A stretch of 64,000 nucleotides of DNA. Origin: a virus. The notes beneath the pieces were generated by a model, which did no database searches, was not told the origin of the DNA, and saw only the letters and a list, made by a program, of their open reading frames with translations. Position numbers and translations under genes: made by a program. The stretch covers positions 40,994-104,993 of IMG/VR virus record IMGVR_UViG_3300046786_000748; one strand, given 5' to 3'. Below, one piece after another: positions 1 through 64,000 of this stretch; positions within the stretch are counted from its first letter, which is position 1; the number at the start of each line of letters is the position of its first letter.

Positions 1-12
1 GACAATTTTTCA

Positions 13-20
13 TATTTATA
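13..20 (+). promoter_or_regulatory. Representative putative late promoter TATTTAT(A/T)
   Basis: Same sense-strand octamer or a 1-nt variant precedes about 20 genes on both strands (see findings). Confidence 0.75.
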
Positions 21-24
21 TCAT

Positions 25-2577
25 ATGGCAGTCGTCTATTATCCAAAACAATCTATAGTTCTTAAAAGAGACACGGTTAGTGCATCTTTTGAACAAGTTG
101 TTTTAAATACCACACCAAATACAATTCTCTATTTTGGTTCCGGTTCTCTCTCTGAAATATCCGGCTCTACAATTTACATTACTTCTAGTCACGCCCTAAC
201 TGCATCTTATCTCATGGGGTTTATAGAATCCGCTTCATTTGCTTCATTCGCTTTAAGTGCCTCATGGGCTCCTTCAGTTCAAAGCGAAGGTTCTGTTTCG
301 TCATCGTGGGCTAGTTCAAGTTTATCAGCAAGTTATGCTACACTTGCTTTGAACTCCATCAATGGAAGCGTATCCGCTTCTTATGCTTTAACTGCATCAT
401 ACTCGTCGAATGCCTCTTCGGAATCTTCTAGTTACGCACTTACAGCAAGTTATGCTTTAAATGGCGGTTCTGGTGGAACAACACTAACAACGGGTTCTTT
501 TTATCCAATAACTTCAAGTTGGTCGGTTTCAGCAAGTTGGGCTCCTAGTTCTCAAACAGTTGCATCTGTATCATCATCTTGGGCTAGTAGTTCACTGAGT
601 TCTAGCTATGCTATTTTAGCTTTAAACGTAATTAATGGTAACGTTTCTGCATCTTATGCGTTATCAGCATCCTATGCACCAAGTTCTCCATCTGTTTCTG
701 CTTCATATGCTTTAAGTTCTTCATATGCACCATTCACACAAGTTTATCAATCCAACACAACATCGGCAAGTTGGGCTAGCAGTTCTTTAACAGCAAGTTA
801 TTTACCTCCTGGAAATTATGCAATAACTTCTTCATGGACGACAAATTTACCACCCCATACTGCTTCATGGGCAGGGAATGCAATAGTTTCAAATACAAGT
901 TTATATGCTTCTCAATCTCAGTGGTCAATTTCTTCAAGCTATTCTTCTGGTTCTACTACAGCAGTAACAGCTACAAACCTCGGATTAACAGCTTATAATA
1001 TTTCTGTAACCTTTGCTTCTCAAAGTCAATTAGCTATCACTTCATCGTGGGCAAGCAGTTCACTATCTTCATCATTTGCTATAAGTGCAAGTTATTCTGC
1101 ATATCTCTATTACAATGTAACGCAATCTTTAACTCTTATAAGTTCAGCTTCGTGGGCTTCAGCAAGCTTAAGTTCAAGTTACTTAACTCCAGGAACATAT
1201 CAAATAACTTCGTCCTGGGTTACAAACCTTCCTGCTCATACAGCTTCTTGGGCTGGTAATGCGAACGTTGCTAATACAAGTTTATATGCTTCTCAATCCA
1301 ACTGGGCTATATCTTCCAGTTATGCTTCAGGATCTACAACGTCAGTAACTGCAACTAATCTAGGGTTAACTGCTTATAACATAAGCGTAACTTATGCTTC
1401 GCAATCAAGATGGGCTATATCAGCAAGTTGGGCTTCAAGTTCACTTACATCAAGCCACTTGCCTCCTGGAACTTATCAAATAACTTCTTCTTGGGCTGGA
1501 AATTCAATAGTATCAAATACTTCTTTGTTTGCTTCACAATCACAATGGTCAGTTTCATCTTCGTATGCTACGAGTTCAACCAGATCCGACGTAAGTTTAG
1601 TTCAAAATACAGGATCTAATGATACGTCATATTTGACGTTTGTTTTAAATACAGGAAGTTATCAGAACAACTACGTCACAACATCAATAACTGTTAATGC
1701 TGGATTGGGCAGATTAACTGCCACAAGTTTTACAGGAAGTCATTTCGGAAATACAATAGGAACGTCAAGTTGGTCAGTTTCAGCTTCATGGGCTCCATCA
1801 AACGGTGTTGTAAGTTCAGCTTCGTGGTCTTCAGCAAGCTTAAGTTCAAGTTACTTAACTCCAGGAATTTATTCAATAACTTCATCGTGGGTAGTTAATT
1901 TGCCTGCTCATACAGCTTCATGGGCAGGAAACGCAATAGTTTCAAATACAAGTTTATACTCTTCACAATCTCAGTGGAGTATATCTGCTTCATATGCTTC
2001 AAGTTCAACAATTGCTAATACAGCTACAACAGCTACTAATCTTGGATTAACATCTTATAATATTTCTGTCATTCACGCTTCGCAATCTCATTGGGCTACT
2101 TCAGCAAGTTATGCATCAAGTTCAACATCCGCTTCTTATGCTACACTTGCTCTCAATGTATTGAACGGAGGAGTTTCTTCATCATACGCATTATCTGCAA
2201 GTTATGCTCTTAATGGTGGTGGTGGACCAAGCATTTCTTCATCATACGCATCTACTTCTAGTTGGGCAAGTAATTTAGTAATAACATCTTCCGCACAAAC
2301 TACCGGAAGTTACATCTTAGTTAGCGATGATAATGGTAAAGTAATTACATTCCAAAATGCTACAACTAATAGCATTGTTATTCCAGCTTCATTACCAACG
2401 AATTTTAACTGTTTTTTGGTATCAGTATCTACCAGCAGTGTACAAGTTACTGGATCTGGTGGTATTCAACTTAATAATGCTAATAACTGTTTCAAGTTAA
2501 GTGGAAGATATTCAGCCGCTTCCATTGTTGGATACTTGCCAGAAAAATACATTCTATTTGGTGATGTTTCTTTATGA
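25..2577 (+). CDS. Ser/Ala-rich repeat tail-fibre-like protein
   Basis: 850 aa built from SASYA/SSSWA repeats plus longer internal repeats (PAHTASWAGN..VSNTSLYASQSQW). C-terminal ~85 aa globular domain (LVSDDNGKVITF...YILFGDV) of a type seen at fibre ends. TATTTATA at 13-20; ATGA overlap with next gene. Confidence 0.7.
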   Translation: MAVVYYPKQSIVLKRDTVSASFEQVVLNTTPNTILYFGSGSLSEISGSTIYITSSHALTASYLMGFIESASFASFALSASWAPSVQSEGSVSSSWASSSLSASYATLALNSINGSVSASYALTASYSSNASSESSSYALTASYALNGGSGGTTLTTGSFYPITSSWSVSASWAPSSQTVASVSSSWASSSLSSSYAILALNVINGNVSASYALSASYAPSSPSVSASYALSSSYAPFTQVYQSNTTSASWASSSLTASYLPPGNYAITSSWTTNLPPHTASWAGNAIVSNTSLYASQSQWSISSSYSSGSTTAVTATNLGLTAYNISVTFASQSQLAITSSWASSSLSSSFAISASYSAYLYYNVTQSLTLISSASWASASLSSSYLTPGTYQITSSWVTNLPAHTASWAGNANVANTSLYASQSNWAISSSYASGSTTSVTATNLGLTAYNISVTYASQSRWAISASWASSSLTSSHLPPGTYQITSSWAGNSIVSNTSLFASQSQWSVSSSYATSSTRSDVSLVQNTGSNDTSYLTFVLNTGSYQNNYVTTSITVNAGLGRLTATSFTGSHFGNTIGTSSWSVSASWAPSNGVVSSASWSSASLSSSYLTPGIYSITSSWVVNLPAHTASWAGNAIVSNTSLYSSQSQWSISASYASSSTIANTATTATNLGLTSYNISVIHASQSHWATSASYASSSTSASYATLALNVLNGGVSSSYALSASYALNGGGGPSISSSYASTSSWASNLVITSSAQTTGSYILVSDDNGKVITFQNATTNSIVIPASLPTNFNCFLVSVSTSSVQVTGSGGIQLNNANNCFKLSGRYSAASIVGYLPEKYILFGDVSL

Positions 2578-3803
2578 TCAACCACGGTTCAATTACTGCT
2601 TACTTAGATCCAGATGCCGCTAAAATTAGAAATGATGTATTAGCGGCAAGTGGTTCTGTTTCTAATTTCGGTGAATTAAATACTGCTTGGAAAAATTTGA
2701 ATAGATGTTTGAATTTGAGTTCGTCCGTTGAAAAATATGTAGCAACAACTACAAATGGATATGAATTTCTTGCCGCATTAAGCCAAAGTATATTAGCTAT
2801 TACAACTTCTGATAGAATAGATACACAAATAACAAGCAGTGTTGGTAGTGGTGGTGGAAGTTCTACTTTACGTCCTATCTTGTGTCCAGATGGTACTATC
2901 TATTGTCCACCTTACGGTGCTACTAATGCTGGATATTATTATTTACCTGATACCAATCAATTCTTTACGGCTTCTGGTCAAGCAGCCGTAGCTGCTAATC
3001 AATATGTAAGTGCCGTGTTACAGCCAGATGGAAAAGTATTTTGTGTTCCTTATTCGATGACAGCAAGTCGTGTATTTGATCCAGCAACTAAATCGGTTGT
3101 GTTTAAAGGTAAGTTCGCTGGTGGTGGACAATTTGCTGGTGGTGTTCAACTACCAAACGGTAAAATATTTTGCAATCCGTATAATGGCACAAGAGCAATT
3201 ATATGGGACCCATTAACCGAAACTTCCAGTTCTTCCGATGGTTTAACTTATTCTGGCAGTGCTGCGTCACATGGTTGTGTATTGGCGGCAAATGGTAAAG
3301 TATATTCAATTCCATTTAACGCAACTAAAGTATATGTTTATGACTATAGAACAAATTTAACAACTACTGGAAGTGGAACATATGCTGGTAGTCAGGCATT
3401 TTTAAGCGGTGTATTATTACCTAATGGTAAAATATTTTTCCATCCTTGGCTTTCAACATCAGCAAGAATATATGATCCAGAAACGGATATAGTGACTACA
3501 CCAGCACCAACATTTCCGGGAACCAGCGGATATCTTGGCAGTGTGTTAATGCTTGATGGAAGAGTTATATTAATTCCATCTAATCAATTAAGGCCCGGTT
3601 TTTATAATTACACAACAGATACTTATTCAACTGGTTCGGTAGCTTGGCACGCTGGGACATTTGGTTTTTATAGTGGTGCGTTAATGAAGAATGGAAAAAT
3701 ATTTGCTTGTGGTTATAATCATGTACGAAACGAAATTTTTACACCAAATTATGTTAGTGCATCAAGCACACTAGCATTATCAACATTTTTAAACAAAGCC
3801 TAA
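2574..3803 (+). CDS. Beta-propeller repeat protein, candidate receptor-binding protein
   Basis: About 7 repeats of xVLxPNGK(I/V)(F/Y)xxPY...IYDP; lies between fibre gene and chaperone-like gene. Confidence 0.6.
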   Translation: MINHGSITAYLDPDAAKIRNDVLAASGSVSNFGELNTAWKNLNRCLNLSSSVEKYVATTTNGYEFLAALSQSILAITTSDRIDTQITSSVGSGGGSSTLRPILCPDGTIYCPPYGATNAGYYYLPDTNQFFTASGQAAVAANQYVSAVLQPDGKVFCVPYSMTASRVFDPATKSVVFKGKFAGGGQFAGGVQLPNGKIFCNPYNGTRAIIWDPLTETSSSSDGLTYSGSAASHGCVLAANGKVYSIPFNATKVYVYDYRTNLTTTGSGTYAGSQAFLSGVLLPNGKIFFHPWLSTSARIYDPETDIVTTPAPTFPGTSGYLGSVLMLDGRVILIPSNQLRPGFYNYTTDTYSTGSVAWHAGTFGFYSGALMKNGKIFACGYNHVRNEIFTPNYVSASSTLALSTFLNKA

Positions 3804-3809
3804 TCTATT

Positions 3810-4292
3810 ATGAATGTATTTGTATTTGACAACTATTTGGAATATGTTTCACCAGCAGACGGTGTAACGGTATTGCGACATATGTTATTGGAACTGCCTA
3901 GTTTTAAAGATCATACAATTTTATATGATTTCACTTATAGTGATTTGGCACCGGAACAAAAAGCAATCCTACATGAAAGCGGTGATCCAGTTGCTGTAAG
4001 ATTGCTAAATAACTTGCCAGCAAGAAGTAAAGAAGAACTAAGGAAATTAATGATAGTCACTCCTGCTCAGTTAAGGTTGGCATTACTTCAATCAGGCATT
4101 TTACCATCCCAAATCACCGATGTAATCAGTCAATTGCCTGATGCTGCGCAACGTGAGACTGTCGGTATTCTTTGGGAATATGCCACACAGTTTGAAAGAA
4201 ATCATCCGTTTGTTGCTCAAATTGGAATTATGTTTGGTAAGACGGAAGAAGAAATTGACCAGATTTTCACAGTCGCTAAGACACTGAACTAA
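3810..4292 (+). CDS. Tail-fibre assembly chaperone-like protein
   Basis: C-terminal VTPAQLRLALL...WEYATQFERNHPFV...EIDQIF pattern typical of small proteins encoded after fibre genes. Confidence 0.55.
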   Translation: MNVFVFDNYLEYVSPADGVTVLRHMLLELPSFKDHTILYDFTYSDLAPEQKAILHESGDPVAVRLLNNLPARSKEELRKLMIVTPAQLRLALLQSGILPSQITDVISQLPDAAQRETVGILWEYATQFERNHPFVAQIGIMFGKTEEEIDQIFTVAKTLN

Positions 4293-4313
4293 CTATTTAT
4301 ATCTATACACTTT

Positions 4314-5192
4314 TTAAACTCTTGGTGTAAAATTAACAGGGTCATAAATAGCTGTCATTTCTTTAATAAACGGTTTCATTACTTCATCTTTTAATGCTTC
4401 CTGAAAACAGTCTTCCCAAGATTTTACTTTTGGATTTCCAATCTCGTTTAATTCAGGATTGTTATGAATTTCCCTAGCTTTTGAAGCCCATTTGGAAGCA
4501 GCCTGTGTTCTCCACTTGTCTTTATCACCACTCTTTTTGTTTCTAAAAGTCAATTCAAAAGATAATTGTTTACCATTCTCAAATATAGCAGAAATTGATT
4601 GACTTCCTTCATGTACAAACCACCCATCTCCCTGTCTAAAACTTTCATTAATTGGTGCTGTTTCCTGAGTTTCCCTAGACATCCCCTTCCAATCAGAATG
4701 GTCTACACCCCAGTTTTTAACATAAGGTTTCATTCTTTCACTACTTAATGCTTCGACAAAACATTCTTTCCAAGATTTTCTTTTGAAATAAGGATCATTT
4801 GGATCTGTTGGACGAATTCTTGAGTTGTGTAGTCTATGAATCTTTTGAGTTTCAATCATCCACCTTCTAACCGCCTTTTTACCCCACTCTTGTATCTTTC
4901 TAAACTCCGGTCTGTAAGGACCAATAGAATTACCAACCAATTCTCCAAGTTCTTGTGGATATTGAACTTCAAACCAAATTCTTGCTTGTTCTCGGTGATA
5001 TCCCTCAGGACCTATGTAAACACAAGCACCTGTAGTTCCACTTTCCCAATCATTTGCTCCTTGATAAGCAGACCAACCATTCCCCTGTTCAAACATATCA
5101 AAATTTTCAGGAACACGAAATGGTTTGGCGTCTTTAGACGACACAAACCCAGGAACATAGAGTTCTTCTAAAAGGTGTTTTAAGTGAATCAT
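4314..5192 (-). CDS. Hypothetical two-repeat protein with MIxLKxLLxE leader and capsid-like C-terminal peptide
   Basis: N-terminus MIHLKHLLEE; two homologous halves (QGNGW..KSWKECFVEAL..MKPYVK and QGDGW..KSWEDCFQEAL..MKPFIK); ends YDPVNFTPRV. Confidence 0.8.
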   Translation of the reverse strand: MIHLKHLLEELYVPGFVSSKDAKPFRVPENFDMFEQGNGWSAYQGANDWESGTTGACVYIGPEGYHREQARIWFEVQYPQELGELVGNSIGPYRPEFRKIQEWGKKAVRRWMIETQKIHRLHNSRIRPTDPNDPYFKRKSWKECFVEALSSERMKPYVKNWGVDHSDWKGMSRETQETAPINESFRQGDGWFVHEGSQSISAIFENGKQLSFELTFRNKKSGDKDKWRTQAASKWASKAREIHNNPELNEIGNPKVKSWEDCFQEALKDEVMKPFIKEMTAIYDPVNFTPRV

Positions 5193-5193
5193 A

Positions 5194-5997
5194 TCAAATT
5201 ATAAATATCGGATTCTTATTACAAAACTCGTCTAATGCTTTGAATAATTCAACATTATTAGCCCACTCCTTAAGTGGTTTCTGTTCATCTTCCGGATTTT
5301 CATCCGAAACAACAGGTTCTTCTTCTGGCTCTTGTGGAGTTTGCATCGGATCATCAACAGGTTTTGTAGCTACTGTAGGTTCTAGTTCTGGCTCAGGAGT
5401 TTGAGTTGGATCAATCGGTTTTTCCAATTCTGGCTCAGGTTCTTCTGGTGGTAATTTTTCCTTGGGAGGAGTTGTTGGAACAGCCACAGGAGTTTGATTG
5501 GGTGGTTGTGTTGGGTCGGGAGAAGGAACAGGTTCGCCTTCAATATTAGTTCTTAAATACTCTTTTAAAGCAATAAGATGTTTACAAAGACCAGGACCAC
5601 GGTTAATAGAAGATGGATAGTTCAATCCTTTGTTCAAACTACCAGGACCGTTTTCACCTGCGTCTTGTTGTTTATTAGCATAACTAAATCTAAACCTATA
5701 ATCAGGACAACTGCAATCAACTGAACAAGGAACTTTCATTGCGTTATCGCCAGGATTCATTTCTTCTTTGTAAAAATAAATAAACCCTTGGTGTCTCAAT
5801 CCCGTAGTATTTTCGTCTCTAGGAGTTTTATAAGAAAATTTCCAAGCCTCTCTGTCGTTTATAGATTTAGCTACAAGAGATTTTGCTGGGATTCTATTCG
5901 CTCTGTCTTTTCTAGCAGAATCAGAAGCACGCATGAGATCTTCATAAGACATTTTCTCAACAAGCATTTCTGAAATTAATGAACGAAGTTTAATCAT
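5194..5997 (-). CDS. SWIM-type zinc-finger protein with Pro/Glu-rich tail
   Basis: CSC-PDY...GLCKHLIAL (CxC..CxH) motif; leader MIKLRSLISE. Confidence 0.7.
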   Translation of the reverse strand: MIKLRSLISEMLVEKMSYEDLMRASDSARKDRANRIPAKSLVAKSINDREAWKFSYKTPRDENTTGLRHQGFIYFYKEEMNPGDNAMKVPCSVDCSCPDYRFRFSYANKQQDAGENGPGSLNKGLNYPSSINRGPGLCKHLIALKEYLRTNIEGEPVPSPDPTQPPNQTPVAVPTTPPKEKLPPEEPEPELEKPIDPTQTPEPELEPTVATKPVDDPMQTPQEPEEEPVVSDENPEDEQKPLKEWANNVELFKALDEFCNKNPIFII

Positions 5998-5998
5998 A

Positions 5999-6556
5999 TT
6001 AGTTGAATCCCAATCTCATAACCATCGTTGTTAAAATTGGACATTGAAATTTGTTTTTATCATAATACATCCATTCAATAGTACCTTCACTATCAAACTT
6101 AGAACCATCTCCTGTTTTTTTAGAAGGTTCTTTATCACCAACATCAACTGCGTATAAATAATAAATAGTATCTGTTGATTTAGTACCTCTACAAGTTCCC
6201 AATGATTTCAAATCTTTCTCTTTTACTTCATATCCACTTTCTTCTTTAATTTCTTTTACAGCAGTTTCTTCAGGAGACATGCCTTTTTCACAACCACCTG
6301 TCAAAGCAGATAAGTTCTTTTCTTTCCCCCAAGCAGGAGTAACTTCTTTTCTAACCCCATATTCCCACGCATCCCTACCTTTTCTTCTATACAATAAAAC
6401 CCCTACTATTTTACCCTGACAACGTTCTTCGTGGAGATAAAAATAACCATCTTCGTCTTTAACAAGTTTAATTTTTTTAATGGAAATCCACTCGTTTTCA
6501 TAAACGGTTTCTTCTTTTTTATTTCCTTCACAGAGAAGATGTTTTAACTTAATCAT
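5999..6556 (-). CDS. Nudix hydrolase
   Basis: Nudix box GGCEKGMSPEETAVKEIKEESGY; leader MIKLKHLLCE. Confidence 0.85.
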   Translation of the reverse strand: MIKLKHLLCEGNKKEETVYENEWISIKKIKLVKDEDGYFYLHEERCQGKIVGVLLYRRKGRDAWEYGVRKEVTPAWGKEKNLSALTGGCEKGMSPEETAVKEIKEESGYEVKEKDLKSLGTCRGTKSTDTIYYLYAVDVGDKEPSKKTGDGSKFDSEGTIEWMYYDKNKFQCPILTTMVMRLGFN

Positions 6557-6572
6557 AAATCAAATATAAATA

Positions 6573-7340
6573 TTACGATATTAACTCGTTCTTAAGTTTT
6601 CTTTTATGATACTTTACAGCACTTATACTGATTTTATATTTTGTTGAAAGTTGAATAATTGTATGTTGGTCGGATAAAATATCTTTAATTAAGTCCGATT
6701 TAATTTTCTTTAAAATTTGTTTATTGAGTTTTATTTTCTGTTTGTTTTCTTCTGACATTGGACCCAAAACCATTCCGGACCTTCGGTTTGGATTACTGTA
6801 GTTCATTGTTCTATTTTTTAACATAATTCGCCGATCATTAAACTTTTGTTGACCCACTTCTTTTCCATATTTGTTTGTAAACCACTCCATAGAGAACCTA
6901 CCCTTCGCTTTTTCTTTTTGTAGTTGTTTGGATTCCTCTGTGTGGTTTCTGCCATACATAGGATTGTTTTCACCTAATGAAATAGTCCTCATTTTTTCAA
7001 TAAACACATCTCTATTTGGATTATATGTTATATTATCACCACCGTTGGCTGTCGGACATATGTTATATCCGATATCTCTCATGTAAGGTTTAAACAAATC
7101 CAGATAATGTTGTTCTCTATCCAAGAGAATAATTTTTTCCGAAAGAGTTTCTTCAACAATTTCAAACAGGAATTTATCGTTGCCATAAAAATCCCAGGCG
7201 TGTTGAAGTTTTGGGTTTATATGATATCCACCATTTAGATATTGTTTGTGTTCTTCCCACCTATAATCTATATCTTTAGCAGAACCGATATAAAATTTTC
7301 CGTTAACAGTATTAGTTATTTTGTAAATTCCACTTTTCAT
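6573..7340 (-). mobile_element. Free-standing GIY-YIG (Seg-like) homing endonuclease gene
   Basis: GIYKITN...FYIGSA, RW..H, EQ..LD, GYN; NUMOD3-like NPMYGRNHTEESK; C-terminal HTH; directly downstream of the capsid gene. Confidence 0.9.
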
Positions 7341-7359
7341 ATGTCTATAAATATCATGA

Positions 7360-7388
7360 ATTTTACGGAATAATCAAACATTTGTCAA
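7360..7388 (-). promoter_or_regulatory. Sigma70-type promoter of the GIY-YIG gene
   Basis: Minus strand TTGACA-N17-TAAAAT; a TATTTATA motif also lies at 7346-7353. Confidence 0.65.
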
Positions 7389-7440
7389 CATTTTATTTTG
7401 AACATATTATATGAAATTTATTGAGTAAATAAATGCAAGA

Positions 7441-7467
7441 AAAAGAGCCTCATTTCTGAGGCTCTTT
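7441..7467 (-). terminator. Intrinsic terminator after the major capsid gene
   Basis: aaagagcctca-tttc-tgaggctcttt hairpin with a T run on the minus strand. Confidence 0.8.
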
Positions 7468-7494
7468 GCGTTTATAAGTTATTGGTTACCAAGA

Positions 7495-9222
7495 TTATAC
7501 TTGATTTAAATCGCCTACCAAAATGCGCCCGTAAAATTCTGGGCGGACTATCTTCTTCGCATATCTTGTCATTACACCACGTCTTGGCGTGAAGTTCACT
7601 GGATCGTAGACTAGAGGAGTCTGAACGAGTGGGATATATGGAGCATAGACAGCACCAGTTTCGAGGAAGTTATTTCCACGGAAACCAACAAGAATTACGT
7701 TGTCGGTCATATATGGGTTCTTGTAAACCTGGAATCTTGAAGCAAAGCTTCCGACTCTGGTTACGCCCATTGCGAACTTGGCTTGGTCACCATCGGTATT
7801 TACTGCCCATCCTGGGATGGATTCAAGGATGGTTGCGACATCTGGCGAGCAAACGAGGAAGTTAGCACCACCACGGAGGGTCAACTGGTGAATCTTGTTA
7901 CTAACCTTCTGAATCTTGATACCCAACGTGCGGTACCATGTATCCTTGGTGTAATATCCACCTGTTCCTGCAACGGATTGATCAACGACTGCGTATGTTC
8001 CATCACCGTTGGAGAGGATTTCACGATTGAGCTTAGCAGACCATCTTTCGGTGGTGATTGCTGGAGCATTCGTGATTAACATGTCGAGGATTTCAAGGTC
8101 GATTTCCATTGAAACGTACTCAGACAACAGAGCAGTAAGTTCTGCTTCTGCGTCAATGCTGTGATAAGCATTCAAGTCTTGAGCAAGTTCTGGAGTCCAG
8201 ACTGCTTTCAACTTACGAGTCTTGGCGACGATAGGTTCGCTCTTAAGTTCCAAATTAACTTCTGGGATACCGATATCGTTATTTAATCCAAATGTAGCAT
8301 CTGGAGAACCACGATCTTCGAAGTCACCACGGTTGGCATCTTTAGGCTGTACTGAGTAAATAACAGTCCAAGTTCCACCAGCGGCATTTGCACCACCACC
8401 ACCCATACCTGGAGCACCACCCAATGTTGCGGAAGCAGTTACGAGGAAGACAACTTCGGTTCCGAATTGTTTGGTTAATGCTGGGTAATACGATGCGGAT
8501 GTATTAGTTGGAGTAAACAACGATGCGGATTGTGCTGGTCCATAAAGAACAAAGCTACGAACTCCATTTGCGTCGAATACGTTACCAGCTGCTGTGGTCT
8601 GTGAATAGAGGTTAGTTGTAGCAACCTTCCAAATCTTACCAGCGGCCAGTGAAGATGACAAACTTACATCCCAGTTGATATCTTCCATCGAAGCAGAAGA
8701 AACTAAGACTGTAGCGGTTGTGTTTTTATCATTTACAGTATATCCGAAACGGCCGGAACCATAAAGACCACCGGTTGCTGAATCAGTCGAACCGAGTTTC
8801 GTACCCGTTCCACCGTAAAGAGATTGCGAGGTTGTTCCACCACCCTGACCGTCCTTGTAGAACTGACCTTGGTTTGTTCCATACTTGAAATCAAGATAGA
8901 ATACGAGACCAGAAGGAAGATTCATTGGCTGAACCGAGACGAATTCCTTAGCAGCGATTTCTGCGAATACACGACGAACGAGTGGAAGAGCGACGCCTGC
9001 CCATTGTTCGGAGTTTGAAGATACACCAGTCTGACTGGCTTCTTCGATAAGCTGCTTGGCTTGGTTTTCAAGCAATACAGCCATGTTGGATTTTTCCATG
9101 TCATTCTTCAAACCTTCAAGCAAGCCTGTCTTATCCCACTTGGAGACGAGACCACGGGTTTCTTGCATCAAACGAGCCTGAGGATTCATGGTGTTTGTCA
9201 ATAGTGACTTTACATCATTCAT
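7495..9222 (-). CDS. gp23: Major capsid protein, T4 gp23-like
   Basis: LLENQ, PLVRRVF..VSVQPMNLPSGLVFYL, KTRKLKAVWTPELAQDLNAYHSIDAEAELT..EIDLEI, YAPYIPL..FTPRRGVMTRY; codon usage suggestive of high expression. Confidence 0.97.
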   Translation of the reverse strand: MNDVKSLLTNTMNPQARLMQETRGLVSKWDKTGLLEGLKNDMEKSNMAVLLENQAKQLIEEASQTGVSSNSEQWAGVALPLVRRVFAEIAAKEFVSVQPMNLPSGLVFYLDFKYGTNQGQFYKDGQGGGTTSQSLYGGTGTKLGSTDSATGGLYGSGRFGYTVNDKNTTATVLVSSASMEDINWDVSLSSSLAAGKIWKVATTNLYSQTTAAGNVFDANGVRSFVLYGPAQSASLFTPTNTSASYYPALTKQFGTEVVFLVTASATLGGAPGMGGGGANAAGGTWTVIYSVQPKDANRGDFEDRGSPDATFGLNNDIGIPEVNLELKSEPIVAKTRKLKAVWTPELAQDLNAYHSIDAEAELTALLSEYVSMEIDLEILDMLITNAPAITTERWSAKLNREILSNGDGTYAVVDQSVAGTGGYYTKDTWYRTLGIKIQKVSNKIHQLTLRGGANFLVCSPDVATILESIPGWAVNTDGDQAKFAMGVTRVGSFASRFQVYKNPYMTDNVILVGFRGNNFLETGAVYAPYIPLVQTPLVYDPVNFTPRRGVMTRYAKKIVRPEFYGRILVGDLNQV

Positions 9223-9262
9223 AATATATGTTTCCTTAATTTATCTAACTTTTTTTGCTCAA

Positions 9263-10552
9263 TTACTTTTTCGCAGGAATACCAGCGAGCTTCTGGAATC
9301 TCTGTGCCATCTGATTAACACCTTCGGTGATAACCTCTTTAGATGGTTTCGTTGACGCTACAGGCTTGGATGCTGCACCCTCGGTGATCGTAGTAACTTG
9401 ATTGATTGGGTTCTGCGAGAGAGCCTTTCTCTTCAAGTTTCCACCAAGATTTAATGATTCACACCAATTTGCGTATGTCATCTTAACTTCACGAACGCAT
9501 TTTGTAAGATCAAATGCTTCCACGACCTTTGTTTTTTGGTCACGGTTCATACCAAACTCCTTAAACAGCTTGTTCGTGTAAAGCAGTTTTGCGTTTAGTA
9601 GATTGATCTCATTAAGTTGTTTCTGTAAATACTCTACAGTCTTGTAGGCTTCATTACGTTCAGAAGTTACTTCATTAAGTTGAGTTTGAAGAGCAACGGT
9701 TTCATCACACTTCTCTTCCTTATCGTCTTCTTCCTTCTCTTCTTCCTTCTCTTCTTTAGCCTCTTCATTGAGACTTGCGAGTAATTCATTCAAATCAATT
9801 TCTTCCTCTTCCATAGGAGCTGGTTCCTCAGTTGGAGGAGCACCGGCGTCTGGTCCACCCATTGGAGGAACTTCGCCGCCTGGAGGAGGAGGCGTTCCAC
9901 CAACAGGAGCTTCAACCTTAGAAATTACAACAGTGTCACCACTCTTGATTTCTTGAGATTCTTCGCCTGGGGTTTCTTCGCCTGGAACTTCATCGTCACC
10001 TGGAACTGGAGGTCCGCCGGCGTCACCACCTGGAACTGGAGGCATGTCATCCATAGGAGCAGCACCAGCTTCGGCTTCAAGCTCACGAATAATTTCATCC
10101 AAATCTTCGTTTGTTACAGTTTCTTCAACTGATTCCTCTTCAACAGCACCTTCTGTTGCGTTTTCTTTAACTCCTTTGGGAGTTCCGTCAAATGCGTTAC
10201 CTTTGTTATCCTTAGACCAACCTTTGGTTCCATCTCCACCGTCTTTAGCAGAAGGAATTGTGTTTGGGGTGATGTTTTTATCGGTAGGTTTTGGACCTGC
10301 GTTGTCTTTAGACCAACTCTTAGTGCCATCGTTCTTAGATGGTTTTGCATCCTTTGGTTCTACAGTTTCAGCAACAGGGGCATCGACTGATGGTTGGGAT
10401 TCGGTTGCAGAATCTTCTCTCAATTTATCTGCAAATACAGCCGAAAAACGACTGTTAAAAGCTTCCTCAAGGGATGCTTTAGCATTTGCTAATGCTGTGG
10501 CTCTAACGGCCTTTGCATCGGCAATAGCTTCTTTTAATAGATTACTATTCAT
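9263..10552 (-). CDS. Prohead scaffold/core protein
   Basis: Directly upstream of the capsid gene; acidic, Pro/Gly-rich disorder plus coiled coil (LNEINLLNAKLLY); many L/V-x-E sites; ends FQKLAGI. Confidence 0.8.
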   Translation of the reverse strand: MNSNLLKEAIADAKAVRATALANAKASLEEAFNSRFSAVFADKLREDSATESQPSVDAPVAETVEPKDAKPSKNDGTKSWSKDNAGPKPTDKNITPNTIPSAKDGGDGTKGWSKDNKGNAFDGTPKGVKENATEGAVEEESVEETVTNEDLDEIIRELEAEAGAAPMDDMPPVPGGDAGGPPVPGDDEVPGEETPGEESQEIKSGDTVVISKVEAPVGGTPPPPGGEVPPMGGPDAGAPPTEEPAPMEEEEIDLNELLASLNEEAKEEKEEEKEEDDKEEKCDETVALQTQLNEVTSERNEAYKTVEYLQKQLNEINLLNAKLLYTNKLFKEFGMNRDQKTKVVEAFDLTKCVREVKMTYANWCESLNLGGNLKRKALSQNPINQVTTITEGAASKPVASTKPSKEVITEGVNQMAQRFQKLAGIPAKK

Positions 10553-10728
10553 AATTACAAGTTTCCTACTTTTGTTTCTGGGGTTATTAGAAGAACCACA
10601 ATTTAAGTTAATTTATTTGTGGCGGCGAAGAAGTCGCAGCATTTTTACAAATATAAATATAGAAGAAAAAATCAAAATTATAAAAAACTTCAAGATATTT
10701 ATTGATAACCGTATCTAAATGTAAACAT

Positions 10729-11436
10729 ATGCCCGCCAAAAGTGAAAAACAACGTAGATTTTTCTACTTGGTAAAAGCCCTTCAAAAAGGAAAGGTTTCA
10801 CCAAAAAGAGTTGGTAGTAAAGTTTCCAAAGCAGCATCATCTATGTCATCTAAAGATGTTGATGATTTTACTCATGGAAAAAACCTACCTAAGAAAAAAC
10901 TAGAAGAAATTATAGGAGTGTTAAAAAACTTATCGGCTAACGATGAAAATCCAGCCTTTCAAGATCCTGTAACCGATTTAAGAACAGGAGTTGCGAATCC
11001 AGATTTAACTTTGGAAAACCAATTTGATGATCCAAATCAAACCGAACAAAACCCTATAGCTAAAACTTTTAATCAACAAGGTAACTTTGAAGAATATATT
11101 GGAAAGTTTTCTGGACTAGAACTAAAACCGAAAGAAATAGAATCCATTACTAATTATACTAATGCTAAGCCTACTAAGATGGATAAATTCTTAGTTAGAT
11201 ATGAATCAACAGACGAGTTTAATAACAACACTATAACCGTAGTTAAAAAATTAAGAGAAGGCACAGATTTAGTATTTACTATTTTTCAATCATCTACACA
11301 ACAAGGTGGAACGGAACCTCAAGGTGAAGAACCAACAGGACAAAACGAAATTATAGTAACTAAATCTCGTTCGTTTGTTAATGAAATTGAAGGTGGTAAA
11401 ATTTTAGCAGACTTATTACAGAAATTGGACGTATGA
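10729..11436 (+). CDS. Hypothetical protein with DUF3008-like N-terminus
   Basis: MPAKSEKQRRF...SMSSKDVDDF resembles the DUF3008 pattern. Start moved from 10702 to ATG 10729; TATTTATT at 10696. Confidence 0.6.
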   Translation: MPAKSEKQRRFFYLVKALQKGKVSPKRVGSKVSKAASSMSSKDVDDFTHGKNLPKKKLEEIIGVLKNLSANDENPAFQDPVTDLRTGVANPDLTLENQFDDPNQTEQNPIAKTFNQQGNFEEYIGKFSGLELKPKEIESITNYTNAKPTKMDKFLVRYESTDEFNNNTITVVKKLREGTDLVFTIFQSSTQQGGTEPQGEEPTGQNEIIVTKSRSFVNEIEGGKILADLLQKLDV

Positions 11437-11801
11437 TAAAATTAAAACAACTACTAAAAGAAGTTGACGAGGATAAAAACTCAAACATTGCTTCTGTTGA
11501 AGATGAACGGGAATGGAAAATGCCCGATGTCGATCATATGCTTTCTATGAAATTTGAAAGAGAAGGAGATTCGGTTTTTATTCTAGCAAATCCAGCGATG
11601 AAGGTTTATAAGATAAAAAACGGACCTTTTGTTTTGGAAGAACCTATAGAAAATCACGAACACAATTTTCAAAAAGGAATTGTTTCACCTATAAAACCAC
11701 ACGGATTAGCAGCATTTAACCAAAGTAAACAAATCAAAAAGTATGAGTTTCCAACATTTATCAAACTCATAAGATTTTTCGATAACTATAAACAAGATTA
11801 A
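11433..11801 (+). CDS. Hypothetical protein with MIKLKQLLKE leader
   Basis: ATGA overlap with upstream gene; shared leader motif. Confidence 0.75.
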   Translation: MIKLKQLLKEVDEDKNSNIASVEDEREWKMPDVDHMLSMKFEREGDSVFILANPAMKVYKIKNGPFVLEEPIENHEHNFQKGIVSPIKPHGLAAFNQSKQIKKYEFPTFIKLIRFFDNYKQD

Positions 11802-11827
11802 GGATTTTGAACAATATTTATAAACGT

Positions 11828-12814
11828 ATGAAACTCAAAAAGATTGTAGAAAACATGGACAAAATGCCTTCGACATTGAAGGGATTTAATGAGTCGCCAA
11901 AACTTTCTCCTGAACAAAAGAGAAAATTAATGGAAATGGTAGGTCAATATAACACCCTCGGACAGAAATTAAGAATGGAAGGTGCTTTGATTGAAACTGC
12001 CACAGCTTTAGCTGAAATAGCCGAACTAGCAGAAACCTATGCTTGTAATGAAGCATCCGATTGGTTCGCAACTGAAGTGGTTAAAACCGATTTTAAACGA
12101 GCTAAGGGAATTACAGAAACATTTCAAAAACTCGCCCGTGAATGTCATGGTAAAGTTCAACAGTTGAATGCTCTTTATGAAGACATGGGACACATTCTTG
12201 GGCGTTATTATGAAATCGCCGACCCAATGGCCGAAGTCTGTCCAAATCCAACAAATGTTAAGAGTCAACGTGGTTTGCCAAATGCACAACCTCAGACAAT
12301 CATGCAGGAAGTTAAACCTAATGATAAAAATATCAAATCTCAAAGACAACTCCCATCCGGCGGTTCTGCTCCAACGCAAGTAAAAGAAGTTGCTGTTGAC
12401 GATAAACACGCAAACATCAAAGGACAACGTGAACTTCCTCACACCAACGGCCCAGCAACGCCTCAAGTAAAAGAAGTTGCTGTTGATGACAAACACGCTA
12501 ATGTTAAAGGTCAACGAGATTTGCCTTCTGGCGGACCTACTCCTTATCATCCACCAAAAGATCCACAAGATACCGGTTCAGTTAAAGAAGTAACTGTAAA
12601 TGATTCCAATCTTCAATCTCAACGTGAACTTCCACAAGGCGGTCCAGAAGGATATACACCACCCAAGTTAGAAAATCCAAGCCCAGAAGTAAATCCTGCT
12701 GGTGCTGGTGAAATGAATGTTAAAGGTGAAAGAGATGTTCCACAAGGAGGACCATCTAAAGATGTCGCTTATGAGTCTTTTAGATTCAAAGACATTCTAA
12801 AATCAATTAAGTAA
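11828..12814 (+). CDS. Helical protein with six C-terminal peptide repeats, putative internal head protein
   Basis: ATG 11828 follows TATTTATA (11815-11822); leader MKLKKIVE; repeats N(I/V)K(G/S)QRxLP separated by xxE-V. Confidence 0.75.
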   Translation: MKLKKIVENMDKMPSTLKGFNESPKLSPEQKRKLMEMVGQYNTLGQKLRMEGALIETATALAEIAELAETYACNEASDWFATEVVKTDFKRAKGITETFQKLARECHGKVQQLNALYEDMGHILGRYYEIADPMAEVCPNPTNVKSQRGLPNAQPQTIMQEVKPNDKNIKSQRQLPSGGSAPTQVKEVAVDDKHANIKGQRELPHTNGPATPQVKEVAVDDKHANVKGQRDLPSGGPTPYHPPKDPQDTGSVKEVTVNDSNLQSQRELPQGGPEGYTPPKLENPSPEVNPAGAGEMNVKGERDVPQGGPSKDVAYESFRFKDILKSIK

Positions 12815-12838
12815 TCTGTTGAGTCATATTCATACTAG

Positions 12839-12865
12839 AAGACCGTCAGAAATGACGGTCTTTTT
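12839..12865. terminator. Terminator between convergent genes
   Basis: aagaccgtca-gaaa-tgacggtctt followed by T run. Confidence 0.8.
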
Positions 12866-13265
12866 ATTTTGGCCAAATATAAGGCAAATCAGGAGGTTCA
12901 TTCCACCCAAACTGACCATACCAAATTGGATTTTTCCTAATCAAATTTGATCGATGTGATGCGTGGAACTTGTCATCACCAAACCAATTTGGTAATCCTG
13001 TATCAGTAAATTTAGACATTTCCATTTTAATTCTTTCAATCACTGCTGGATAAGGTTTGCCTCTTTCTTCTAAAATTTGACATCCAGCGAGGAGATATAG
13101 ACCAAGTTGATATTCATAACCACGCCACATTTTTGAAGCAGGGTGATTCTTCCAACCGCCTCGTATCAATGTATATCCTTCACGCCATATCTGATTCCCC
13201 AAACGAGTTCTATCAAGAACTCGCATGGATTCTAAGAAATTTGGTAATGGAAGAAATGTTTGCAT
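12864..13265 (-). CDS. Pyrimidine-dimer DNA glycosylase family protein (MSMEG_6728-like)
   Basis: MQTFLP..LD..RLG.Q..E...HPA.KMWRGYE...HASHRSNL.RK.P..Y...YIWP. Start set at MQTFLP. Confidence 0.8.
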   Translation of the reverse strand: MQTFLPLPNFLESMRVLDRTRLGNQIWREGYTLIRGGWKNHPASKMWRGYEYQLGLYLLAGCQILEERGKPYPAVIERIKMEMSKFTDTGLPNWFGDDKFHASHRSNLIRKNPIWYGQFGWNEPPDLPYIWPK

Positions 13266-13266
13266 A

Positions 13267-13482
13267 TCAAAACGGAACATCTCCAGTTGGTACAGACCCT
13301 AATGAAATAGGAAAGTCTCCACGACCATACCACTTTTCTCTAACATTAACAGTGGTGTCATAAGCATCAAGACATCCAACTAAATAATCGGCTAGAATAA
13401 AATCTGGAGTATTCGATCCGTTTTCCATTGAATATTTGTTTATTAGACGTTCAAGTTCTTTTTTAAATTCTTCTTTATTCAT
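13267..13482 (-). CDS. Small conserved phage hypothetical protein
   Basis: F..EL..LINKYSMENGSNTPDFILADYL pattern; tightly packed in operon. Confidence 0.7.
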   Translation of the reverse strand: MNKEEFKKELERLINKYSMENGSNTPDFILADYLVGCLDAYDTTVNVREKWYGRGDFPISLGSVPTGDVPF

Positions 13483-14006
13483 ACGTCAAATTCTTTTCCA
13501 TCTAGATAACCTTTCTTACCTAAGAAAGCATCTAAATATCTAATAGTAATACCGGCTTCGTTAAACATTTGTTTTGATCTGTGATAATGTTCTGCCCAAG
13601 GCCTACCTACAGTAGTAATTTGTGTTGAAATATCTTCCCACTGTTTGTGAAGAACAATTTCAACAATTCCGCAATTTACAACTCCTCTAGCACAATCCAC
13701 ACAAGGCATTCCTTGTGTATAAAGCATTCCACATTCTGTAGGAATACCAAATTTTGCTGCCATGTTAATAACATTTCTTTCAGCATGTTCCATCCAGTGA
13801 TACTTTTCAGGACGAACCATTCTTTCGGAGAGATCCTCAACTCCTCTACAAATGCCGTTAAATCCTTCAAGCGGAGCATATCCGTTTTTTACAAGAACCG
13901 CTCCAACTTTGGTTCGTGGATCTTTTGATTTACGAGCAATTTCATAAACCTTGCCCATAAATAATTCATCCCAAGTAGGCGGTATATAATTTTCAAATTC
14001 TTTCAT
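13479..14006 (-). CDS. cd: dCMP deaminase
   Basis: SKDPRTKVGAVLV, GFNG, HAERN, PCVDC zinc motifs. Confidence 0.92.
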   Translation of the reverse strand: MKEFENYIPPTWDELFMGKVYEIARKSKDPRTKVGAVLVKNGYAPLEGFNGICRGVEDLSERMVRPEKYHWMEHAERNVINMAAKFGIPTECGMLYTQGMPCVDCARGVVNCGIVEIVLHKQWEDISTQITTVGRPWAEHYHRSKQMFNEAGITIRYLDAFLGKKGYLDGKEFDV

Positions 14007-14703
14007 TAACAAAGATTACATCACAATCATCACATCCGTCAACATAATCTATCTGTTTTGCCTTTTCTACAAAACCAAATTGATTAAGATAATCACAAAC
14101 GTCTTTATAAGATGGTTGGTTTTTATATTTAGGTTTCCAACTACATTCTGCTTGAATGACAGATACATTTTTAATCATATCTTCAAACCCTTTAAAAACT
14201 TCTATTTCAAATCCTTGAACATCTATATAAACCAAATCTACTTTTTTTATGTTATTATTTAAACAATAAGTTTTCGCTTTAGCAATAGGAACGGCTTCTG
14301 CAAGAAGTTTTTTGTCAAATAACTCTAAATCAGAACATTCTTCTAAAAAAGAATTTAACCCAGGATTTCTAAACAAATTTAAAATCGCCGATCCATCTGA
14401 ATTTCCCAATCCACATAAAACTGATGTTATATTAGGAATACCGGAAACATTATCAAGAATCAATTTGAATGGTACCAGTGATGCTTCAAATAAAAAAACA
14501 TGAGATTTCGGAAGGTAGTTGCTCAACAAAATAGCTTCTACGCCATTTAAAGCGCCAATATTAAAAACAACATCCATTTTAATCGGATCAACAAATGTCA
14601 TCAAAAAATCTATCTGTTTTTTGATATTGTCAATTATAAGACCAAATTCACCGTTAAGATTATCATTATAATAAAGTAAATGATTAACTAAATGGTCTTT
14701 CAT
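13993..14703 (-). CDS. FkbM-family methyltransferase
   Basis: VFNIGALNG, LFEA, VDLVYIDVQGFEIEVFKG, IQAE; start probably ATG 14703. Confidence 0.85.
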   Translation of the reverse strand: MKDHLVNHLLYYNDNLNGEFGLIIDNIKKQIDFLMTFVDPIKMDVVFNIGALNGVEAILLSNYLPKSHVFLFEASLVPFKLILDNVSGIPNITSVLCGLGNSDGSAILNLFRNPGLNSFLEECSDLELFDKKLLAEAVPIAKAKTYCLNNNIKKVDLVYIDVQGFEIEVFKGFEDMIKNVSVIQAECSWKPKYKNQPSYKDVCDYLNQFGFVEKAKQIDYVDGCDDCDVIFVNERI

Positions 14704-14704
14704 T

Positions 14705-15220
14705 TTATTTTTTCCAAAATTTTCTGACAACCATTAAAATTTCTCCGAGTTTATTCTGTCCTTTTCCTTCATAAACTCCCCAACAAACATCTTTCCAATG
14801 ATTCGTTTCTTCAAGATAAGCATTATCTGTCGATAAAAGTTTTTCTCTTAACCCCTTGTGAACAGCAAATTTTTGAGTAACCAGTTGAAGCATAACATCA
14901 TATTTAACATTATCCCACTCCTTTTTATCCAATAACACACTGCCACCAAGTCTTTTAACTTCTTTAGCATTACACGTTGTAAAAGGTAAACGATCATGCG
15001 AATCAACCTTCGCAGCTTGATAAGCATGTTCCGTGGAGGGATACTTCAATCCTTCATACCAAATTCCCAATGGACATGGATAAAAGTTGCTCAAATAACG
15101 ATAATCTCCAAAAAACCCTTTGATTTCTTTTTCGGAATGAACCGCGTATTCCGGAACTTTTACTTCCGAAACATATTGTTTCTTATCAAGAGCTTTTTTG
15201 AGCAATTCAATTTCTGTCAT
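14705..15220 (-). CDS. NADAR (YbiA-like) ADP-ribose-processing protein
   Basis: YLSNFY, YPSTEHAYQAAK, KF..H..LREKLLST, LEE.N.W.D..WG....GQNKLGEILM.VR. Confidence 0.9.
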   Translation of the reverse strand: MTEIELLKKALDKKQYVSEVKVPEYAVHSEKEIKGFFGDYRYLSNFYPCPLGIWYEGLKYPSTEHAYQAAKVDSHDRLPFTTCNAKEVKRLGGSVLLDKKEWDNVKYDVMLQLVTQKFAVHKGLREKLLSTDNAYLEETNHWKDVCWGVYEGKGQNKLGEILMVVRKFWKK

Positions 15221-15449
15221 TTTTTGACCTTTCTTCTTTACATTCTTCATCTGCTTTTTTGATTGCATCAACCAATTCCTGCCCATCTCCCTTTTTGATT
15301 ATTTGAAGCGGCGTTAATCCTTTATAATCTTTCAAAGGAGTATTCAACCATTCTCGGACAACCGCATCTAAAAAGACAGATTTAACCTTTTTTATCATAA
15401 GGTTAATCTGCTCGGATTGAGAGAGTTCGTCTTTTTGTTTTTTATCCAT
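15207..15449 (-). CDS. Orphan DUF2384 (MbcA/ParS/Xre C-terminal) antitoxin-like protein
   Basis: VF...VREWLNTP...YKGLTPLQII..G..QELV matches the W-L-x-x-P...G-x-x-P toxin-binding domain pattern; no cognate toxin nearby. Confidence 0.6.
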   Translation of the reverse strand: MDKKQKDELSQSEQINLMIKKVKSVFLDAVVREWLNTPLKDYKGLTPLQIIKKGDGQELVDAIKKADEECKEERSKNDRN

Positions 15450-15450
15450 A

Positions 15451-15672
15451 TCAATCGCTCATATCAGCGTGATGAACATATTTACACTCATCACAAATTG
15501 TTACTACATCCGTACATCTATTCATATACTGCGAATTATCAAATTCCCGAGTTTTGTGTTTTGCTTCCATACACTCTTTGACTTTTGGATGATTCCATAA
15601 TTGCCATCCCAAATCAGTGTAATCAACGGGTTTAACAAAACGACCTGCGTTTGGATTTCTTATTAAGACCAT
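15451..15672 (-). CDS. Small Cys/His-containing hypothetical protein
   Basis: 73 aa with C..H, C, CxxC; own sigma70 promoter. Confidence 0.65.
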   Translation of the reverse strand: MVLIRNPNAGRFVKPVDYTDLGWQLWNHPKVKECMEAKHKTREFDNSQYMNRCTDVVTICDECKYVHHADMSD

Positions 15673-15678
15673 GATAAG

Positions 15679-15707
15679 ATAATAAACGAAAAAAGAGAGA
15701 ATGTCAA
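15679..15707 (-). promoter_or_regulatory. Sigma70-type promoter overlapping a terminator hairpin
   Basis: TTGACA-N17-TATTAT ending 6 nt before ATG 15672; the -35 box lies at the loop of aaaagagagaat-gtca-attctctctttt. Confidence 0.7.
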
Positions 15708-15722
15708 TTCTCTCTTTTTTGT

Positions 15723-16841
15723 TTAACGAAGACGTTTGATGTCGTGATATAAACCGTTGATTTTTTTAAAGTCAACTGTTTTTGGAAGTTTGGTGACTTT
15801 GTATGCTTCGTCCAATTTAACTTGCATTTCTTCGGCATACTCCATCACCTTATCATAACTCCAAGCACCCTTCTTGATTGATAAGATTTCGTCTCGATCT
15901 GGCCTTTTAACGATTACTTTGCCTTCCGTTAAGATTTCATAACCCATTCTCATCAACCTAACAAGGTGTGAAGCGTGTTTCGTGTCATATCCTGATTTCT
16001 CTTCAAGAACAGCACGTTCTTTGTTACGATTCTTCTTCCAGTTAACCCAAGACTGATATTTCTCAACCGATCTTTTATAAGCGTATTCAGCTTGAATCAA
16101 CTTAGCAACCTGTTCTGACAAACCAAGGTCATGAACAAGTTTTTGTTGAGCAGATAACCAATAGGCTTCCGGCCAATTATCCCAAGAAACAGATGCTCCA
16201 GAAACTTCTATGATTAACTCCCAGATAGTTTCTTTCAAATCATTTCTCGTCATTTCATCCAAAGGAAACTTGCTAAGGTTCCATTCTTCAAGCTTCTGCT
16301 TGACATACTTGTTAACCTCGTCAAATCCCCTCGGTGAAGTATCAGGAAGACCAAAATCGGCCCGAGAAGGCTCTTTTAATTCTCCTTCGACAATCCATTT
16401 TCGGTGTCTTTCGATTTTAGCTGCCTGAGCAAAGGCATATCCACTAAACGTGAACTTTGCTTTTGAACTCAAGAATAAATCTCTGTGTTCAAATAAAGAA
16501 GATATGCTCTTATGATACATCAACCTATCGCTTTCATGAGTCCACAATAACTCGATGATGTTTGGGTTAATGTTTGCTGCCAAGATAAAAAACTTTCTCA
16601 AAGAATAAACCGTAGACTCCAGTTTTGGGTTCTTGGGGTTCTTGAGATAAGCACATTGAACTTCAACATCAGGATGATTTTCCGCCTGTTCAAAGTGTTG
16701 AAACAAGTCGTTTTCCACTTCGTCCGGAGGAATACAAATCCCTTTAACGTCAACGTCAGAGGATTCCGTAGCAAGACCATACGCTCGACTTCCGTGGACC
16801 GTTAAATATACGAGATTGTCTTTTAACCAGTTAAGATTCAT
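15723..16841 (-). CDS. Pol-beta superfamily nucleotidyltransferase (RlaP / T4 NrdC.11-like)
   Basis: HGSRAYGLATESSDVDVKGI, NPNIIELLW, GYDTKHASHLVRL..MG.EIL..G...V.RPD; start probably ATG 16841. Confidence 0.85.
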   Translation of the reverse strand: MNLNWLKDNLVYLTVHGSRAYGLATESSDVDVKGICIPPDEVENDLFQHFEQAENHPDVEVQCAYLKNPKNPKLESTVYSLRKFFILAANINPNIIELLWTHESDRLMYHKSISSLFEHRDLFLSSKAKFTFSGYAFAQAAKIERHRKWIVEGELKEPSRADFGLPDTSPRGFDEVNKYVKQKLEEWNLSKFPLDEMTRNDLKETIWELIIEVSGASVSWDNWPEAYWLSAQQKLVHDLGLSEQVAKLIQAEYAYKRSVEKYQSWVNWKKNRNKERAVLEEKSGYDTKHASHLVRLMRMGYEILTEGKVIVKRPDRDEILSIKKGAWSYDKVMEYAEEMQVKLDEAYKVTKLPKTVDFKKINGLYHDIKRLR

Positions 16842-16848
16842 AATAACT

Positions 16849-16877
16849 ACTTTACAGTATAAAAACAGAAGAGTCAA
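16849..16877 (-). promoter_or_regulatory. Sigma70-type promoter heading the accessory island
   Basis: TTGACT-N17-TAAAGT ending 7 nt before ATG 16841. Confidence 0.65.
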
Positions 16878-16880
16878 ACA

Positions 16881-16909
16881 AAAAGCCCCTTCCGGTTAAG
16901 AAAGGGGCT
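16881..16909 (-). terminator. Terminator after prohead protease
   Basis: agcccctt...aaggggct hairpin with T run on the minus strand. Confidence 0.65.
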
Positions 16910-16931
16910 CAACAACAACATGAATTACAAT

Positions 16932-17549
16932 TTAAACGATTTCACTGAAAATGTCTTGAATGATACTTTCTGCTGTAACCCATTTTCCGTTAATTGGGTT
17001 TTGTACAACTTGTTTTACACCTTCTGTTAAAGCACCAGATGGAAACATAAATGCTCCTCTTGTTGAAGGATTGGAAACAAAATCAAAAGCAATCAATTCA
17101 AAATCGTCTTGAACCTGATCAACACCTTCGGAAATTTTCTTAATAGTTCCAAGACCACGACTGGAAATTCCAAGACGAATGTTGGAACGGAAAAGTTCTT
17201 TCAAGATGTTACCGCTTGGAGTTCCAAGAACTTCAACGGTTCCCATAAGATCTTTACCTTCCCAATGCATTTCAATTATGTTATGGGAAACGTTTTTGAG
17301 GTTAACTACTTGAGATTCTGGATGATCAAGTTCACCAAGAGCACGTCTTTCTTTTATAAAACCCTCTGTATATTTTTGGGCCTCACGCATTAGAGTTTCA
17401 TATGGATAACTACGTCCATTTTGGTTTGTGGCTTCTGCACGCTGGAGAATGCCCTTTACAACGAATGGACCTTTACCGGATAAGGCTTCGGTAAGAGTTT
17501 GTCTCAAAGGTTCAAACGTTATTACGTCAATTAAGAGTTTCTTTTCCAT
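16932..17549 (-). CDS. gp21: Prohead protease, T4 gp21-like
   Basis: N.NGR.Y, ALGELDHP, VSHNI, TPSG.I, LGISSRGLG, FDFVSNPST. Confidence 0.93.
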   Translation of the reverse strand: MEKKLLIDVITFEPLRQTLTEALSGKGPFVVKGILQRAEATNQNGRSYPYETLMREAQKYTEGFIKERRALGELDHPESQVVNLKNVSHNIIEMHWEGKDLMGTVEVLGTPSGNILKELFRSNIRLGISSRGLGTIKKISEGVDQVQDDFELIAFDFVSNPSTRGAFMFPSGALTEGVKQVVQNPINGKWVTAESIIQDIFSEIV

Positions 17550-17550
17550 A

Positions 17551-18021
17551 TTATCTTCCTAAAGCTGGTTGTTTACCTGCTCCAGTAGGTTGTTGACCTT
17601 GAGGGTTTACAGGCGGTTGTGAAGGTTGTTGAACCGTTGGTTCCGGTTGTTGTGGAGTTTCTGCTGCTCCTGGTTCTGGAGCAATACCACCACCAACAAC
17701 TTTAATTTTGTAACCGGCTGTTAAAAAATGTTCTTTGTTATTTTCGTTTTTCAATACAACAACCCAATCATCATAAAAGTCGTTTATATTGACGCCGGTA
17801 ACTCTACTAATTGTATAATCTTTGACAGGTTGTTTGTATCCTCTTGAGGCATTGACAACCACAGATTTGTTTAAAATTTTAGAAGCAAGAGCTTTTTCAA
17901 ACTTTGACTTAGCTTGTTCAGTTGTAGAGTTTATCGTGGATTTAAACGCATCAAAATCTCTGGTCCAGTCATAAAACTGTCCCTGATCAACCTGTTCAAG
18001 AATGTGGGATAAAAGCATCAT
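17551..18021 (-). CDS. Hypothetical protein in head module
   Basis: Leader MMLLSHILE; Gln/Pro-rich tail. Confidence 0.7.
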   Translation of the reverse strand: MMLLSHILEQVDQGQFYDWTRDFDAFKSTINSTTEQAKSKFEKALASKILNKSVVVNASRGYKQPVKDYTISRVTGVNINDFYDDWVVVLKNENNKEHFLTAGYKIKVVGGGIAPEPGAAETPQQPEPTVQQPSQPPVNPQGQQPTGAGKQPALGR

Positions 18022-18728
18022 TAGGTTACCTTTCCACCAACACTTTTGGCAGCAATAGATTTCATTTTTTTCCTATCAGGATCAGGATCTACCCAATTTT
18101 TACCGTAAAATCCTTGAGCAGCAGATGTTCCTGTCATCTCGTCTATATCACCCTTCCACTTCTTATCACGGTTTCTATCATACTTTGGTTTAGGACCTTC
18201 TTTTCCCTGACCGTGTATTCTCGAAACGGGATTTACATCACCCCAAGATTTTCTAACTTTTGGTGTAGAAGGAGCTTTTATTGTAATACTTCCTTCTTTG
18301 ATATTATGCATTTTTTTAAAAGTTTCGTAAGAATAAGTTACATCACCAGCAGTTGAATAAACAGCAACATCAATCTTTCCATTTGGATACCTGGCATTCA
18401 CAAATTCATATTTAGTCCCACCCATTATAAAAGGCTCTTCGCCTGTACGTCTACTATGGTATTCAACATATTGCGGATCTTCTTCGACTTCATCCAATCC
18501 TCCTAATCCCATTTTATTAAGTTGATCGGTTCCAGCTTTTAAATCATCCATCTGTTTGTTATAATCAACTTTTGGTGGTTTTCCTGGTTTTGAACTTGGA
18601 GTAGGTGTTGTAAACCCATCGGGTTTATCACCCCAATTGCCATGTTTATCTAACTGTTGGACACCATTTTCAATTAGGACTTCTTTAATACATTCCCTAA
18701 TGAGTTTTTTAAATTCTTTCTTATCCAT
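18021..18728 (-). CDS. Hypothetical protein in head module
   Basis: Leader MDKKEFKKLIRECIKEVLIE; several short modules separated by xxE sites. Confidence 0.7.
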   Translation of the reverse strand: MDKKEFKKLIRECIKEVLIENGVQQLDKHGNWGDKPDGFTTPTPSSKPGKPPKVDYNKQMDDLKAGTDQLNKMGLGGLDEVEEDPQYVEYHSRRTGEEPFIMGGTKYEFVNARYPNGKIDVAVYSTAGDVTYSYETFKKMHNIKEGSITIKAPSTPKVRKSWGDVNPVSRIHGQGKEGPKPKYDRNRDKKWKGDIDEMTGTSAAQGFYGKNWVDPDPDRKKMKSIAAKSVGGKVT

Positions 18729-19620
18729 TTGGAGCCTCTTCCTTCTTCAATTGTTTCGTAACTTCTTTTAAAAGTTCATAGGAAAGCAAAAGTGACATAA
18801 TTTGGTTATCTTTAACTATACTGTTTGTAGGTCTAACTTTATCAAGTTGTTTGGTCACTTCGTTAATTTTGATCTTTATTACTTCTGAATCCAAAATTTT
18901 ACCTGAAACCTCAACAAGCTTTTGTTTTACTTCATCTATCTTGCCACAAACATATTCACCAAGAGAATTGGTATTACTTACATTATTGATGTATTCACGT
19001 AATATAGATTTTTGATTATCATCCAAATTGGAATATTTCTTGTTAAGACCTTCGACCAAAAGTTTATAAGAAAGCAATCTGATATCTTCTGACTGTTGTT
19101 GATAAAATTTTATCAACTCTTCGGATTCAGTGATGGATCTTTTATTTGAATCGGCTATGTTTTCAATAATACAAGTTTTTGCTTGAAATACTTCTTTTAC
19201 GTCAAACTTAGCATCTTTAGAGGAAGCATCTTCAAAAATTTTGTAAGTTGAAGCTAAAACTTTATAATTCTTAATACTGGCTTTTAGAAACTGATCTATA
19301 GGATATAACTCTTTCATTTCCTTGATTAAGTTATACTTTTCTTCCGCCAACTTGTTATTGTGAAGTTTCTTTCTCTGTTCTACAATTACAGATAAAAACC
19401 GTTCTGCGTGAACTTCATCTTTAACTTTTTCGTTAAGCAAAAAATTATAAAGACGCCACTCCTTACCCAGTTCAGTATTTTCCTTGAAATACTTGAAGAG
19501 CAAGGTTTTAGCTTCGGAGTTTTCTTTCCCAGCTAGGATGTCGGCAGTAATTTGTTTAGTCAAGAGCTCAAACAAAATGCCTGTGTTTCTAAATTTACTA
19601 TGACGCAATTTTTTTTGCAT
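18721..19620 (-). CDS. Helical head-module protein (prohead core-associated)
   Basis: HSKFRNTGILFELL N-terminus; between portal and protease; start probably 19620. Confidence 0.6.
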   Translation of the reverse strand: MQKKLRHSKFRNTGILFELLTKQITADILAGKENSEAKTLLFKYFKENTELGKEWRLYNFLLNEKVKDEVHAERFLSVIVEQRKKLHNNKLAEEKYNLIKEMKELYPIDQFLKASIKNYKVLASTYKIFEDASSKDAKFDVKEVFQAKTCIIENIADSNKRSITESEELIKFYQQQSEDIRLLSYKLLVEGLNKKYSNLDDNQKSILREYINNVSNTNSLGEYVCGKIDEVKQKLVEVSGKILDSEVIKIKINEVTKQLDKVRPTNSIVKDNQIMSLLLSYELLKEVTKQLKKEEAPNG

Positions 19621-19685
19621 ATACTTACTCTTCAACTTAATTTATAAATATTTATAGACTTTCCCATAATATAGAAATATTTACC

Positions 19686-22600
19686 TTATTCTAATATGTT
19701 GGCTTCGTCCAAAATTGATTTATCTTTGGATTCTGTCATTAATTCTTTCTTGACATCTTTACCGGATGACATGAAATTATCTAAACTATTAAAAACACTC
19801 TTCATTTCCAACGCCAGTGGACTTTCCTTACTTACTTTTGGAGTGAGAGTTCGATCTGTCTTGGATGAATCACGGGTTCTTTCCAAATCTCCTAAAGGAT
19901 CTTCGCCGAACGGATAGTCAGACGCTTTCTTTTCGCCTGCTTGTGAAGGCCTTACATAATCATGAGCCGACTCTCCTTGTTTTTCAGAAACTACTACAGA
20001 TTCTTTAACTGGACCCTCTTCTCCAGGACCACCTTCCGGTCCACCGCCAGGTTCACCCTCCGGACCACCTTCTTCGTCTCCTAAATCAGGTCCTGATCCG
20101 CCTCCGCCACCTGGACCGGACAATCCACCACCATCACCATCACCATCACCACCATCTGATTGTGGATTAATCTTCTTGAATGGTTTAGCTGGGTCGTTAC
20201 CATCTTCGGTAATCTGTTTCAATCTCCAAAGTTGCTTACAATCTTCCACAACATCTTGTTCATTTTTTTGAATGTCATCATCCGACATACGAAAAATCTT
20301 CTTGAAAACAAACTTTCTTGAAAAGAATGGGCCGGAACTATCACTCATCTCCGACATTGTTTTAGCATTTTCCATCTTAGCAGCCCAAATTTCCATCTTT
20401 TCTTTCTCAAACACAGTGGATGGATTAGTTAAACCAATAGTAAAATCTACGATAGAAGCGTCTCTATAACCTTGAGCATATAAATGAACTTGAGCAATCT
20501 TATTAAGTTCAGAAATAACCATCTTTTGAATACGAGAAATTGTTCTAGCAAATCTGACATCTTCTGCTGCTAAAGTAGCTTTTCCAGAGGTATTTTCATC
20601 AAAACCAATGAAAGGTTTTGGAACCTTGAAAGCTGCCATCATTTTGTTTTTCACATACTCCAAGTCATCAATTCCAGTAAATTCCATGCCAGGAAGAGTA
20701 TCAATTGACGTTCCTGAATCGGCTCCACGGGTAGGAAGGAAAATATCTTCCACCATGTTCATGAGGTTAAACCGAAGATTGTAGTCACCAGTTCTCTCGT
20801 CAATATAAGGAACTTTCTTCATCTTAGAGATGATTTGTTCCATAAAATTATCAACTTCGTTTGGTGGAATGTTGCCGATATCAATCTTGAAAATTCTCTT
20901 TTCAGGGGCTCTCATAATACGATGAATTAACATTGCATCTTCAAGTAATGAAAGCTGCTTCCAAACACGACGGCCGGGCTCAATCATTGACCGACCATAA
21001 GGTAGAAAGTTTGAATCCGCAAGCAATCGAAAGTGAGCTACTTGAAAAGATTCAAGAATTTCCGCTTGTGATGTATCGACGGGTCTAATTTGAAATTTAA
21101 CGTAGTTTTTGTTAAGAGGGTCTGAATTTTCAATACGTTCTACGTTATAAGCAGAAATAGGTTCTACAAGGTAAACTCCGTATTCAGGACTTATGTTAAG
21201 TTTGAGATAGAAATCTCCATACTTACACATGTTTCTAATCCAAGACCAAAGGTTGAATTCGACATTTAAAATATCGTAGAATAGGTTATGAAGAATATCT
21301 TTGATGTTGTTATTTTTGGAATCAATAGTCAACATTTCACCCATTTCATTCTCAGTAAGACATTCATCAGCATAAATGTCCAATACAGAAGATATGATCG
21401 GATCCATATCCATTGTATTGTGGACGAAACAACTATCAGTTGCAAAGTTTTGATATTTTTCTACAGTAACATCATAAACTTCTATTTCTCCAACATATTC
21501 GATGGACACTATTTTATGATTTAATGTAGAAACAATTTCTTGTTTAAAAGTATCCCAATCATACTCACCGTCTATCAGCCTGTTACGAACTGTAGAATAA
21601 TCGCATCCAACATATTTACTTAATCCAAATATATCTAATTTTCCGTAAGTTTTGTAATATTCAAACGCATAATCACTTATAATATCAAAACTAATATCGT
21701 TTCTTGCATTTGGATTTCTAAATCTAGATTGATTTCTCTTTTTTAACGATGTTTTTAACGATTCTGAACGAAGTTGATTTGATTTTTTAGAATGTGATTT
21801 TCCATAAAACGGATTGTTTTTTCCAGCACGTTTGCCATTCCACTTATTAAACTTTCTGTTTTTATAACCATCAGATGATTGAACTTTTTCAATAGTTTTT
21901 TGTTTATTTGCAGGAGACCATATAACATCATTATTTAAATGCATATGAAATGCTCTATGGTCCGAATCCGTCATAATTTGAAGATTTGACGGTAGATTGT
22001 TAGTTTTATCAAAGTTTCTATGATGAACTACTTCATTATCATTCAATGGTCGTTCAAACTGTTCTGCAACAATAACATGTTCAGATTGCCATCCTTTTGA
22101 AAAGTTATAAATAGATCTATATCCATTATTATAGAAATCTTTTTGATAGAACGGCATTACAGATTCACCGACAGATAAATTCTCAAGTTTTTTATATTCT
22201 CCATTTCGCATTAAAAACGGATGTCCGGCACTGCCTATAACATATTGTCCATTATCAAAAATAACTTTCCACGATTTTCTAGCACCACCTTCTTTTTTAC
22301 GAGGATGATAGGCCTTTCCAAGTTTTATAGAATCGGTTTCGTGGTCATATGAAAATACTAAAAATCGTTCTTGTGGATTGTCTTTATATTTCTCCGCAAG
22401 TTCTGCTATTGTTGGAGTAGTCCCATCAGGCAGTGGTATTATTGTATCTGGTCCTACGCAATCGTAGTCACGGAAAAGGTCTAATCTGGCTGCTTGATAA
22501 GATAAAGCGAAATCACGGGTATATGCGTTTACGTTTGATGAACGAACTCGGTTCCATCTATCTCTAAACGAATTTCGGTCAGTCGCATACTGAATTTCAT

Positions 22601-22748
22601 CGCTATCTTTTATCTTGAGTTTCTTCCCACCAACGTTTCTTACTATTACATCAGTTGAAAACAATCTCTTTAAACGAGCATATAGTGATTGTTGTTTTAC
22701 ATCAATCACGTCGTCTACAGATATCCTTGTTAAATTGTTAGTGGCCAT
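19686..22748 (-). CDS. gp20: Portal protein, T4 gp20-like, with intein
   Basis: LEDAMLIHRIMRAPEKRIFKIDIGN.P, EDIFLPTRG...TSIDTLPG, AFKVPK, EDVRFARTISRIQ; 348-aa intein inserted. Confidence 0.95.
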   Translation of the reverse strand: MATNNLTRISVDDVIDVKQQSLYARLKRLFSTDVIVRNVGGKKLKIKDSDEIQYATDRNSFRDRWNRVRSSNVNAYTRDFALSYQAARLDLFRDYDCVGPDTIIPLPDGTTPTIAELAEKYKDNPQERFLVFSYDHETDSIKLGKAYHPRKKEGGARKSWKVIFDNGQYVIGSAGHPFLMRNGEYKKLENLSVGESVMPFYQKDFYNNGYRSIYNFSKGWQSEHVIVAEQFERPLNDNEVVHHRNFDKTNNLPSNLQIMTDSDHRAFHMHLNNDVIWSPANKQKTIEKVQSSDGYKNRKFNKWNGKRAGKNNPFYGKSHSKKSNQLRSESLKTSLKKRNQSRFRNPNARNDISFDIISDYAFEYYKTYGKLDIFGLSKYVGCDYSTVRNRLIDGEYDWDTFKQEIVSTLNHKIVSIEYVGEIEVYDVTVEKYQNFATDSCFVHNTMDMDPIISSVLDIYADECLTENEMGEMLTIDSKNNNIKDILHNLFYDILNVEFNLWSWIRNMCKYGDFYLKLNISPEYGVYLVEPISAYNVERIENSDPLNKNYVKFQIRPVDTSQAEILESFQVAHFRLLADSNFLPYGRSMIEPGRRVWKQLSLLEDAMLIHRIMRAPEKRIFKIDIGNIPPNEVDNFMEQIISKMKKVPYIDERTGDYNLRFNLMNMVEDIFLPTRGADSGTSIDTLPGMEFTGIDDLEYVKNKMMAAFKVPKPFIGFDENTSGKATLAAEDVRFARTISRIQKMVISELNKIAQVHLYAQGYRDASIVDFTIGLTNPSTVFEKEKMEIWAAKMENAKTMSEMSDSSGPFFSRKFVFKKIFRMSDDDIQKNEQDVVEDCKQLWRLKQITEDGNDPAKPFKKINPQSDGGDGDGDGGGLSGPGGGGGSGPDLGDEEGGPEGEPGGGPEGGPGEEGPVKESVVVSEKQGESAHDYVRPSQAGEKKASDYPFGEDPLGDLERTRDSSKTDRTLTPKVSKESPLALEMKSVFNSLDNFMSSGKDVKKELMTESKDKSILDEANILE
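21417..22460 (-). mobile_element. Intein with HNH homing endonuclease in portal
   Basis: DYD|CVGPDT start, GSAGHPF block B, VHHRNFDKTNN..NL HNH, NPFYGKSHS NUMOD3, VYDVTV..YQNF....FVHN|T end. Confidence 0.93.
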
Positions 22749-22790
22749 AAATCTTTAAACTACCATGTATAAATATATGTCAAATCACGG

Positions 22791-24407
22791 TTATAATAAC
22801 CATTTAAGACTTTCTACTTGTCCTTGTCTCCCAAGTTTCATATTCCAAGCCTCCTGACCAGTATTTGCGGTTCTGTTGGTGAAAACCGGAGCAGAACCGG
22901 TGTATTGAACTCTTTCTATTTTATCCATCATAATTCGGTTATAAGCCATAGATTCGTGTTTCAACCTTAATGCGGTATCTCTAACCCATAAACCTATGCC
23001 TAATGCCATAACCAAATCGTCGTTGTATCCTTCCATAGCAACCGCTTTACCTTTATCCCAAATAAAAGTCTCAAGTTCCCCCAATGTTCTGGTAGAAAAC
23101 ACGTTTACCGATTTATCTCTAAAATACTGTTCTAATCTTGAAATTATAAGAGGACGAGTTCTCAAAGTAGTGGAAAATCCAGGAACCATTTTCTTTTCTT
23201 CGGAATAATACTTCGTAACTAATTGTTTCTGAACTTCAACGTACTTCAAATCTACAGTACTATAAAATGTATTTGGATATCCGCTATCAACTATAGTTTG
23301 AATAGTACCAAATCCTACTCCAGTATTTTCAACGATTAACAAAGCCTTGTTATACATTGTGGCTATATTAACTAATTGATGACCAAAAGACACCAAATCT
23401 ATCTGCCCTTTGTATTCCACACATTGGTTAAGCGTCTCTGCATCCAAAACATGATAAGCAGAATAGTCTCCGCCGTCGCCTCTAGCTACGTCAGCACAAA
23501 CTATATAAGTTCTTGAATAATCAGGATATTCATAAATCCATTCTGATCTATCTATGCCACGACATTCAACTGGGTCTCGTTTTAAACTTTCTTTATAGTA
23601 TTCTATTATAGCCAAATCAACTACTGTAGCACCTGATGTAAGAAAATCACAATCGCATTCCTGAGCAGCTTCTTTCGGAGACTTAGCAACTTCTGTTTGT
23701 GCATCTCTCCAGACTTGATCACGTTCTGGATGAAGATGCCAAGGAAGTTTAATGGTGTTGAATTTGTTCTTTTTAGCTTCCGAATCTTTCCACATTCTAT
23801 GAAAAAAATTACCAACACCGTTTGGTGTTGATAGAATAATGGAACGTCCACCAGTTGACAACGTAGGATAAGCAGCCGTCCAAATTTCATCAATACCGTC
23901 AATAAATGCCGCTTCGTCAATAATCAAAAGAGACAAAGCAAATGAACGACCTGCGTCCGATGCTGAAGATGTTGCTAAAATCCGTGAACCGTTTTTAAGT
24001 TTAAGAGATAATTTATTGTTATCTAAAGCTTGAATTTTCAACCAAGATGGTAAATTATCATTGGCAAATCTAACTTTTGCAACAATTTCTTTTGAAACTT
24101 CTTGTGTTCTTGAAATAACTAGAATATTCTTATCAGAATGAAACAACATCAACCATAAAGCGTAAGCAGCTACGAGAGTTGAAATACCCATCTGACGAGA
24201 TTTTAGAACAATATTAAAATCAAATTCATAAAACTCTCTTAAAGATTTCTCTTGAAAATCAAAAAGAAGAAAAGGAATTGTTCCCCGAATAGGGTGCTGA
24301 ATCTTAACATATTTCTTCATGAAATACACCGGGTCCGAAGCACACTTGGCGTATTCCGATTTGATTATGTCTTTAAGAGTTTGTTGGTTGTTTTGATTTG
24401 AGCTCAT
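22791..24407 (-). CDS. gp17: Terminase large subunit, T4 gp17-like
   Basis: KSRQMGIST Walker A, LIIDEAAF Walker B, STPNG, ADVARG..DYS nuclease, DDLVMAL. Confidence 0.95.
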   Translation of the reverse strand: MSSNQNNQQTLKDIIKSEYAKCASDPVYFMKKYVKIQHPIRGTIPFLLFDFQEKSLREFYEFDFNIVLKSRQMGISTLVAAYALWLMLFHSDKNILVISRTQEVSKEIVAKVRFANDNLPSWLKIQALDNNKLSLKLKNGSRILATSSASDAGRSFALSLLIIDEAAFIDGIDEIWTAAYPTLSTGGRSIILSTPNGVGNFFHRMWKDSEAKKNKFNTIKLPWHLHPERDQVWRDAQTEVAKSPKEAAQECDCDFLTSGATVVDLAIIEYYKESLKRDPVECRGIDRSEWIYEYPDYSRTYIVCADVARGDGGDYSAYHVLDAETLNQCVEYKGQIDLVSFGHQLVNIATMYNKALLIVENTGVGFGTIQTIVDSGYPNTFYSTVDLKYVEVQKQLVTKYYSEEKKMVPGFSTTLRTRPLIISRLEQYFRDKSVNVFSTRTLGELETFIWDKGKAVAMEGYNDDLVMALGIGLWVRDTALRLKHESMAYNRIMMDKIERVQYTGSAPVFTNRTANTGQEAWNMKLGRQGQVESLKWLL

Positions 24408-25011
24408 TTAGTTCAGTTTCTAGCATTTCTATAGACACATCACACAAAATCAAAGACTTATTCACTTCGGCCAAATCATTCTCGGCTTCAGTAACAAACG
24501 TTTCTCTTGATAAATCTGTCCAAGTATCTCTACTACCATCTTCGTTGAGGTATTCAATTTTATTAGATTTGTTATGTAACCAATTTATAGATTCTTCTAT
24601 TTTTCCTTTTAAATCTCGGAGATAAGAACGTTGGTTTTTAATTACCTTAATTTTTTCATACGTTTCAAAAGTTCCATCAAGACGCATTTGATGTTCTTCT
24701 TCAACTACACAGTCATAACATTTTCCTGTTTTGTTAAAAAACTTTACGTCGTTTTGATTATTTGACCAAGCTACATCTCTCCCACATGAAGAACAAACTT
24801 GACGAGTTAATTCTCTAGTATCATGTAATTTTTTAGATATTCTACTGGCGCCTAATTGTATCCATTCAACTCCATCTTTGTCAGTCCATACATCTCCATC
24901 GTTGTGTTTTTCTTCTTTTGGTGGTTCATATCCTACTTGAACAAATGGACGCTCTCCAGCAAGATAATTTTTTACTATTTCAATGTTTGATTTGCCTGAT
25001 GCTTTTTTCAT
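24373..25011 (-). CDS. Hypothetical zinc-finger/coiled-coil protein upstream of terminase
   Basis: CSSC...CYDC; overlaps terminase start. Confidence 0.7.
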   Translation of the reverse strand: MKKASGKSNIEIVKNYLAGERPFVQVGYEPPKEEKHNDGDVWTDKDGVEWIQLGASRISKKLHDTRELTRQVCSSCGRDVAWSNNQNDVKFFNKTGKCYDCVVEEEHQMRLDGTFETYEKIKVIKNQRSYLRDLKGKIEESINWLHNKSNKIEYLNEDGSRDTWTDLSRETFVTEAENDLAEVNKSLILCDVSIEMLETELNELKSKQPTNS

Positions 25012-25065
25012 AACAAGTTTATTCTAACATACATACTGATTAAGTATCTAAAATGTGATATTTTA

Positions 25066-27330
25066 TTATATCAACGACTGCCCTCCGCCTGGAGAAGTAT
25101 TGGTTTTAAGAACCGATACATTTCTTCCTTCTACACTAGGAATTAATCTAAAAATATCAGGCTCAGTATTGGAGGAATTCTTTTCATATAACTTTATTTT
25201 AACAGTCTTCGTACCTTCGTGGTCAATATCATTTATGTTTGTGTAAGAAACTTTATGTGTTGTGGGATGCCAAGTCATCATCCTTTCTGATGTATATGTC
25301 GATTCTTGTATCCCCTCAAATGTTACAGCACCACCCACTTGAAAAGAACCTGTAACAGTGGCATCATCGCCCACCCATAAACTTTGAGAAATTAACAAAC
25401 TTCCTGATAAAAACGTAGTTTTGTTTGGATCTTTTAAACCAGGTATATATACCGACAATGACGACCCCGATGGATCAAATGCAGCGACTGTTCTTAAATC
25501 GGAATAAACCAAATTTGAGTTAACGTCGAAAAGTTCGGATTTGATTTCAAACGCTTCGTTTGCAATGTTAATCGGAAAAGGTATTCTTGTAACAAGCGTA
25601 TCAGGAGAATATCCAAAATCTCCATACGATTTCATAGAAAGTTCTGAAATTATAACAGAACATTTTCTCGGAACCATAACCAACGTACCGTATAAATCGT
25701 TGGTAAGAGAAAACATGAAACTTGTTTTTGTATAAACTTTTTCTTCTATCGGTTCATATGCTGAAACAAATCCCAATTTTAATAACCCCGGCTGATTCTT
25801 AACAGCATTCCTTTCAAGGTTTATTGCAGATAAAGAACTTGTAAAATAAAACTCCAATCCAGCATCAGTCTCCGATAAACCTGAACCGTCTTTTCTTAAT
25901 ATAGCATTTAAAGAAACTATATAGTTTACATTTTTTTTAAGTTCTATAAAATTGGAATCGTAAGAAGAACCAGACGTAGAAGTAAACTCTGATAGACTAT
26001 ATGGAAAATAAGTCGCGTTTCTCTCCAAATAAGAAGCATTATCTTTTAAAATAACATAATTGGATAAAGAATCATATTGAATGTGTTCGACTGTCGTGTT
26101 AATACGGATTGCGTCAATTAATCTATCCGACGAATGAACTATAGATAGATTATTACTTCCTGTAAACCAATATTTGTTTATGTGTCGTTGATTGTAAAAC
26201 GACCCCATTTTATCAAAAGATTTATTTGTAGTAAGTTTGTCTTGTAATAACTCACCAGATGTTAACGGTTCGTCAGATATAACTTCAAAATCTCCAGGAG
26301 AAAATAACGACTTTCTGTATAGTTTATGACGAGCAATAAACCCTGAAAACGTTCTTATGTTTTTATAAACTATATCAGCAAAAGATTGTTTTACAAAAAC
26401 CTGACCGTCTCTTACATTGGTAACCAAATAACTTTGACTTTCAGATGCAGTATTATAAACTATATAAGGATATTTTACAAAAAAATCTCCATCTACAATG
26501 TTAACAACAATATCGTTCTTGTTTCTGTCTTTATATGAAATAACATCATTTACTACTATCGTAGAATTATTAATTACTTTCTTAACAGATAATGACGTTG
26601 TAAAATCTACATTAGTGTTTTTGTAAGAAAATGGCTCTTGAACTGTTCTAACTCTAAAATCAACCTTGAAATCTTTCAACTGACTATTAAAAGAACCTGT
26701 TGGATCCACATCGGACGGCAAGTTTTTTGCATATATTCTATAATCTATATCTATATTTCGTTTACTTAATTTTGGTGTATCTTTAGGAGGAGTGACTGCG
26801 AAACTATAAAACGAACCGCTCATCTCAACCTGTTGATTCAAGTCTCCAACGTTAGCTAATACATTGGATAAAATAGGCAACACTTCTAATGTCGGTTTGT
26901 TATAAAAACGGACTGAAGATACATTAGATTTGGTTTTGTTGATAGATATGTTACCAACCCATTTTACAGTAGCTCCGTTTACAGCCGTTCCGTACAAAAT
27001 GAGTTTGCCGGGACCATTTGAGGTCTCGGCATAAACGTGAACTGAGAGAATGTAAGCAGAAGATTCTTTGTAAACTAAACTGATTTTAGTAGTAGCTTCA
27101 ATATACAACGGTTCACCGGCCGAATCAACACATTCTACGAGAACCTCAGATCCTTTTTTTAAATACTCCGAACCATTAAAGGTTACTGAATTCTTACCAG
27201 CAGTAAACTCTGGTGAGAATTCTTGCAAAACAAAATATTTTGATAGGTATTCCGTGTCATTTAAATCGGTTTGTTTTGTCAACAAACCCAAATCTACACC
27301 ACGTTTACCAAATCCAGACAGTAATTCCAT
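25066..27330 (-). CDS. Large putative virion structural protein
   Basis: 754 aa, beta-rich, many SGS/TGS motifs; TATTTATT upstream (27351-27358). Confidence 0.55.
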   Translation of the reverse strand: MELLSGFGKRGVDLGLLTKQTDLNDTEYLSKYFVLQEFSPEFTAGKNSVTFNGSEYLKKGSEVLVECVDSAGEPLYIEATTKISLVYKESSAYILSVHVYAETSNGPGKLILYGTAVNGATVKWVGNISINKTKSNVSSVRFYNKPTLEVLPILSNVLANVGDLNQQVEMSGSFYSFAVTPPKDTPKLSKRNIDIDYRIYAKNLPSDVDPTGSFNSQLKDFKVDFRVRTVQEPFSYKNTNVDFTTSLSVKKVINNSTIVVNDVISYKDRNKNDIVVNIVDGDFFVKYPYIVYNTASESQSYLVTNVRDGQVFVKQSFADIVYKNIRTFSGFIARHKLYRKSLFSPGDFEVISDEPLTSGELLQDKLTTNKSFDKMGSFYNQRHINKYWFTGSNNLSIVHSSDRLIDAIRINTTVEHIQYDSLSNYVILKDNASYLERNATYFPYSLSEFTSTSGSSYDSNFIELKKNVNYIVSLNAILRKDGSGLSETDAGLEFYFTSSLSAINLERNAVKNQPGLLKLGFVSAYEPIEEKVYTKTSFMFSLTNDLYGTLVMVPRKCSVIISELSMKSYGDFGYSPDTLVTRIPFPINIANEAFEIKSELFDVNSNLVYSDLRTVAAFDPSGSSLSVYIPGLKDPNKTTFLSGSLLISQSLWVGDDATVTGSFQVGGAVTFEGIQESTYTSERMMTWHPTTHKVSYTNINDIDHEGTKTVKIKLYEKNSSNTEPDIFRLIPSVEGRNVSVLKTNTSPGGGQSLI

Positions 27331-27364
27331 AATTTATCGCTTCTATAAGCAATAAATATAGGAT

Positions 27365-30300
27365 TTACACAAAATTGACTACCGAAAACCCGTTATCCTT
27401 CTTGATTTCAATTTGTTTATCTACCATATCCCTCAATACGTCAAGGTGAGATATGATGATTATAAAATCAAAATTGGTCTTCAGGAACGCAAATAACGTC
27501 TGAACGGAAGGCATATTATTAGCATCAATAACGCCAAAACCTTCATCTACTACCAAGAAATTTGGACGTGGTAGGTTTGATACATTGACTAATGCTACAC
27601 GAATTGCCAATGAAGACACAAACTTTTCAAACCCACTGGCCATTTCTATAGGCCATCGTTTGTCGTCATAAACAATATACGGAGTTACACTCTTGCCATC
27701 AGTTTCAATAACAAGATGGAAATCTACCATTTGAGTTAAGATGTTGTTTACTTCACGCTCAACTTCCGGAACAATTCTTTGAATAACCATATATGGCAAC
27801 CCATCTCTATTTACGGATTTTACATAAAGAGAATAAGCCTCATATTCCTTTTCCAACTTCTTGACCTTTTCGATAGATTCAACTATCTGTTGAATCTGAG
27901 TAGTCAATACAGCCATCTTATTATTGACTTCTTGAACTCGTTTATTTTTCTGACCAATATTGAAATCTAAGTTTTTGATTTCAAGCTTTAACTTATCAAT
28001 TTTCAACTGAATGTCTTTGTTGGATTCAATCGTTTTCAATTGTTTGTTGTATTCATCAAGGTCTCTCTTTAAAGATTCAATTTCTTTTTCGTGTTTTTGA
28101 ATCTCCATTTGTCCCAACGAAACCGTCCGTTCCCATATGGAAACTTTATCTTTTACATTATTCAACTCTTTAAGCAACTTGGAATATTCCGTTTGAATTT
28201 CCAATATCCAATTCAAAGAATCAAGTTCAAACTTTAATTTGTTTTTCTCCTCTAAAGCATTTTTTACTATAATCTTGTCAGCTTCAAGCTCGTCATTAAG
28301 TTGTTTCTGTTCATCTGCTACTGATTTGTTTCTACTGATACAATATTTACAATTTGAATCAAATTCATGTTTTTTTAACGATTCTCTTCTAGAAACTTTA
28401 CTGCCGACTTCAACTTTTTTAATGCCAAGATGACTTTCCAATTTGTCTAATTCTGACTTGATTTTATCGTATTTCTTACGATTGGTTTCAAAATCTCTGT
28501 CTTCTATTTCTTTAATCTTCGACTTTAAAGAATTCACCGTTCCATCAGATGCAGATATATTAGCCTTAGTTTCAAATATAACTTGAGAATCGGATCCCCG
28601 GCGTTTATTCAAATCACTAATTCTTCTATTTACATTATCGACGTTGATTGACATGTATTTAGATTCAACAGGTTTCAATAAACCAATTTGAACCATAAGG
28701 CTTTCATTAACCTCTTCTCTAGAAAAAGTTAACTTAGACAATTGATTGGTTTCATCGTTAAAAACTTGAGTCAAAACCGACAGTTCATTTTCAAAAGCAA
28801 CTTTTTTGGATTCAAGGTCATCTTTTTTATAAAGCTTTAATGAAGCTCCTACAGACTTTGATTCATCCGAAGCAACTTCCAACAACTTATCAAACAAAGT
28901 AAGACCTATAAACTGGGAAAGCAAATCCTTTCTTTCGCTCTGTCCCATATCAATAAAAGAAGAGACGTTTTTTCCAGATTGAACCGAAAGAGACGTAAGA
29001 ATGAAATCCTCATAAGAACCAACAATCTCTTTTATAACATCATTTGTATTCCGTCTTGCTTCACCATTCAATTCTATGTCTTTGCCACCTTCTACTTTCC
29101 AGAATTTAACATCAACTTTGACATCACCCTTTCTGTTGGCAAGACCTTTTCGTTCAATGAAATAATCCACACCATTGACTTCAAAGTTAAACTTACATGA
29201 AAAGTTGGATTTTTGAACATTCAACACGTCTTTGGCTTTATAACCTCGGTCGAACTTATCGAAGATACAAAATGACAACGCTGAGAAAACACTTGATTTA
29301 CCACAGGTGTTTGGTCCAAAAAGCCCCATTACATCTTTGGTTTTCGAAAAATCTATGACATTGGCTTCGCCATAACTGAACATATTAGAGAACTCAAATT
29401 TCTTGGGTTTCCATCGTATATTCCTAGATAAGTTATCCTTATCTACTTTGGTGTTTATGTTAGTGTTAATAGCCAATACCGAATCTACAACCGATTGATC
29501 AACGATTTTACACTTCTCCTTCAAAAACTCAGCAAGCAATTGATTTTGATAAGTGACATCGGCTATGTCCGCTAGATTTATGTTAGTAGCAACTTGTAGT
29601 TTTTTCTGGTCTTCATCGGACGGAACTCTTCCATAAGAAATTTCATCTATTAGAGACGACTTCTTGATATCAGCCACTACCGCTTTTACTTCGGAAATTA
29701 CAGATTCGAAACATTTAACGTGAACCCTAGCCTTCTTTGGAATGTTTGTTAAATCCGTAACCAACTTTCCTTTGTTCACTTCAACAGTAAAAAAACCATA
29801 ATCGTTTGGTATATTCGTATGAACGTATTTTTTAGTAGACAAATCCCACAACGAAAACCCATGACCATCAATTGATTCGCCGTGATTCTGTTGAATCATT
29901 GAACCTGGATAATGAACTGCTGGTTTAGATAAGAAACTCTCATAATATTGAAGGTCTTGTTTTTTATGAATATCTCCCAACAAAGCTATATGATGCCCAT
30001 CGAAAACCTCAACAGGCATTGCTTTGTTTACCATATAAAACCCTAAATCTGTCAAAGCAGAATTAACAGGTCCGTGATAAAGAGCTATGTGATGTAAATA
30101 TTCATTTTTGTAGTTTTGAGGAATGTCGGCGTAAGAAAGATAATCTTCCGGTTCCGTAAAGACTGACATGTTATTAAACAAAATATCTCCGATAGAATAC
30201 AATCCGTTATCTCGTAAATAAAACAACCAAGGGTGGTTTAACGCTCCGACAATTGGAGTTAAACTATCCAATCGATTTCTGTTAGTCAGAGTAGCATCGT

Positions 30301-30577
30301 GATTTCCAGCAACAAGAACGGTTGGACGAATTTCTGCACAATTGAAAAGAAATTCTCTTGCAGATTGAACACACTCAGGACTCAAATCAGATTTATTATG
30401 AAACAAATCTCCCAAAACTGCTATCAATGTTGTCGTAGGCGTCTTCTTTACCTCTTCATAAAACTTGTTAAAAACTTCTGTATATTCATCATGTCGTTTT
30501 GTTAAACGGATGTGAATATCAGCCACATGAACAATGTGAGTAAACTTTTTAATGGAACACTGTAATTTGTTAAGCAT
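27365..30577 (-). CDS. Fused SbcD-SbcC (T4 gp47-gp46, Mre11-Rad50) nuclease-ATPase
   Basis: N-terminal DIH, GDLFH, GNHD, GDIH phosphoesterase motifs; GPNTCGKS Walker A; coiled coil with CKYC hook; ASGFE signature; VVDEGFG Walker B; ISH. Confidence 0.92.
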   Translation of the reverse strand: MLNKLQCSIKKFTHIVHVADIHIRLTKRHDEYTEVFNKFYEEVKKTPTTTLIAVLGDLFHNKSDLSPECVQSAREFLFNCAEIRPTVLVAGNHDATLTNRNRLDSLTPIVGALNHPWLFYLRDNGLYSIGDILFNNMSVFTEPEDYLSYADIPQNYKNEYLHHIALYHGPVNSALTDLGFYMVNKAMPVEVFDGHHIALLGDIHKKQDLQYYESFLSKPAVHYPGSMIQQNHGESIDGHGFSLWDLSTKKYVHTNIPNDYGFFTVEVNKGKLVTDLTNIPKKARVHVKCFESVISEVKAVVADIKKSSLIDEISYGRVPSDEDQKKLQVATNINLADIADVTYQNQLLAEFLKEKCKIVDQSVVDSVLAINTNINTKVDKDNLSRNIRWKPKKFEFSNMFSYGEANVIDFSKTKDVMGLFGPNTCGKSSVFSALSFCIFDKFDRGYKAKDVLNVQKSNFSCKFNFEVNGVDYFIERKGLANRKGDVKVDVKFWKVEGGKDIELNGEARRNTNDVIKEIVGSYEDFILTSLSVQSGKNVSSFIDMGQSERKDLLSQFIGLTLFDKLLEVASDESKSVGASLKLYKKDDLESKKVAFENELSVLTQVFNDETNQLSKLTFSREEVNESLMVQIGLLKPVESKYMSINVDNVNRRISDLNKRRGSDSQVIFETKANISASDGTVNSLKSKIKEIEDRDFETNRKKYDKIKSELDKLESHLGIKKVEVGSKVSRRESLKKHEFDSNCKYCISRNKSVADEQKQLNDELEADKIIVKNALEEKNKLKFELDSLNWILEIQTEYSKLLKELNNVKDKVSIWERTVSLGQMEIQKHEKEIESLKRDLDEYNKQLKTIESNKDIQLKIDKLKLEIKNLDFNIGQKNKRVQEVNNKMAVLTTQIQQIVESIEKVKKLEKEYEAYSLYVKSVNRDGLPYMVIQRIVPEVEREVNNILTQMVDFHLVIETDGKSVTPYIVYDDKRWPIEMASGFEKFVSSLAIRVALVNVSNLPRPNFLVVDEGFGVIDANNMPSVQTLFAFLKTNFDFIIIISHLDVLRDMVDKQIEIKKDNGFSVVNFV

Positions 30578-30581
30578 AATT

Positions 30582-31526
30582 TTATGTATTCATCTTCATC
30601 GAAATGATATCAGAAAACTCTATAGTCCTTGTAGAATTTATTTCCGAAGTCGTCTTTTCAAAACCTAAACTGGACGGATCATGTCCTCCCAACTTTATCA
30701 AACTAACATCAATACCTTGGTTGCTAAGATAATTAGAAATCTCCAATGCGTTTTTTACAGCATCATCATCAAGACAAACATTGACTTTACAGACATCATA
30801 TTCAAATATTGCCTCTTTCAAAGACTGCGATATTATCTTACCAAACAATGGAATCGCATTTCTTCGTATAGATATAGCGTCAAAAACACCTTCAACCAAA
30901 GTGATTGGTTCATTCCAATTGATATATAATTCGAAACCAATAAAATCTTTCGACCAATCGGGAGTTAAATATTTCAAATAGGACGAATTTAAAAAATCTC
31001 TGGCGGTGAAGAAATTCAAATCACCATTGGCATCGTAAGACGGAACCACAATTCTGTTTCTATACTTACCATCCTCACAATAACCTATATTGTACCGTAA
31101 AATATCATCCCTAGTTATGTTTCTATTTTTAAGATACCTAACCGCATGTTTGTAACAAATCGAATTTGATGGAACAGCAATACTCAAAAATTCATCTGGT
31201 AGTTTTAGTAAATCTTGTTCTTTCTTTACTCTACCATAATTCGGTTTAAAGTGTTCGCCAATGATGCCATACAGTTCTTTGTATAAAGCAGGTGAAGCCT
31301 TGAGTTTCTTAAACAGAGTCTTGAAACTCTTTCCCGATTCACCACAAGCAAAACAGTTATACTCCGCTGTATCAAGATTAATTCCAAACTTCTTACGAGA
31401 TACGTTATTGATTGCCTTATGAAAAGGACAAACATAAGTAACTTCAAAATCAGAAGTTTGTTTACCTTCCTGTTTGAGTACTTTGTTTAAAAGAAAAGTA
31501 AGTTTAGATTTCTGTACCAAGTCCAC
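30582..31526 (-). CDS. DNA primase
   Basis: CPFH...CFAC zinc finger, YL..R.I, RIVVP, TOPRIM LVEGVFDA and CLDDDA; GTG start. Confidence 0.9.
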   Translation of the reverse strand: MDLVQKSKLTFLLNKVLKQEGKQTSDFEVTYVCPFHKAINNVSRKKFGINLDTAEYNCFACGESGKSFKTLFKKLKASPALYKELYGIIGEHFKPNYGRVKKEQDLLKLPDEFLSIAVPSNSICYKHAVRYLKNRNITRDDILRYNIGYCEDGKYRNRIVVPSYDANGDLNFFTARDFLNSSYLKYLTPDWSKDFIGFELYINWNEPITLVEGVFDAISIRRNAIPLFGKIISQSLKEAIFEYDVCKVNVCLDDDAVKNALEISNYLSNQGIDVSLIKLGGHDPSSLGFEKTTSEINSTRTIEFSDIISMKMNT

Positions 31527-31567
31527 AACTCAAGATTATCAGAAAGAGACACTTAAAACAACTTTTA

Positions 31568-31969
31568 TTATTTTTGGTTGCGGATTCTCAAATTTAAAAC
31601 TTCGTTGTAATATTCTAAACTAAACAAAGCGTTTCTATCGACAATTTCTTTGGTTTCGTGATAAGCTAACAAAAGTTTTGAGGGGTGAAATGATAAAATA
31701 TCAAACTGAAAGTTTTCTTTACCAAGAGTCTCTATATCCAAATTGAGTTTCGGAGATGAACCGGTGTATTCTTTCCAATCGCTCTCAACCTTATAACGTC
31801 TAGCATTGACACGTCCTTTCAGGGGTTTTCTCTTCTTTTTATTCTCCAGTAACTTTTTACCAACATATTTTCGGCTGTTGGTTTTGTTAGTGATGATATA
31901 AACAAACCCCAAAGAACCTTCCGGTATTATTTCTAAATTATTTGGTAAATTCCAATGTCCTGTATCCAT
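31568..31969 (-). CDS. Short GIY-YIG nuclease
   Basis: GFVYIITN...RKYVGKK, W..Y.GSS, E, YYN; lacks a long DNA-binding tail. Confidence 0.8.
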   Translation of the reverse strand: MDTGHWNLPNNLEIIPEGSLGFVYIITNKTNSRKYVGKKLLENKKKRKPLKGRVNARRYKVESDWKEYTGSSPKLNLDIETLGKENFQFDILSFHPSKLLLAYHETKEIVDRNALFSLEYYNEVLNLRIRNQK

Positions 31970-31979
31970 ATAAAGTAAA

Positions 31980-32010
31980 TAGGACGATATACTTTACTAT
32001 CGTCCTATTT
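31980..32010. terminator. Hairpin terminator
   Basis: aggacgata...tatcgtcct inverted repeat in the intergenic gap. Confidence 0.6.
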
Positions 32011-32032
32011 TAATTCTACAATGTTGTTAAGT

Positions 32033-32272
32033 TTATGGTTTATACTTCTGTGTAGTGTGACCACTTGCAGCAGCAGTATTTAATGCCTTATCGCTAAACG
32101 TCTCAGGAGCAAGACCAGAGGGGGTCTGCAATACTTTATTTTGATGACCAAAATCGATGGGTTGTTTCTTGACCTCCTTTGCGTCAAAAGCTCCTCCTAC
32201 TTTTTGATTGGCATATCTCTCCTCTAATGTCATTTCAAGAGAAGGTCTTTCAGTTGGCGTTTGTATTGGCAT
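32033..32272 (-). CDS. Small late hypothetical protein
   Basis: 79 aa ORF with TATTTATT upstream (32291-32298). Confidence 0.7.
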   Translation of the reverse strand: MPIQTPTERPSLEMTLEERYANQKVGGAFDAKEVKKQPIDFGHQNKVLQTPSGLAPETFSDKALNTAAASGHTTQKYKP

Positions 32273-32301
32273 AATAGTGTCCTATCTTATAATAAATATG
32301 G

Positions 32302-34803
32302 TTAGAAATCTAATTTCACTACAAAATTGATTGGAAAATCTTGAGCGAGTTTAATTGGACTTCCCAATTTAGCTACAGCAACTAAATCCAATCCGTTGTA
32401 AAGTCCTATGGACGTAACATATGGAGCTAAATAAGAACCCGTCTTATCAGCGTTGGATTGAGAAACATAAGTTAAGAACTCGTCTTTGATCAAAGGTGCT
32501 TTGTTTCGTTTTGTTCTACTATCCAAGTGGTCTATAATATCACTGAACAATTTTCGTTTGGAATTTGGCGTTATGTAAGATTGATAATTAACTTGGTTTA
32601 ATCTATTCGAACAATATTTCCAGAATATCTTCATATCATTCAAATCAATTTTAGAATCTTGGTTAAAATCAAATTCATAAATACCAATATTATTTAGTAT
32701 GTTGAAGAAAGACTGAGAAATATAATCATCTCCTGTGTTATAATAAGAACTGTTAGCCGATTGGAAATTATAGAAGGAAATTTCATCATCTTCTGTAAGC
32801 AAAGACGCACTCCAATTTGATGTAGGTGTTGTGTTATATCGCGTGTTTATATTTTGCATATAACGAAGAATAACATCCAAATCTTGCCAATCAAAATAAC
32901 CGTTCCCATTTATATCAAACAGTGCTCTTTCCCAAGTTGTCGCAGATGGGTTTGTGGAAACATTGAACTCTCCTGGTTCAACTGTACACACAATTTGTTT
33001 TTCGTATAAAGTCTGTTTGCTATCAAAATGAACTTCATATTCATAACTCCATTCACTAATAGGATTGAACCACATTCCTTCAAAAACGGACCCTGATGTA
33101 TTCAATACAACTTTACCATTTCTGTAAAATACATTACCTACATGAAATTCGTCACGAAAATTATTCCAGTTGTAAATATACGTTTTTCCAGCTAAATCTT
33201 CTAACTCCAATAAGTCATTACCAATAAAACTAGCGGTGTTAGTAATGTTTAGTTCTCTATTATCATCATAAATTATCAAAGGAGCACCAACAACCAAGCT
33301 CTTATCAGTTAGAGCAACATCATATCCAAATCCTCTGAATGGTGCTAAATATCTCTTTTTACGTTGATATACATTAACAACATCCCAATCCAATGAATCT
33401 ACTGACGATGTATCTTTTTGCATCAAAATAACTTGCCCATGAATGTAATTTTCTAAATCTGAATAACAATAATTTTGTTGCCAAACAGAACCTTCAATAT
33501 AACAAGAATTTATAGTTTCGACGTTTGATTTAGGACATCCAATAAGACATTTGTCGTCCCATAAATCAACTGAAAATCCCATCTTGTTATTCTTCAAAGT
33601 TTTATCGTTTCCGTAAAACTTTTTAACTAAACTCCATCCTCTAGTTGTATTGGAACATCTATGATATAGATAACAAGCACCTTGTTTGTAAGCTCTTGAA
33701 CCGGAATACTCATAAATCCATCGGTCTGTAGGAGCACCAATAGCTATATCATTCCCCCACAAAGCCACAGAGTTTCCATAACCATCTATTGTATAATCTT
33801 CACAACGGGGTATAGGATTTACATCATAAAACGGAAGATATCGTAAAGTTCTATCTGCTTCAAAAGTATTTTTTTCCTTCCAGTTAACACCATCAAATTC
33901 AAAGAAATAAGCTTTACTACCAGCAGTAGTTTTATTTCCATTGCCCACAATTAAACTTGAACTATATGATTGAGTAGCTTTATTCAAATCCAAAGAATAA
34001 CCAAAGTAATCTCCAACAGCATTTGAACTTCCTGTTATAGTTTGAAAGAATGTAAAATTAATGTTTTGAGAGTTTCCCGGCTCATCTCGTCTGTATATAT
34101 GAACTCCTCCCAAAGAGTTATTCCAATCAGGAGAACCTACTGCTAACCATTCATCATTAACAGAAACGCAAAAACCAAAACTTCCTGTGACCGGTTCATC
34201 CACAGGCGGTTGAATGGCTTGTGATAAAAACGCTGAACCGGTTGAAATATACCCATCTAATGCACTTGAATTAAGAAGTGTTAAGTTATAGATGTCTACA
34301 GAAGAACCTGTTGCAAAAATTTCTTTATCAGAAATGTTTATGTAATGATTGTGCCATCTACTACCCACTGCTAATACATTGTTATAAACATCTATAGCAT
34401 GTCCGTAATCGTCTTCATATGTAGACGTATAAGATTGTGCATCTATTTCAATCTGTAAATCTCCAAGCAACCATTGATACCAATATAAATGAACATAAGG
34501 AGTTCCCCACCAATGAACAATTGGTATCCAATAATTTTTGACGGTATCCGTATGAATTTCCGCCGAAGAAGTATCTTCTGCTAATACAACAAAATCTCCG
34601 CCGTTTATTGGTTTGTATAGAGTAAGAAGTAAATCGTGTTGGTCGGTTAATGTATTATATTTGTAAACATCAACTGAACCTGTTCTCCAAAAAGAAGCAC
34701 TATTCGTATCATATTTGAATGAAGAAGGATTTCCAACAACAACCCAATCGTCATGAGTGGTTACTGCGTATCCATTATTTTCATTTTGAACATGTACTAA
34801 CAT
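32302..34803 (-). CDS. Baseplate/tail protein with FG-GAP-like propeller and paired EF-hand/dockerin-like motifs
   Basis: Repeats FG..V.....LAVG(S/A)P; DINGNGYFDWQD and DFNQDSKIDLND; C-terminal PYVTSIGLYN..LVAVAKL..P. Confidence 0.7.
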   Translation of the reverse strand: MLVHVQNENNGYAVTTHDDWVVVGNPSSFKYDTNSASFWRTGSVDVYKYNTLTDQHDLLLTLYKPINGGDFVVLAEDTSSAEIHTDTVKNYWIPIVHWWGTPYVHLYWYQWLLGDLQIEIDAQSYTSTYEDDYGHAIDVYNNVLAVGSRWHNHYINISDKEIFATGSSVDIYNLTLLNSSALDGYISTGSAFLSQAIQPPVDEPVTGSFGFCVSVNDEWLAVGSPDWNNSLGGVHIYRRDEPGNSQNINFTFFQTITGSSNAVGDYFGYSLDLNKATQSYSSSLIVGNGNKTTAGSKAYFFEFDGVNWKEKNTFEADRTLRYLPFYDVNPIPRCEDYTIDGYGNSVALWGNDIAIGAPTDRWIYEYSGSRAYKQGACYLYHRCSNTTRGWSLVKKFYGNDKTLKNNKMGFSVDLWDDKCLIGCPKSNVETINSCYIEGSVWQQNYCYSDLENYIHGQVILMQKDTSSVDSLDWDVVNVYQRKKRYLAPFRGFGYDVALTDKSLVVGAPLIIYDDNRELNITNTASFIGNDLLELEDLAGKTYIYNWNNFRDEFHVGNVFYRNGKVVLNTSGSVFEGMWFNPISEWSYEYEVHFDSKQTLYEKQIVCTVEPGEFNVSTNPSATTWERALFDINGNGYFDWQDLDVILRYMQNINTRYNTTPTSNWSASLLTEDDEISFYNFQSANSSYYNTGDDYISQSFFNILNNIGIYEFDFNQDSKIDLNDMKIFWKYCSNRLNQVNYQSYITPNSKRKLFSDIIDHLDSRTKRNKAPLIKDEFLTYVSQSNADKTGSYLAPYVTSIGLYNGLDLVAVAKLGSPIKLAQDFPINFVVKLDF

Positions 34804-34806
34804 AAA

Positions 34807-35550
34807 TTACCAAGGTTGACAGTTAACAGGTGATAAATAACTGGATGTACTTGAACTACCATAATAACTTCCAGTTACTCCTGATTGACGAGACTCAATA
34901 TTAGTATAATAAAATTCACATACAGAAGATGTTTCTGTCGTATTAACTCTGTTATAAAACTTTCTAACTTCTTGAACTCTTGAGAAAAGGTTTTCTTTAG
35001 CAACTATGTTTCCTTTACCATCATCTACTATTTGAAAATTATCATCCAAAGCATTGTCAATTAAAAGAATTGTATTTTCCAACATCTTTTCACCAAAGTA
35101 GTTTTTGGGAATTGTAAAAACTCTAAATTCATCCGATAAAAATTTCTTGATATTAGATGTTTGAAAATCTATATTTTCCATACCAAACATTTTTGTCGGA
35201 TCATTCCACTCATTATAGAAAGCATTCTTAATCTGAGTGTAAACAAGACGCTTATATGTTCCTGTGTTATTCTTCGGATCGGTTTCGCTGAACATTCCTT
35301 CACTCTTTTTACCTTCATCGTAAAGAACATTATCAGGATCTTGTTGTTCCAAAGCAATATTACATTCTCGATTTAGAATTGGAAGACCATCGCCGCCTTC
35401 ATAATCAATGAATTCCTGAGAAACAAATATTTCTTGTGGTTTTTCTTCTACTAAAACCAAATCTTGATTTTGAAAAGACGTAAGAACCCAGGGTTTTGTA
35501 GCAACAAAAGGGATATTTTGTATATCGTTTCTCTTAAAGTTCTTAATCAT
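34807..35550 (-). CDS. Putative baseplate/tail structural protein
   Basis: In structural operon; IP...FGEK and IVDDGKGNI motifs; TATTTATA at 35557-35564. Confidence 0.6.
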   Translation of the reverse strand: MIKNFKRNDIQNIPFVATKPWVLTSFQNQDLVLVEEKPQEIFVSQEFIDYEGGDGLPILNRECNIALEQQDPDNVLYDEGKKSEGMFSETDPKNNTGTYKRLVYTQIKNAFYNEWNDPTKMFGMENIDFQTSNIKKFLSDEFRVFTIPKNYFGEKMLENTILLIDNALDDNFQIVDDGKGNIVAKENLFSRVQEVRKFYNRVNTTETSSVCEFYYTNIESRQSGVTGSYYGSSSTSSYLSPVNCQPW

Positions 35551-35577
35551 CTACAGTATAAATATACAGAGAGTACA

Positions 35578-35612
35578 AAATAAAAATGACCTTAAACAGG
35601 TCATTTTTATTT
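35578..35612. terminator. Hairpin terminator
   Basis: aaataaaaatgacct-taaac-aggtcatttttattt. Confidence 0.7.
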
Positions 35613-35632
35613 AATTTGTTACCCCATTCCTA

Positions 35633-36898
35633 TCAAAAATCCAATCTGATCTTAATCAAAAGTTCGTTTTCAAACGATTTAACTGCTGGACGACTTAGTT
35701 TAGCAACCGCAACTAATTCATTTGTATCATTATACAAACCAATTGTTGTGATATAAGTTCTTGGATCTGTATAAAACTCTTCATTTCTAATAGTACCAGC
35801 CGTTGGTTTAGTTCCGTCAATTAAAGTTTCTGTTCCATCATACACATAAGTAGGATTGTTAGAAAAATTAAAATCACGATTCTTAACTCTCACGAAATAA
35901 TGTTTCGAAGGAACATATTCGCTTTTACGAACAACCATTGACTTCTGAGAATGTCTGATAGACCAGAAAAATACTTGAGTATTGTTTTGATTTCCTAAAT
36001 CGGCATCCAGTGTAGAATTCCATCCAACATCACCATCATTCAAAGCAGAATAACCCAACCCTGGGTTCATACCATCACTCTTGGAACCTGTCCAATAACT
36101 TGCAGAAGGTGGTTCTGCAAAATTTGCACCATCGCTGTTAGTTACAAACCTATTGGCAATAGTATTATTTGTTGACGACAATCCACCTTTATACCCCAAC
36201 AATTCATTTAATTTAGAAGCATTAAATACAACAATGCCATCGTTTGGATAAAGCAATCCAATTGCGTTATAATCTGGTCTTGATCTAGGAACATTAGCAA
36301 GAGATCCTGTTACCAATTGATACACCGATTGGACTTTTCCTGTATAGAACGAATCGTCTATAAAAGTCATCACCGTGTTGGTGCCATTAGTAGCAGCCAA
36401 AGAAATTTCAAACACACCTTCATCAATTTTATCTTTGGTTTTGTATGTAGAAAAGTTAACTACATAGATATCTTCAGCGTTTACTTCCGTACTTCCTGAT
36501 TTCATGGTAAACCTACCATCCAAATCAGTATTTCCTAAAAGTAAATTCTTGTATTGGTTATAAATTACTTTTGTTGGAAATGCTTTGATTGATCCTGTTT
36601 CGAAATCAAATGATCCGCTTCCACCAACATGTCCATATGCTATAGAAAAATATGGTTCCTTGTAGGTATTCTTATAAACCAAACTTGGATAGACATCGGT
36701 GTAGTACAAAGTCTTTCTTATGTCATATGGAGAAGAACCAAACGCTGTGGAAGGAGTTTGTGTGTTTGATAATTCCCAGAAGTTACTTTCAAAAAAGCTT
36801 GATGTCCAGTACGTGCTGCCGTCAGGCCAAAATCCACTGGAAACTTTTGTAGTCCTTCCTTCTACAATATCAGTTGGGTCAAATGTTTTGAATATCAT
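35633..36898 (-). CDS. Baseplate/tail structural protein, C-terminus paralogous to 32302..34803
   Basis: FNFSNNPT...TYITTIGLYND.NELVAVAKLSRP...IKIRLDF. Confidence 0.7.
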   Translation of the reverse strand: MIFKTFDPTDIVEGRTTKVSSGFWPDGSTYWTSSFFESNFWELSNTQTPSTAFGSSPYDIRKTLYYTDVYPSLVYKNTYKEPYFSIAYGHVGGSGSFDFETGSIKAFPTKVIYNQYKNLLLGNTDLDGRFTMKSGSTEVNAEDIYVVNFSTYKTKDKIDEGVFEISLAATNGTNTVMTFIDDSFYTGKVQSVYQLVTGSLANVPRSRPDYNAIGLLYPNDGIVVFNASKLNELLGYKGGLSSTNNTIANRFVTNSDGANFAEPPSASYWTGSKSDGMNPGLGYSALNDGDVGWNSTLDADLGNQNNTQVFFWSIRHSQKSMVVRKSEYVPSKHYFVRVKNRDFNFSNNPTYVYDGTETLIDGTKPTAGTIRNEEFYTDPRTYITTIGLYNDTNELVAVAKLSRPAVKSFENELLIKIRLDF

Positions 36899-36911
36899 AT
36901 TTTTCTAAAAT

Positions 36912-37550
36912 TTAGCTTGTTGGAACAGTGACAGTCACTTCAATGCTTGTCGAACCACCACTTTCATTTCCAACGATGGTTAGATTAGTCGTAGTAGTTT
37001 TGCTCAAAGAACTGTTAGGAACAAATCGGAATTTTTTACCAACCGCTACTTGAGCAGATGTTGTCTGAACATCACCGGCAAACGTTGGAATGGTATTTGA
37101 AACAGAATTGACAGCGTTTGTTTCTTCAACAATCAAAACCCCCACGTTTTTGTTTCCAAGAATAGCTGTATATCCAAGAGTAAGGTTGTATGCTGGGTTT
37201 GTGGAGGGTGAAACAATAATCTCTCCCGTATAATCTCTAGATACCGAAATCTTATCTTGAGCAATAGTGATTGTTGGAATAGAAGTTACACCTTGGTTTA
37301 ACGTAACAAGTTTATACTTCATTGTTTGCGTTTCATCAGACAATGGTTCAAAGATTGGTGTATTCCTCAAAGCGATATCATAAAACGCACTGCCGTTTGG
37401 ATGATCTGAGTTATAAAGGCTGTAGTCGATTTCGTCATCGGCTAAAGCAAAAGCGGTGATATTCAAATTGCCGTTCTTAGCAAGCAGTTCACGACCTTTT
37501 TTGGTCAAAATTGCGTCCACCGTAATAGTTTGATTGTCGATATATGCCAT
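36912..37550 (-). CDS. Baseplate/tail structural protein
   Basis: VDAILTKKGRELLA..ITAFALADDEIDY N-terminus; Ig-like C-terminus. Confidence 0.65.
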   Translation of the reverse strand: MAYIDNQTITVDAILTKKGRELLAKNGNLNITAFALADDEIDYSLYNSDHPNGSAFYDIALRNTPIFEPLSDETQTMKYKLVTLNQGVTSIPTITIAQDKISVSRDYTGEIIVSPSTNPAYNLTLGYTAILGNKNVGVLIVEETNAVNSVSNTIPTFAGDVQTTSAQVAVGKKFRFVPNSSLSKTTTTNLTIVGNESGGSTSIEVTVTVPTS

Positions 37551-37616
37551 AAACTTACTCTTATTTGGTTATCTTAGTTATAAGTATCAATGTATCCGTG
37601 AATTTTTACATTTTAT

Positions 37617-40600
37617 TTACGACAACACATTCTCCGTTTTAACTACATTAATGTTAGAAACATTAATGGTTTGAACAGGAATCGTATTGTCTTCCAACCC
37701 ATCTTGACCAACAGTTGTCATTTCAGTTTGTCTAGATTTAATATATCTATCAAAAGATTGTTGTATAGATCTAAAATATGAAACTGGTCTATTTCCATAA
37801 GTGTCAGGAGATCCTAACGAAGACGAAATAACAATGTTTAAATTGACCGTTTTTGGTTTGGATTCTTTAGAGAAGATGATCTTTTTATGATTCAAATGGT
37901 TTCTTGAATATCCATCAAATGTCTCATAGTATTGTTCAGCGTCCGAATAAACTATATAATAATTACTTAATCCGCTCCCTCCTGCCATGACAGACGAGTA
38001 GTAAATGTTATTGGTTTTAACATTAGGTCTGGACTTAAACGTTCCAACATCAAAATATAAAATTGCATTATCTGCATCAACACTAATTTTTGGTGAATAT
38101 TGAGGCAAATTTGGTTGGAACAATGAAGTCAAAGGTATTGTTAACGATAAGGAAGAAGTATATACCAAACTTTCGTAAACGACTCCCTTCCACACTTCGG
38201 TTTTATAAAGCATCACCGATTGTGAACCTACGGTTTGGGGTTGTGAATATTCGCCGACTCTATACCAAACGTTTTCTTTATTCCAATTCTTAATAAGGTA
38301 TCTATCGTCACTTCCAGAAAATTTCGTCTCTACTATTTTGCCGTTTTTATCACAATGAACGCCTAATTCATCCGGATTCTCAATATCCAAAATTATTCCA
38401 GAACGTATCGTTGATTTATAATCTTGAGTTGGTTTTCTTACTAAAGATAAGTTTATTGGTGCTGTTAAATTTTTCTCCAGACTATTAACCACGGTTGTTA
38501 AGTTTTCATCGGTTTTGGTATAATAATAACAATTCTTTAAATAGAAGAATCCGCTTCCTGTATAATAAAATCCAGGAGCTACTTGATTTCCTAATGAAAA
38601 TTGTGAAATGTATTTTATTTGATTTCCGTTTGGAATAACAATTGGCCATTCAGGATGATTTTCTATAGAGTTTATACCGCCAACATCAGGATATTGTTTT
38701 ATCCACCCCTCACTAACATATTTCAAAAGCGGTTTTAATCTAAGAAACTCTTTATAATCAACGCTTGTTATATTGTGTGGCCCTGGACTTAAGTAAAACG
38801 GTATGTTTTCATACATCTGCGAACCATACAAATCCTTATTCATTCGGAAATCGGCGGATATAACATCTCCACCAACACTTCCACCAGCGTAAACTTTGTC
38901 TAATACAGATACACTTTGTTTCCAAGGCGTGTTTGAACTTGTTGTGGCTTCACACGTATCAGAAGTGATGGGTTTATATTGATATTTTGGCCTTTCCAAC
39001 ACAGTTGGTTCAATTAAAATTCCAGTCAAAATAGTATTTCTAGATGGAACCAACTGTTTTACAGTTTCAAAGATAGACTTATCAAAGTAGAACTTATACA
39101 ATGTAAACATTTCATTATAATATGTTCTTTTATTTCCGCTTTCGTTGTAAGTCTCCCGTACATCTTTCAACAAACGATATCGGTCTTCAAACATCTGAGA
39201 TGGTTCAGCAATCAAACTCATTACACCATAATCGCCTAAATATCTGAAAATGTCTCGGTTTTTATAACTGTTTGGATCCGCAAATAAACCTATTTGATTT
39301 GAATCGGGAGCAACAAATTGATTCGGAGAATAAGTCGATCTATCGTTTGGATCTAATCTTGCTGCTAATTCCAATTCAGTTTTCTTTACCTTTTGATTTT
39401 TAAACTTATTCGGACCATAACTAGTTATCGTATAAGTTTGATTATACGAAATGTCTTGGAATTGATAAGGATATACTGAATGAGAAGTGTTGACACAACT
39501 ATCTACAGAAGACGACGATTCTTGTATTCCGAAGTTATGAGCCGTCATCCAAATTGAAGATGAATACGTTTCGTTTTGATTGACGATTACACAAGGATTT
39601 GCTAAGTTCAAATCCACTGGATAATCAAAATTCATTCTAAAATACAGTGTATCGTGCGTATCAAACGAGCCAGTACAACTGTAAGAATTAATATTGTTAC
39701 AATGATCGTTAAACGTATTATCAGATATAGGAGAATCCCAAATTAAAACTTTGTCTAAAATTCCTTCGAAACTAGAAGAACTTTCGTAATTGCCGAAGTG
39801 TAAAGTACCTATTTCCGAAAATTTAGAATTATATGTTTGGGTAAAAACATCCGATTTTGAAGAACTAAAAATAGTTCTTCCATCTTCTTTCCTTTGAGCC
39901 CATAAATCGTATTTAGTAGGAATCAAATCATCTGTAGCATTGTATTCAAAAAGTCCATCTGGATCATTCTTACGAACCATTAAATTAAAAATTTCTCCCG
40001 TGAATATAGGAATTGGATCTGATAAAAGATACTTATCAGATTGTCTAAACGGTCTTTCTGAAAGAGCAACGTAATTTTTTTCAATTACCAAAGAACCTTC
40101 TACAATGCTGTGACTTGGAAGTGTACAAATTCCTGTATCAGGAATGAAATTTCCATACATGTCATAGAGAGAGAACGTGAGTTTATTTCCTCTAGATTCT
40201 ATTAAGCTATATCCGTGGTTTGAATTCCATCTGAATTTACTTTGAGCTGGATTATTTGGGAACGAATACAACGTATCTCCTCCTGCTCCTTGTATAATTA
40301 ACGTTACGTTGTTAGATTCCAATCTTTCATAGAAATGATCGTGGCCTGTCAAACACAAATCTATTCCCCACGCGTTCCAAGGCCATTCCATCCAAGTTCC
40401 CAAATGGCCAACTACTCCGGAAGAAATCCAAGGATGATGAAAAACAGCGACCCTCCAAAGAATATTTTTATCGGATACCGAACTAGAAATTTGTTGCTTC
40501 AACCATTTAGATTGAACAGACGTTTGCGTTACACCATCTGGTTCACTATTATCCGAATTCAAACAGAAAAATTGAACGTTTCCTTTCTTAAATGTATAAT

Positions 40601-43370
40601 ATCTATGATGTGGTCTTACACTTCCCGTGTCTTGATCCCACGGAGACAGGTTTGAAAAGAAAGCGGTGTAGTGGTTATAATTTACATCTCCTGGAATATC
40701 ATTATCATACTCACCAATTACAGGGAAAAACCTATTAATCAATGCTCCAGAACCACTGACTCCGGTATAAGGATACATGAACTGATGATATAACCGTCCG
40801 ACGGTATCATCAAACGAATTTGTATTGGTTTGATAATTGTTATCCCCAGTGGTTAAAATAAAATCAGGATTTTCAGCAGTCAACGATTCAGCTACTTGAA
40901 ACGATTGTGTAGTTGCACCTTGTACAATTCCGTAATCACCAATAACACCAATTGTATAACTAGGATAACCCAATTCGAAATAAGCTCTACCTAAGTGTTT
41001 TTCTTTCTCCTTATAAACTCCCAATGTCCAATCGGCCTGATTATATTTGTTGTATTTAACAGCTAAAGGTATTTTTTGATTTACTATCCAATCTTTAGTA
41101 GTATCCAATGAAACCTTCATTTCTACCGTCTTTATAGTAGGAACAAACGCAATAGAAAGATATTCTCCATAACCTTTGAAAGTTAACATGAAGAGTTTTT
41201 CTTCAATCGTGTAAGAGGTTTTGTCCGTATCAGTATAATCCGTACCACCATATTCACGAATGCTTACTAATGTTGAAGGTATTCCATAACAAGCAAGAAT
41301 CAATTTGATACACTCTTCTGTTCCTTTGGTTTTGTAAATTAAAGGAAGTGTGTTAAGAATTCTATTCCACGCCTGTCTAGTTCTTTCATCAGCAGAAATT
41401 TCACTAGACCCACCTAAATTTGAATCCAAATAGTTATCAGAAATACTCAACGATTCCAATGAAGCGTCTAGTTTCCATCCAAAAGACTGAAGCATATTCT
41501 GCAACAAATTTTTGGAATATTCGTCTGAATTATCGGCTGATTTTTGGGAAGGCAAATACTTTATGTAAAGATACAAGTTGTCAAAATAGTGACCTACCAT
41601 TGACAAGAAAATGAGATAATCATCATTTCCAGAATCGTTAATGATATGTTCAGGAGTGTTATTTACTAAACTATCTCTATTGAACTTATCATATCTAACA
41701 GATTCATCATCCATATTTTCCACAAACGAAGCACTGTAAAAAGATCTGTCTGAATATTGATAATAACCCGTCTTGTAGAGATACGACTCAAATCCATCAA
41801 ACGAATCTATAATTTCATTCTTTTGGTCCTGTATAGTTTCTTTTTCCGATGTATAGTAAGGATATGAATATCCCGAACTAGAGTAATTTGTTTCAAGCGT
41901 AATTAAACTACTATCCAAGCCCGAAATGGAAATCATTTTGTTCTTGAAAATGTTGTGTCTCAACTCCGCTGATGAAAATATAACGAAATTACTAAACGAA
42001 GAATAATCTACGTTCAATTCCTTAATCTTTTTGTTTACATCAACATCCTGTATATTGGAAGCATCAGTTTCCAAATCTTGATAATTGAAGTAAGTGTTTG
42101 TATTTGAAAAGGTTACGTCTGCAACATTGGTTGTAAAATCTGGAGGAGAAATTTTTAATGTTTTGATTAAACCGCTTTCTTGTATGATAACGTTAAACAA
42201 GAACGGTATCATTGCTATGTTTGATACCCAAACTTTAGATTTAATTGAAAGTTCGTCTGAAAGAGGATTTTGAAGTTTGACGAGTAATGTTAATGGATCT
42301 TTTTCAGAAATCCGTTCATCAACATAAGATGTATTTAAAATCGGATTATATTTTCCACCTTCCCAAGACAAAGCGTTTTTGATAGGACCACGATATTTCT
42401 CATTATATCTAGTTTTCAAAAGTTCGTGGATTTCGTAAAAATAATACTTTGTAAAAACATCAAAAACGTATTGTCTGGCAGATTTATATTGTTCAGATTT
42501 GAAATTTATAAACAGTATATCCAATCTTTGATTTACCGATTTATCAAACTCGTTTTTGATTTCGTCAAATTTAAAAATCAAATCCGTCTTTGAAATTAAA
42601 AAGTTATTGAAATAAGTTCTTATGCCTTGTATTCTTACAAACGGATTGTTTTTGCCTTCCGATGTAGAATACTGAATGAAGTCTTCATATAAGAATTTTA
42701 GAAATTCCACGAATTTACCGTCACTTGGAATAAAGAACATGTTTTTTATCAAAACAATTTCATCTTCATTTCCTGGTTGGGAGTTTTTGTAAACTTTATT
42801 GTATGGACAATCCTTAACAAGTTGTAAATATAATGGTGAAACATCGTCCAACGGAACTTTGTCTAAACAAAAAGCATTATAATACTGAGTAGTTTGTTCA
42901 AACGGAATTAACTTGATTTCCGTTTTACTTGGCGAGATGTCTTTTATAACAAGCGGCGCCGTCGGCGTCCCTGCGAGGTAACGTGTGAGCTGATAACCGA
43001 CAATGTAGTTGCCATAAGGCAAATTAGATTGAGACAAATGTAACGCAGGCTCGACAAGAACCTTTTCGGTTTTGTACAGCGGCAAACCATACACAAACTG
43101 CCTATACTCATAAGGGATTGCTTGATTTTTGTTATCATAATAAGTTAAGATTGCAGTTTTGTATTCACCGAGGTTTTCAAAATATTTCCAACTTAACAAA
43201 TTCTCGTTTAAATCGTAAACAGAAAACTCTATAGAATCTTTTTCAGAAATTCCATACCAAAAATCTCCCTGTGGATTTTTAACAAAAAGTTGATAATCAG
43301 ATTCATTTATGTATGAACCTGAATCGATACTTGCTGTCACATTAGACGTGTATGGATACAAAAATGACAT
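37617..43370 (-). CDS. 1917-aa baseplate-type protein with inserted metallophosphoesterase domain
   Basis: RILNTLPLIYKTKGT..IK.IL..YGIP wedge-like motif; internal IGDYG / TGDNNY / HHP / GHDHFYER domain at about 40080-40960. Confidence 0.75.
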   Translation of the reverse strand: MSFLYPYTSNVTASIDSGSYINESDYQLFVKNPQGDFWYGISEKDSIEFSVYDLNENLLSWKYFENLGEYKTAILTYYDNKNQAIPYEYRQFVYGLPLYKTEKVLVEPALHLSQSNLPYGNYIVGYQLTRYLAGTPTAPLVIKDISPSKTEIKLIPFEQTTQYYNAFCLDKVPLDDVSPLYLQLVKDCPYNKVYKNSQPGNEDEIVLIKNMFFIPSDGKFVEFLKFLYEDFIQYSTSEGKNNPFVRIQGIRTYFNNFLISKTDLIFKFDEIKNEFDKSVNQRLDILFINFKSEQYKSARQYVFDVFTKYYFYEIHELLKTRYNEKYRGPIKNALSWEGGKYNPILNTSYVDERISEKDPLTLLVKLQNPLSDELSIKSKVWVSNIAMIPFLFNVIIQESGLIKTLKISPPDFTTNVADVTFSNTNTYFNYQDLETDASNIQDVDVNKKIKELNVDYSSFSNFVIFSSAELRHNIFKNKMISISGLDSSLITLETNYSSSGYSYPYYTSEKETIQDQKNEIIDSFDGFESYLYKTGYYQYSDRSFYSASFVENMDDESVRYDKFNRDSLVNNTPEHIINDSGNDDYLIFLSMVGHYFDNLYLYIKYLPSQKSADNSDEYSKNLLQNMLQSFGWKLDASLESLSISDNYLDSNLGGSSEISADERTRQAWNRILNTLPLIYKTKGTEECIKLILACYGIPSTLVSIREYGGTDYTDTDKTSYTIEEKLFMLTFKGYGEYLSIAFVPTIKTVEMKVSLDTTKDWIVNQKIPLAVKYNKYNQADWTLGVYKEKEKHLGRAYFELGYPSYTIGVIGDYGIVQGATTQSFQVAESLTAENPDFILTTGDNNYQTNTNSFDDTVGRLYHQFMYPYTGVSGSGALINRFFPVIGEYDNDIPGDVNYNHYTAFFSNLSPWDQDTGSVRPHHRYYTFKKGNVQFFCLNSDNSEPDGVTQTSVQSKWLKQQISSSVSDKNILWRVAVFHHPWISSGVVGHLGTWMEWPWNAWGIDLCLTGHDHFYERLESNNVTLIIQGAGGDTLYSFPNNPAQSKFRWNSNHGYSLIESRGNKLTFSLYDMYGNFIPDTGICTLPSHSIVEGSLVIEKNYVALSERPFRQSDKYLLSDPIPIFTGEIFNLMVRKNDPDGLFEYNATDDLIPTKYDLWAQRKEDGRTIFSSSKSDVFTQTYNSKFSEIGTLHFGNYESSSSFEGILDKVLIWDSPISDNTFNDHCNNINSYSCTGSFDTHDTLYFRMNFDYPVDLNLANPCVIVNQNETYSSSIWMTAHNFGIQESSSSVDSCVNTSHSVYPYQFQDISYNQTYTITSYGPNKFKNQKVKKTELELAARLDPNDRSTYSPNQFVAPDSNQIGLFADPNSYKNRDIFRYLGDYGVMSLIAEPSQMFEDRYRLLKDVRETYNESGNKRTYYNEMFTLYKFYFDKSIFETVKQLVPSRNTILTGILIEPTVLERPKYQYKPITSDTCEATTSSNTPWKQSVSVLDKVYAGGSVGGDVISADFRMNKDLYGSQMYENIPFYLSPGPHNITSVDYKEFLRLKPLLKYVSEGWIKQYPDVGGINSIENHPEWPIVIPNGNQIKYISQFSLGNQVAPGFYYTGSGFFYLKNCYYYTKTDENLTTVVNSLEKNLTAPINLSLVRKPTQDYKSTIRSGIILDIENPDELGVHCDKNGKIVETKFSGSDDRYLIKNWNKENVWYRVGEYSQPQTVGSQSVMLYKTEVWKGVVYESLVYTSSLSLTIPLTSLFQPNLPQYSPKISVDADNAILYFDVGTFKSRPNVKTNNIYYSSVMAGGSGLSNYYIVYSDAEQYYETFDGYSRNHLNHKKIIFSKESKPKTVNLNIVISSSLGSPDTYGNRPVSYFRSIQQSFDRYIKSRQTEMTTVGQDGLEDNTIPVQTINVSNINVVKTENVLS

Positions 43371-43374
43371 AGTA

Positions 43375-43815
43375 TTATTTAGTTATAGGCAGATATGGGA
43401 AAGTGACAGAGAAATCTCTTTCCGCAATTCCCTGTTTCAAAGAAATTCTCAACTCAAGTATCACTTGTTTGATAGCCAATCTTTCCGATTCTGTTATGTT
43501 TTCATCTACCATCTCGGTAAGAAATGATAACCGTTCTTTCAGTTCTTTATTTTCAGTTTCCAAATTGGATGATTCTTGATTTTCAGATACAACTACTGAT
43601 TGAACAGTTGTTGGAAGAAATTCAGAAAACTCCGTATTATAAAAAGAAGAAATCTTCTGATTATCGTATACATAATCGATTAATGGTATAGAAAGATACT
43701 GTTCAGTAAAATCCGTTGGAATCTTTTTGAAAACCAAGTTTCCGCCTTCATCAAACTTGTAATCATAAGTTCCATATTTCTGAAAGGCATCAATTTCCTT
43801 TGAAAAATCAGTCAT
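43375..43815 (-). CDS. Hypothetical protein in structural operon
   Basis: 146 aa with short coiled coil; tightly packed. Confidence 0.7.
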   Translation of the reverse strand: MTDFSKEIDAFQKYGTYDYKFDEGGNLVFKKIPTDFTEQYLSIPLIDYVYDNQKISSFYNTEFSEFLPTTVQSVVVSENQESSNLETENKELKERLSFLTEMVDENITESERLAIKQVILELRISLKQGIAERDFSVTFPYLPITK

Positions 43816-43819
43816 AAAA

Positions 43820-45970
43820 TTATCTTCTTACTTGAAATATAGCATTGTTATCGAATGTATAAACATTTCCATCCAAACACTCCACCTTGATTACAATTTT
43901 GTAATATCTCTCCTTTTCAAGAGCAGACGTGTTTAAATCAAAATAATGACCATCTAAGTCACAACTTATCTTAGTATAATTATCGAAACTGACTACAAAT
44001 TCTTCAGTTTCATTATCTTGAATAGCATAAAAACTACTGCTTGGAAGAAGTTTTGTTTTCACATAAGCCGATTGTTGTGATGCTTTCTCAAACGTCTTCA
44101 ATGGCATATTTTCTCTAGCAAAAATGTTTATTCTAGGATTATCACCGAAAGTATATTCTCTTTTTAAATTTTGAATAGTTATCACAAACGGTTTCTCGGA
44201 ACTTATAGTTGAAAACGAACTTCCTGTAATAACGACGCTGCTTGTAAAAGCAACACTTGAAGTTAAATACGAATGACTTCCAGTGAATGGAATAACCGCT
44301 GTCGCTCCTTTCAACAAACCGCTTACAAACACTCCACTAAACGTACCTCCTGAAAAACTACTGGAATAAACATATCCCAACAAACTTCCACCAATTGAAG
44401 AATTTTGTAAAGCAACTGTTGTCAATCCATGTAAAGTAGGGATGCTTCCTGACAAACCATAACTTAGAAAAACGTTTTCATTGAAAGACCCCGATAAGAA
44501 TCCCGTTATCATCGACTGACTTACTTCACCCTCGACCTGACATCCAGTAAAATCACCAGTAGTTAATGATGCAGATATAAACCTAGTACCGTTAATATCA
44601 AGGGATGATGTTCCCAAAATGTTTCCTTCTATTAGAAGTCCGTTGATTGTCTCTGAGTTTCCGTATGTTAAAATGGATGATCCGGAACCTATTACTCCAT
44701 CTTGGTCTGTTATTAAAAACGAGTTTCCGGACAAACTTCCATACGCTGTTTTTCCTGTTATAGAAACGCCGTTAGAAATACTTCCACTAAATCGGGGCGG
44801 ATATGTTGTAATCGTTACACTTCCTGTCCCAAAGCTTCCTGTTAACCAAACACTATCATCCCACGCGATATCCAAATGTGGTGAGTAAATAGTGTTTGTT
44901 TCTCGGCTGAAGAAGAACAAATGAGCATTTGAACCGGAAGGGTTGGTTTCTTCAGAACACATTACTATGAAACCATTGTTAGGAACTGATTGATTCAACC
45001 AAGCATTAACTATTGATGTCACATCTATATTAAGATCTGCGGATTCATAAGAGAACGATTGACTACATGGAATGTTATACCAAGTTCCTCCTCCTCTTAA
45101 AAACGATTCGCTAACATATCCATAATTGCCAAGATAATCTATAGATGATGTTATAATATCACTTCGTTGTGGAGTAAACCAAACACTTCCTGAATATTGA
45201 TTCCTCCAATTCCAACTTACTCCTTCGTTTCCACCAGCATCCGACCAATATCCATCACCTTGTACCCAAGTCTGAGAAATCGGAAATGTAAACACAGAGT
45301 ATTCAACTGGAAGTTCTCTTCCTTGAGTTATATACATCTTTAGATAAAACTTAGGATTTGTAATATCACCGGATACAATTGACTGCGAGATGAAAGATAA
45401 ATCAAATTTCAACAGAGAACGTTTAATAAATCGTCTATTAACTATAGATGTGTTTTGTTCATCTCTTATATCATCACCTGTTAAGTATCCAGTTAAACTT
45501 CCGGTCGCATCGTTTAATATTCCAGTAAATGTCGAAAAACAAGTTGTATTCAATGAACCAGATACCCAACCAATAATTGCATTCGCAACAATCGATCCAT
45601 TAAATCCCCGAAGACTTCCACTAAAATTGAAACTTGTGAAGGACGATCCTGTTTCATATCCAGTAACACTGCCGGTTAAACTTCCTGAAAAATATCCGGA
45701 AGAAAAATTGTTATATCCACCAACAATACTTCCTGTGGATATTGAAGAATACAAAAACGCAGAACCAGTAAATCTTCCAGTAAAACTTTCTACTGGCATA
45801 CCAGAAACATAATCGTTAGAATAAGAATATGTTTTAGTATAGTTAATTACTCTAGCGTAACTTTGGCTCACACCCACAACCAACATTTCATCGAGGCCGA
45901 AATTCTTATCAATTTCAGCCGACTTGTTGCTTACGTAAGCATCTTGTGTTGGATATATGAAATGGTGCAT
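43820..45970 (-). CDS. Virion protein with DNRLRE-like domain and SGS/TGS-rich inserts
   Basis: PTQDAYV....NFG.DE.L.VG, RSLLKFDL, WxxGxG, DVT.IV..WL....PNNGFI, FFSRE....PHL; about 25 or more [ST]xS motifs. Confidence 0.6.
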   Translation of the reverse strand: MHHFIYPTQDAYVSNKSAEIDKNFGLDEMLVVGVSQSYARVINYTKTYSYSNDYVSGMPVESFTGRFTGSAFLYSSISTGSIVGGYNNFSSGYFSGSLTGSVTGYETGSSFTSFNFSGSLRGFNGSIVANAIIGWVSGSLNTTCFSTFTGILNDATGSLTGYLTGDDIRDEQNTSIVNRRFIKRSLLKFDLSFISQSIVSGDITNPKFYLKMYITQGRELPVEYSVFTFPISQTWVQGDGYWSDAGGNEGVSWNWRNQYSGSVWFTPQRSDIITSSIDYLGNYGYVSESFLRGGGTWYNIPCSQSFSYESADLNIDVTSIVNAWLNQSVPNNGFIVMCSEETNPSGSNAHLFFFSRETNTIYSPHLDIAWDDSVWLTGSFGTGSVTITTYPPRFSGSISNGVSITGKTAYGSLSGNSFLITDQDGVIGSGSSILTYGNSETINGLLIEGNILGTSSLDINGTRFISASLTTGDFTGCQVEGEVSQSMITGFLSGSFNENVFLSYGLSGSIPTLHGLTTVALQNSSIGGSLLGYVYSSSFSGGTFSGVFVSGLLKGATAVIPFTGSHSYLTSSVAFTSSVVITGSSFSTISSEKPFVITIQNLKREYTFGDNPRINIFARENMPLKTFEKASQQSAYVKTKLLPSSSFYAIQDNETEEFVVSFDNYTKISCDLDGHYFDLNTSALEKERYYKIVIKVECLDGNVYTFDNNAIFQVRR

Positions 45971-45971
45971 A

Positions 45972-47951
45972 TTACAATACTGTTCCTTTGATATCTACGT
46001 CTGGATATTTTACTTCAAACACCGATGGGTCTAATGATGAATAAACGATTTTATTTTTAGTAGCCGAATCAATATCATACTCAACTACCGAATAATTTCC
46101 GTGATTAACATTCTTATTTGTAATCTTAACATTAGCAACTGACTGAACTCCATCAACTTTAGCTATTTCTAACTCTAACTGACTTAAATTTATAGATTGT
46201 GAAAAATTCCAGAAATCTACATCGAAAAAATTCTTTACTGATGAAATACAACTTTTAAGAACATCTTTTTTGTTATATCCTTTATAGACAAGAATGCTAA
46301 ACTCTACACCAATGTTAACGACATACCCATCAATAATATTAATACCATCTGTCATCATTCTGAATTTTTTTAGATATTTAATCAAATTTGCTGCAAGAGC
46401 ATCATTGATGGAAGTTAAGTTCTTATTAGAATCATAAGACAAAACATACAAATTTATAGAAAACGGATTGTTTACATCACATGATATTTTTCTAAAATAA
46501 TTGTTTAAACTATTATCATAAACGGTAGCAACGTTTTCTGTATCTATTGTTCCTGTCAACATTCTCTTGACATTAATGTTTAAACTATTATTGGTAATTA
46601 CTTGAGCTTTGGCAATGGAACCATACCTAGAAGGCATAGAGTAAACTCTGACTAAATAATCGTCTTTAGTAACCGACCTGTTTTGAGTTGGGAAATTCGA
46701 AAGAGCATTTTGTTTTATTTCAATGTCGGTTTCTGAATCTCTTCCTCCTGTAGCAGGAGTGGTATTGTTTACTTTAAAGGAATTCTTGACAGTGTTTAAC
46801 AAACTAACTTCATCAGGAGTCAATCCGTCATCAGAATTTTCAAACTCTACAGAAAGAACCGTTCTGATATCATTCGACGGACAATTAGATGTAATTCCAC
46901 CGCCGATGACATACTTTACAGTAATTACCGTGTTAGACGGAGCAATTCCATATGATTCATTTTTCATAAAATTGCTTGGGTCAAGCGGAACCCTAGTAAT
47001 ATCAATTCCCGACAAACCTATACCGACAGATTGGGAACTCATATTTACTATTTCATCAGTAAAACCTTCTGACCCTGCTCCAAACTGTATTGTCGTTTTG
47101 TTTTTATCATCAACATCAACAATAAATCTTCTTGGTGTTCTGAGATATTTCAAGATATACGGAACAGTATCTTTGTATTGAGATAACATTCCTTCAAACG
47201 AAACATCATTAGGAACTTCTGTTAAAATCAATTCTTGAGCAAGATAATCGACTTCATACCATTTATTATTGTCGGAATCTCTTACATCCAAAATTTCCAA
47301 CACATTATCTTCATCTAATTGAAGTTTGAGAAAGGATTGAAGTGTTCCCAATGTAAATTCCTTGGTTACAATTTTTCCACTAGAAATTTTTGATGTTTTC
47401 TTTACTAAGAAAAAATTTGGCAAATTAGAATCGTCTCTAGAATAAACCGTTACTTCTCTGGGAGAAAGTAAAGTATCTACAGAAAAATCCACCGAATCCT
47501 CCAAAATGTAAAATTGATTTGATGAATTTGAAAATTGAGCGTGTTCTCTAATAGAAAGCAAATAATCTGGATCAGGAACATAATTTCCTGTAGAATCCAT
47601 TATTGCTGGACAAAGTTGATACAATTCCACTTCCGCAGTAGCAGATTTAGATGGTTTTACCTTATACCCAAGAAACTTCGCTAGAGAAAGAATATTTTTT
47701 CTTTCTGTGGAATTTTGTATCATTCCTTCTTTGAAAGCTTGGTCAGTATAGAATGAAAGAACGTCGCCAACATAGGCTGCCATTTCTATAAACATCATGC
47801 CAGGAGAAGCATCAGAGAAATCTTTGTAGGAATTAGGAAAATATGTCTTAGCAAAGTTTATCAAATCTGTTTTAAGACTGGAAAAATCTTTGTTAACATA
47901 TTTCACATCCTTGCTTCCGGGTTGAAATGATTTTTGTGATGTGGTTGCCAT
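45972..47951 (-). CDS. gp6: Baseplate wedge subunit, T4 gp6-like
   Basis: KDFSSLK..LI......YKDFS..SPGMM.IE..AYVGDVLSFY.D, A..LGYK.K, TGG.D.E, QNRSVTKDDY. Confidence 0.88.
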   Translation of the reverse strand: MATTSQKSFQPGSKDVKYVNKDFSSLKTDLINFAKTYFPNSYKDFSDASPGMMFIEMAAYVGDVLSFYTDQAFKEGMIQNSTERKNILSLAKFLGYKVKPSKSATAEVELYQLCPAIMDSTGNYVPDPDYLLSIREHAQFSNSSNQFYILEDSVDFSVDTLLSPREVTVYSRDDSNLPNFFLVKKTSKISSGKIVTKEFTLGTLQSFLKLQLDEDNVLEILDVRDSDNNKWYEVDYLAQELILTEVPNDVSFEGMLSQYKDTVPYILKYLRTPRRFIVDVDDKNKTTIQFGAGSEGFTDEIVNMSSQSVGIGLSGIDITRVPLDPSNFMKNESYGIAPSNTVITVKYVIGGGITSNCPSNDIRTVLSVEFENSDDGLTPDEVSLLNTVKNSFKVNNTTPATGGRDSETDIEIKQNALSNFPTQNRSVTKDDYLVRVYSMPSRYGSIAKAQVITNNSLNINVKRMLTGTIDTENVATVYDNSLNNYFRKISCDVNNPFSINLYVLSYDSNKNLTSINDALAANLIKYLKKFRMMTDGINIIDGYVVNIGVEFSILVYKGYNKKDVLKSCISSVKNFFDVDFWNFSQSINLSQLELEIAKVDGVQSVANVKITNKNVNHGNYSVVEYDIDSATKNKIVYSSLDPSVFEVKYPDVDIKGTVL

Positions 47952-47953
47952 AA

Positions 47954-48379
47954 TTAAATTCCGTTAGAATCAATAATCATTTCAATTGTGTCGGTTTTGT
48001 TAAGAACCTCAACTGTAAATGTTACTGCAACATATATCTTATAAATATCAGTATCGTTGGTTTCTTCGTTCTGATAAAATTTAACATCAACTTTATTTAC
48101 AATGACATTTGGTATCCAATTACCAACGTCTTCTTTTACTATGTTTTTGATATATTCTGGTAATATCTCCGTATTTTGTTCAAACACAGCATTTTGTAGT
48201 CTACAACCAAACAAAGGTTGCATTCGTCTCTCTCCCGGTCTAGTCCTCAACAAATTGATGATATTAGTCTTTGTAGCAGTAAATGTATCATAAGTCTGTT
48301 CAAAAAACCCAATACCACTGTTTTGAATTGGTAAGGTCAATCCAATTGGTGTTTTGACTTTTATAGTTGATTGTGGCAT
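47954..48379 (-). CDS. gp25: Baseplate gp25-like protein
   Basis: NIINLLRTRPGERRMQPLFGCRL...FE, W.PNV. Confidence 0.9.
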   Translation of the reverse strand: MPQSTIKVKTPIGLTLPIQNSGIGFFEQTYDTFTATKTNIINLLRTRPGERRMQPLFGCRLQNAVFEQNTEILPEYIKNIVKEDVGNWIPNVIVNKVDVKFYQNEETNDTDIYKIYVAVTFTVEVLNKTDTIEMIIDSNGI

Positions 48380-48382
48380 AAA

Positions 48383-48946
48383 TTACCAACTTTGTATTGC
48401 TCCCGAGAAGTTTCCACTGTGACCTCTTTTAGATTGATCTAAAATAGCTTTAAAATTCTTATTAAAAAGTTTAGATAAATCCGGACCTACTGACGGTTGA
48501 ATTTCTTCAACTACTTCTTCGGTTTGAGGTTGATCAATAGAAATGTTAGATTCGTTTAAAATTTCTTTCATTTCACCTAGAAACTCTTTAGAAACTCCTA
48601 CTTTAGAAAATTGTGGTAACGGAACTCCTTCATCTATTCCAGTCTGCGGAAGGCCAGGGGTAGTTTCATTCAGAATCGCATTTAAAATTGGGTCTTTAGC
48701 ATACTTTTTAACAACTTTTTTCTGTGGTTGTATAGGGGCTGGTGTTTTTCTCGGAACGGGTACAGCATCTGGATCAGAAGCTACATCCTCTCTGACTAAT
48801 GTTTGTTGAACAGGTGCAGAAGGTCTTTGACCCAACATTTCGAACAATAACTTTGGTAATTGTTTAGATACTTGACGTTGAACTTCACGTTCAACTTCTT
48901 CAAGTACGAGTTGTCTAATTACAGCTTTGAATTCGCTTGCTTTCAT
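48383..48946 (-). CDS. Hypothetical late protein
   Basis: Leader MKASEFKAVIRQLVLEEVE; ILNAILNET; TATTTATA at 48951-48958. Confidence 0.7.
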   Translation of the reverse strand: MKASEFKAVIRQLVLEEVEREVQRQVSKQLPKLLFEMLGQRPSAPVQQTLVREDVASDPDAVPVPRKTPAPIQPQKKVVKKYAKDPILNAILNETTPGLPQTGIDEGVPLPQFSKVGVSKEFLGEMKEILNESNISIDQPQTEEVVEEIQPSVGPDLSKLFNKNFKAILDQSKRGHSGNFSGAIQSW

Positions 48947-48969
48947 GGTTTATAAATATGTGTGTATTC

Positions 48970-50589
48970 TTACGAAGGTCTATAATTTTTCCCCTTAAAC
49001 CCGCCCGGGACGCCCGTTCCAGACTTAGTATCTATCTTAACTGGGTCTACACCGTCTTGGATTTTACCACCATCCTTGCCTGGTGCTAATCCACCACCAG
49101 TCACAAACACTCTTCTACTCATTAGAGTATGTAGTTTATCCCTCAAAGATATCAATGCCTGTTGTTGTACAGGGAGTTGTGTCTGAGAAGGAGATTCTTG
49201 ACCAGCATCTACATGTGAGTGTCTATACCAATGGGTATGTGCAAGTAACCAATTACAAAGTTCATACAACCAATTAACGGTTGTTTGACCCAATAATACA
49301 GGTTCGTCGGTTATATTGTATTCGCCTAAGTAAATTGATGGAGAGTTAATTACAGTTTTTTGATTTGTGTTTAAAACCAATTGGTCATGTGAATCAACTG
49401 TAAATTCGGAATCGGTCACTATTCCGAATCTCTTCTTGGAATACATGAAGGTTTCTGCTAATCTAGAAGACATTATGATTCTATCCGTATTGATAACAAT
49501 CTGATCCTTATCCAATTGTGGGAATTTAAACTCAGAACATCCAGATGGTGAGAATGATCCTTGTTCTTCTTTTTTTTCTTCCCACATCTGTTTGTAACAC
49601 GTAGTTACCCACTTCGTAATAGTCTGTCCTGATGTTATAGCAATGGTAGAACCATCATTATTTATGTCTTCCTCAAGAACTCCGCCCACATTTTTCTCTA
49701 ATTTAGTTCCGACAGCCGGTGGAAGTTTTTTATGAGCTTTGTAAACCTGTTCATGTTTCAAGATAGGTCGTTGACGATTACGAATAATAATCATCGGATT
49801 GCCTCCGCCAGTAGGTTTCTTAGTAAAAGGATTGTCTATTTCATTGTAGTAATCTTTGTATTCCTTTAATCCAGTGTCGTTTTCTCGTTTATTGTCATAC
49901 GCAGCAAAACGAATAGATTGACCGAATCTACTTTCAAACACCAAATCTCCCTCAAATCGTTTTATTGTTCTTATATTCTTATTTACCCAAAAATACCTTC
50001 CGACTACACCTTCAAATCCATATCCCCCACTATGCCTAGATTTGGAAGATGGACCTTTAAACTCTGTATTTGGTTCATTTAATTCTCGGTTTCCTTTTTG
50101 AATCCCGTTTTGTGTAAATCCACCAAGTAACTGTTCTAACCCAAACCTTTCATTCGAATGAACGTGGTTATATTGATTCAACTTTCTTGTATAAAAAACT
50201 TGATCTAGGTATTTTACAACAACCACCACTTCATTTATTAATGGATATTCACTTACATTAGATTCTAGTGGATATGCCCAAACCAATTGCTCCTTTTCAA
50301 CCTTATTCTGTGTAAAGACAGTTCTGACCAACACTCTTCCAATCCAAGAGTAATCCACATCATCTGGCAACGGTTTCTTGCCTTCCACATCTGAAGGTAA
50401 CCTGTCAAAATCAATTTTAGTCAGTTCTTTGTTCTGAAAAATTTTATGGGTTTCATCAAGTATTACATCTAAAACCACAGCCGGTTCGAATTCATAAAAT
50501 TCATTGCTGTTAACCGGACTTTGTGATAAATTATCAAATCTATCCAAAGATTGGTAATTCTTAGCCGAAGTTTTTTTCCAATATGACAT
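48970..50589 (-). CDS. Baseplate hub/central spike, gp5-like without lysozyme
   Basis: N-terminal OB-like (AYPL...YPLINEVV), FEGD.VFESRFGQSIRF, beta-helix-like repeats, apex HTHWYRHSH. Confidence 0.7.
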   Translation of the reverse strand: MSYWKKTSAKNYQSLDRFDNLSQSPVNSNEFYEFEPAVVLDVILDETHKIFQNKELTKIDFDRLPSDVEGKKPLPDDVDYSWIGRVLVRTVFTQNKVEKEQLVWAYPLESNVSEYPLINEVVVVVKYLDQVFYTRKLNQYNHVHSNERFGLEQLLGGFTQNGIQKGNRELNEPNTEFKGPSSKSRHSGGYGFEGVVGRYFWVNKNIRTIKRFEGDLVFESRFGQSIRFAAYDNKRENDTGLKEYKDYYNEIDNPFTKKPTGGGNPMIIIRNRQRPILKHEQVYKAHKKLPPAVGTKLEKNVGGVLEEDINNDGSTIAITSGQTITKWVTTCYKQMWEEKKEEQGSFSPSGCSEFKFPQLDKDQIVINTDRIIMSSRLAETFMYSKKRFGIVTDSEFTVDSHDQLVLNTNQKTVINSPSIYLGEYNITDEPVLLGQTTVNWLYELCNWLLAHTHWYRHSHVDAGQESPSQTQLPVQQQALISLRDKLHTLMSRRVFVTGGGLAPGKDGGKIQDGVDPVKIDTKSGTGVPGGFKGKNYRPS

Positions 50590-50591
50590 GG

Positions 50592-50969
50592 TTATTTAGG
50601 TTCGGGGGTTTTAACTTCTGGAAGTTTTTCTTTAGTTGACAAATTGACTTCTTTGATGGTTTTTAACAACTGTTCCTTCTCAGCATCACTCAATATACCT
50701 CCAGAATCTTCTCCGCTTGACTGAGCCGATATAAGTCGTTGAACGACTGCTGCTAATTTTACTAACTCGTCGTCGTTTTTGATTCCTATATCTAAATAAG
50801 TTTGAATAATTGGAGCCAGAACGATAGCATCATTAATAGTTTTTATTTGGTCACGAAGGTCTGAAATCACTATATCAATTTGATCACGTTTATTTTCCGT
50901 ATTCGTAACAATATCTTTCATCAAATCTTTATATGATTTACCTTCAAAAAGTTCAAATTCTACACTCAT
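50592..50969 (-). CDS. Helical hypothetical protein
   Basis: 125 aa ending ILSDAEKEQLL; TATTTATT at 50975-50982. Confidence 0.7.
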   Translation of the reverse strand: MSVEFELFEGKSYKDLMKDIVTNTENKRDQIDIVISDLRDQIKTINDAIVLAPIIQTYLDIGIKNDDELVKLAAVVQRLISAQSSGEDSGGILSDAEKEQLLKTIKEVNLSTKEKLPEVKTPEPK

Positions 50970-50984
50970 ACGTTAATAAATAGA

Positions 50985-51012
50985 AAACCATACTGAAAAT
51001 ACAGTATGGTTT
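50985..51012 (-). terminator. Terminator after sigma factor
   Basis: aaaccatactg...cagtatggttt inverted repeat. Confidence 0.7.
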
Positions 51013-51040
51013 GGTGGTTTATAAGACTTTTACGTTAAAA

Positions 51041-51964
51041 TTAAGCTTTAGATAAAGACAAGGAATTAGAGATTGTTCCTGTAGATAAATAGGATTTACT
51101 CAAATTTATATGACACGTTTTCATTTTATTTATAACCTTAGTAATTTGTTGGGTTTTACAATTGGAGATTTCTCTAATGTATAAATATAAAGCTTTCTTA
51201 TTGAAAGCATCAATTCTATCTGACCGTCTAAATAACTCTATAACTGCATTTGCTATATTTAAATCCCTCGGTTTTGTAAAAATCTTATTTACGTTTTGTT
51301 CCCAATACCCTATCATCAACCGCATAAACTCAGACATTTCTGCTTCTTTATGATATTTGTCTTCGGATTGAAGTTGAATGGTATGTTCTTCTTTCTCCTC
51401 GCCAATTTCTACAGAAGAATTAAATCGTTTGTAATTAGAATTGTTAAGAAATATAAAATAATGTTTAGCTACAATTGAAAAATAAGCAAATGCTTTACCT
51501 TTGCTTTTTTCAAATCTGTGCATGTTTGCTACTAAATGAGAAATGGCCTCTTTTTGAACATCTAACGGACCTGTTTCAAAGTAAGAGAACTTAAACGTAT
51601 TGAAAACATTTTCAACAAGCTTTTCAAATGGAAATTTAATTCTAGTCTCAAAGATATATTCTCGTTCTTCCATCCCATCTGTGTGATTGTATAATTCTAT
51701 GGCATCTTCTGTATCTTGTGTAAAATACATTTTATTAGAAGATTTCTTGCGTTTTCTAGTAGGTTTGACTTCGGCTACAACGGGGTTTGTTTCAACAACA
51801 GACGGTTTTTGTAAAGAAGGTTTTTTAACTCTTTTTTGACTTTTATAACACTTTTTTTCAAACAAACGTTCTTTATTATTTTTTGTTTGTTTCTTGATTT
51901 TCTTTGGTATGTTAAGTTTCTTAGTAATGCGTTTCTTCATAGAGTTATTGTTCAATTCTATCAT
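51041..51964 (-). CDS. gp55: Late-transcription sigma factor, T4 gp55-like
   Basis: YFTQDTEDAI..YN, F.KLVEN, FSYF, RFEKSKGKAFAYFSIVAKHYFI (sigma region 2-like); Lys-rich N-terminal extension; start may be 51940. Confidence 0.75.
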   Translation of the reverse strand: MIELNNNSMKKRITKKLNIPKKIKKQTKNNKERLFEKKCYKSQKRVKKPSLQKPSVVETNPVVAEVKPTRKRKKSSNKMYFTQDTEDAIELYNHTDGMEEREYIFETRIKFPFEKLVENVFNTFKFSYFETGPLDVQKEAISHLVANMHRFEKSKGKAFAYFSIVAKHYFIFLNNSNYKRFNSSVEIGEEKEEHTIQLQSEDKYHKEAEMSEFMRLMIGYWEQNVNKIFTKPRDLNIANAVIELFRRSDRIDAFNKKALYLYIREISNCKTQQITKVINKMKTCHINLSKSYLSTGTISNSLSLSKA

Positions 51965-52232
51965 TCAACCGTTTTAACAAATTGAGTAACTCTGAAAAAA
52001 CAACACCTACTTCATCATCTTTAAAGAAAATGCCTTTGTCATCCAGTTTTTTCATCTGGATGTAAGTGGCTCGTATAGCATTTCTAACAGATTCTATCCA
52101 CTCATCTGAGTCAATAACTAACTGTTCGTAGTTTTTGACTTTTTTAAGTTGAGCAGACAAAACTCTGTATAAGAATATGTTTATTAGTATAGATAATACT
52201 AGTCCTACTATAAGCAGCGTTGTTGTTAACAT
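51945..52232 (-). CDS. Small membrane protein
   Basis: N-terminal hydrophobic helix; D.KG.F..DDEVG.VF motif. Confidence 0.7.
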   Translation of the reverse strand: MLTTTLLIVGLVLSILINIFLYRVLSAQLKKVKNYEQLVIDSDEWIESVRNAIRATYIQMKKLDDKGIFFKDDEVGVVFSELLNLLKRLNDRIEQ

Positions 52233-52234
52233 AA

Positions 52235-52372
52235 TTACTCTTCGTCGGAGTATTTAGAACCGTCAATGTTTTCTTCCAAATACTGTTGAGCCTCTTTTAC
52301 GAGTTCCCAATCCCGATTTTCAACTGCCTCTTGTAATATTTCTAATACGTATTCGATATCGTCTCGATTCAT
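52235..52372 (-). CDS. 45-aa acidic hypothetical protein (not in ORF track)
   Basis: MNRDDIEYVLEILQEAVENRDWELVKEAQQYLEENIDGSKYSDEE; fills gap and abuts next gene. Confidence 0.6.
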   Translation of the reverse strand: MNRDDIEYVLEILQEAVENRDWELVKEAQQYLEENIDGSKYSDEE

Positions 52373-52463
52373 ATGAATTGAAAATACATAGTATCAATTA
52401 TTTACAAACGACAATTTTGTTATATGTTCTTACAATAGTACATTTTCATTAACATGTCAATCC

Positions 52464-53504
52464 TTATTGTTTGAACATTCGTTTAAAATAACTATCCATT
52501 CCTTGCGGTTCGTTTTTCAAAACAGTTGGATTTTCATTAGATACAATTTCTTGAGGAATATTCGAAACTTCTTCATTTTTAACCTCGTCCTGATTTGTGT
52601 GTCTAATTTCTTGAATTATAGGTTTGGTTTCTACAGGTCCAACAATTTCAAGTTCTTTCTTCACTTCTGATTCAATAACGGTCGTCGGTTCAATAATTCT
52701 ATCATCCTCTCTTCTGTAAACAGCAACATTATAAGCTAAAATTAATGCTATAGCTAACGGATCAAATACAAAAATTAAAGAGACAATAAACCACTTTGCC
52801 ACCGTATCCAAATCGGTTCCCAAAGCATCTGCCAAAAACTTAAAGGTTTGTATATCTTTCTTTTCAGCAGCCCCAAGTTTCATAGTATTAACTTTTTCAT
52901 CAATACTCAACATCTGATTTCTAGATTGTTCTATTTTACCATTCTCATTTTTAATATCTTCATTAGCTTGGTCAATCAACTTAATTGTTTGTTGTTGAAT
53001 CTGTTGGAGTTGAATTGGATTTCTCGCCAGAAATGTATTGGTTAATGCTTCAGAAAGTCTTGCTTCCTGAACAGTACGAGTTTGATTCAACACTTTTATT
53101 CGGTTTTCTGACAACTGAACTTGGTTTGTATAAAAACCTTTGGAGTGTTCAATTGAAGTAATTCTTTCTTGGTTTAATTTAAACTCCAAAGAAGATTTTT
53201 GATAAGCAGCAGATAAAAATCCAAATATACCAGCAGAAGTGATTACCATCAATGCTATTACAGCTGTAACTAAGTAAAGTTTAACTAATCCTATAGTTTT
53301 TTGCCAATATCTGTACAGAAATGTAGTAGCAACTAACTTTCCAACTTCTAAACTACCAGCCATAATCATAGCTGAAATTGCTGCTCCCGCAAACAAACTT
53401 CCAATACCATATACAGAGAAAAACGCTGCACATAGGGCTATTAACAAAGCAGTAAGTCCCAAAAATAATGGAAATCGTTTATTGGTAATTATTAAATCTT
53501 TCAT
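52464..53504 (-). CDS. Membrane protein with coiled coil
   Basis: Three N-terminal TM helices (FFSVYG.., SLEVGKLV), coiled coil, TM with VFDPLAIALILA. Confidence 0.75.
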   Translation of the reverse strand: MKDLIITNKRFPLFLGLTALLIALCAAFFSVYGIGSLFAGAAISAMIMAGSLEVGKLVATTFLYRYWQKTIGLVKLYLVTAVIALMVITSAGIFGFLSAAYQKSSLEFKLNQERITSIEHSKGFYTNQVQLSENRIKVLNQTRTVQEARLSEALTNTFLARNPIQLQQIQQQTIKLIDQANEDIKNENGKIEQSRNQMLSIDEKVNTMKLGAAEKKDIQTFKFLADALGTDLDTVAKWFIVSLIFVFDPLAIALILAYNVAVYRREDDRIIEPTTVIESEVKKELEIVGPVETKPIIQEIRHTNQDEVKNEEVSNIPQEIVSNENPTVLKNEPQGMDSYFKRMFKQ

Positions 53505-53532
53505 ATCTTCATAAATATGACCACTTAAAACA

Positions 53533-53563
53533 AAACTCTCCTTCTCAAAAGGAAGGAGAGTTT
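53533..53563 (-). terminator. Terminator after fibre genes
   Basis: aaactctccttc...gaaggagagttt. Confidence 0.75.
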
Positions 53564-53581
53564 ATTGTAAATGGTTTATCG

Positions 53582-55468
53582 TCAATTTTTTTCAACAGGA
53601 ATTTGGCTTACATTGTGACCAACCAACTTCTTGCTGCCAAGAACATAAGCTTTTCTATCAACTTCAAGATGTCTGAACAAACCACGTTTCAAAAAGTAAA
53701 CGTCGTCTATGCTAATATAGTTGCCACGGGAATCCATTATAAAATCGTGTTGTTTTAACTCGGTGACACGTTTCCACGTATTCTTTTCTACTAACCAAAG
53801 ATGGCTTATATCAACATCGTAGTTTTCTTCGTTGACAACGACTCTCCAAATATCAGCCTCTTCATTGTAAGCGTTAAATACTAAGTTCCAACCGTCTACA
53901 CCACGAAGATGCATTCCCTTTTCAACTTTTTCAGCAGGAATAAACCCCAATTCCAACGTTTCGATTTCTTGCCAGATAGCAGGACATCCTCCGCCGCCAC
54001 CACCTGATGGCGGAGTTGTTACTGGATTAGAAGGCGGAGTTACAGGAGGAATCAAAGCCGGTGTCCAAGGTGGAGCCACCGATGAATTAACTAAAATACC
54101 ATTGTTAAACGTCAAATACGTTCTACTTGCCACTCCATTTGGATCACTTGTATTGAAGACAATCCAAGTTCCTGAAACACCTTTTAAGTAATTTGCACCA
54201 TCTTTAACATAATATTCAGGAGAAGAAAAAGAACCAATTGTTTCTAATCTTGTTTGTGGTTGAGTAGTACCAATACCAACCTGACCAAGTTTTGTTACAT
54301 ATAACCCGAGATAAGTTAAATTTGTAGAAGGATTAGTTGCTTCTGTAACAAACATTGGAACAGTATCAGTAGTTGAACCGCTTACATGTAACCTCGCACC
54401 TACTCCTGTTCTTGACATTAAATGACCAACGCCTGCATATTCGTGTACAAACAAAGATCCACTAATATCAACAAGTGTATCATCTAAATTTGGTTTAATT
54501 ATTACATGTTCTCTTCTTCTTTGTAAACCGGATTCATACGTTCTAAACAACCAAGGTTCATCAGCGTCGTAATAATTCTCAAAAATCATTGAACCATGAT
54601 CCCAACTTCCATCGTAATATGAAGAACTGAAATAAATTCTACAATCGTCCTGAGCCAATTGATTTGAAAAAATCAACATAGGACTCATTGATTTTTTAAT
54701 AGAAGATTCATCATCTCCGGAAAAAGCAGCACTTCCGGTTATGATTATATGACCACCCATATAAACCATACCCACTTTTAATACATTTTTTGCATTAAAT
54801 GTATTAACCGCTTCGGTTTCATCAGTAGCTCCTATAACAATCATCTGTCCATTATCCCAAACAGTACTGTTTTCAAGTGGTTGATTTACTCCAGTAGAAC
54901 TCCATTTGGTAACGTAATTGTCTGTTCCTGTTCCGGAAATACCAACACCGCCTTGAATATTCAATGCAACAGATGCTACTGAAGCTGTTAAAGCATAAGA
55001 AGCCGAACCATTCAAAACGCCTGTGGTGTTCCAATTTGGGTCGTGATGTAAATAAGAAGCGGTTTTGGATAGAGAAGCGGTTATGTTAAAAACCTTGTTG
55101 GGTAGATTATCGGCGTTTGCTGCCCAAGATGATGTTCCTGTAACATTGATTGTATTTGCTGGTAATGGTTCTATCGGACTTACATAAGTTGAATAAGTTG
55201 ATCTAGAAGCATAACTAGAGGAAATTCCTAATCTAGAAAATTCTGAAAAAAATGAATACGAAGAAGTCAACGACCTTACTGTAAAACTTCCTGATAAAGC
55301 ATATGAAGCACTTCTTACAGGTTTAAGTGAACCTGAAAGATAATCACTTACCGTATCAAATGTAGCTCTTTTAGTAGTATTTGAACCGCTATCATTCACT
55401 ACGATATAATCATCGAGCGTTATTTGCTGTAAAACTGCTAATTCACTGACTTTAATTGGTATGCTCAT
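53582..55468 (-). CDS. Tail-fibre protein with C-terminal Hint (intein-like) domain
   Basis: IKVSEL..DD....D N-terminal anchor, SASYA repeats, GQVGIGTTQP fibre repeats, Pro linker, GGGGGG|CPA...H....VGHN. Confidence 0.75.
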   Translation of the reverse strand: MSIPIKVSELAVLQQITLDDYIVVNDSGSNTTKRATFDTVSDYLSGSLKPVRSASYALSGSFTVRSLTSSYSFFSEFSRLGISSSYASRSTYSTYVSPIEPLPANTINVTGTSSWAANADNLPNKVFNITASLSKTASYLHHDPNWNTTGVLNGSASYALTASVASVALNIQGGVGISGTGTDNYVTKWSSTGVNQPLENSTVWDNGQMIVIGATDETEAVNTFNAKNVLKVGMVYMGGHIIITGSAAFSGDDESSIKKSMSPMLIFSNQLAQDDCRIYFSSSYYDGSWDHGSMIFENYYDADEPWLFRTYESGLQRRREHVIIKPNLDDTLVDISGSLFVHEYAGVGHLMSRTGVGARLHVSGSTTDTVPMFVTEATNPSTNLTYLGLYVTKLGQVGIGTTQPQTRLETIGSFSSPEYYVKDGANYLKGVSGTWIVFNTSDPNGVASRTYLTFNNGILVNSSVAPPWTPALIPPVTPPSNPVTTPPSGGGGGGCPAIWQEIETLELGFIPAEKVEKGMHLRGVDGWNLVFNAYNEEADIWRVVVNEENYDVDISHLWLVEKNTWKRVTELKQHDFIMDSRGNYISIDDVYFLKRGLFRHLEVDRKAYVLGSKKLVGHNVSQIPVEKN

Positions 55469-55476
55469 ATATCAAA

Positions 55477-56928
55477 TTAGAATGGAGGGTATGCAGTTTG
55501 AACTACAGTAGTATCAGTTTTTGAATACAAGAAGAAAGAAGTTCCTCTGGTTGTATCTAACAATGCTCCTCCTGAAGCACGAACAACCAATCTCCACCAA
55601 CTTCCTGATACATTAGGCCAATCATGTGCCAAAGTGGCAGATGTTCTGTTATATCCGCTTATAGCTCCTGATACAGCCAATACTAAATTTATGTAATTGT
55701 TTGGTTTTGTTGTATCAAGAGGACCAAACGACCATGTATTAAATGGTTCAGTATATTCCAAGAACAATTCTACTTGAGCTGAATCTGTATCTGTAGTCGT
55801 AATCGGACATTTAACATCAAATAATGCCATGATTATTATAGTATTACCAGCAATTGTTGATGGTCTGATAATAAAGTTTTGAACATATTGTTCTGATGTG
55901 GTATTGTAACCACCCGCATCTGTAGATTTGTATGGGCCCCAGATTCGATATACATTGGTATCAATTACTGTATCAGAGATCCTAGAATGAGAAGAAGTTC
56001 CGTTGCAATACGATGTGGTTATAGCATATGAAGAAGTACCAACACAATGAGAAGATGTTACAGCATAGCTAGAATTTAAAGACTGTGATGACCATGAAGA
56101 CGATAACGATATTGGAGCATAACCTGCCACTCCTGCTCGATCTGACCAATCGCAAGTTAAAGCATAACTTGCGGTTCCATTGTAATTTCCTTCATAACGT
56201 AAGAAATAAGATTGAGAAGAAATATATGATCTACTTGCATAACTAGAACTGATAGCAAACGACGCAGTTCCGTTAGGTCTAGTAAGATTGTAAATCAAAT
56301 AGGACGCTGAATCTACTTGTTCTGCTTTTAAAGCCAATGAAGCTGTTCCGTTAGGTCTAGAACCATTATACAATAAATAAGATGCGGTGTCACTGTAAGC
56401 AGCTGAACAAGGACAGTTTAAAGCATAACTTGCAGTTCCATTTGGAACTCCAGTATACCAAATATAAGAAGATGTTCTAGCGTTTTCAACATAAGATGCA
56501 GTTAATGCATAAGACGCTGAACCGTTGTAGTATCCTTGATAAAGAAGATGAGATGCTGTCAATGCATTTGTTGCATTGGCAACATCCCCATCAACATTAT
56601 CTCCATCAATATAAGAAGCTGTATCTGCATAAATCGAAATGCCAGCTACATCGGCCCAACTGGCTGATAAAGCATAACTTGAAGATATAGCGAAACTAGC
56701 TGTTCCGTTTGTCCTCCAAGGAACCCAAATTAAATAAGATGCAGAATCAGAATTATAAGCATAAGATGATGTAATATCATTTGGATCGCTTAAAATCCAA
56801 TTTTTGAGTGTCTGAAATCTGAGTTTTTTTGACTCAAGAACACTTACATCAGTAGTTAAAGTCAAGTCATCAGGCTGAATTTCTATTGCCTGTAACTCAT
56901 TTAACTCAGATAGACGTTTATTTGCCAT
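55477..56928 (-). CDS. Tail-fibre-like protein with ASYL..NGTASYA repeats
   Basis: KRLSELNEL N-terminal anchor; about 6 NG(T/S)AS repeats; TATTTATA at 56951-56958. Confidence 0.7.
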   Translation of the reverse strand: MANKRLSELNELQAIEIQPDDLTLTTDVSVLESKKLRFQTLKNWILSDPNDITSSYAYNSDSASYLIWVPWRTNGTASFAISSSYALSASWADVAGISIYADTASYIDGDNVDGDVANATNALTASHLLYQGYYNGSASYALTASYVENARTSSYIWYTGVPNGTASYALNCPCSAAYSDTASYLLYNGSRPNGTASLALKAEQVDSASYLIYNLTRPNGTASFAISSSYASRSYISSQSYFLRYEGNYNGTASYALTCDWSDRAGVAGYAPISLSSSWSSQSLNSSYAVTSSHCVGTSSYAITTSYCNGTSSHSRISDTVIDTNVYRIWGPYKSTDAGGYNTTSEQYVQNFIIRPSTIAGNTIIIMALFDVKCPITTTDTDSAQVELFLEYTEPFNTWSFGPLDTTKPNNYINLVLAVSGAISGYNRTSATLAHDWPNVSGSWWRLVVRASGGALLDTTRGTSFFLYSKTDTTVVQTAYPPF

Positions 56929-56977
56929 AAATTACAATGATTGTATGGCGTATAAATATAGATGTATTTATGTTTTT

Positions 56978-57748
56978 TTACTTTTTAGAGTTTAATTCTT
57001 CTCTAGATTTCTTTATAATAAATCTGACAAGTCCGCTTCTAACAATGTCGTCTTCTGTAAATTTAAATACGTGAACTCCATTTTGGCGAGACTCTTCATC
57101 ATCAAACATATTCACCATCTTTACAAATCCGCTTTTACCATTAATATCCGTTTGTTCCGGATCTCCTAAAATAAATATTTTAGAAAACTCCCCCAATCTA
57201 GTAATTAATGTGAAAAGTTCTTTCCAGGTCATATTTTGAGCTTCATCGGCAATAATGACTTTGGCATTCCAGTTCAAACCTCTTAAAAATCCTACAGGAA
57301 TACTGGAAATTCTTCCATCTTTTTGTAAAACATCAATTTCGTTTTTAGGAAGTAATTCAATCAACTTATCCAACAAAGGTTGGAGATACGGAGCCATTTT
57401 TTCATCAGCTTCTCCTGGTAAATAACCAAGTTTGGAGTCAGAGGATTCTACAGCTGATCTAATATAAACCAAATCACTTACACGCTTTTCATCTATCATT
57501 TTTAATGCGTGGAGGACAGAAAGATATGTTTTAGAAGACCCTGCTGGTCCTGAAACAAACATAATTTTAGTATTTTTGTCCTTAGCTAACTCAAGAAACA
57601 ATTTTTGGTTTTCTGTTAGTTCTCTGTTGAATATTGATAGTGTGCCTCGAAACTTTGATCTTTGTGGAATAATCGGACTGTGATCTTCCTTTGGATTGTT
57701 GTTCTCTTCATTTCGGTTCTCCGGTGGTTTCGATTTCTTTTTCATCAT
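56978..57748 (-). CDS. phoH: PhoH-family protein
   Basis: GPAGSSKT, LGYLPG..DEKMAPY, FLRG, IADEAQN, TRLG, GDPEQTD, DIVRS. Confidence 0.93.
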   Translation of the reverse strand: MMKKKSKPPENRNEENNNPKEDHSPIIPQRSKFRGTLSIFNRELTENQKLFLELAKDKNTKIMFVSGPAGSSKTYLSVLHALKMIDEKRVSDLVYIRSAVESSDSKLGYLPGEADEKMAPYLQPLLDKLIELLPKNEIDVLQKDGRISSIPVGFLRGLNWNAKVIIADEAQNMTWKELFTLITRLGEFSKIFILGDPEQTDINGKSGFVKMVNMFDDEESRQNGVHVFKFTEDDIVRSGLVRFIIKKSREELNSKK

Positions 57749-58073
57749 TTAGATTTTTCAACAATGTTTGTAACCGAACTACTCTGGGACAGAGTTCATA
57801 ATGTTCTGATTCCAAGTAGAAGTTATAGATATGATCAACATTTTGCAAGTAATCTTTTTCAGCAAGAGCAATTATAAAACTGGAATCGTTGAAACTGAAT
57901 ACTTCAATAAACGAGAGTTTATTGTTTATAGCATATTCAATAGAAGACAAAGCTTTTTCGGTGAGACGGATTTTGTTTTTTTTGATATATGCTTCCATTA
58001 TTTCATTATCGGAAGGCAATACCATAGGAACATTTAACTCCGTTACCGACTTTGTATTTTTTTTGCGTGGCAT
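57708..58073 (-). CDS. Hypothetical protein
   Basis: FY.E.E.YELC motif; TATTTATT at 58091-58098. Confidence 0.7.
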   Translation of the reverse strand: MPRKKNTKSVTELNVPMVLPSDNEIMEAYIKKNKIRLTEKALSSIEYAINNKLSFIEVFSFNDSSFIIALAEKDYLQNVDHIYNFYLESEHYELCPRVVRLQTLLKNLNDEKEIETTGEPK

Positions 58074-58125
58074 AAATCAATCACGTCATTAATAAATAGA
58101 AACATTAAACACAACTTACAAAAAT

Positions 58126-58159
58126 AAAAAGACAGAGATGTTTTTTATCTCTGTCTTTT
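58126..58159. terminator. Hairpin terminator
   Basis: aaaagacagagat...atctctgtctttt. Confidence 0.75.
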
Positions 58160-58177
58160 CACTAAACATTTGTATAT

Positions 58178-58402
58178 TTATCCTAACTTAAGCTGTTCTG
58201 ATTTATGAGCCGCGGCTTTTGCCCACATCTTTAAAGTTTTAGTACTTGCTTTTTTATAAGTCGAACCGACTTTCAAAAGAGTTTGAATCTCTTCATCGGA
58301 AGTAGCCTCTTCAATTCGTTGAAGCAAACTCTTTTCTTCGCTTGCTCTTCTATCTTCTTCTTTGAATTCGGATAGACCACTAACAATCAAAGGCGGATTC
58401 AT
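58178..58402 (-). CDS. Small hypothetical protein
   Basis: Overlapping stop/start packing in an early-type operon. Confidence 0.65.
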   Translation of the reverse strand: MNPPLIVSGLSEFKEEDRRASEEKSLLQRIEEATSDEEIQTLLKVGSTYKKASTKTLKMWAKAAAHKSEQLKLG

Positions 58403-58569
58403 TATTTTACCTCCTCAATTCGTACTTTTGTTCCATCAGGCCAACGTTTTAGAATGGTTTCCCATCTCTCCAATTCCTTTTTAGCCTCTTCAAGAGTTAA
58501 TTCCTCGGTTGTAATAGGCCTGTCATTACGCATGACAATATATTTAGCCCTTTTATCTGTTACTTCCAT
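58402..58569 (-). CDS. 55-aa hypothetical protein (not in ORF track)
   Basis: MEVTDKRAKYIVMRNDRPIT...WPDGTKVRIEEVK; TAATG overlap with next gene. Confidence 0.6.
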   Translation of the reverse strand: MEVTDKRAKYIVMRNDRPITTEELTLEEAKKELERWETILKRWPDGTKVRIEEVK

Positions 58570-58572
58570 ACA

Positions 58573-58860
58573 TCATTCCTTTGGTAGATGTTTGTTTATG
58601 TAGTCTGCTAATTTCTTAGCTTGTTTATTGCTTAACATTACACTATCTGCCCAGGGATTTCCTGTGCAAATAATCCTCCAAACCCATCTTAACCGTTCAC
58701 GCCAACACATGTTATTTGAACCACGCCCGAGGTGCCAGATGGATATATAAAACCCCTCGTCATATTCAGTCTCATAACAATATTTTTGAATTTCTAGAGT
58801 ATGTGCGGAACAAGCACATTTTTCAAAAACAGAATTAAAATCTTGGTTATTAGATTTCAT
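58573..58860 (-). CDS. Small hypothetical protein
   Basis: CAC..H motif, WRERLRWVW; packed in operon. Confidence 0.65.
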   Translation of the reverse strand: MKSNNQDFNSVFEKCACSAHTLEIQKYCYETEYDEGFYISIWHLGRGSNNMCWRERLRWVWRIICTGNPWADSVMLSNKQAKKLADYINKHLPKE

Positions 58861-59206
58861 TTAAATTCTCATCATAAAACTTATGTTTCCCACCAGAAGG
58901 ATGTAATGCCACTGATTCAAAATAGAAACATTGCATTTGATCATCATTGACATTCCACGCTCTCACACCACCCCGAGGATACCCAGGAGTTCCAGGAAGC
59001 ATATACTGAAAAAGATATATTTTATAGAAATCGGGATATCTAGCAACCAGTATTCTAGTTCCCTTTTCAGTATTCTCCGTAACTCTTTGATGTTCAGTTA
59101 CATTGATAAACACATGATGTGAAATGCTCGACTCTGGGTTGAAAGCATGTTTTCTTCTTTCAAAGAACGACATTTCTTCTTTTTCTTCTTTCTTTTTTCG
59201 TCCCAT
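58850..59206 (-). CDS. Hypothetical protein
   Basis: First gene after a sigma70 promoter. Confidence 0.65.
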   Translation of the reverse strand: MGRKKKEEKEEMSFFERRKHAFNPESSISHHVFINVTEHQRVTENTEKGTRILVARYPDFYKIYLFQYMLPGTPGYPRGGVRAWNVNDDQMQCFYFESVALHPSGGKHKFYDENLNEI

Positions 59207-59217
59207 AGTATATAATC

Positions 59218-59246
59218 ATTGTAACTCGTTGAGTGTCCAATGTCAA
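59218..59246 (-). promoter_or_regulatory. Sigma70-type promoter
   Basis: TTGACA-N17-TACAAT. Confidence 0.75.
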
Positions 59247-59249
59247 TAA

Positions 59250-59525
59250 TCAATTTTCACCGAACTTGTCTTCAAATAAACTACTCAAAGCATATATAGC
59301 CTCTGTAGCGTCATCACCTTCTGCTGTAATTTTTAACTTGGTTCCCTTTCCTGCTCCCAAAAGCATGATACCTAAAATGCTTTTGCCATCAACAACTTCT
59401 CCATCTTCTGTAGCAATGGAAATTTGAGATTGAAACTTATTGGCTTTCTTAACTAAAGATGATGAAGGACGAGCATGTAAACCCAATTCGTTCTCAACTA
59501 TAAACTCTTGTGTAACTGTATTCAT
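59250..59525 (-). CDS. ptsH: HPr phosphocarrier protein
   Basis: NELGLHARP (His15) and VDGKSILGIMLLGAGKG (Ser46), AEGDDA.EA; 91 aa; TATTTATA at 59536-59543. Confidence 0.92.
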   Translation of the reverse strand: MNTVTQEFIVENELGLHARPSSSLVKKANKFQSQISIATEDGEVVDGKSILGIMLLGAGKGTKLKITAEGDDATEAIYALSSLFEDKFGEN

Positions 59526-59596
59526 AATCCGATGGTATAAATATTGTAAACCTTCTGTTTTATTCTATATTTATTAACAGGAAAAGGTAAAAATAT

Positions 59597-61393
59597 ATGA
59601 TAAAGTTGTTGCCGCTTATTTTAGAAAATGTCGTTGACCAAGAAGCCGATCTTGGCAAAGGACATCCATTAAGTGAAAAGGGATATTTATTTTTGAAGGG
59701 GAAAATTGACGAGATGAATAAAAAGGCGGCAAAGTGGGGTGTGCCAACAATGACCTTGAAAATTCTCAAGGAAGAGTTCGTGAAGAAAAAGATTTGGGTT
59801 AATATCACAACCGGTCAACAAACCACTCCTGACGACCCAGAAAAAGAAATAAAAGAAGTAAACGTCAAACAGTATCAAGTTGTTATTGAAGGGGAACCTC
59901 CCAGCGTCGAGGGATACGAATTCATCGCTAAAGTCGAACATACGCATGATGGAAACATTCTTAATTATGCTCCTAAAGCGTCTGATAAAACTATGCCTAC
60001 TGAATACAGAACTGCTAGACAGGCATGCGATGTTTGTAAAACGAACCGTGATAGAAACAACACATTCATCCTCAAACTTGAAAAAGATGATCCTCAGAGA
60101 TTTCCAGAAAAGAGAGCAGGCGATTTTGTTATGGTTGGGAGCGGTTGTTTAAAGAGATTTCTTCCTAATATCTCGGCGACTGCGTTAATGGAATATGCGG
60201 AAATGATGGAAACATTGAGAAACTCAGTTGATCAAGCAGGGGAAATGGATGATAGTTTCGAAGGAGGATTTGGAAAGAGTAGTGGAAATTGGACGGGAAG
60301 AGAAGAATTAGGAAGGTGGTTAGCTGCAATTTATTTACATACCGGAAAGTATTTATCCAAGAAAAAAGCAGACGAATTTCAAACTATATCTACAGTTGAT
60401 GATGCTTTCAACGCAATGAATTCTAGAGCAGACCAACACGAACATTCTGTCCACAAACGAATGAGAGAAGATCAACCATTTATAGAAAAAGTCGATAAGT
60501 TAACAGCAGATTTTATAGAATGGTCTAAAACTAAAGACTTTGATACGTTAATTAATCAAAAACCAGAGTTTGCTGATTTCTTTCATAACTTGAAAATCAT
60601 TGCTAAACAAGAAATGTTCAAATCTAAAAATAGCGGATTCTTTTCAGCGTTATTTCAGTTATATTTGAGAGATCAAGGGGAATTGGAGAAGAAGGCAGCA
60701 ATGAAGAAAGCTACTGCTGACTTTACATATTTTGGGGAGGTTGGTGGGAAGATTAAAGTTAAAGTGAGAGTAAACAAAGTTAAAGAATACGAAAGTCAAT
60801 ATGGTCAAGGATTAATTATCAACATGGAAGGTGAACAAACCGCTACTGATGATTCTGGTCAACCGATTGTTAAAAAAGGTAACTTAATCTACTTTACCAG
60901 CAACTTTGAACTTGAAGAAGGTGAAGAAGCAGAAATAGAAGCAACGGTCAAAGGACACCAACAGAATAAATATACTCAAATCCCAGAAACTCAAATTACT
61001 AGAGCAAAGATTGTCAACTTCATTACTCATCCAGAAAAGAATGCTGGTAAAACAAAAGTAAAAGACTTAAATGGGACTGTAAAAGTACACCATGTTAGAG
61101 AAAACATGAATTGGAATACTGGTCAAAAAGAATATTCCATACAGTTCAATTATGATATTAATGTTCACCCTGAAATGAGGGTTATTGGTTCAAACTGGGG
61201 AGTTGGTTTTGTTTATACTATTCCAGATGAATCTACTTATCAATCATTAAAACAATACGAAAATAAATTGGTTAATGCTAAGTGGAGTTTGGGAAGAGTA
61301 ACCAATATTGATAAATTAAAAACAAGTACTGGACATCCTGTAACTAAGTTCCAAGTAACTCAAGTATTAGGTGATGTTCCAACTAACCAATAA
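59597..61393 (+). CDS. Zinc-ribbon and OB-fold protein with MIKLLPLILE leader
   Basis: CDVC..NRDRN...VGSGCL; C-terminal YFGEVG.K...ESQYG...ATVKGH...TQITRAK OB-like region; TATTTATT at 59568-59575. Confidence 0.7.
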   Translation: MIKLLPLILENVVDQEADLGKGHPLSEKGYLFLKGKIDEMNKKAAKWGVPTMTLKILKEEFVKKKIWVNITTGQQTTPDDPEKEIKEVNVKQYQVVIEGEPPSVEGYEFIAKVEHTHDGNILNYAPKASDKTMPTEYRTARQACDVCKTNRDRNNTFILKLEKDDPQRFPEKRAGDFVMVGSGCLKRFLPNISATALMEYAEMMETLRNSVDQAGEMDDSFEGGFGKSSGNWTGREELGRWLAAIYLHTGKYLSKKKADEFQTISTVDDAFNAMNSRADQHEHSVHKRMREDQPFIEKVDKLTADFIEWSKTKDFDTLINQKPEFADFFHNLKIIAKQEMFKSKNSGFFSALFQLYLRDQGELEKKAAMKKATADFTYFGEVGGKIKVKVRVNKVKEYESQYGQGLIINMEGEQTATDDSGQPIVKKGNLIYFTSNFELEEGEEAEIEATVKGHQQNKYTQIPETQITRAKIVNFITHPEKNAGKTKVKDLNGTVKVHHVRENMNWNTGQKEYSIQFNYDINVHPEMRVIGSNWGVGFVYTIPDESTYQSLKQYENKLVNAKWSLGRVTNIDKLKTSTGHPVTKFQVTQVLGDVPTNQ

Positions 61394-61538
61394 GACCTTT
61401 GTTAATATCTTTAACTTCTTTAAAAGGAATGTCTTTGTAATATCCACATGGACAATAAAAACGAACGACTTTTGATAATTGTCGTTCGTCTTTTGGAGTT
61501 TTTTCTTTTAAAATTGATCTACACTTAGGACATAACAT
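61383..61538 (-). CDS. 51-aa zinc-ribbon protein (not in ORF track)
   Basis: MLCPKC...FYCPCGY; starts 5 nt after tRNA-Ser(CGA). Confidence 0.5.
   Translation of the reverse strand: MLCPKCRSILKEKTPKDERQLSKVVRFYCPCGYYKDIPFKEVKDINKGLIG
61461..61494 (+). terminator. Probable terminator of 59597..61393
   Basis: acgaacgac...gtcgttcgt followed by ctttt. Confidence 0.5.
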
Positions 61539-61543
61539 ATAAA

Positions 61544-61635
61544 TGGCGGAAGCAGAGGGAATTGAACCCCCGCCGGCTTTTACACCGGTCTAGTTTTCGA
61601 AACTAGTGCAGCAAACCAACATCTACCTTACTTCC
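61544..61635 (-). tRNA. tRNA-Ser(CGA)
   Basis: Anticodon arm ctagt-TT CGA AA-actag, long variable arm, GGTTCAATTCC T-arm, G73 and CCA. Confidence 0.9.
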
Positions 61636-61640
61636 AAAAA

Positions 61641-61728
61641 TGGCGGAAGATACAGGAATTGAACCTGTTCCCCTGTTACGGGGCCTTCAGCTTTCCAAGC
61701 TGAGCTATTACCGGTCTAGCAATCTTCC
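61641..61728 (-). tRNA. tRNA-Ser(GGA)
   Basis: tcagc-TT GGA AA-gctga, long variable arm, GGTTCAATTCC, GCCA end. Confidence 0.9.
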
Positions 61729-61734
61729 TTAAAG

Positions 61735-61808
61735 TGGCTGCTCATGATGGAATCGAACCACCCTCTTCTGATTCAGAGTCAGTTGTAATGCCGATATACT
61801 AATGAGCA
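61735..61808 (-). tRNA. tRNA-Gln(CTG)
   Basis: ctga-CT CTG AA-tcag, GGTTCGATTCC, U1-A72, GCCA end. Confidence 0.9.
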
Positions 61809-61812
61809 ATAA

Positions 61813-61894
61813 TGTGGTCTGTGCAATTTTACTAGTGGTTAAGTGCGGCACATGCGCCCAAGCCGTTAAGGATTACCCCAATCCGACGACCACA
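61813..61894 (-). ncRNA. Candidate small structured RNA in tRNA cluster
   Basis: 82 nt, GC-richer than flanks, closed by TGTGGTC/GACCACA stem, internal GGATT/AATCC hairpin; strand inferred from neighbours. Confidence 0.4.
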
Positions 61895-61903
61895 ATAATT
61901 ATT

Positions 61904-62080
61904 CTAAAATGTTACAACTTCCATTTGAGAAACATCAATTCTTTCCAAATGGGGATAATATAATCCACATTCCTTTTTATATTTTCTGTAAATTGTTAAA
62001 GCCTCTTTATCGTTTTTTGCTTCAAACAATTTGCGTTCACACTTTTCAGATATGTGTTGAGTAAAAATACGATACATCAT
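61904..62080 (-). CDS. 58-aa hypothetical protein (not in ORF track)
   Basis: MMYRIFTQHISEKCERKLFEAKND...; fills gap between RNA genes. Confidence 0.45.
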   Translation of the reverse strand: MMYRIFTQHISEKCERKLFEAKNDKEALTIYRKYKKECGLYYPHLERIDVSQMEVVTF

Positions 62081-62086
62081 AAAATT

Positions 62087-62162
62087 TGGTGGACACTAGT
62101 GAGATTTGAACTCACACGCACTGAATGCCATTCAGCGATGCTACCAATTACATCATAGGCCC
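62087..62162 (-). tRNA. tRNA-Ala(GGC)
   Basis: G3:U70, anticodon loop AT GGC AT, GTTCAAATC T-loop, ACCA end; one bulged U in acceptor 3' strand. Confidence 0.8.
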
Positions 62163-62986
62163 TTTAATATAAATAGTTCTATTTTAATTTTTTCTACATC
62201 TCCGTATAACAAAACCATTTTATTCTCTTTTAAAACATTGTCAAGTTTGAACTGATCATTTGACAATTTATATTTATTTTTTGGATCTAAATAAACACCC
62301 AATTCAGGAAGATAAAAATCGGGATAATATCGTCGTTTGTCTCCCTTGATATCAGTCCACCAAAACATGTGTTTTTTTCTACTTCGTTCCCATTTTATGT
62401 TATTTTCATCCATCCAATTAGCAAGTTCAACTTCCCACGAAGAATCCATCCACACGTTTTTGTATTGATAATGTTTATATCCAGTCTCGCCGCCACAATT
62501 TGGGTTCTCTATAGATTTTCTTCGTAGGTATATTTTATAACACTTTTCTGAACAAGTTTTTCTCGGTTTATTTTCAAATACCCAACTGTTTGTAAATTTT
62601 TGAAATCGTCTCCCGCATTCAACACAAACAAAATCATATAATTTAGCAGGTTTTCGTCCTCCATATTTTCCAGAATCCCACAATTTTTTTATTTTAATAG
62701 ATTGTTTTTCTCTATCATAATCTCCAGCTTTAGATTTAGAATATTTACGAGCACAATTAATACTACAACATTTCCTTGATTTTTTATGAGTTGTGGTTTC
62801 AAATTCTTTTTTACACCACAAACATTTTGATATTATTTTTGTTGTTGTCGTTTTTAATTTTTTCGTGGAACAAGACAGAGAACAATAAAACTCTTTTCTA
62901 CCGTTTTTAATTTGACGGGTTATTTCTTTAGTTGGTTTCTCAAATTTTACACCGCAATTATTACAGATTAATTTAACTGTTCTCAT
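62153..62986 (-). mobile_element. Zinc-finger / PD-(D/E)XK putative homing endonuclease gene
   Basis: Three CxxC...CSxxC modules then MDSSWE..LA..MD...I.W, RRYYPDFYLP...YLDPK; lies between two tRNA-Ala genes; TATTTATT at 62992-62999. Confidence 0.75.
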
Positions 62987-63098
62987 ACACTAATAAATAG
63001 TGGAGAGAAACGGAAACCCACCAAAAACTTTACATTTAGGTGATTATTATTAGTGTTAACCAGTCGCAACCAACGTGGAGGTTATAATCACTGCGACC

Positions 63099-63172
63099 TG
63101 GAGCCTACGGGAGTCGAACCCGTACTATTTCACAATGCAAATGTGATGCCATGCCAATTAGGCGAAGGCCCC
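63099..63172 (-). tRNA. tRNA-Ala(TGC), CCA not encoded
   Basis: GGGGCCT/AGGCTCC acceptor with G3:U70, tcaca-TT TGC AT-tgtga, GGTTCGACTCC, A73 followed by GGT. Confidence 0.9.
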
Positions 63173-63214
63173 TTAATTCTAGTATAAATATATATCAACT
63201 TCAGAAAATGTCAA

Positions 63215-63916
63215 TTACAAAACTAAACTCTTTTCTGAACAAAGTTTTTTAAACACATCCCATTCTGTAGGAAGGTCTTCTAAAACATCAACCCCATAAA
63301 AACCAGTCTTAGTCGTGTTTTCTGCAATCATAATCAAATTGTCATCGGTGTATTCTTCTAAAACTCTAGGAGATGCTACGCCCAACAACCATACGTTTTT
63401 TTGATCGGTTATGCCAATAATGTTTGCACAACGATACCGTCTTCCTCTATAATTTCCTAAGTTACAAACATAAGTTCTGCTTGATTTAAAAACAAGAGGA
63501 ACGTTGTGCATCGAAGAACCTTTTACATCACAAAGAACACCCAAAGGCAATAAATCAGGATGGTTTCTTTTGTAAGATTCTTCTACAATAGAATCATCAA
63601 ACTGATTTTGTTTTCCAAAGAATTTCAATAAACCGTATTCAATACAAGCCCCTGTCATTTCCCGCTTGGATCTGTTTTTGTCATCAACACCTTTCCATTC
63701 TCTGGTTTTAGCTTTAACCTTTTTCTCCGCAAACGATTCCAAAAAAGATAAATCTTCTTGGTTTAACTCAATTAATGTTTGTTTTTCTTTACACAATTCC
63801 ATCCGTGGTTTGAAATAATTTTCAAATACATAACGGTTAAACTTTACTCTATCATTTCGTTCTAATTTTTTTGGTTGCGCAAGACCTATTGATTTATAAT
63901 ATTCTAGACAAATCAT
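63215..63916 (-). CDS. Restriction-endonuclease-like (PD-(D/E)XK) protein
   Basis: G..IE.......HPDL...CDVKGS; start probably ATG 63916 after TTGACT-N17-TATATT. Confidence 0.5.
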   Translation of the reverse strand: MICLEYYKSIGLAQPKKLERNDRVKFNRYVFENYFKPRMELCKEKQTLIELNQEDLSFLESFAEKKVKAKTREWKGVDDKNRSKREMTGACIEYGLLKFFGKQNQFDDSIVEESYKRNHPDLLPLGVLCDVKGSSMHNVPLVFKSSRTYVCNLGNYRGRRYRCANIIGITDQKNVWLLGVASPRVLEEYTDDNLIMIAENTTKTGFYGVDVLEDLPTEWDVFKKLCSEKSLVL

Positions 63917-64000
63917 ATTAACTGTAATATACTTTGTAATAAGTATTAAGTCAATATGTAATATTGAACCAACTGGGGTCAATACCTCATATAGTTATAT

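Follow-up and report, generated by a model that had tools for sequence, protein, structure and literature searches.

A near-invariant C-terminal copy of the capsid P loop in giant T4-like phages: a possible shell-docking peptide

The product of a gene close to the major capsid gene of an uncultured phage ends in a short peptide that copies, identically over nine residues, a loop of the capsid protein of the same phage, and selection has kept this tail in dozens of relatives within a large group of uncultured, aquatic, giant T4-like phages. We tentatively read the tail as a portable peptide that docks its carrier to the capsid shell, a possible function suggested by the sequences and one that would make it kin to other capsid-directed address peptides. 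The contents of a phage head, and the place of each within it, are set by short address peptides. Those that are known bind either the scaffold, as does the T4 leader, or a pocket of the shell, as in encapsulins, whereas the tail copies the loop that joins capsomers. If docking is indeed its function, the tail would represent a new mode of attaching proteins to an HK97-type lattice, would offer a handle on the tethering of core and shell in very large heads, beside the residues that govern head length in T4, and could serve as a 10-14-residue tag to load or anchor proteins in T4-type capsids. No published description of the peptide or of P-loop mimicry was found in the literature searched, and a full-text search for the peptide returned haemoglobin-derived peptides only.

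The gene lies in a window of 64,000 nucleotides (the whole stretch of DNA analysed here; Table 1) from an IMG/VR record of 104,993 bp that is estimated to be ~30% complete. Because related complete records measure 365-369 kb, the phage is, judged by its sequence, a giant distant relative of T4 with head maturation of the T4 type. The protein, P0001, ends in ...KPFIKEMTAIYDPVNFTPRV before the stop codon, with the triplet I-K-E directly preceding the tail MTAIYDPVNFTPRV.

Table 1. Position of P0001, its parts and the neighbouring head genes in the window.
Feature	Position	Strand	Basis
P0001 gene (292 aa): leader, uncharacterised domain of ~110 aa in duplicate, tail copying the P loop	4314..5192	-	
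N-terminal leader MIHLKHLLEE, resembling a T4 capsid-targeting sequence, L-x-E at its end	5163..5192	-	
P0001 domain copy 1, residues ~26-166, ending NWGVDHSDWKGM where copy 2 has the tail	4695..5117	-	alignments A1, A2; AF2 model
P0001 domain copy 2, residues 184-278, the family's conserved unit	4359..4643	-	alignments, AF2 model
P0001 C-terminal tail, residues 279-292, predicted flexible coil	4317..4358	-	
Leader-tagged neighbour with CxC...CxH motif	5194..5997	-	domain fused to the tail-bearing domain in other phages
Leader-tagged NUDIX hydrolase	5999..6556	-	Pfam NUDIX 1.9e-08
gp23-type major capsid protein P0002 (575 aa)	7495..9222	-	Pfam Gp23 PF07068 4e-77
Capsid P-loop segment YDPVNFTPR, residues 539-547	7582..7608	-	alignment to T4 gp23
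Candidate scaffold protein, acidic, coiled-coil-like, ending RFQKLAGIPAKK	9263..10552	-	sequence and position upstream of the capsid gene
gp21-type prohead protease	17037..17477 (genome 58030-58470)	-	Peptidase_S77 PF03420, 3.4e-27

P0001 and the capsid protein P0002 have the peptide YDPVNFTPR in common (4320-4346 and 7582-7608). The tail encodes it as tat gac cct gtt aat ttt aca cca aga and the capsid gene as tac gat cca gtg aac ttc acg cca aga, so that seven of the nine codons differ, every one of them synonymously. When P0001 was compared with every other ORF of ≥60 aa in the six reading frames of the 105-kb contig, these nine residues were the longest exact peptide that it shares; none of 2000 shuffles of P0001 reached this length, the expected rate being ~1.5e-4 per shuffle by our own estimate. 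A recent origin of the tail by duplication of capsid-gene DNA or by gene conversion was considered and rejected, since the codons differ: the tail and capsid copies share none of six core codons in the window and 0-4 of six in seven other contigs, and they differ in all eight. P0001 was also rejected as a capsid paralogue, as it has neither an HK97-type fold nor a match to the Gp23 profile, and a PF07068 search of the genome matched the capsid gene alone.

The copied segment of the capsid protein, which stands in the context ...TPLVYDPVNFTPRRGVMTRY, is the P loop, which forms the tip of the hairpin of the P domain; the assignment was made by homology to T4 gp23. P0002 is 54% identical to the capsid protein of Flavobacterium phage immuto, 52% to that of Microcystis phage Mel-JY01 and 39% to that of Rhodothermus phage RM378, and in a HMMER alignment with the solved T4 gp23 chains its residues 538-555 pair with ...tplrgsDPKNFQPvmgfktryg, so that D-P-V-N-F-T-P corresponds to D463-P469 of T4. 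The placement of the loop rests on this homology, because the AF2 model of the capsid monomer has low confidence in the P domain (pLDDT <50 at residues 525-556). In T4, the P loops of three adjacent capsomers meet hydrophobically at each quasi-threefold junction (PMC9546572), and these contacts are the main bonds between capsomers and persist through expansion of the capsid (PMC9546572; PMC9958956). The head-length mutations T457A, R460C and G461S of T4, which are located at the P loops around the quasi-threefold axes (PMC9546572), fall just upstream of the equivalent of the shared motif.

A search for homologues, proposed in the preliminary description as a check, yielded 19 proteins from a metagenomic protein collection and 117 cluster representatives from a profile search, and the tail is present in relatives with as little as ~28% identity. 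Alignment A2 shows conservation of ≥90% at the D, P, N and F of the tail, against a domain whose identity goes as low as ~30%. A set of 60 distinct metagenomic tails retains D in 59 members, P in 56, V in 54, N and F in all 60 and T in 56, a near-invariance that the search imposed only in part, since the extraction pattern allowed D/N, P/S, N/D and F/W/Y. The distance to the C-terminus is fixed as well: in 55 of the 60 the protein stops exactly four residues past F. The conserved unit of the family consists of the second domain copy and the tail; the N-terminal partners of tail-bearing proteins vary, and the smallest relative, of 121 aa (L002), comprises the leader, one domain and the tail. 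The tail is nearly invariant while the domain diverges, and its codons differ from those of the capsid gene, so that selection acts on it as a peptide. Several claims of the preliminary description are upheld by these comparisons. The identity between tail and capsid, its coordinates and the synonymous codon differences were confirmed in every detail by the sequence check and the shuffles, and its proposal that selection acts on the peptide, as opposed to a recent copying of DNA, is supported by the retention of the tail in distant relatives, its higher conservation than that of the domain and the scrambled codons in eight of eight contigs.

The capsid loop itself shows little variation within this group. 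The capsid genes reached via the tail-bearing family (L002, L004, L006, L009, L133, L141, L144, L157 and others) read YDPVNFTPRRG, apart from two with DPINFTPRRG, and all nine that share a contig with a tail have the identical YDPVNFTPRRG; a further 121 capsid copies from a pattern scan had been found by the motif itself and are therefore unusable for an argument about invariance. Against this constant loop, the nine tails on the same contigs read DPVNFT, DPINFT, DPMNFT or NPVNF, followed after T by PRV, PRL, PRI, KSV, KCG, RMG or SHG. Perfect mimicry is thus not required, as some tails differ from the capsid loop of their own phage (I or M for V; KSV, KCG, RMG or SHG for PRR). A check for co-variation between tail and capsid is uninformative, because the capsid loop is invariant in the clade. 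The single viral contig found with a divergent tail of the DSVNFT type lacks a capsid gene, and a metagenome scan for divergent pairs of tail and capsid returned the standard capsid loop in every case. Among relatives that were found without use of the motif, the third and fourth positions of the loop vary (immuto DPATFT, Mel-JY01 DPQNFT, LR756508 DPNNFT, RM378 DPVNFS, LR756511 DPESFC and T4 DPKNFQ).

The AF2 model of P0001, built from a 72-row alignment, has a mean pLDDT of 80 and consists of two repeats, each a four-stranded meander followed by one long and two short helices. Residues 191-270, the domain before the tail, are modelled with pLDDT 91-98 per block, and the tail is a coil, with averages of 61-64 in the last two 10-residue blocks (271-292). 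According to the model, the tail would be a flexible appendage outside the fold, comparable to a short linear motif on a flexible end. Six near-invariant residues on such a flexible, exposed tail, at a fixed distance from the C-terminus, are typical of a motif that is read by a pocket, which raises the question of whether a third partner, of phage or host, reads both copies and is recruited by the tail, which would then not touch the shell itself, for instance a chaperone, the head protease by way of a docking site, the portal or an enzyme that modifies the Asn of N-F-T. The retention of N-F-[TS] in the tails, including three changes of T to S, agrees with this idea, as does the invariance of the capsid loop in the clade, though the motif itself served to find most of those loci. 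However, no candidate partner was identified, the known role of the P loop already explains its conservation in the capsid (PMC9546572), and T4 has Q in place of T, so that N-x-T does not hold throughout the gp23 family. We consider a shared partner of this kind rather unlikely.

P0001 carries features of proteins that are packaged in the heads of T4-type phages. Its leader recurs on three further ORFs of the window (5194-5997, 5999-6556 and 11433-11801), there with the pattern M-I-K-L-[KR]-x-L-[LI]-x-E, and a related contig holds at least ten leader-bearing ORFs; the MIxLKxLLxE leader noted in the preliminary description is therefore present, on P0001 and beyond it. A length of ~10 residues, an end in [LI]-x-E and occurrence on otherwise unrelated proteins characterise proteins with a T4-type capsid-targeting sequence (CTS), and on these grounds P0001 would be one of them. 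Both the gp21-type prohead protease and the gp23-type capsid protein on which a CTS system depends are encoded in its genome. The candidate scaffold protein, whose putative role is assigned in the absence of any family match, has a tail of its own, RFQKLAGI, which occurs on the scaffold only and has no second copy in the contig. The leader-tagged neighbour at 5194..5997 is linked to the family by a fusion: the N-terminal part of the homologue P0046 shares ...DCxCPDY[RK][FY]RF[AS]Y... with it (A5 alignment, by eye), and the neighbour itself has a weak match to SWIM (0.03).

In all 12 contigs that contain both genes, the tail or family gene is situated ~2-6 kb from the capsid gene, usually downstream and on the same strand. 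A whole-record scan for D-P-[VI]-N-F-T, which took in two complete genomes of the capsid clade and a third record that is ~79% complete, found the capsid gene and exactly one other gene in each (G002, 279 kb; G003; G004, 365 kb). The contig of P0001 likewise has one copy outside the capsid gene, and a complete 202-kb genome of another capsid clade has none, a pattern search that would miss variant tails such as DSVNFT. In G003 (complete, 368,758 bp, with terminal repeats) the sole copy outside the capsid gene ends a 261-aa protein (L165:745-1527) that is devoid of the usual domain; its N-terminal domain is 38% identical to residues 7-239 of P0044 (over 244 residues), and just its last 14 residues match the family profile. 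The tail is thus portable between unrelated domains. A use as a general cargo tag or address was rejected, as each of the genomes searched has a single tail-bearing gene.

Seven fused forms have the motif in a non-terminal position, with ~60-140 residues after it (L003, L004/L005, L007/L008, L009, P0025, P0028 and P0037). In four of these proteins the extension matches a 2H phosphodiesterase model, weakly and below threshold, and contains two H-x-T motifs; one 320-aa fused relative matches cultured phages through its phosphoesterase part only. The gp21 protease of T4, which also removes the CTS, cleaves at L/I-X-E (PMC9026906), and a triplet [LI]-x-E stands 1-5 residues past the motif in seven of the seven fused forms (RLGE, RIGE, RLQE, RLEE or KQLAE). 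Upstream of the tail the situation is different. The I-K-E to which the preliminary description had drawn attention is indeed present in P0001, but it is not a conserved feature, since, of 44 full-length homologues with the tail, only 15 show an [LI]-x-E anywhere in the 30 residues before it. Because this site is not conserved, release of a free 14-mer, as had been suggested, does not hold as a general feature of the family.

Taken with the locus and the leader, these sites suggest how a docking peptide might work. As in T4, the leader would direct P0001 to the scaffolding core; the copy of the P loop at the other end would tie its carrier to the shell at or under the quasi-threefold junctions while the prohead is being built. 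In the fused relatives, cleavage by the head protease at the [LI]-x-E just past the motif would release the enzyme, ready to be injected, from a carrier that then ends in the motif. Possible seats for the tail would be the inner face of the shell, its growing edges, or the five incomplete junctions at the portal, where the penton subunit is missing. The packaging of P0001, its cleavage at these sites and the binding of the tail to the shell are inferred. A co-fold of capsid residues 60-575 with the second domain and the tail scored 0.00 in both runs, which is evidence neither for nor against such binding.

The components of this scheme have counterparts in several known systems. As in the CTS system of T4, where the peptide is found on the internal proteins IPI-III and on Alt and is removed by gp21, a short peptide occurs on proteins of the head interior in a phage with a gp21-type protease; P0001 shares the leader with that system, and cargo release at L/I-X-E sites would be common to both. 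The CTS lies at the N-terminus of many proteins, probably binds the scaffolding core and is cut off, whereas the tail is C-terminal, copies a capsid loop, is apparently retained and is present on one protein per genome. The cargo-loading peptides of encapsulins are C-terminal and bind the inner face of an HK97-fold shell. The tail resembles them in being a short, conserved and flexible C-terminal peptide outside the domain, portable between unrelated cargo domains and associated with a shell of the same fold. Encapsulin peptides do not copy the shell protein, while the tail, a putative shell binder, does, and its setting, that of a tailed phage which has both scaffold and protease, differs from theirs.

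Among jumbo phages, phiKZ provides a precedent for inner proteins that are processed by a protease and attached to the shell. The head protease of this phage processes the inner minor capsid proteins gp93 and gp162, whose extended strands attach them to the inside of the shell by beta-strand pairing with capsid subunits at capsomer boundaries near the threefold axes (PMC11297242). These proteins have no sequence relation to P0001 and no reported capsid mimicry, and they are fibre-like, in contrast to the two globular domains and 14-residue tail of P0001. The scaffold of P22 offers a further likeness to what is proposed for the tail, in that a protein of the head interior is directed to the shell by its C-terminus. 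The P22 scaffold binds the coat with a helix-turn-helix, whereas the P0001 tail is a coil, with no helix after residue 275 in the AF2 model, and copies the capsid and not the scaffold.

Several considerations speak against docking. A normal threefold junction has all three P-loop places filled, which leaves no obvious seat for a fourth copy; the tail copies one strand end and the loop, not the whole hairpin; some tails depart from the capsid loop of their own phage; and since a 10-residue leader suffices for packaging in T4, a second signal needs a reason of its own. The tail could meet the first of these objections if it acted as a surrogate P loop that completes junctions without a third capsid subunit, at the portal vertex or at the edges of the growing shell, so that a non-capsid protein would become part of the lattice through mimicry of a contact loop. 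That the tail is such a surrogate, or else an injected antagonist of a host sensor for the loop, is a bolder proposal that appears unlikely.

The same contacts could be exploited for regulation. The tail might compete with P loops and cap the free edges of capsomers, which would make P0001 not an anchored cargo but an accessory of the core like gp67 or gp68 of T4; edge capping would stop off-pathway polymerisation or set the geometry of the shell against that of the core. The T4 residues just upstream of the motif set head length (PMC9546572), which suits such a role, and so do the position of the gene in the head-assembly cluster, near the scaffold and capsid genes in every contig with both, its single copy per genome and the several internal [LI]-x-E triplets of P0001, as found in core proteins that are degraded. 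A competitor of an essential contact would, however, need tight dosing, and the fusions to 2H phosphoesterase cargo suit a carrier better than a regulator. An assembly regulator is in our view improbable, about as much so as the surrogate loop, and docking by a carrier is retained as the preferred, if tentative, reading.

Phages are also confronted with defences that sense the capsid, of which Lit and CapRel are examples. The preliminary description had proposed that the peptide may act as a decoy for such a sensor. In this scenario an injected protein would display a copy of the most conserved capsid loop and thereby occupy or blunt the sensor. An invariant capsid loop would be a good target for sensing, and the neighbours and fusion partners, namely the leader-tagged NUDIX hydrolase and the 2H phosphoesterase cargo, resemble injected counter-defence enzymes. 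Yet no sensor is known for the capsid P loop, a faithful copy of the trigger would be expected to activate a sensor and not to silence it, and assembled shells keep the P loop buried in contacts. Nothing was found that speaks for the decoy: release of the free peptide is not conserved, and the distribution showed no defence-related pattern. We hold it to be distinctly unlikely, slightly more so than a regulator. Docking in head assembly, which the preliminary description named as an alternative, fits the new evidence better, unproven as it is. If a host sensor were the target after all, the tail would identify an epitope of the capsid that host immunity surveys. That tail and loop have no special relation, being two turn-forming sequences alike by coincidence or the functionless remnant of an old capture of a capsid fragment, is highly improbable: the loosely similar end of domain copy 1 (V-D-H-S-D-W-K-G) and that of P0115 (...VDVLDWKPKKDK) would allow for an older domain ending of the form D-x-x-[DN]-[WF], but coincidence is made unlikely by the conservation data, with six residues near-invariant in 60 tails where the rest diverges, and the shuffles, the survival of the tail after loss of the domain in G003 and the scrambled codons, which exclude a recent copy, argue in the same direction.

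The domain that carries the tail stands apart from described families. P0001 has no Pfam or PHROG match and no tblastn match in 50,697 phage records, and a search of the ESM Atlas gave no usable match. Fold searches with its model (PDB by Foldseek, the viral BFVD and a wide VIA-align search) returned nothing convincing, the best matches (Mediator, Z 5.8; PsiB, Z 5.1) being within noise. A profile search for the domain in immuto, Mel-JY01, RM378 and two uncultured megaphage records, with a sensitivity not validated on a record that holds the domain, found nothing. The same five records contain no second copy of their own P loop (D-P-x-[NKT]-F-x-x-R) in a plausible gene; four extra matches lie in the wrong frame or in short frames between stops, none of them C-terminal, and LR756511 has an S in its own loop that places it outside the pattern. 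Distant members of the domain family are without the tail. Many of these tailless members form part of large proteins of several domains, with modules of the NUDIX, thymidylate kinase, LigT/2H phosphoesterase, InPase or RNA polymerase type and with inteins.

In the phage clade studied here, head-targeting leaders of the T4-like kind are not confined to the tail-bearing protein P0001. In L133, a 30-kb contig of a related phage, at least 10 consecutive genes between 12.4 and 19.2 kb encode products beginning with MIKLK-type leaders, which suggests that the clade packages an unusually large set of proteins. In the window, a homing-endonuclease gene separates the leader-tagged genes from the capsid gene. 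One of these leader-tagged genes encodes a NUDIX hydrolase, which is probably packaged and injected, since it carries the head-targeting leader; in the metagenomic homologue P0033, the P0001-type domain is itself fused with NUDIX and thymidylate kinase. The CxC...CxH protein encoded next to the tail gene is rich in proline and acidic residues in its C-terminal half, and its CxCPDY motif is also found at the start of the protein P0070. Its gene is linked to the tail gene by gene fusion, as judged from the sequence of P0046, in which the tail-bearing domain is joined to the N-terminal domain of this protein, and in L139 its counterpart is located before the tail gene.

Features in and around the head-gene block, with positions in the window
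Feature	Position	Strand	Remarks
Ser/Ala-rich repetitive protein	1-2577	+	>850 aa; SASWA/SSSYA repeats; fibre-like
409-aa protein	2574-3803	+	Follows the Ser/Ala-rich protein; weak RCC1-repeat match
CxC...CxH protein	5194-5997	-	267 aa; leader-tagged; weak SWIM match (E 0.03)
NUDIX hydrolase	5999-6556	-	Pfam 1.9e-08; leader MIKLKHLLCE
GIY-YIG/NUMOD3 homing endonuclease	6573-7340	-	Immediately downstream of capsid gene
Candidate scaffold protein	9263-10552	-	C-terminal end RFQKLAGIPAKK
335-aa protein	11807-12814	+	N-terminal part helical, then repeat units of VKEVAVDDKHANIKGQRELP type

In relatives from L003, L004, L007, and L009 (e.g., L004:9830-10828), the leader and the domain are followed by the P-loop motif, then by an [LI]-x-E site and lastly by a domain resembling 2H phosphoesterases, which has HHMTI and PHITL motifs and a weak, sub-threshold match to tRNA_lig_CPD. 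These proteins could be packaged enzymes that degrade cyclic or 2',5'-linked nucleotides. Inteins that include LAGLIDADG endonucleases split several large metagenomic proteins with the P0001-type domain (P0034, P0035, P0060, and P0109). One of these, the 2230-aa P0109, has InPase together with the P0001-type domain and a match to RNA polymerase Rpb1 domain 2, and in this resembles a virion RNA polymerase polyprotein. In the complete genome G003 (368,758 bp), the sole tail-bearing protein (L165:745-1527) is without the P0001-type domain and has a different N-terminal domain with a GEWWI...GDIGD.GHEG pattern, for which no family match was found; this domain recurs in P0020 and P0044 and is inserted within P0010.

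The terminal peptide of the candidate scaffold protein has no further copy in the 105-kb contig. A glutamate precedes each repeat unit of the 335-aa protein, which could be a substrate cut at multiple places by the head protease. The Ser/Ala-rich and 409-aa protein genes are convergent toward the head-gene block, an arrangement that is also present in L139.

Follow-up and report, generated by a model that had tools for sequence, protein, structure and literature searches.

Why a T4-like phage should begin a set of unrelated proteins with nearly the same ten residues is the question raised by the window analyzed here, a stretch of 64,000 nucleotides from a 105-kb viral contig. Among the products of the contig, which represents about 30% of a T4-like phage, are a capsid protein of the gp23 type, a portal of the gp20 type, and a prohead protease of the gp21 type (S77). 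An earlier note had claimed that unrelated proteins in the window begin alike, and all nine of the N-termini that it named were found at their starts, including the longer leader variants at 18728 and 48946 (Table 1). Across the contig, nine genes are tagged, five with the canonical form MIKLKxLLxE (starts at 5192, 5997, 6556, 11433, and 59597) and four with weaker forms (those at 11828 and 17551 and two outside the window), and the proteins bearing them show no mutual similarity. The 41 kb outside the window contributes the N-termini MIKFADLLLE and MMLKQILTE and a third long form, MNKQEFRNFIKEVVKHVIRE. When compared with each other, the long-leader proteins are alike only over their first 20 to 40 residues, and the 235-amino-acid (aa) member resembles the others only over residues 1 to 43. 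With the long variants as queries, only one more example was found in 80 relatives' loci. The enzyme genes between 12864 and 16877 are untagged and lack the leader. From the sequences, MIKLKxLLxE is probably the capsid-targeting propeptide of this lineage.

Table 1. Tagged genes, head genes, and late-type motifs in the window
Feature	Coordinates	Strand	N-terminus or motif	Details
Candidate cargo 1, Nudix hydrolase, 185 aa	5999..6556	-	MIKLKHLLCE	Tag HMM 19.4 bits
Candidate cargo 2, 267 aa	5194..5997	-	MIKLRSLISE	Tag HMM 19.2 bits
Candidate cargo 3, 292 aa	4314..5192	-	MIHLKHLLEE	Tag HMM 15.8 bits
Candidate cargo 4, 122 aa	11433..11801	+	MIKLKQLLKE	Tag HMM 16.5 bits
Candidate cargo 5, 598 aa	59597..61393	+	MIKLLPLILE	Tag HMM 15.8 bits
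Weak-tag protein, 328 aa	11828..12814	+	MKLKKIVE	Tag HMM 9.9 bits, decoy rate 1.8e-4
Weak-tag protein, 156 aa	17551..18021	-	MMLLSHILE	Tag HMM 8.7 bits, decoy rate 5e-4
Long-leader protein, 235 aa	18021..18728	-	MDKKEFKKLIRECIKEVLIE then N	Between portal and protease
Long-leader protein, 187 aa	48383..48946	-	MKASEFKAVIRQLVLEE	Within baseplate block
gp21-type prohead serine protease (Peptidase S77)	16932..17549	-		PF03420 at 5.4e-26; phrog_207 at 1e-50
gp23-type major capsid protein	7495..9222	-	MNDVKSLLTN	PF07068 at 4e-77
Scaffold candidate (gp22 position)	9263..10552	-	MNSNLLKE, then AIADAK	Directly upstream of capsid gene
Conserved post-portal protein	18721..19635	-		Orthologues in immuto and Mel-JY01
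gp20-type portal protein, HNH intein inside	19686..22748	-		PF07230 at 5.5e-69; Intein_splicing, HNH_3
Late-type motif heading cargo island	6565..6572	-	TATTTATA	TATTTAT[AT] scan
Equivalent late-type motifs	5200-5207(-), 10696-10703(+), 11815-11822(+), 19643-19650(-), 48951-48958(-), 59568-59575(+)		TATTTAT[AT]	

The resemblance among these N-termini exceeds chance. The earlier note had proposed a profile built from the window's own N-termini; a tag HMM trained only on the tags of relatives was used instead, and it scored the five canonical N-termini at 15.8 to 19.4 bits, above all 32,885 decoy windows (maximum, 12.8 bits), while the tags at 11828 and 17551 and the two outside the window had decoy rates of 2e-4 to 2e-3. 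A loose regular expression matched 8 of 90 N-termini, compared with 1.6 to 2.6% in the background (P about 1e-4 to 1e-3). At the DNA level, a ten-codon pattern matched six times in the contig and not at all in phage T4, which has a similar GC content, and reversed-pattern controls gave 0 to 1 matches. The Leu positions of the tag mix TTR and CTN codons (TTA, TTG, CTT, CTA, and CTC at position 4), and Lys is encoded by both AAA and AAG; judged from the mixed Leu codons, selection is therefore on the peptide rather than on the DNA. The AT-rich codon artefact that the earlier note had set against its own reading does not account for the tag, given the mixed codons and the absence of the ten-codon pattern from T4.

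The tagged genes were also said to lie in units headed by TATTTAT[AT], and this was borne out, with a motif at the head of each unit (Table 1). The motif occurs 35 times against 18.4 expected; TATTTATA, a putative late promoter by its sequence, ends 5 nt before the ATG of the 328-aa gene and also precedes the 187-aa gene. The genes starting at 5997 and 11433 have no motif of their own and are co-oriented downstream members of such units, and the latter begins before the gene ahead of it (10726-11436) has ended. Among relatives, a motif lies no more than 40 nt upstream of 47% of tagged versus 18% of untagged genes, and the most frequent spacing between motif and ATG is 4 nt. Motif-headed units also hold portal, core, and baseplate genes. 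A gp55 homolog was not found on this partial contig.

The head module supplies a protease and a matching form of cleavage site. The protease aligns to the T4 gp21 structure 5JBL at 1e-14 and matches T4 gp21 by phmmer at 2.3e-20. Its His in GELDHP and its Ser in GISSRGLG, at both of which the aligned 5JBL chain has Ala, are taken as the putative catalytic pair, and the enzyme itself is presumed from its family to remove the leader. All tags finish in [LI]-x-E at residues 8 to 10, and the terminus L-[LI]-x-E has the form of both the T4 gp21 cleavage sites and the predicted capsid maturation site of the clade. In the window's capsid protein, maturation is predicted after Glu61 (QLIEE, then A; codon 9040-9042), onto which the T4 gp23 E65/A66 cut aligns, and in 76 of the 78 capsid proteins from the clade, that position reads L[IL]xE and then [AS]. 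The gene directly upstream of the capsid gene, which gave no family match in Pfam and PHROG searches, is probably the scaffold; it has an N-terminus that is conserved in immuto (MSNKDLLKQAIAEAK) and is reminiscent of T4 gp22 (MLKEQLIAE, then A). The leader is presumed to dock on the product of this gene. Further along, the 235-aa protein is a probable prohead-core protein, the 156-aa gene lies directly upstream of the protease gene in the gp67/gp68 position and has orthologs in relatives that start MISLVKL[IL]TE, and the conserved post-portal protein is more densely set with [LI]xE sites than any other protein of the contig (4.9 per 100 aa versus a median of 1.1). The 328-aa protein consists of a helical head and then repeated units, each following V-K-E (repeats D1, D5, and D6), and may belong to the core-type proteins that are cleaved to peptides.

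The candidate cargo proteins differ in nature. The cargo island downstream of the capsid gene opens with the Nudix gene, and the label given to this gene by the earlier note is upheld by PF00293 at 1.9e-8 (above the family threshold) and by an AF2 model with a mean pLDDT of 88, whose best Foldseek matches are ADP-ribose pyrophosphatases (E about 1e-9, TM 0.6 to 0.76); residues 1 to 8 of the model fall below 50 and are unanchored. In the 267-aa protein, which matches phrog_18980 at 4e-6 and has a Pro/Glu-rich tail, the proposed SWIM finger stands as a SWIM-like CSCPDY...CKHLIAL motif with a spacer of about 40 residues, kept as CSCPD[YF]...CKHL in two orthologs, but a Pfam match to the SWIM family was not found at E values up to 0.01. 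The 292-aa protein contains an internal duplication (direct repeat D3), and its C-terminus, YDPVNFTPR, is identical to residues 539 to 547 of the capsid protein. No family was matched by the 122-aa protein in Pfam and PHROG searches. The 598-aa protein, for which a Zn-ribbon/OB-fold had been suggested, matches phrog_2319 at 4e-48, and family and homology searches lend no support to that suggestion.

The tag is portable. Close homologs of the Nudix protein are tagged and distant ones are not, and tblastn matches to the 598-aa protein in other T4-like phages start at query residues 33 to 36, with the homologs of Aeh1, nt-1, and D503 having N-termini without the tag. Gain or loss thus occurs within single protein families, and in these sequence comparisons the tag is an add-on to existing families, as demonstrated for the Nudix and 598-aa proteins. 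It heads at least 60 unrelated families in more than 120 IMG/VR stretches; in 80 capsid-gene loci it stands on about 40 BLAST-unrelated clusters, and 117 ORFs retrieved by the tag DNA pattern alone fall into 61 tagged clusters. In relatives, the tag clusters beside head genes: 53 of 60 tagged genes are located on the downstream side of the capsid gene, half of these no more than 2 kb away, and 33 of 80 pattern-only loci contain genes of the clade for the protease, portal, terminase, or capsid protein. Among cultured phages, Mel-JY01 bears the tag on four genes and immuto on one. The tagged set of the contig comprises the ADP-ribose-pyrophosphatase-like Nudix protein, the SWIM-motif protein, a CCA-adding enzyme, and several proteins without assigned function; tagged proteins of relatives include Acb1-like 2H phosphoesterases, GNATs, peptidoglycan (cell wall) hydrolases, a PNK/Zeta-like kinase, and an MPTase-PolyVal domain, together with ART-PolyVal matches that are weak and under Pfam's threshold. 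A Nudix or CCA-adding enzyme would also function as an ordinary cytoplasmic late enzyme, which counts against capsid targeting.

Work by Mullaney and Black in 1996 reportedly dealt with the T4 capsid-targeting sequence (CTS). The Alt protein of T4 has ADP-ribosyltransferase activity, and IPI* counters restriction. In T4, the N-terminal CTS on IPI, IPII, IPIII, and Alt is removed by gp21 (PMC9958956, PMC5694885, PMC3012670), and the peptide is sufficient for targeting (PMC9958956). The T4 propeptides (NC_000866) are MAKINELLRE in gp24 (10 residues), MNEPQLLIE in gp21 (9 residues), and MKTYQEFIAE in ipII/III, with gp23 reading ...FLTE65 and then A, and [LI]-x-E closes T4 propeptides at published cut positions (PMC9958956, PMC5694885). 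Both systems have leaders of about 10 residues on unrelated proteins, ending in hydrophobic-x-Glu, a gp21-family protease, a gp23/gp20 head, cargo genes in variable regions, and cargo that includes enzymes which would act on the host at entry. The peptide is unrelated, however (MIKLKxLLxE versus MKTYQEFIAE), and the tag profile gave -1.8 bits for ipI and 3.3 bits for the gp24 propeptide, with no row returned for ipIII; lacking sequence similarity to the T4 peptide, the tag is an analog rather than a homolog. Whereas T4 has three IPs and Alt, the system described here has nine tagged genes in 105 kb and at least 60 families across relatives, and its predicted cargo island lies directly downstream of the capsid gene. 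Likenesses extend to other T4 head proteins: the gp24 propeptide equals the tag in length and likewise ends in LL-x-E, gp22 (MLKEQLIAE) resembles the scaffold candidate (MNSNLLKE), and gp68 (..HELVLEN) resembles the long leaders (..KEVLIE then N), but gp24, gp22, gp21, and gp68 are structural or core head proteins and not exchangeable cargo. The tag system is thus, as far as sequence comparison goes, akin in kind to the T4 CTS/gp21 system, with a different peptide.

Two other delivery systems offer parallels. Polyvalent proteins of phages and conjugative elements, reportedly described by Iyer et al. in 2017, share MPTase-PolyVal, ART-PolyVal (weak), and nucleotide- or RNA-directed enzymes with the tagged set, and for both, delivery along with the DNA is proposed; polyvalent proteins join many domains in one giant polypeptide, whereas here small separate genes are each tagged. 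In SPN3US and phiKZ-like giant phages, a gp21-related protease cuts long propeptides of ejection proteins (PMC5694885, PMC10052503). As is proposed for the tag system, a T4-related prohead protease trims the N-terminal propeptides of internal head proteins that are ejected into the host, and paralogous cargo proteins have conserved N-termini in common, but these propeptides are 80 to 130 residues long with another cleavage motif, in contrast to the T4-sized decapeptide.

Other roles for the leader can be weighed against these data. It might be a protease-removable propeptide that holds enzymes in an inactive state or flags them to be processed by the prohead protease, with any entry into the head through other parts of the protein, and both the cleavage-site form of its end and the capsid-protein-like C-terminal peptide of the 292-aa protein, which could be a real docking element, would fit. 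Cleavage alone, however, leaves the conserved M-I-K-L-K upstream of the cut motif unexplained, the equivalent T4 peptide is sufficient for targeting (PMC9958956), and inhibition of the Nudix enzyme is unlikely because the tag is unanchored in the model; we regard this reading as unlikely. Recognition by some other partner, for example a modifying enzyme, a membrane route, or a secretion route, is suggested by the common leaders that RiPP-like and sorting systems also place on unrelated proteins, and most ORFs of the contig are without annotation. Against this, no maturase-type or radical-SAM gene was found among the scanned ORFs, a signal peptide would be longer and less charged than the leader, the end of the leader fits both the motif of the protease and the maturation site of the capsid protein, and head genes are the only consistent neighbors found, which makes such a partner very unlikely.

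A route to a chaperonin or assembly factor, in which the leader and the capsid protein would have a signal for folding or handling in common, recalls the N-terminus of T4 gp23, which, according to Snyder and Tarkowski in 2005, reportedly directs proteins to GroEL. Clade capsid N-termini (MSDIKSLLTE and MNDVKSLLTN) do have the [IV]K-x-LL-x-[EN] register of the tag, but the resemblance is weak (2 to 6 bits), simple small folds such as the 122-aa protein and the Nudix domain should need no dedicated chaperonin route, and the terminal Glu and the clustering beside head genes are left unexplained, so this route is highly improbable. We give equally little credence to a nucleic acid feature, either an AT-rich start for near-leaderless late mRNAs or a recombination cassette, with a peptide that has no role. 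TATTTAT[AT] does lie 3 to 7 nt before many start codons, and the tag regions emerge as 31-nt repeats of about 77% identity, but this explanation is opposed by the mixed Leu and Lys codons, by the genes at 5997 and 11433, which are tagged without a promoter motif, by portal, homing endonuclease, and baseplate genes, which have the same motif and no tag, and by T4, which gives no match at the same GC content.

Capsid targeting, by comparison, draws on the presence of the protease, the matching form of the cut motif, the portability of the tag, its linkage to head genes, and the lack of a codon artefact, all of which argue for the T4-equivalent tag that the earlier note had proposed. Under this reading, head genes and tagged genes would be expressed together, and the exposed N-terminal decapeptide would dock each protein on the scaffolding core as the prohead assembles. 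The gp21-type protease would then cut after Glu 8-10 (L-[LI]-x-E), freeing the mature protein inside the capsid, and at the next infection the mature protein would exit along with the DNA, so that enzymes from an exchangeable repertoire would be at work as soon as infection begins. The tagged enzyme types match known or proposed injected ones (Acb1-like, MPTase-PolyVal, weak ART-PolyVal, Nudix, and CCA-adding enzymes). More tentatively, and with somewhat less than even confidence, the decapeptide could be a lineage-wide address label that lists an injected "first-strike" proteome and imitates the N-terminal scaffold-docking segment of the capsid protein. If so, anti-defense enzymes would be preloaded in the virion rather than made after entry, and this proteome would comprise Acb1-like cyclic-nucleotide phosphodiesterases, ADP-ribose-pyrophosphatase-type Nudix proteins, CCA-adding and kinase-type tRNA repair enzymes, the MPTase-PolyVal domain, and cell wall hydrolases. 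The label would cover abundant aquatic T4-like phages, and their probable packaged and injected proteins could be predicted from sequence by means of the tag.

The window holds a set of unrelated proteins that begin with one decapeptide, MIKLKxLLxE, referred to here as the tag. The N-termini that the earlier note had read as one shared leader were all found at their cited starts, and the rest of the contig contains two further tags: a 425-aa protein with a single HEGRH motif starts with MIKFADLLLE, and a CCA-adding enzyme, whose catalytic domain begins only at residue 33, starts with MMLKQILTE. Scored with a profile built from the tags of relatives only, against decoys consisting of 32,885 windows from the same proteome, the starts at 6556, 5997, 11433, 59597, and 5192 reach 15.8 to 19.4 bits, above every decoy (maximum, 12.8), and those at 11828 and 17551 and the two outside the window reach 6 to 10 bits, with decoy rates of 2e-4 to 2e-3; on these scores, five tags are therefore beyond doubt, and the other four are probably weaker variants. 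Three or four longer leaders, including those at 18728 and 48946 and a third in the rest of the contig, follow the pattern M-x-K-x-E-F-K-x-x-I-R-...-V-L-I-E-N, and their mutual resemblance is confined to the first 20 to 40 residues. Because a regular expression for them returned only one further example from the relatives' loci, this class is regarded as tentative. The weakly tagged protein encoded at 11828-12814 contains, at 12236-12775 (+), five or six repeat units of ~29 to 36 aa, each preceded by V-K-E or a comparable Glu site, and two of the units are 83% identical in DNA. By analogy with the T4 core proteins, the head protease may cut this protein into peptides.

The source phage is a T4-like myovirus, and its head genes are listed in the table below. 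The window represents bases 40994 to 104993 of a 104,993-bp virus contig with a completeness of ~30% (CheckV). By capsid protein, the closest named phages are Flavobacterium phage immuto (54%) and Microcystis phage Mel-JY01 (52%), with Rhodothermus phage RM378 more distant, and hundreds of closer uncultured relatives are present in IMG/VR as contigs of 160 to 370 kb. In phmmer searches of all contig ORFs, T4 gp55, gp22, gp68, ipIII, and inh had no significant match, and T4 gp24 matched the capsid protein only; a separate vertex gene is thus absent from this fragment. A GIY-YIG homing endonuclease gene (6573-7340, -) lies directly after the capsid gene, the same position as that of T4 segD after gene 23. 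One 1070-aa ORF (27365-30577, -) joins an Mre11-type metallophosphoesterase and a Rad50/SMC-type ATPase head, which T4 encodes as two genes, gp47 and gp46. The auxiliary gene at 59250-59525 (-) encodes the PTS phosphocarrier protein HPr (PF00381, 8.4e-29), with the GLHARP histidine motif. A TATTTATA motif closely precedes the gene, and a gene of this kind is unusual in a T4-like phage.

Head genes of the T4-like phage in the window
Feature	Position	Strand	Evidence
gp23-family major capsid protein	7495-9222	-	PF07068, 4e-77
gp21-type prohead serine protease	16932-17549	-	PF03420, 5e-26
gp20-type portal, interrupted by an HNH intein	19686-22748	-	Intein with HNH/NUMOD3 homing endonuclease, residues about 104-444
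Large terminase	22791-24407	-	

The tag is an add-on to existing protein families. Within 80 loci fetched from relatives via the capsid protein, it heads about 70 to 90 ORFs in about 40 BLAST-unrelated clusters; a single codon version of the tag, used as the only query for an independent sample, matched at least 120 stretches, and 117 of the matches open complete ORFs, belonging to 61 unrelated clusters. Closer homologs of the Nudix protein start with MIKLKxLLxE, MLLKSLLSE, or MILLKKIL, and distant members start ~15 residues later, at the conserved body itself. In the AlphaFold model of this protein (mean pLDDT, 88), residues 1 to 8 are the sole unanchored part (pLDDT, <50). The homologs of the 598-aa protein in Aeromonas phage Aeh1 and Vibrio phages nt-1 and D503 align from residue 33 on and have unrelated N-termini. 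Two adjacent, otherwise unlike proteins of immuto (L084:2691-3991; MW353176.1 117587-118887) share the leader M-x-(D)-NF-x-L-[KR]-x-FL-x-E/NKLT (slash, junction after Glu), which suggests that tags of this kind differ in version between related phages. In Mel-JY01 (PP395634.1), three tagged genes start at 60276, 60923, and 62056, and a fourth tagged start, MIKLKQLLNE (L088, ~5734-6100; PP395634.1 62733 onward), lies where the GenBank record carries no CDS. The tagged gene of immuto starts at 24977 of MW353176.1.

The tagged proteins, or cargo, include several enzymes. The Nudix hydrolase proposed in the earlier note was confirmed, and its model best matches ADP-ribose pyrophosphatases; for the proposed SWIM-finger protein, a conserved SWIM-like CSCPD[YF]...CKHL motif is present, with no Pfam match. 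The cargo of relatives includes Acb1-like 2H phosphoesterases (above Pfam thresholds), GNAT acetyltransferases, a lysozyme, an ATP-grasp protein, another CCA-adding enzyme and another Nudix protein (both canonically tagged), an AAA_33/Zeta-type kinase, an MPTase-PolyVal domain, four subthreshold ART-PolyVal matches, and a peptidoglycan-binding domain and a TseH-like hydrolase domain, which the tally does not assign to one protein or two. Pfam and PHROGs gave no function for 4314-5192, 11433-11801, 11828-12814, 17551-18021, 18021-18728, or 48383-48946; the ESM Atlas placed the 598-aa protein in unnamed viral clusters only, and a megablast search of the cargo region against named phages returned no match. 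An untagged enzyme block (12864-16877, -) encodes a denV-like pyrimidine-dimer glycosylase, a dCMP deaminase, an FkbM methyltransferase, a NADAR domain protein, and an RlaP-type RNA-repair nucleotidyltransferase. T4 has an ADP-ribosyltransferase in Alt and an anti-restriction protein in IPI* (PMC9958956, PMC3012670); the cargo set is of the kind expected of proteins acting at entry.

Several features connect the tag with the head and its protease. The S77 protease, of the gp21 family, aligns to the T4 gp21 structure 5JBL (1e-14), and its His (GELDHP) and Ser (GISSRGLG), which we take as the putative catalytic pair from the alignment, are both Ala at the corresponding positions of the crystal chain. 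T4 gp23, gp24, and gp21 lose 65, 10, and 9 residues, respectively (PMC9958956), and their propeptides, read from NC_000866 and the published cuts, end in L-T-E, L-R-E, and L-I-E. The tag ends like these propeptides, and that of gp24, MAKINELLRE, has the same length and an LL-x-E end; T4 ipII and ipIII start with MKTYQEFIAE (NC_000866). When the clade capsid proteins are aligned to gp23, the T4 E65/A66 junction falls on QLIEE61/A of the window, and 76 of the 78 clade capsid proteins have L-[IL]-x-E/[AS] at this site, the four-residue form that also ends the tag. The probable scaffold (9263-10552) starts with MNSNLLKE/A, comparable to MLKEQLIAE/A of T4 gp22, and over the whole contig the density of [LI]xE is highest in head-module proteins. 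Of 60 tagged genes, 53 are downstream of the capsid gene, and half of these are no more than 2 kb from it; untagged genes are evenly spread. The corresponding cluster in the window is the island at 4314-6556. Among 80 loci retrieved by the tag pattern alone, 33 hold the clade protease (19), post-portal (21), terminase (22), portal (13), or capsid (8) gene. The 4314-5192 protein ends in YDPVNFTPR, identical to capsid residues 539 to 547 (4320-4346 versus 7582-7608), a segment that hardly varies among the 78 clade capsid proteins identified; two homologs of this cargo retain a (V/N)(D/-)PVNF C-terminus, and this end could be a second capsid-docking element.

Each tagged gene belongs to a unit headed by TATTTAT[AT], as had been proposed earlier. 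This motif occurs in 35 copies versus 18.4 expected, about half just upstream of a start codon. The late-type form TATTTATA is the reverse complement of the T4 motif TATAAATA and stands here on the sense strand (e.g., 6565-6572, 7346-7353, and 11815-11822). Only 3 to 7 nt, with a peak at 4 nt, separate it from the start codon (80 cases in the window and relatives' loci L001 to L080), and no Shine-Dalgarno sequence is visible by eye at these sites. The late mRNAs may have little or no leader. One rival explanation is that the tag is a start cassette acting at the nucleic acid level. The tags at 5997 and 11433 have no putative promoter motif of their own, and portal, baseplate, and homing endonuclease genes carry the motif with no tag. 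In 55 distinct tags, Leu4 is encoded by TTA, TTG, CTT, CTA, and CTC and Lys by AAA and AAG, and this mixture of codons indicates selection on the peptide. A 10-codon degenerate DNA pattern matches this contig 6 times, a complete 369-kb relative 9 times, Mel-JY01 4 times, and immuto once, and reversed-pattern controls match 0 or 1 time. Phage T4, of equal GC content, has no match. The mixed codons, the controls, and the zero T4 matches rule out an AT-rich codon artifact; a signal peptide was ruled out by eye, the tag being charged, 10 residues long, and without a hydrophobic core.

The tag is a real feature and very probably serves in capsid loading, and a T4-style capsid-targeting propeptide is its likely identity. 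The tag would dock the protein on the scaffolding core, the S77 protease would remove it after Glu 8 to 10, and the mature enzyme would be packed and then ejected with the DNA. Alternatively, the tag may be a cleavable propeptide, with the address lying elsewhere in the protein, or a chaperonin or handling signal common to the capsid N-terminus; against the latter, the likeness of that N-terminus to the tag is weak (2 to 6 bits), and on the same scores the tag as a copy of the capsid protein N-terminus holds only weakly. Recognition by some other partner is a further alternative, against which the head genes are the only consistent neighbors and the tag motif matches the protease. No virion proteomics was found in the literature for the tag-bearing phages Mel-JY01 and immuto.

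As the capsid-targeting principle has stood in the textbooks since 1996, the surprise is limited. The system resembles that of the T4 capsid-targeting sequence (CTS) and gp21 in having an N-terminal leader of ~10 residues on otherwise unrelated proteins, a hydrophobic-x-Glu end to that leader, and a gp21-family protease. Similarity to the CTS peptide is absent, and the system therefore points to a functional analog that uses a homologous protease and head. It differs from T4 in the peptide sequence, in the placement of the cargo island immediately behind the capsid gene, and in scale: the 105 kb hold nine tagged genes (five canonical, four weaker), and the relatives together have at least 60 cargo families. 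A literature search, which included the string MIKLK, found no earlier paper describing the tag. The tag could be a second protein-loading handle beside the T4 CTS, and its presence in two cultured phages makes direct testing possible. If it works as in T4, sequence alone suffices to list the probable packaged and injected proteins of a large aquatic clade of T4-like phages, mostly uncultured, that includes Flavobacterium and Microcystis phages. To judge by the cargo list, signal-degrading phosphoesterases, a Nudix protein, and tRNA-repair enzymes would arrive ready-made with the DNA, and such delivery would change the view of the timing of counter-defense.
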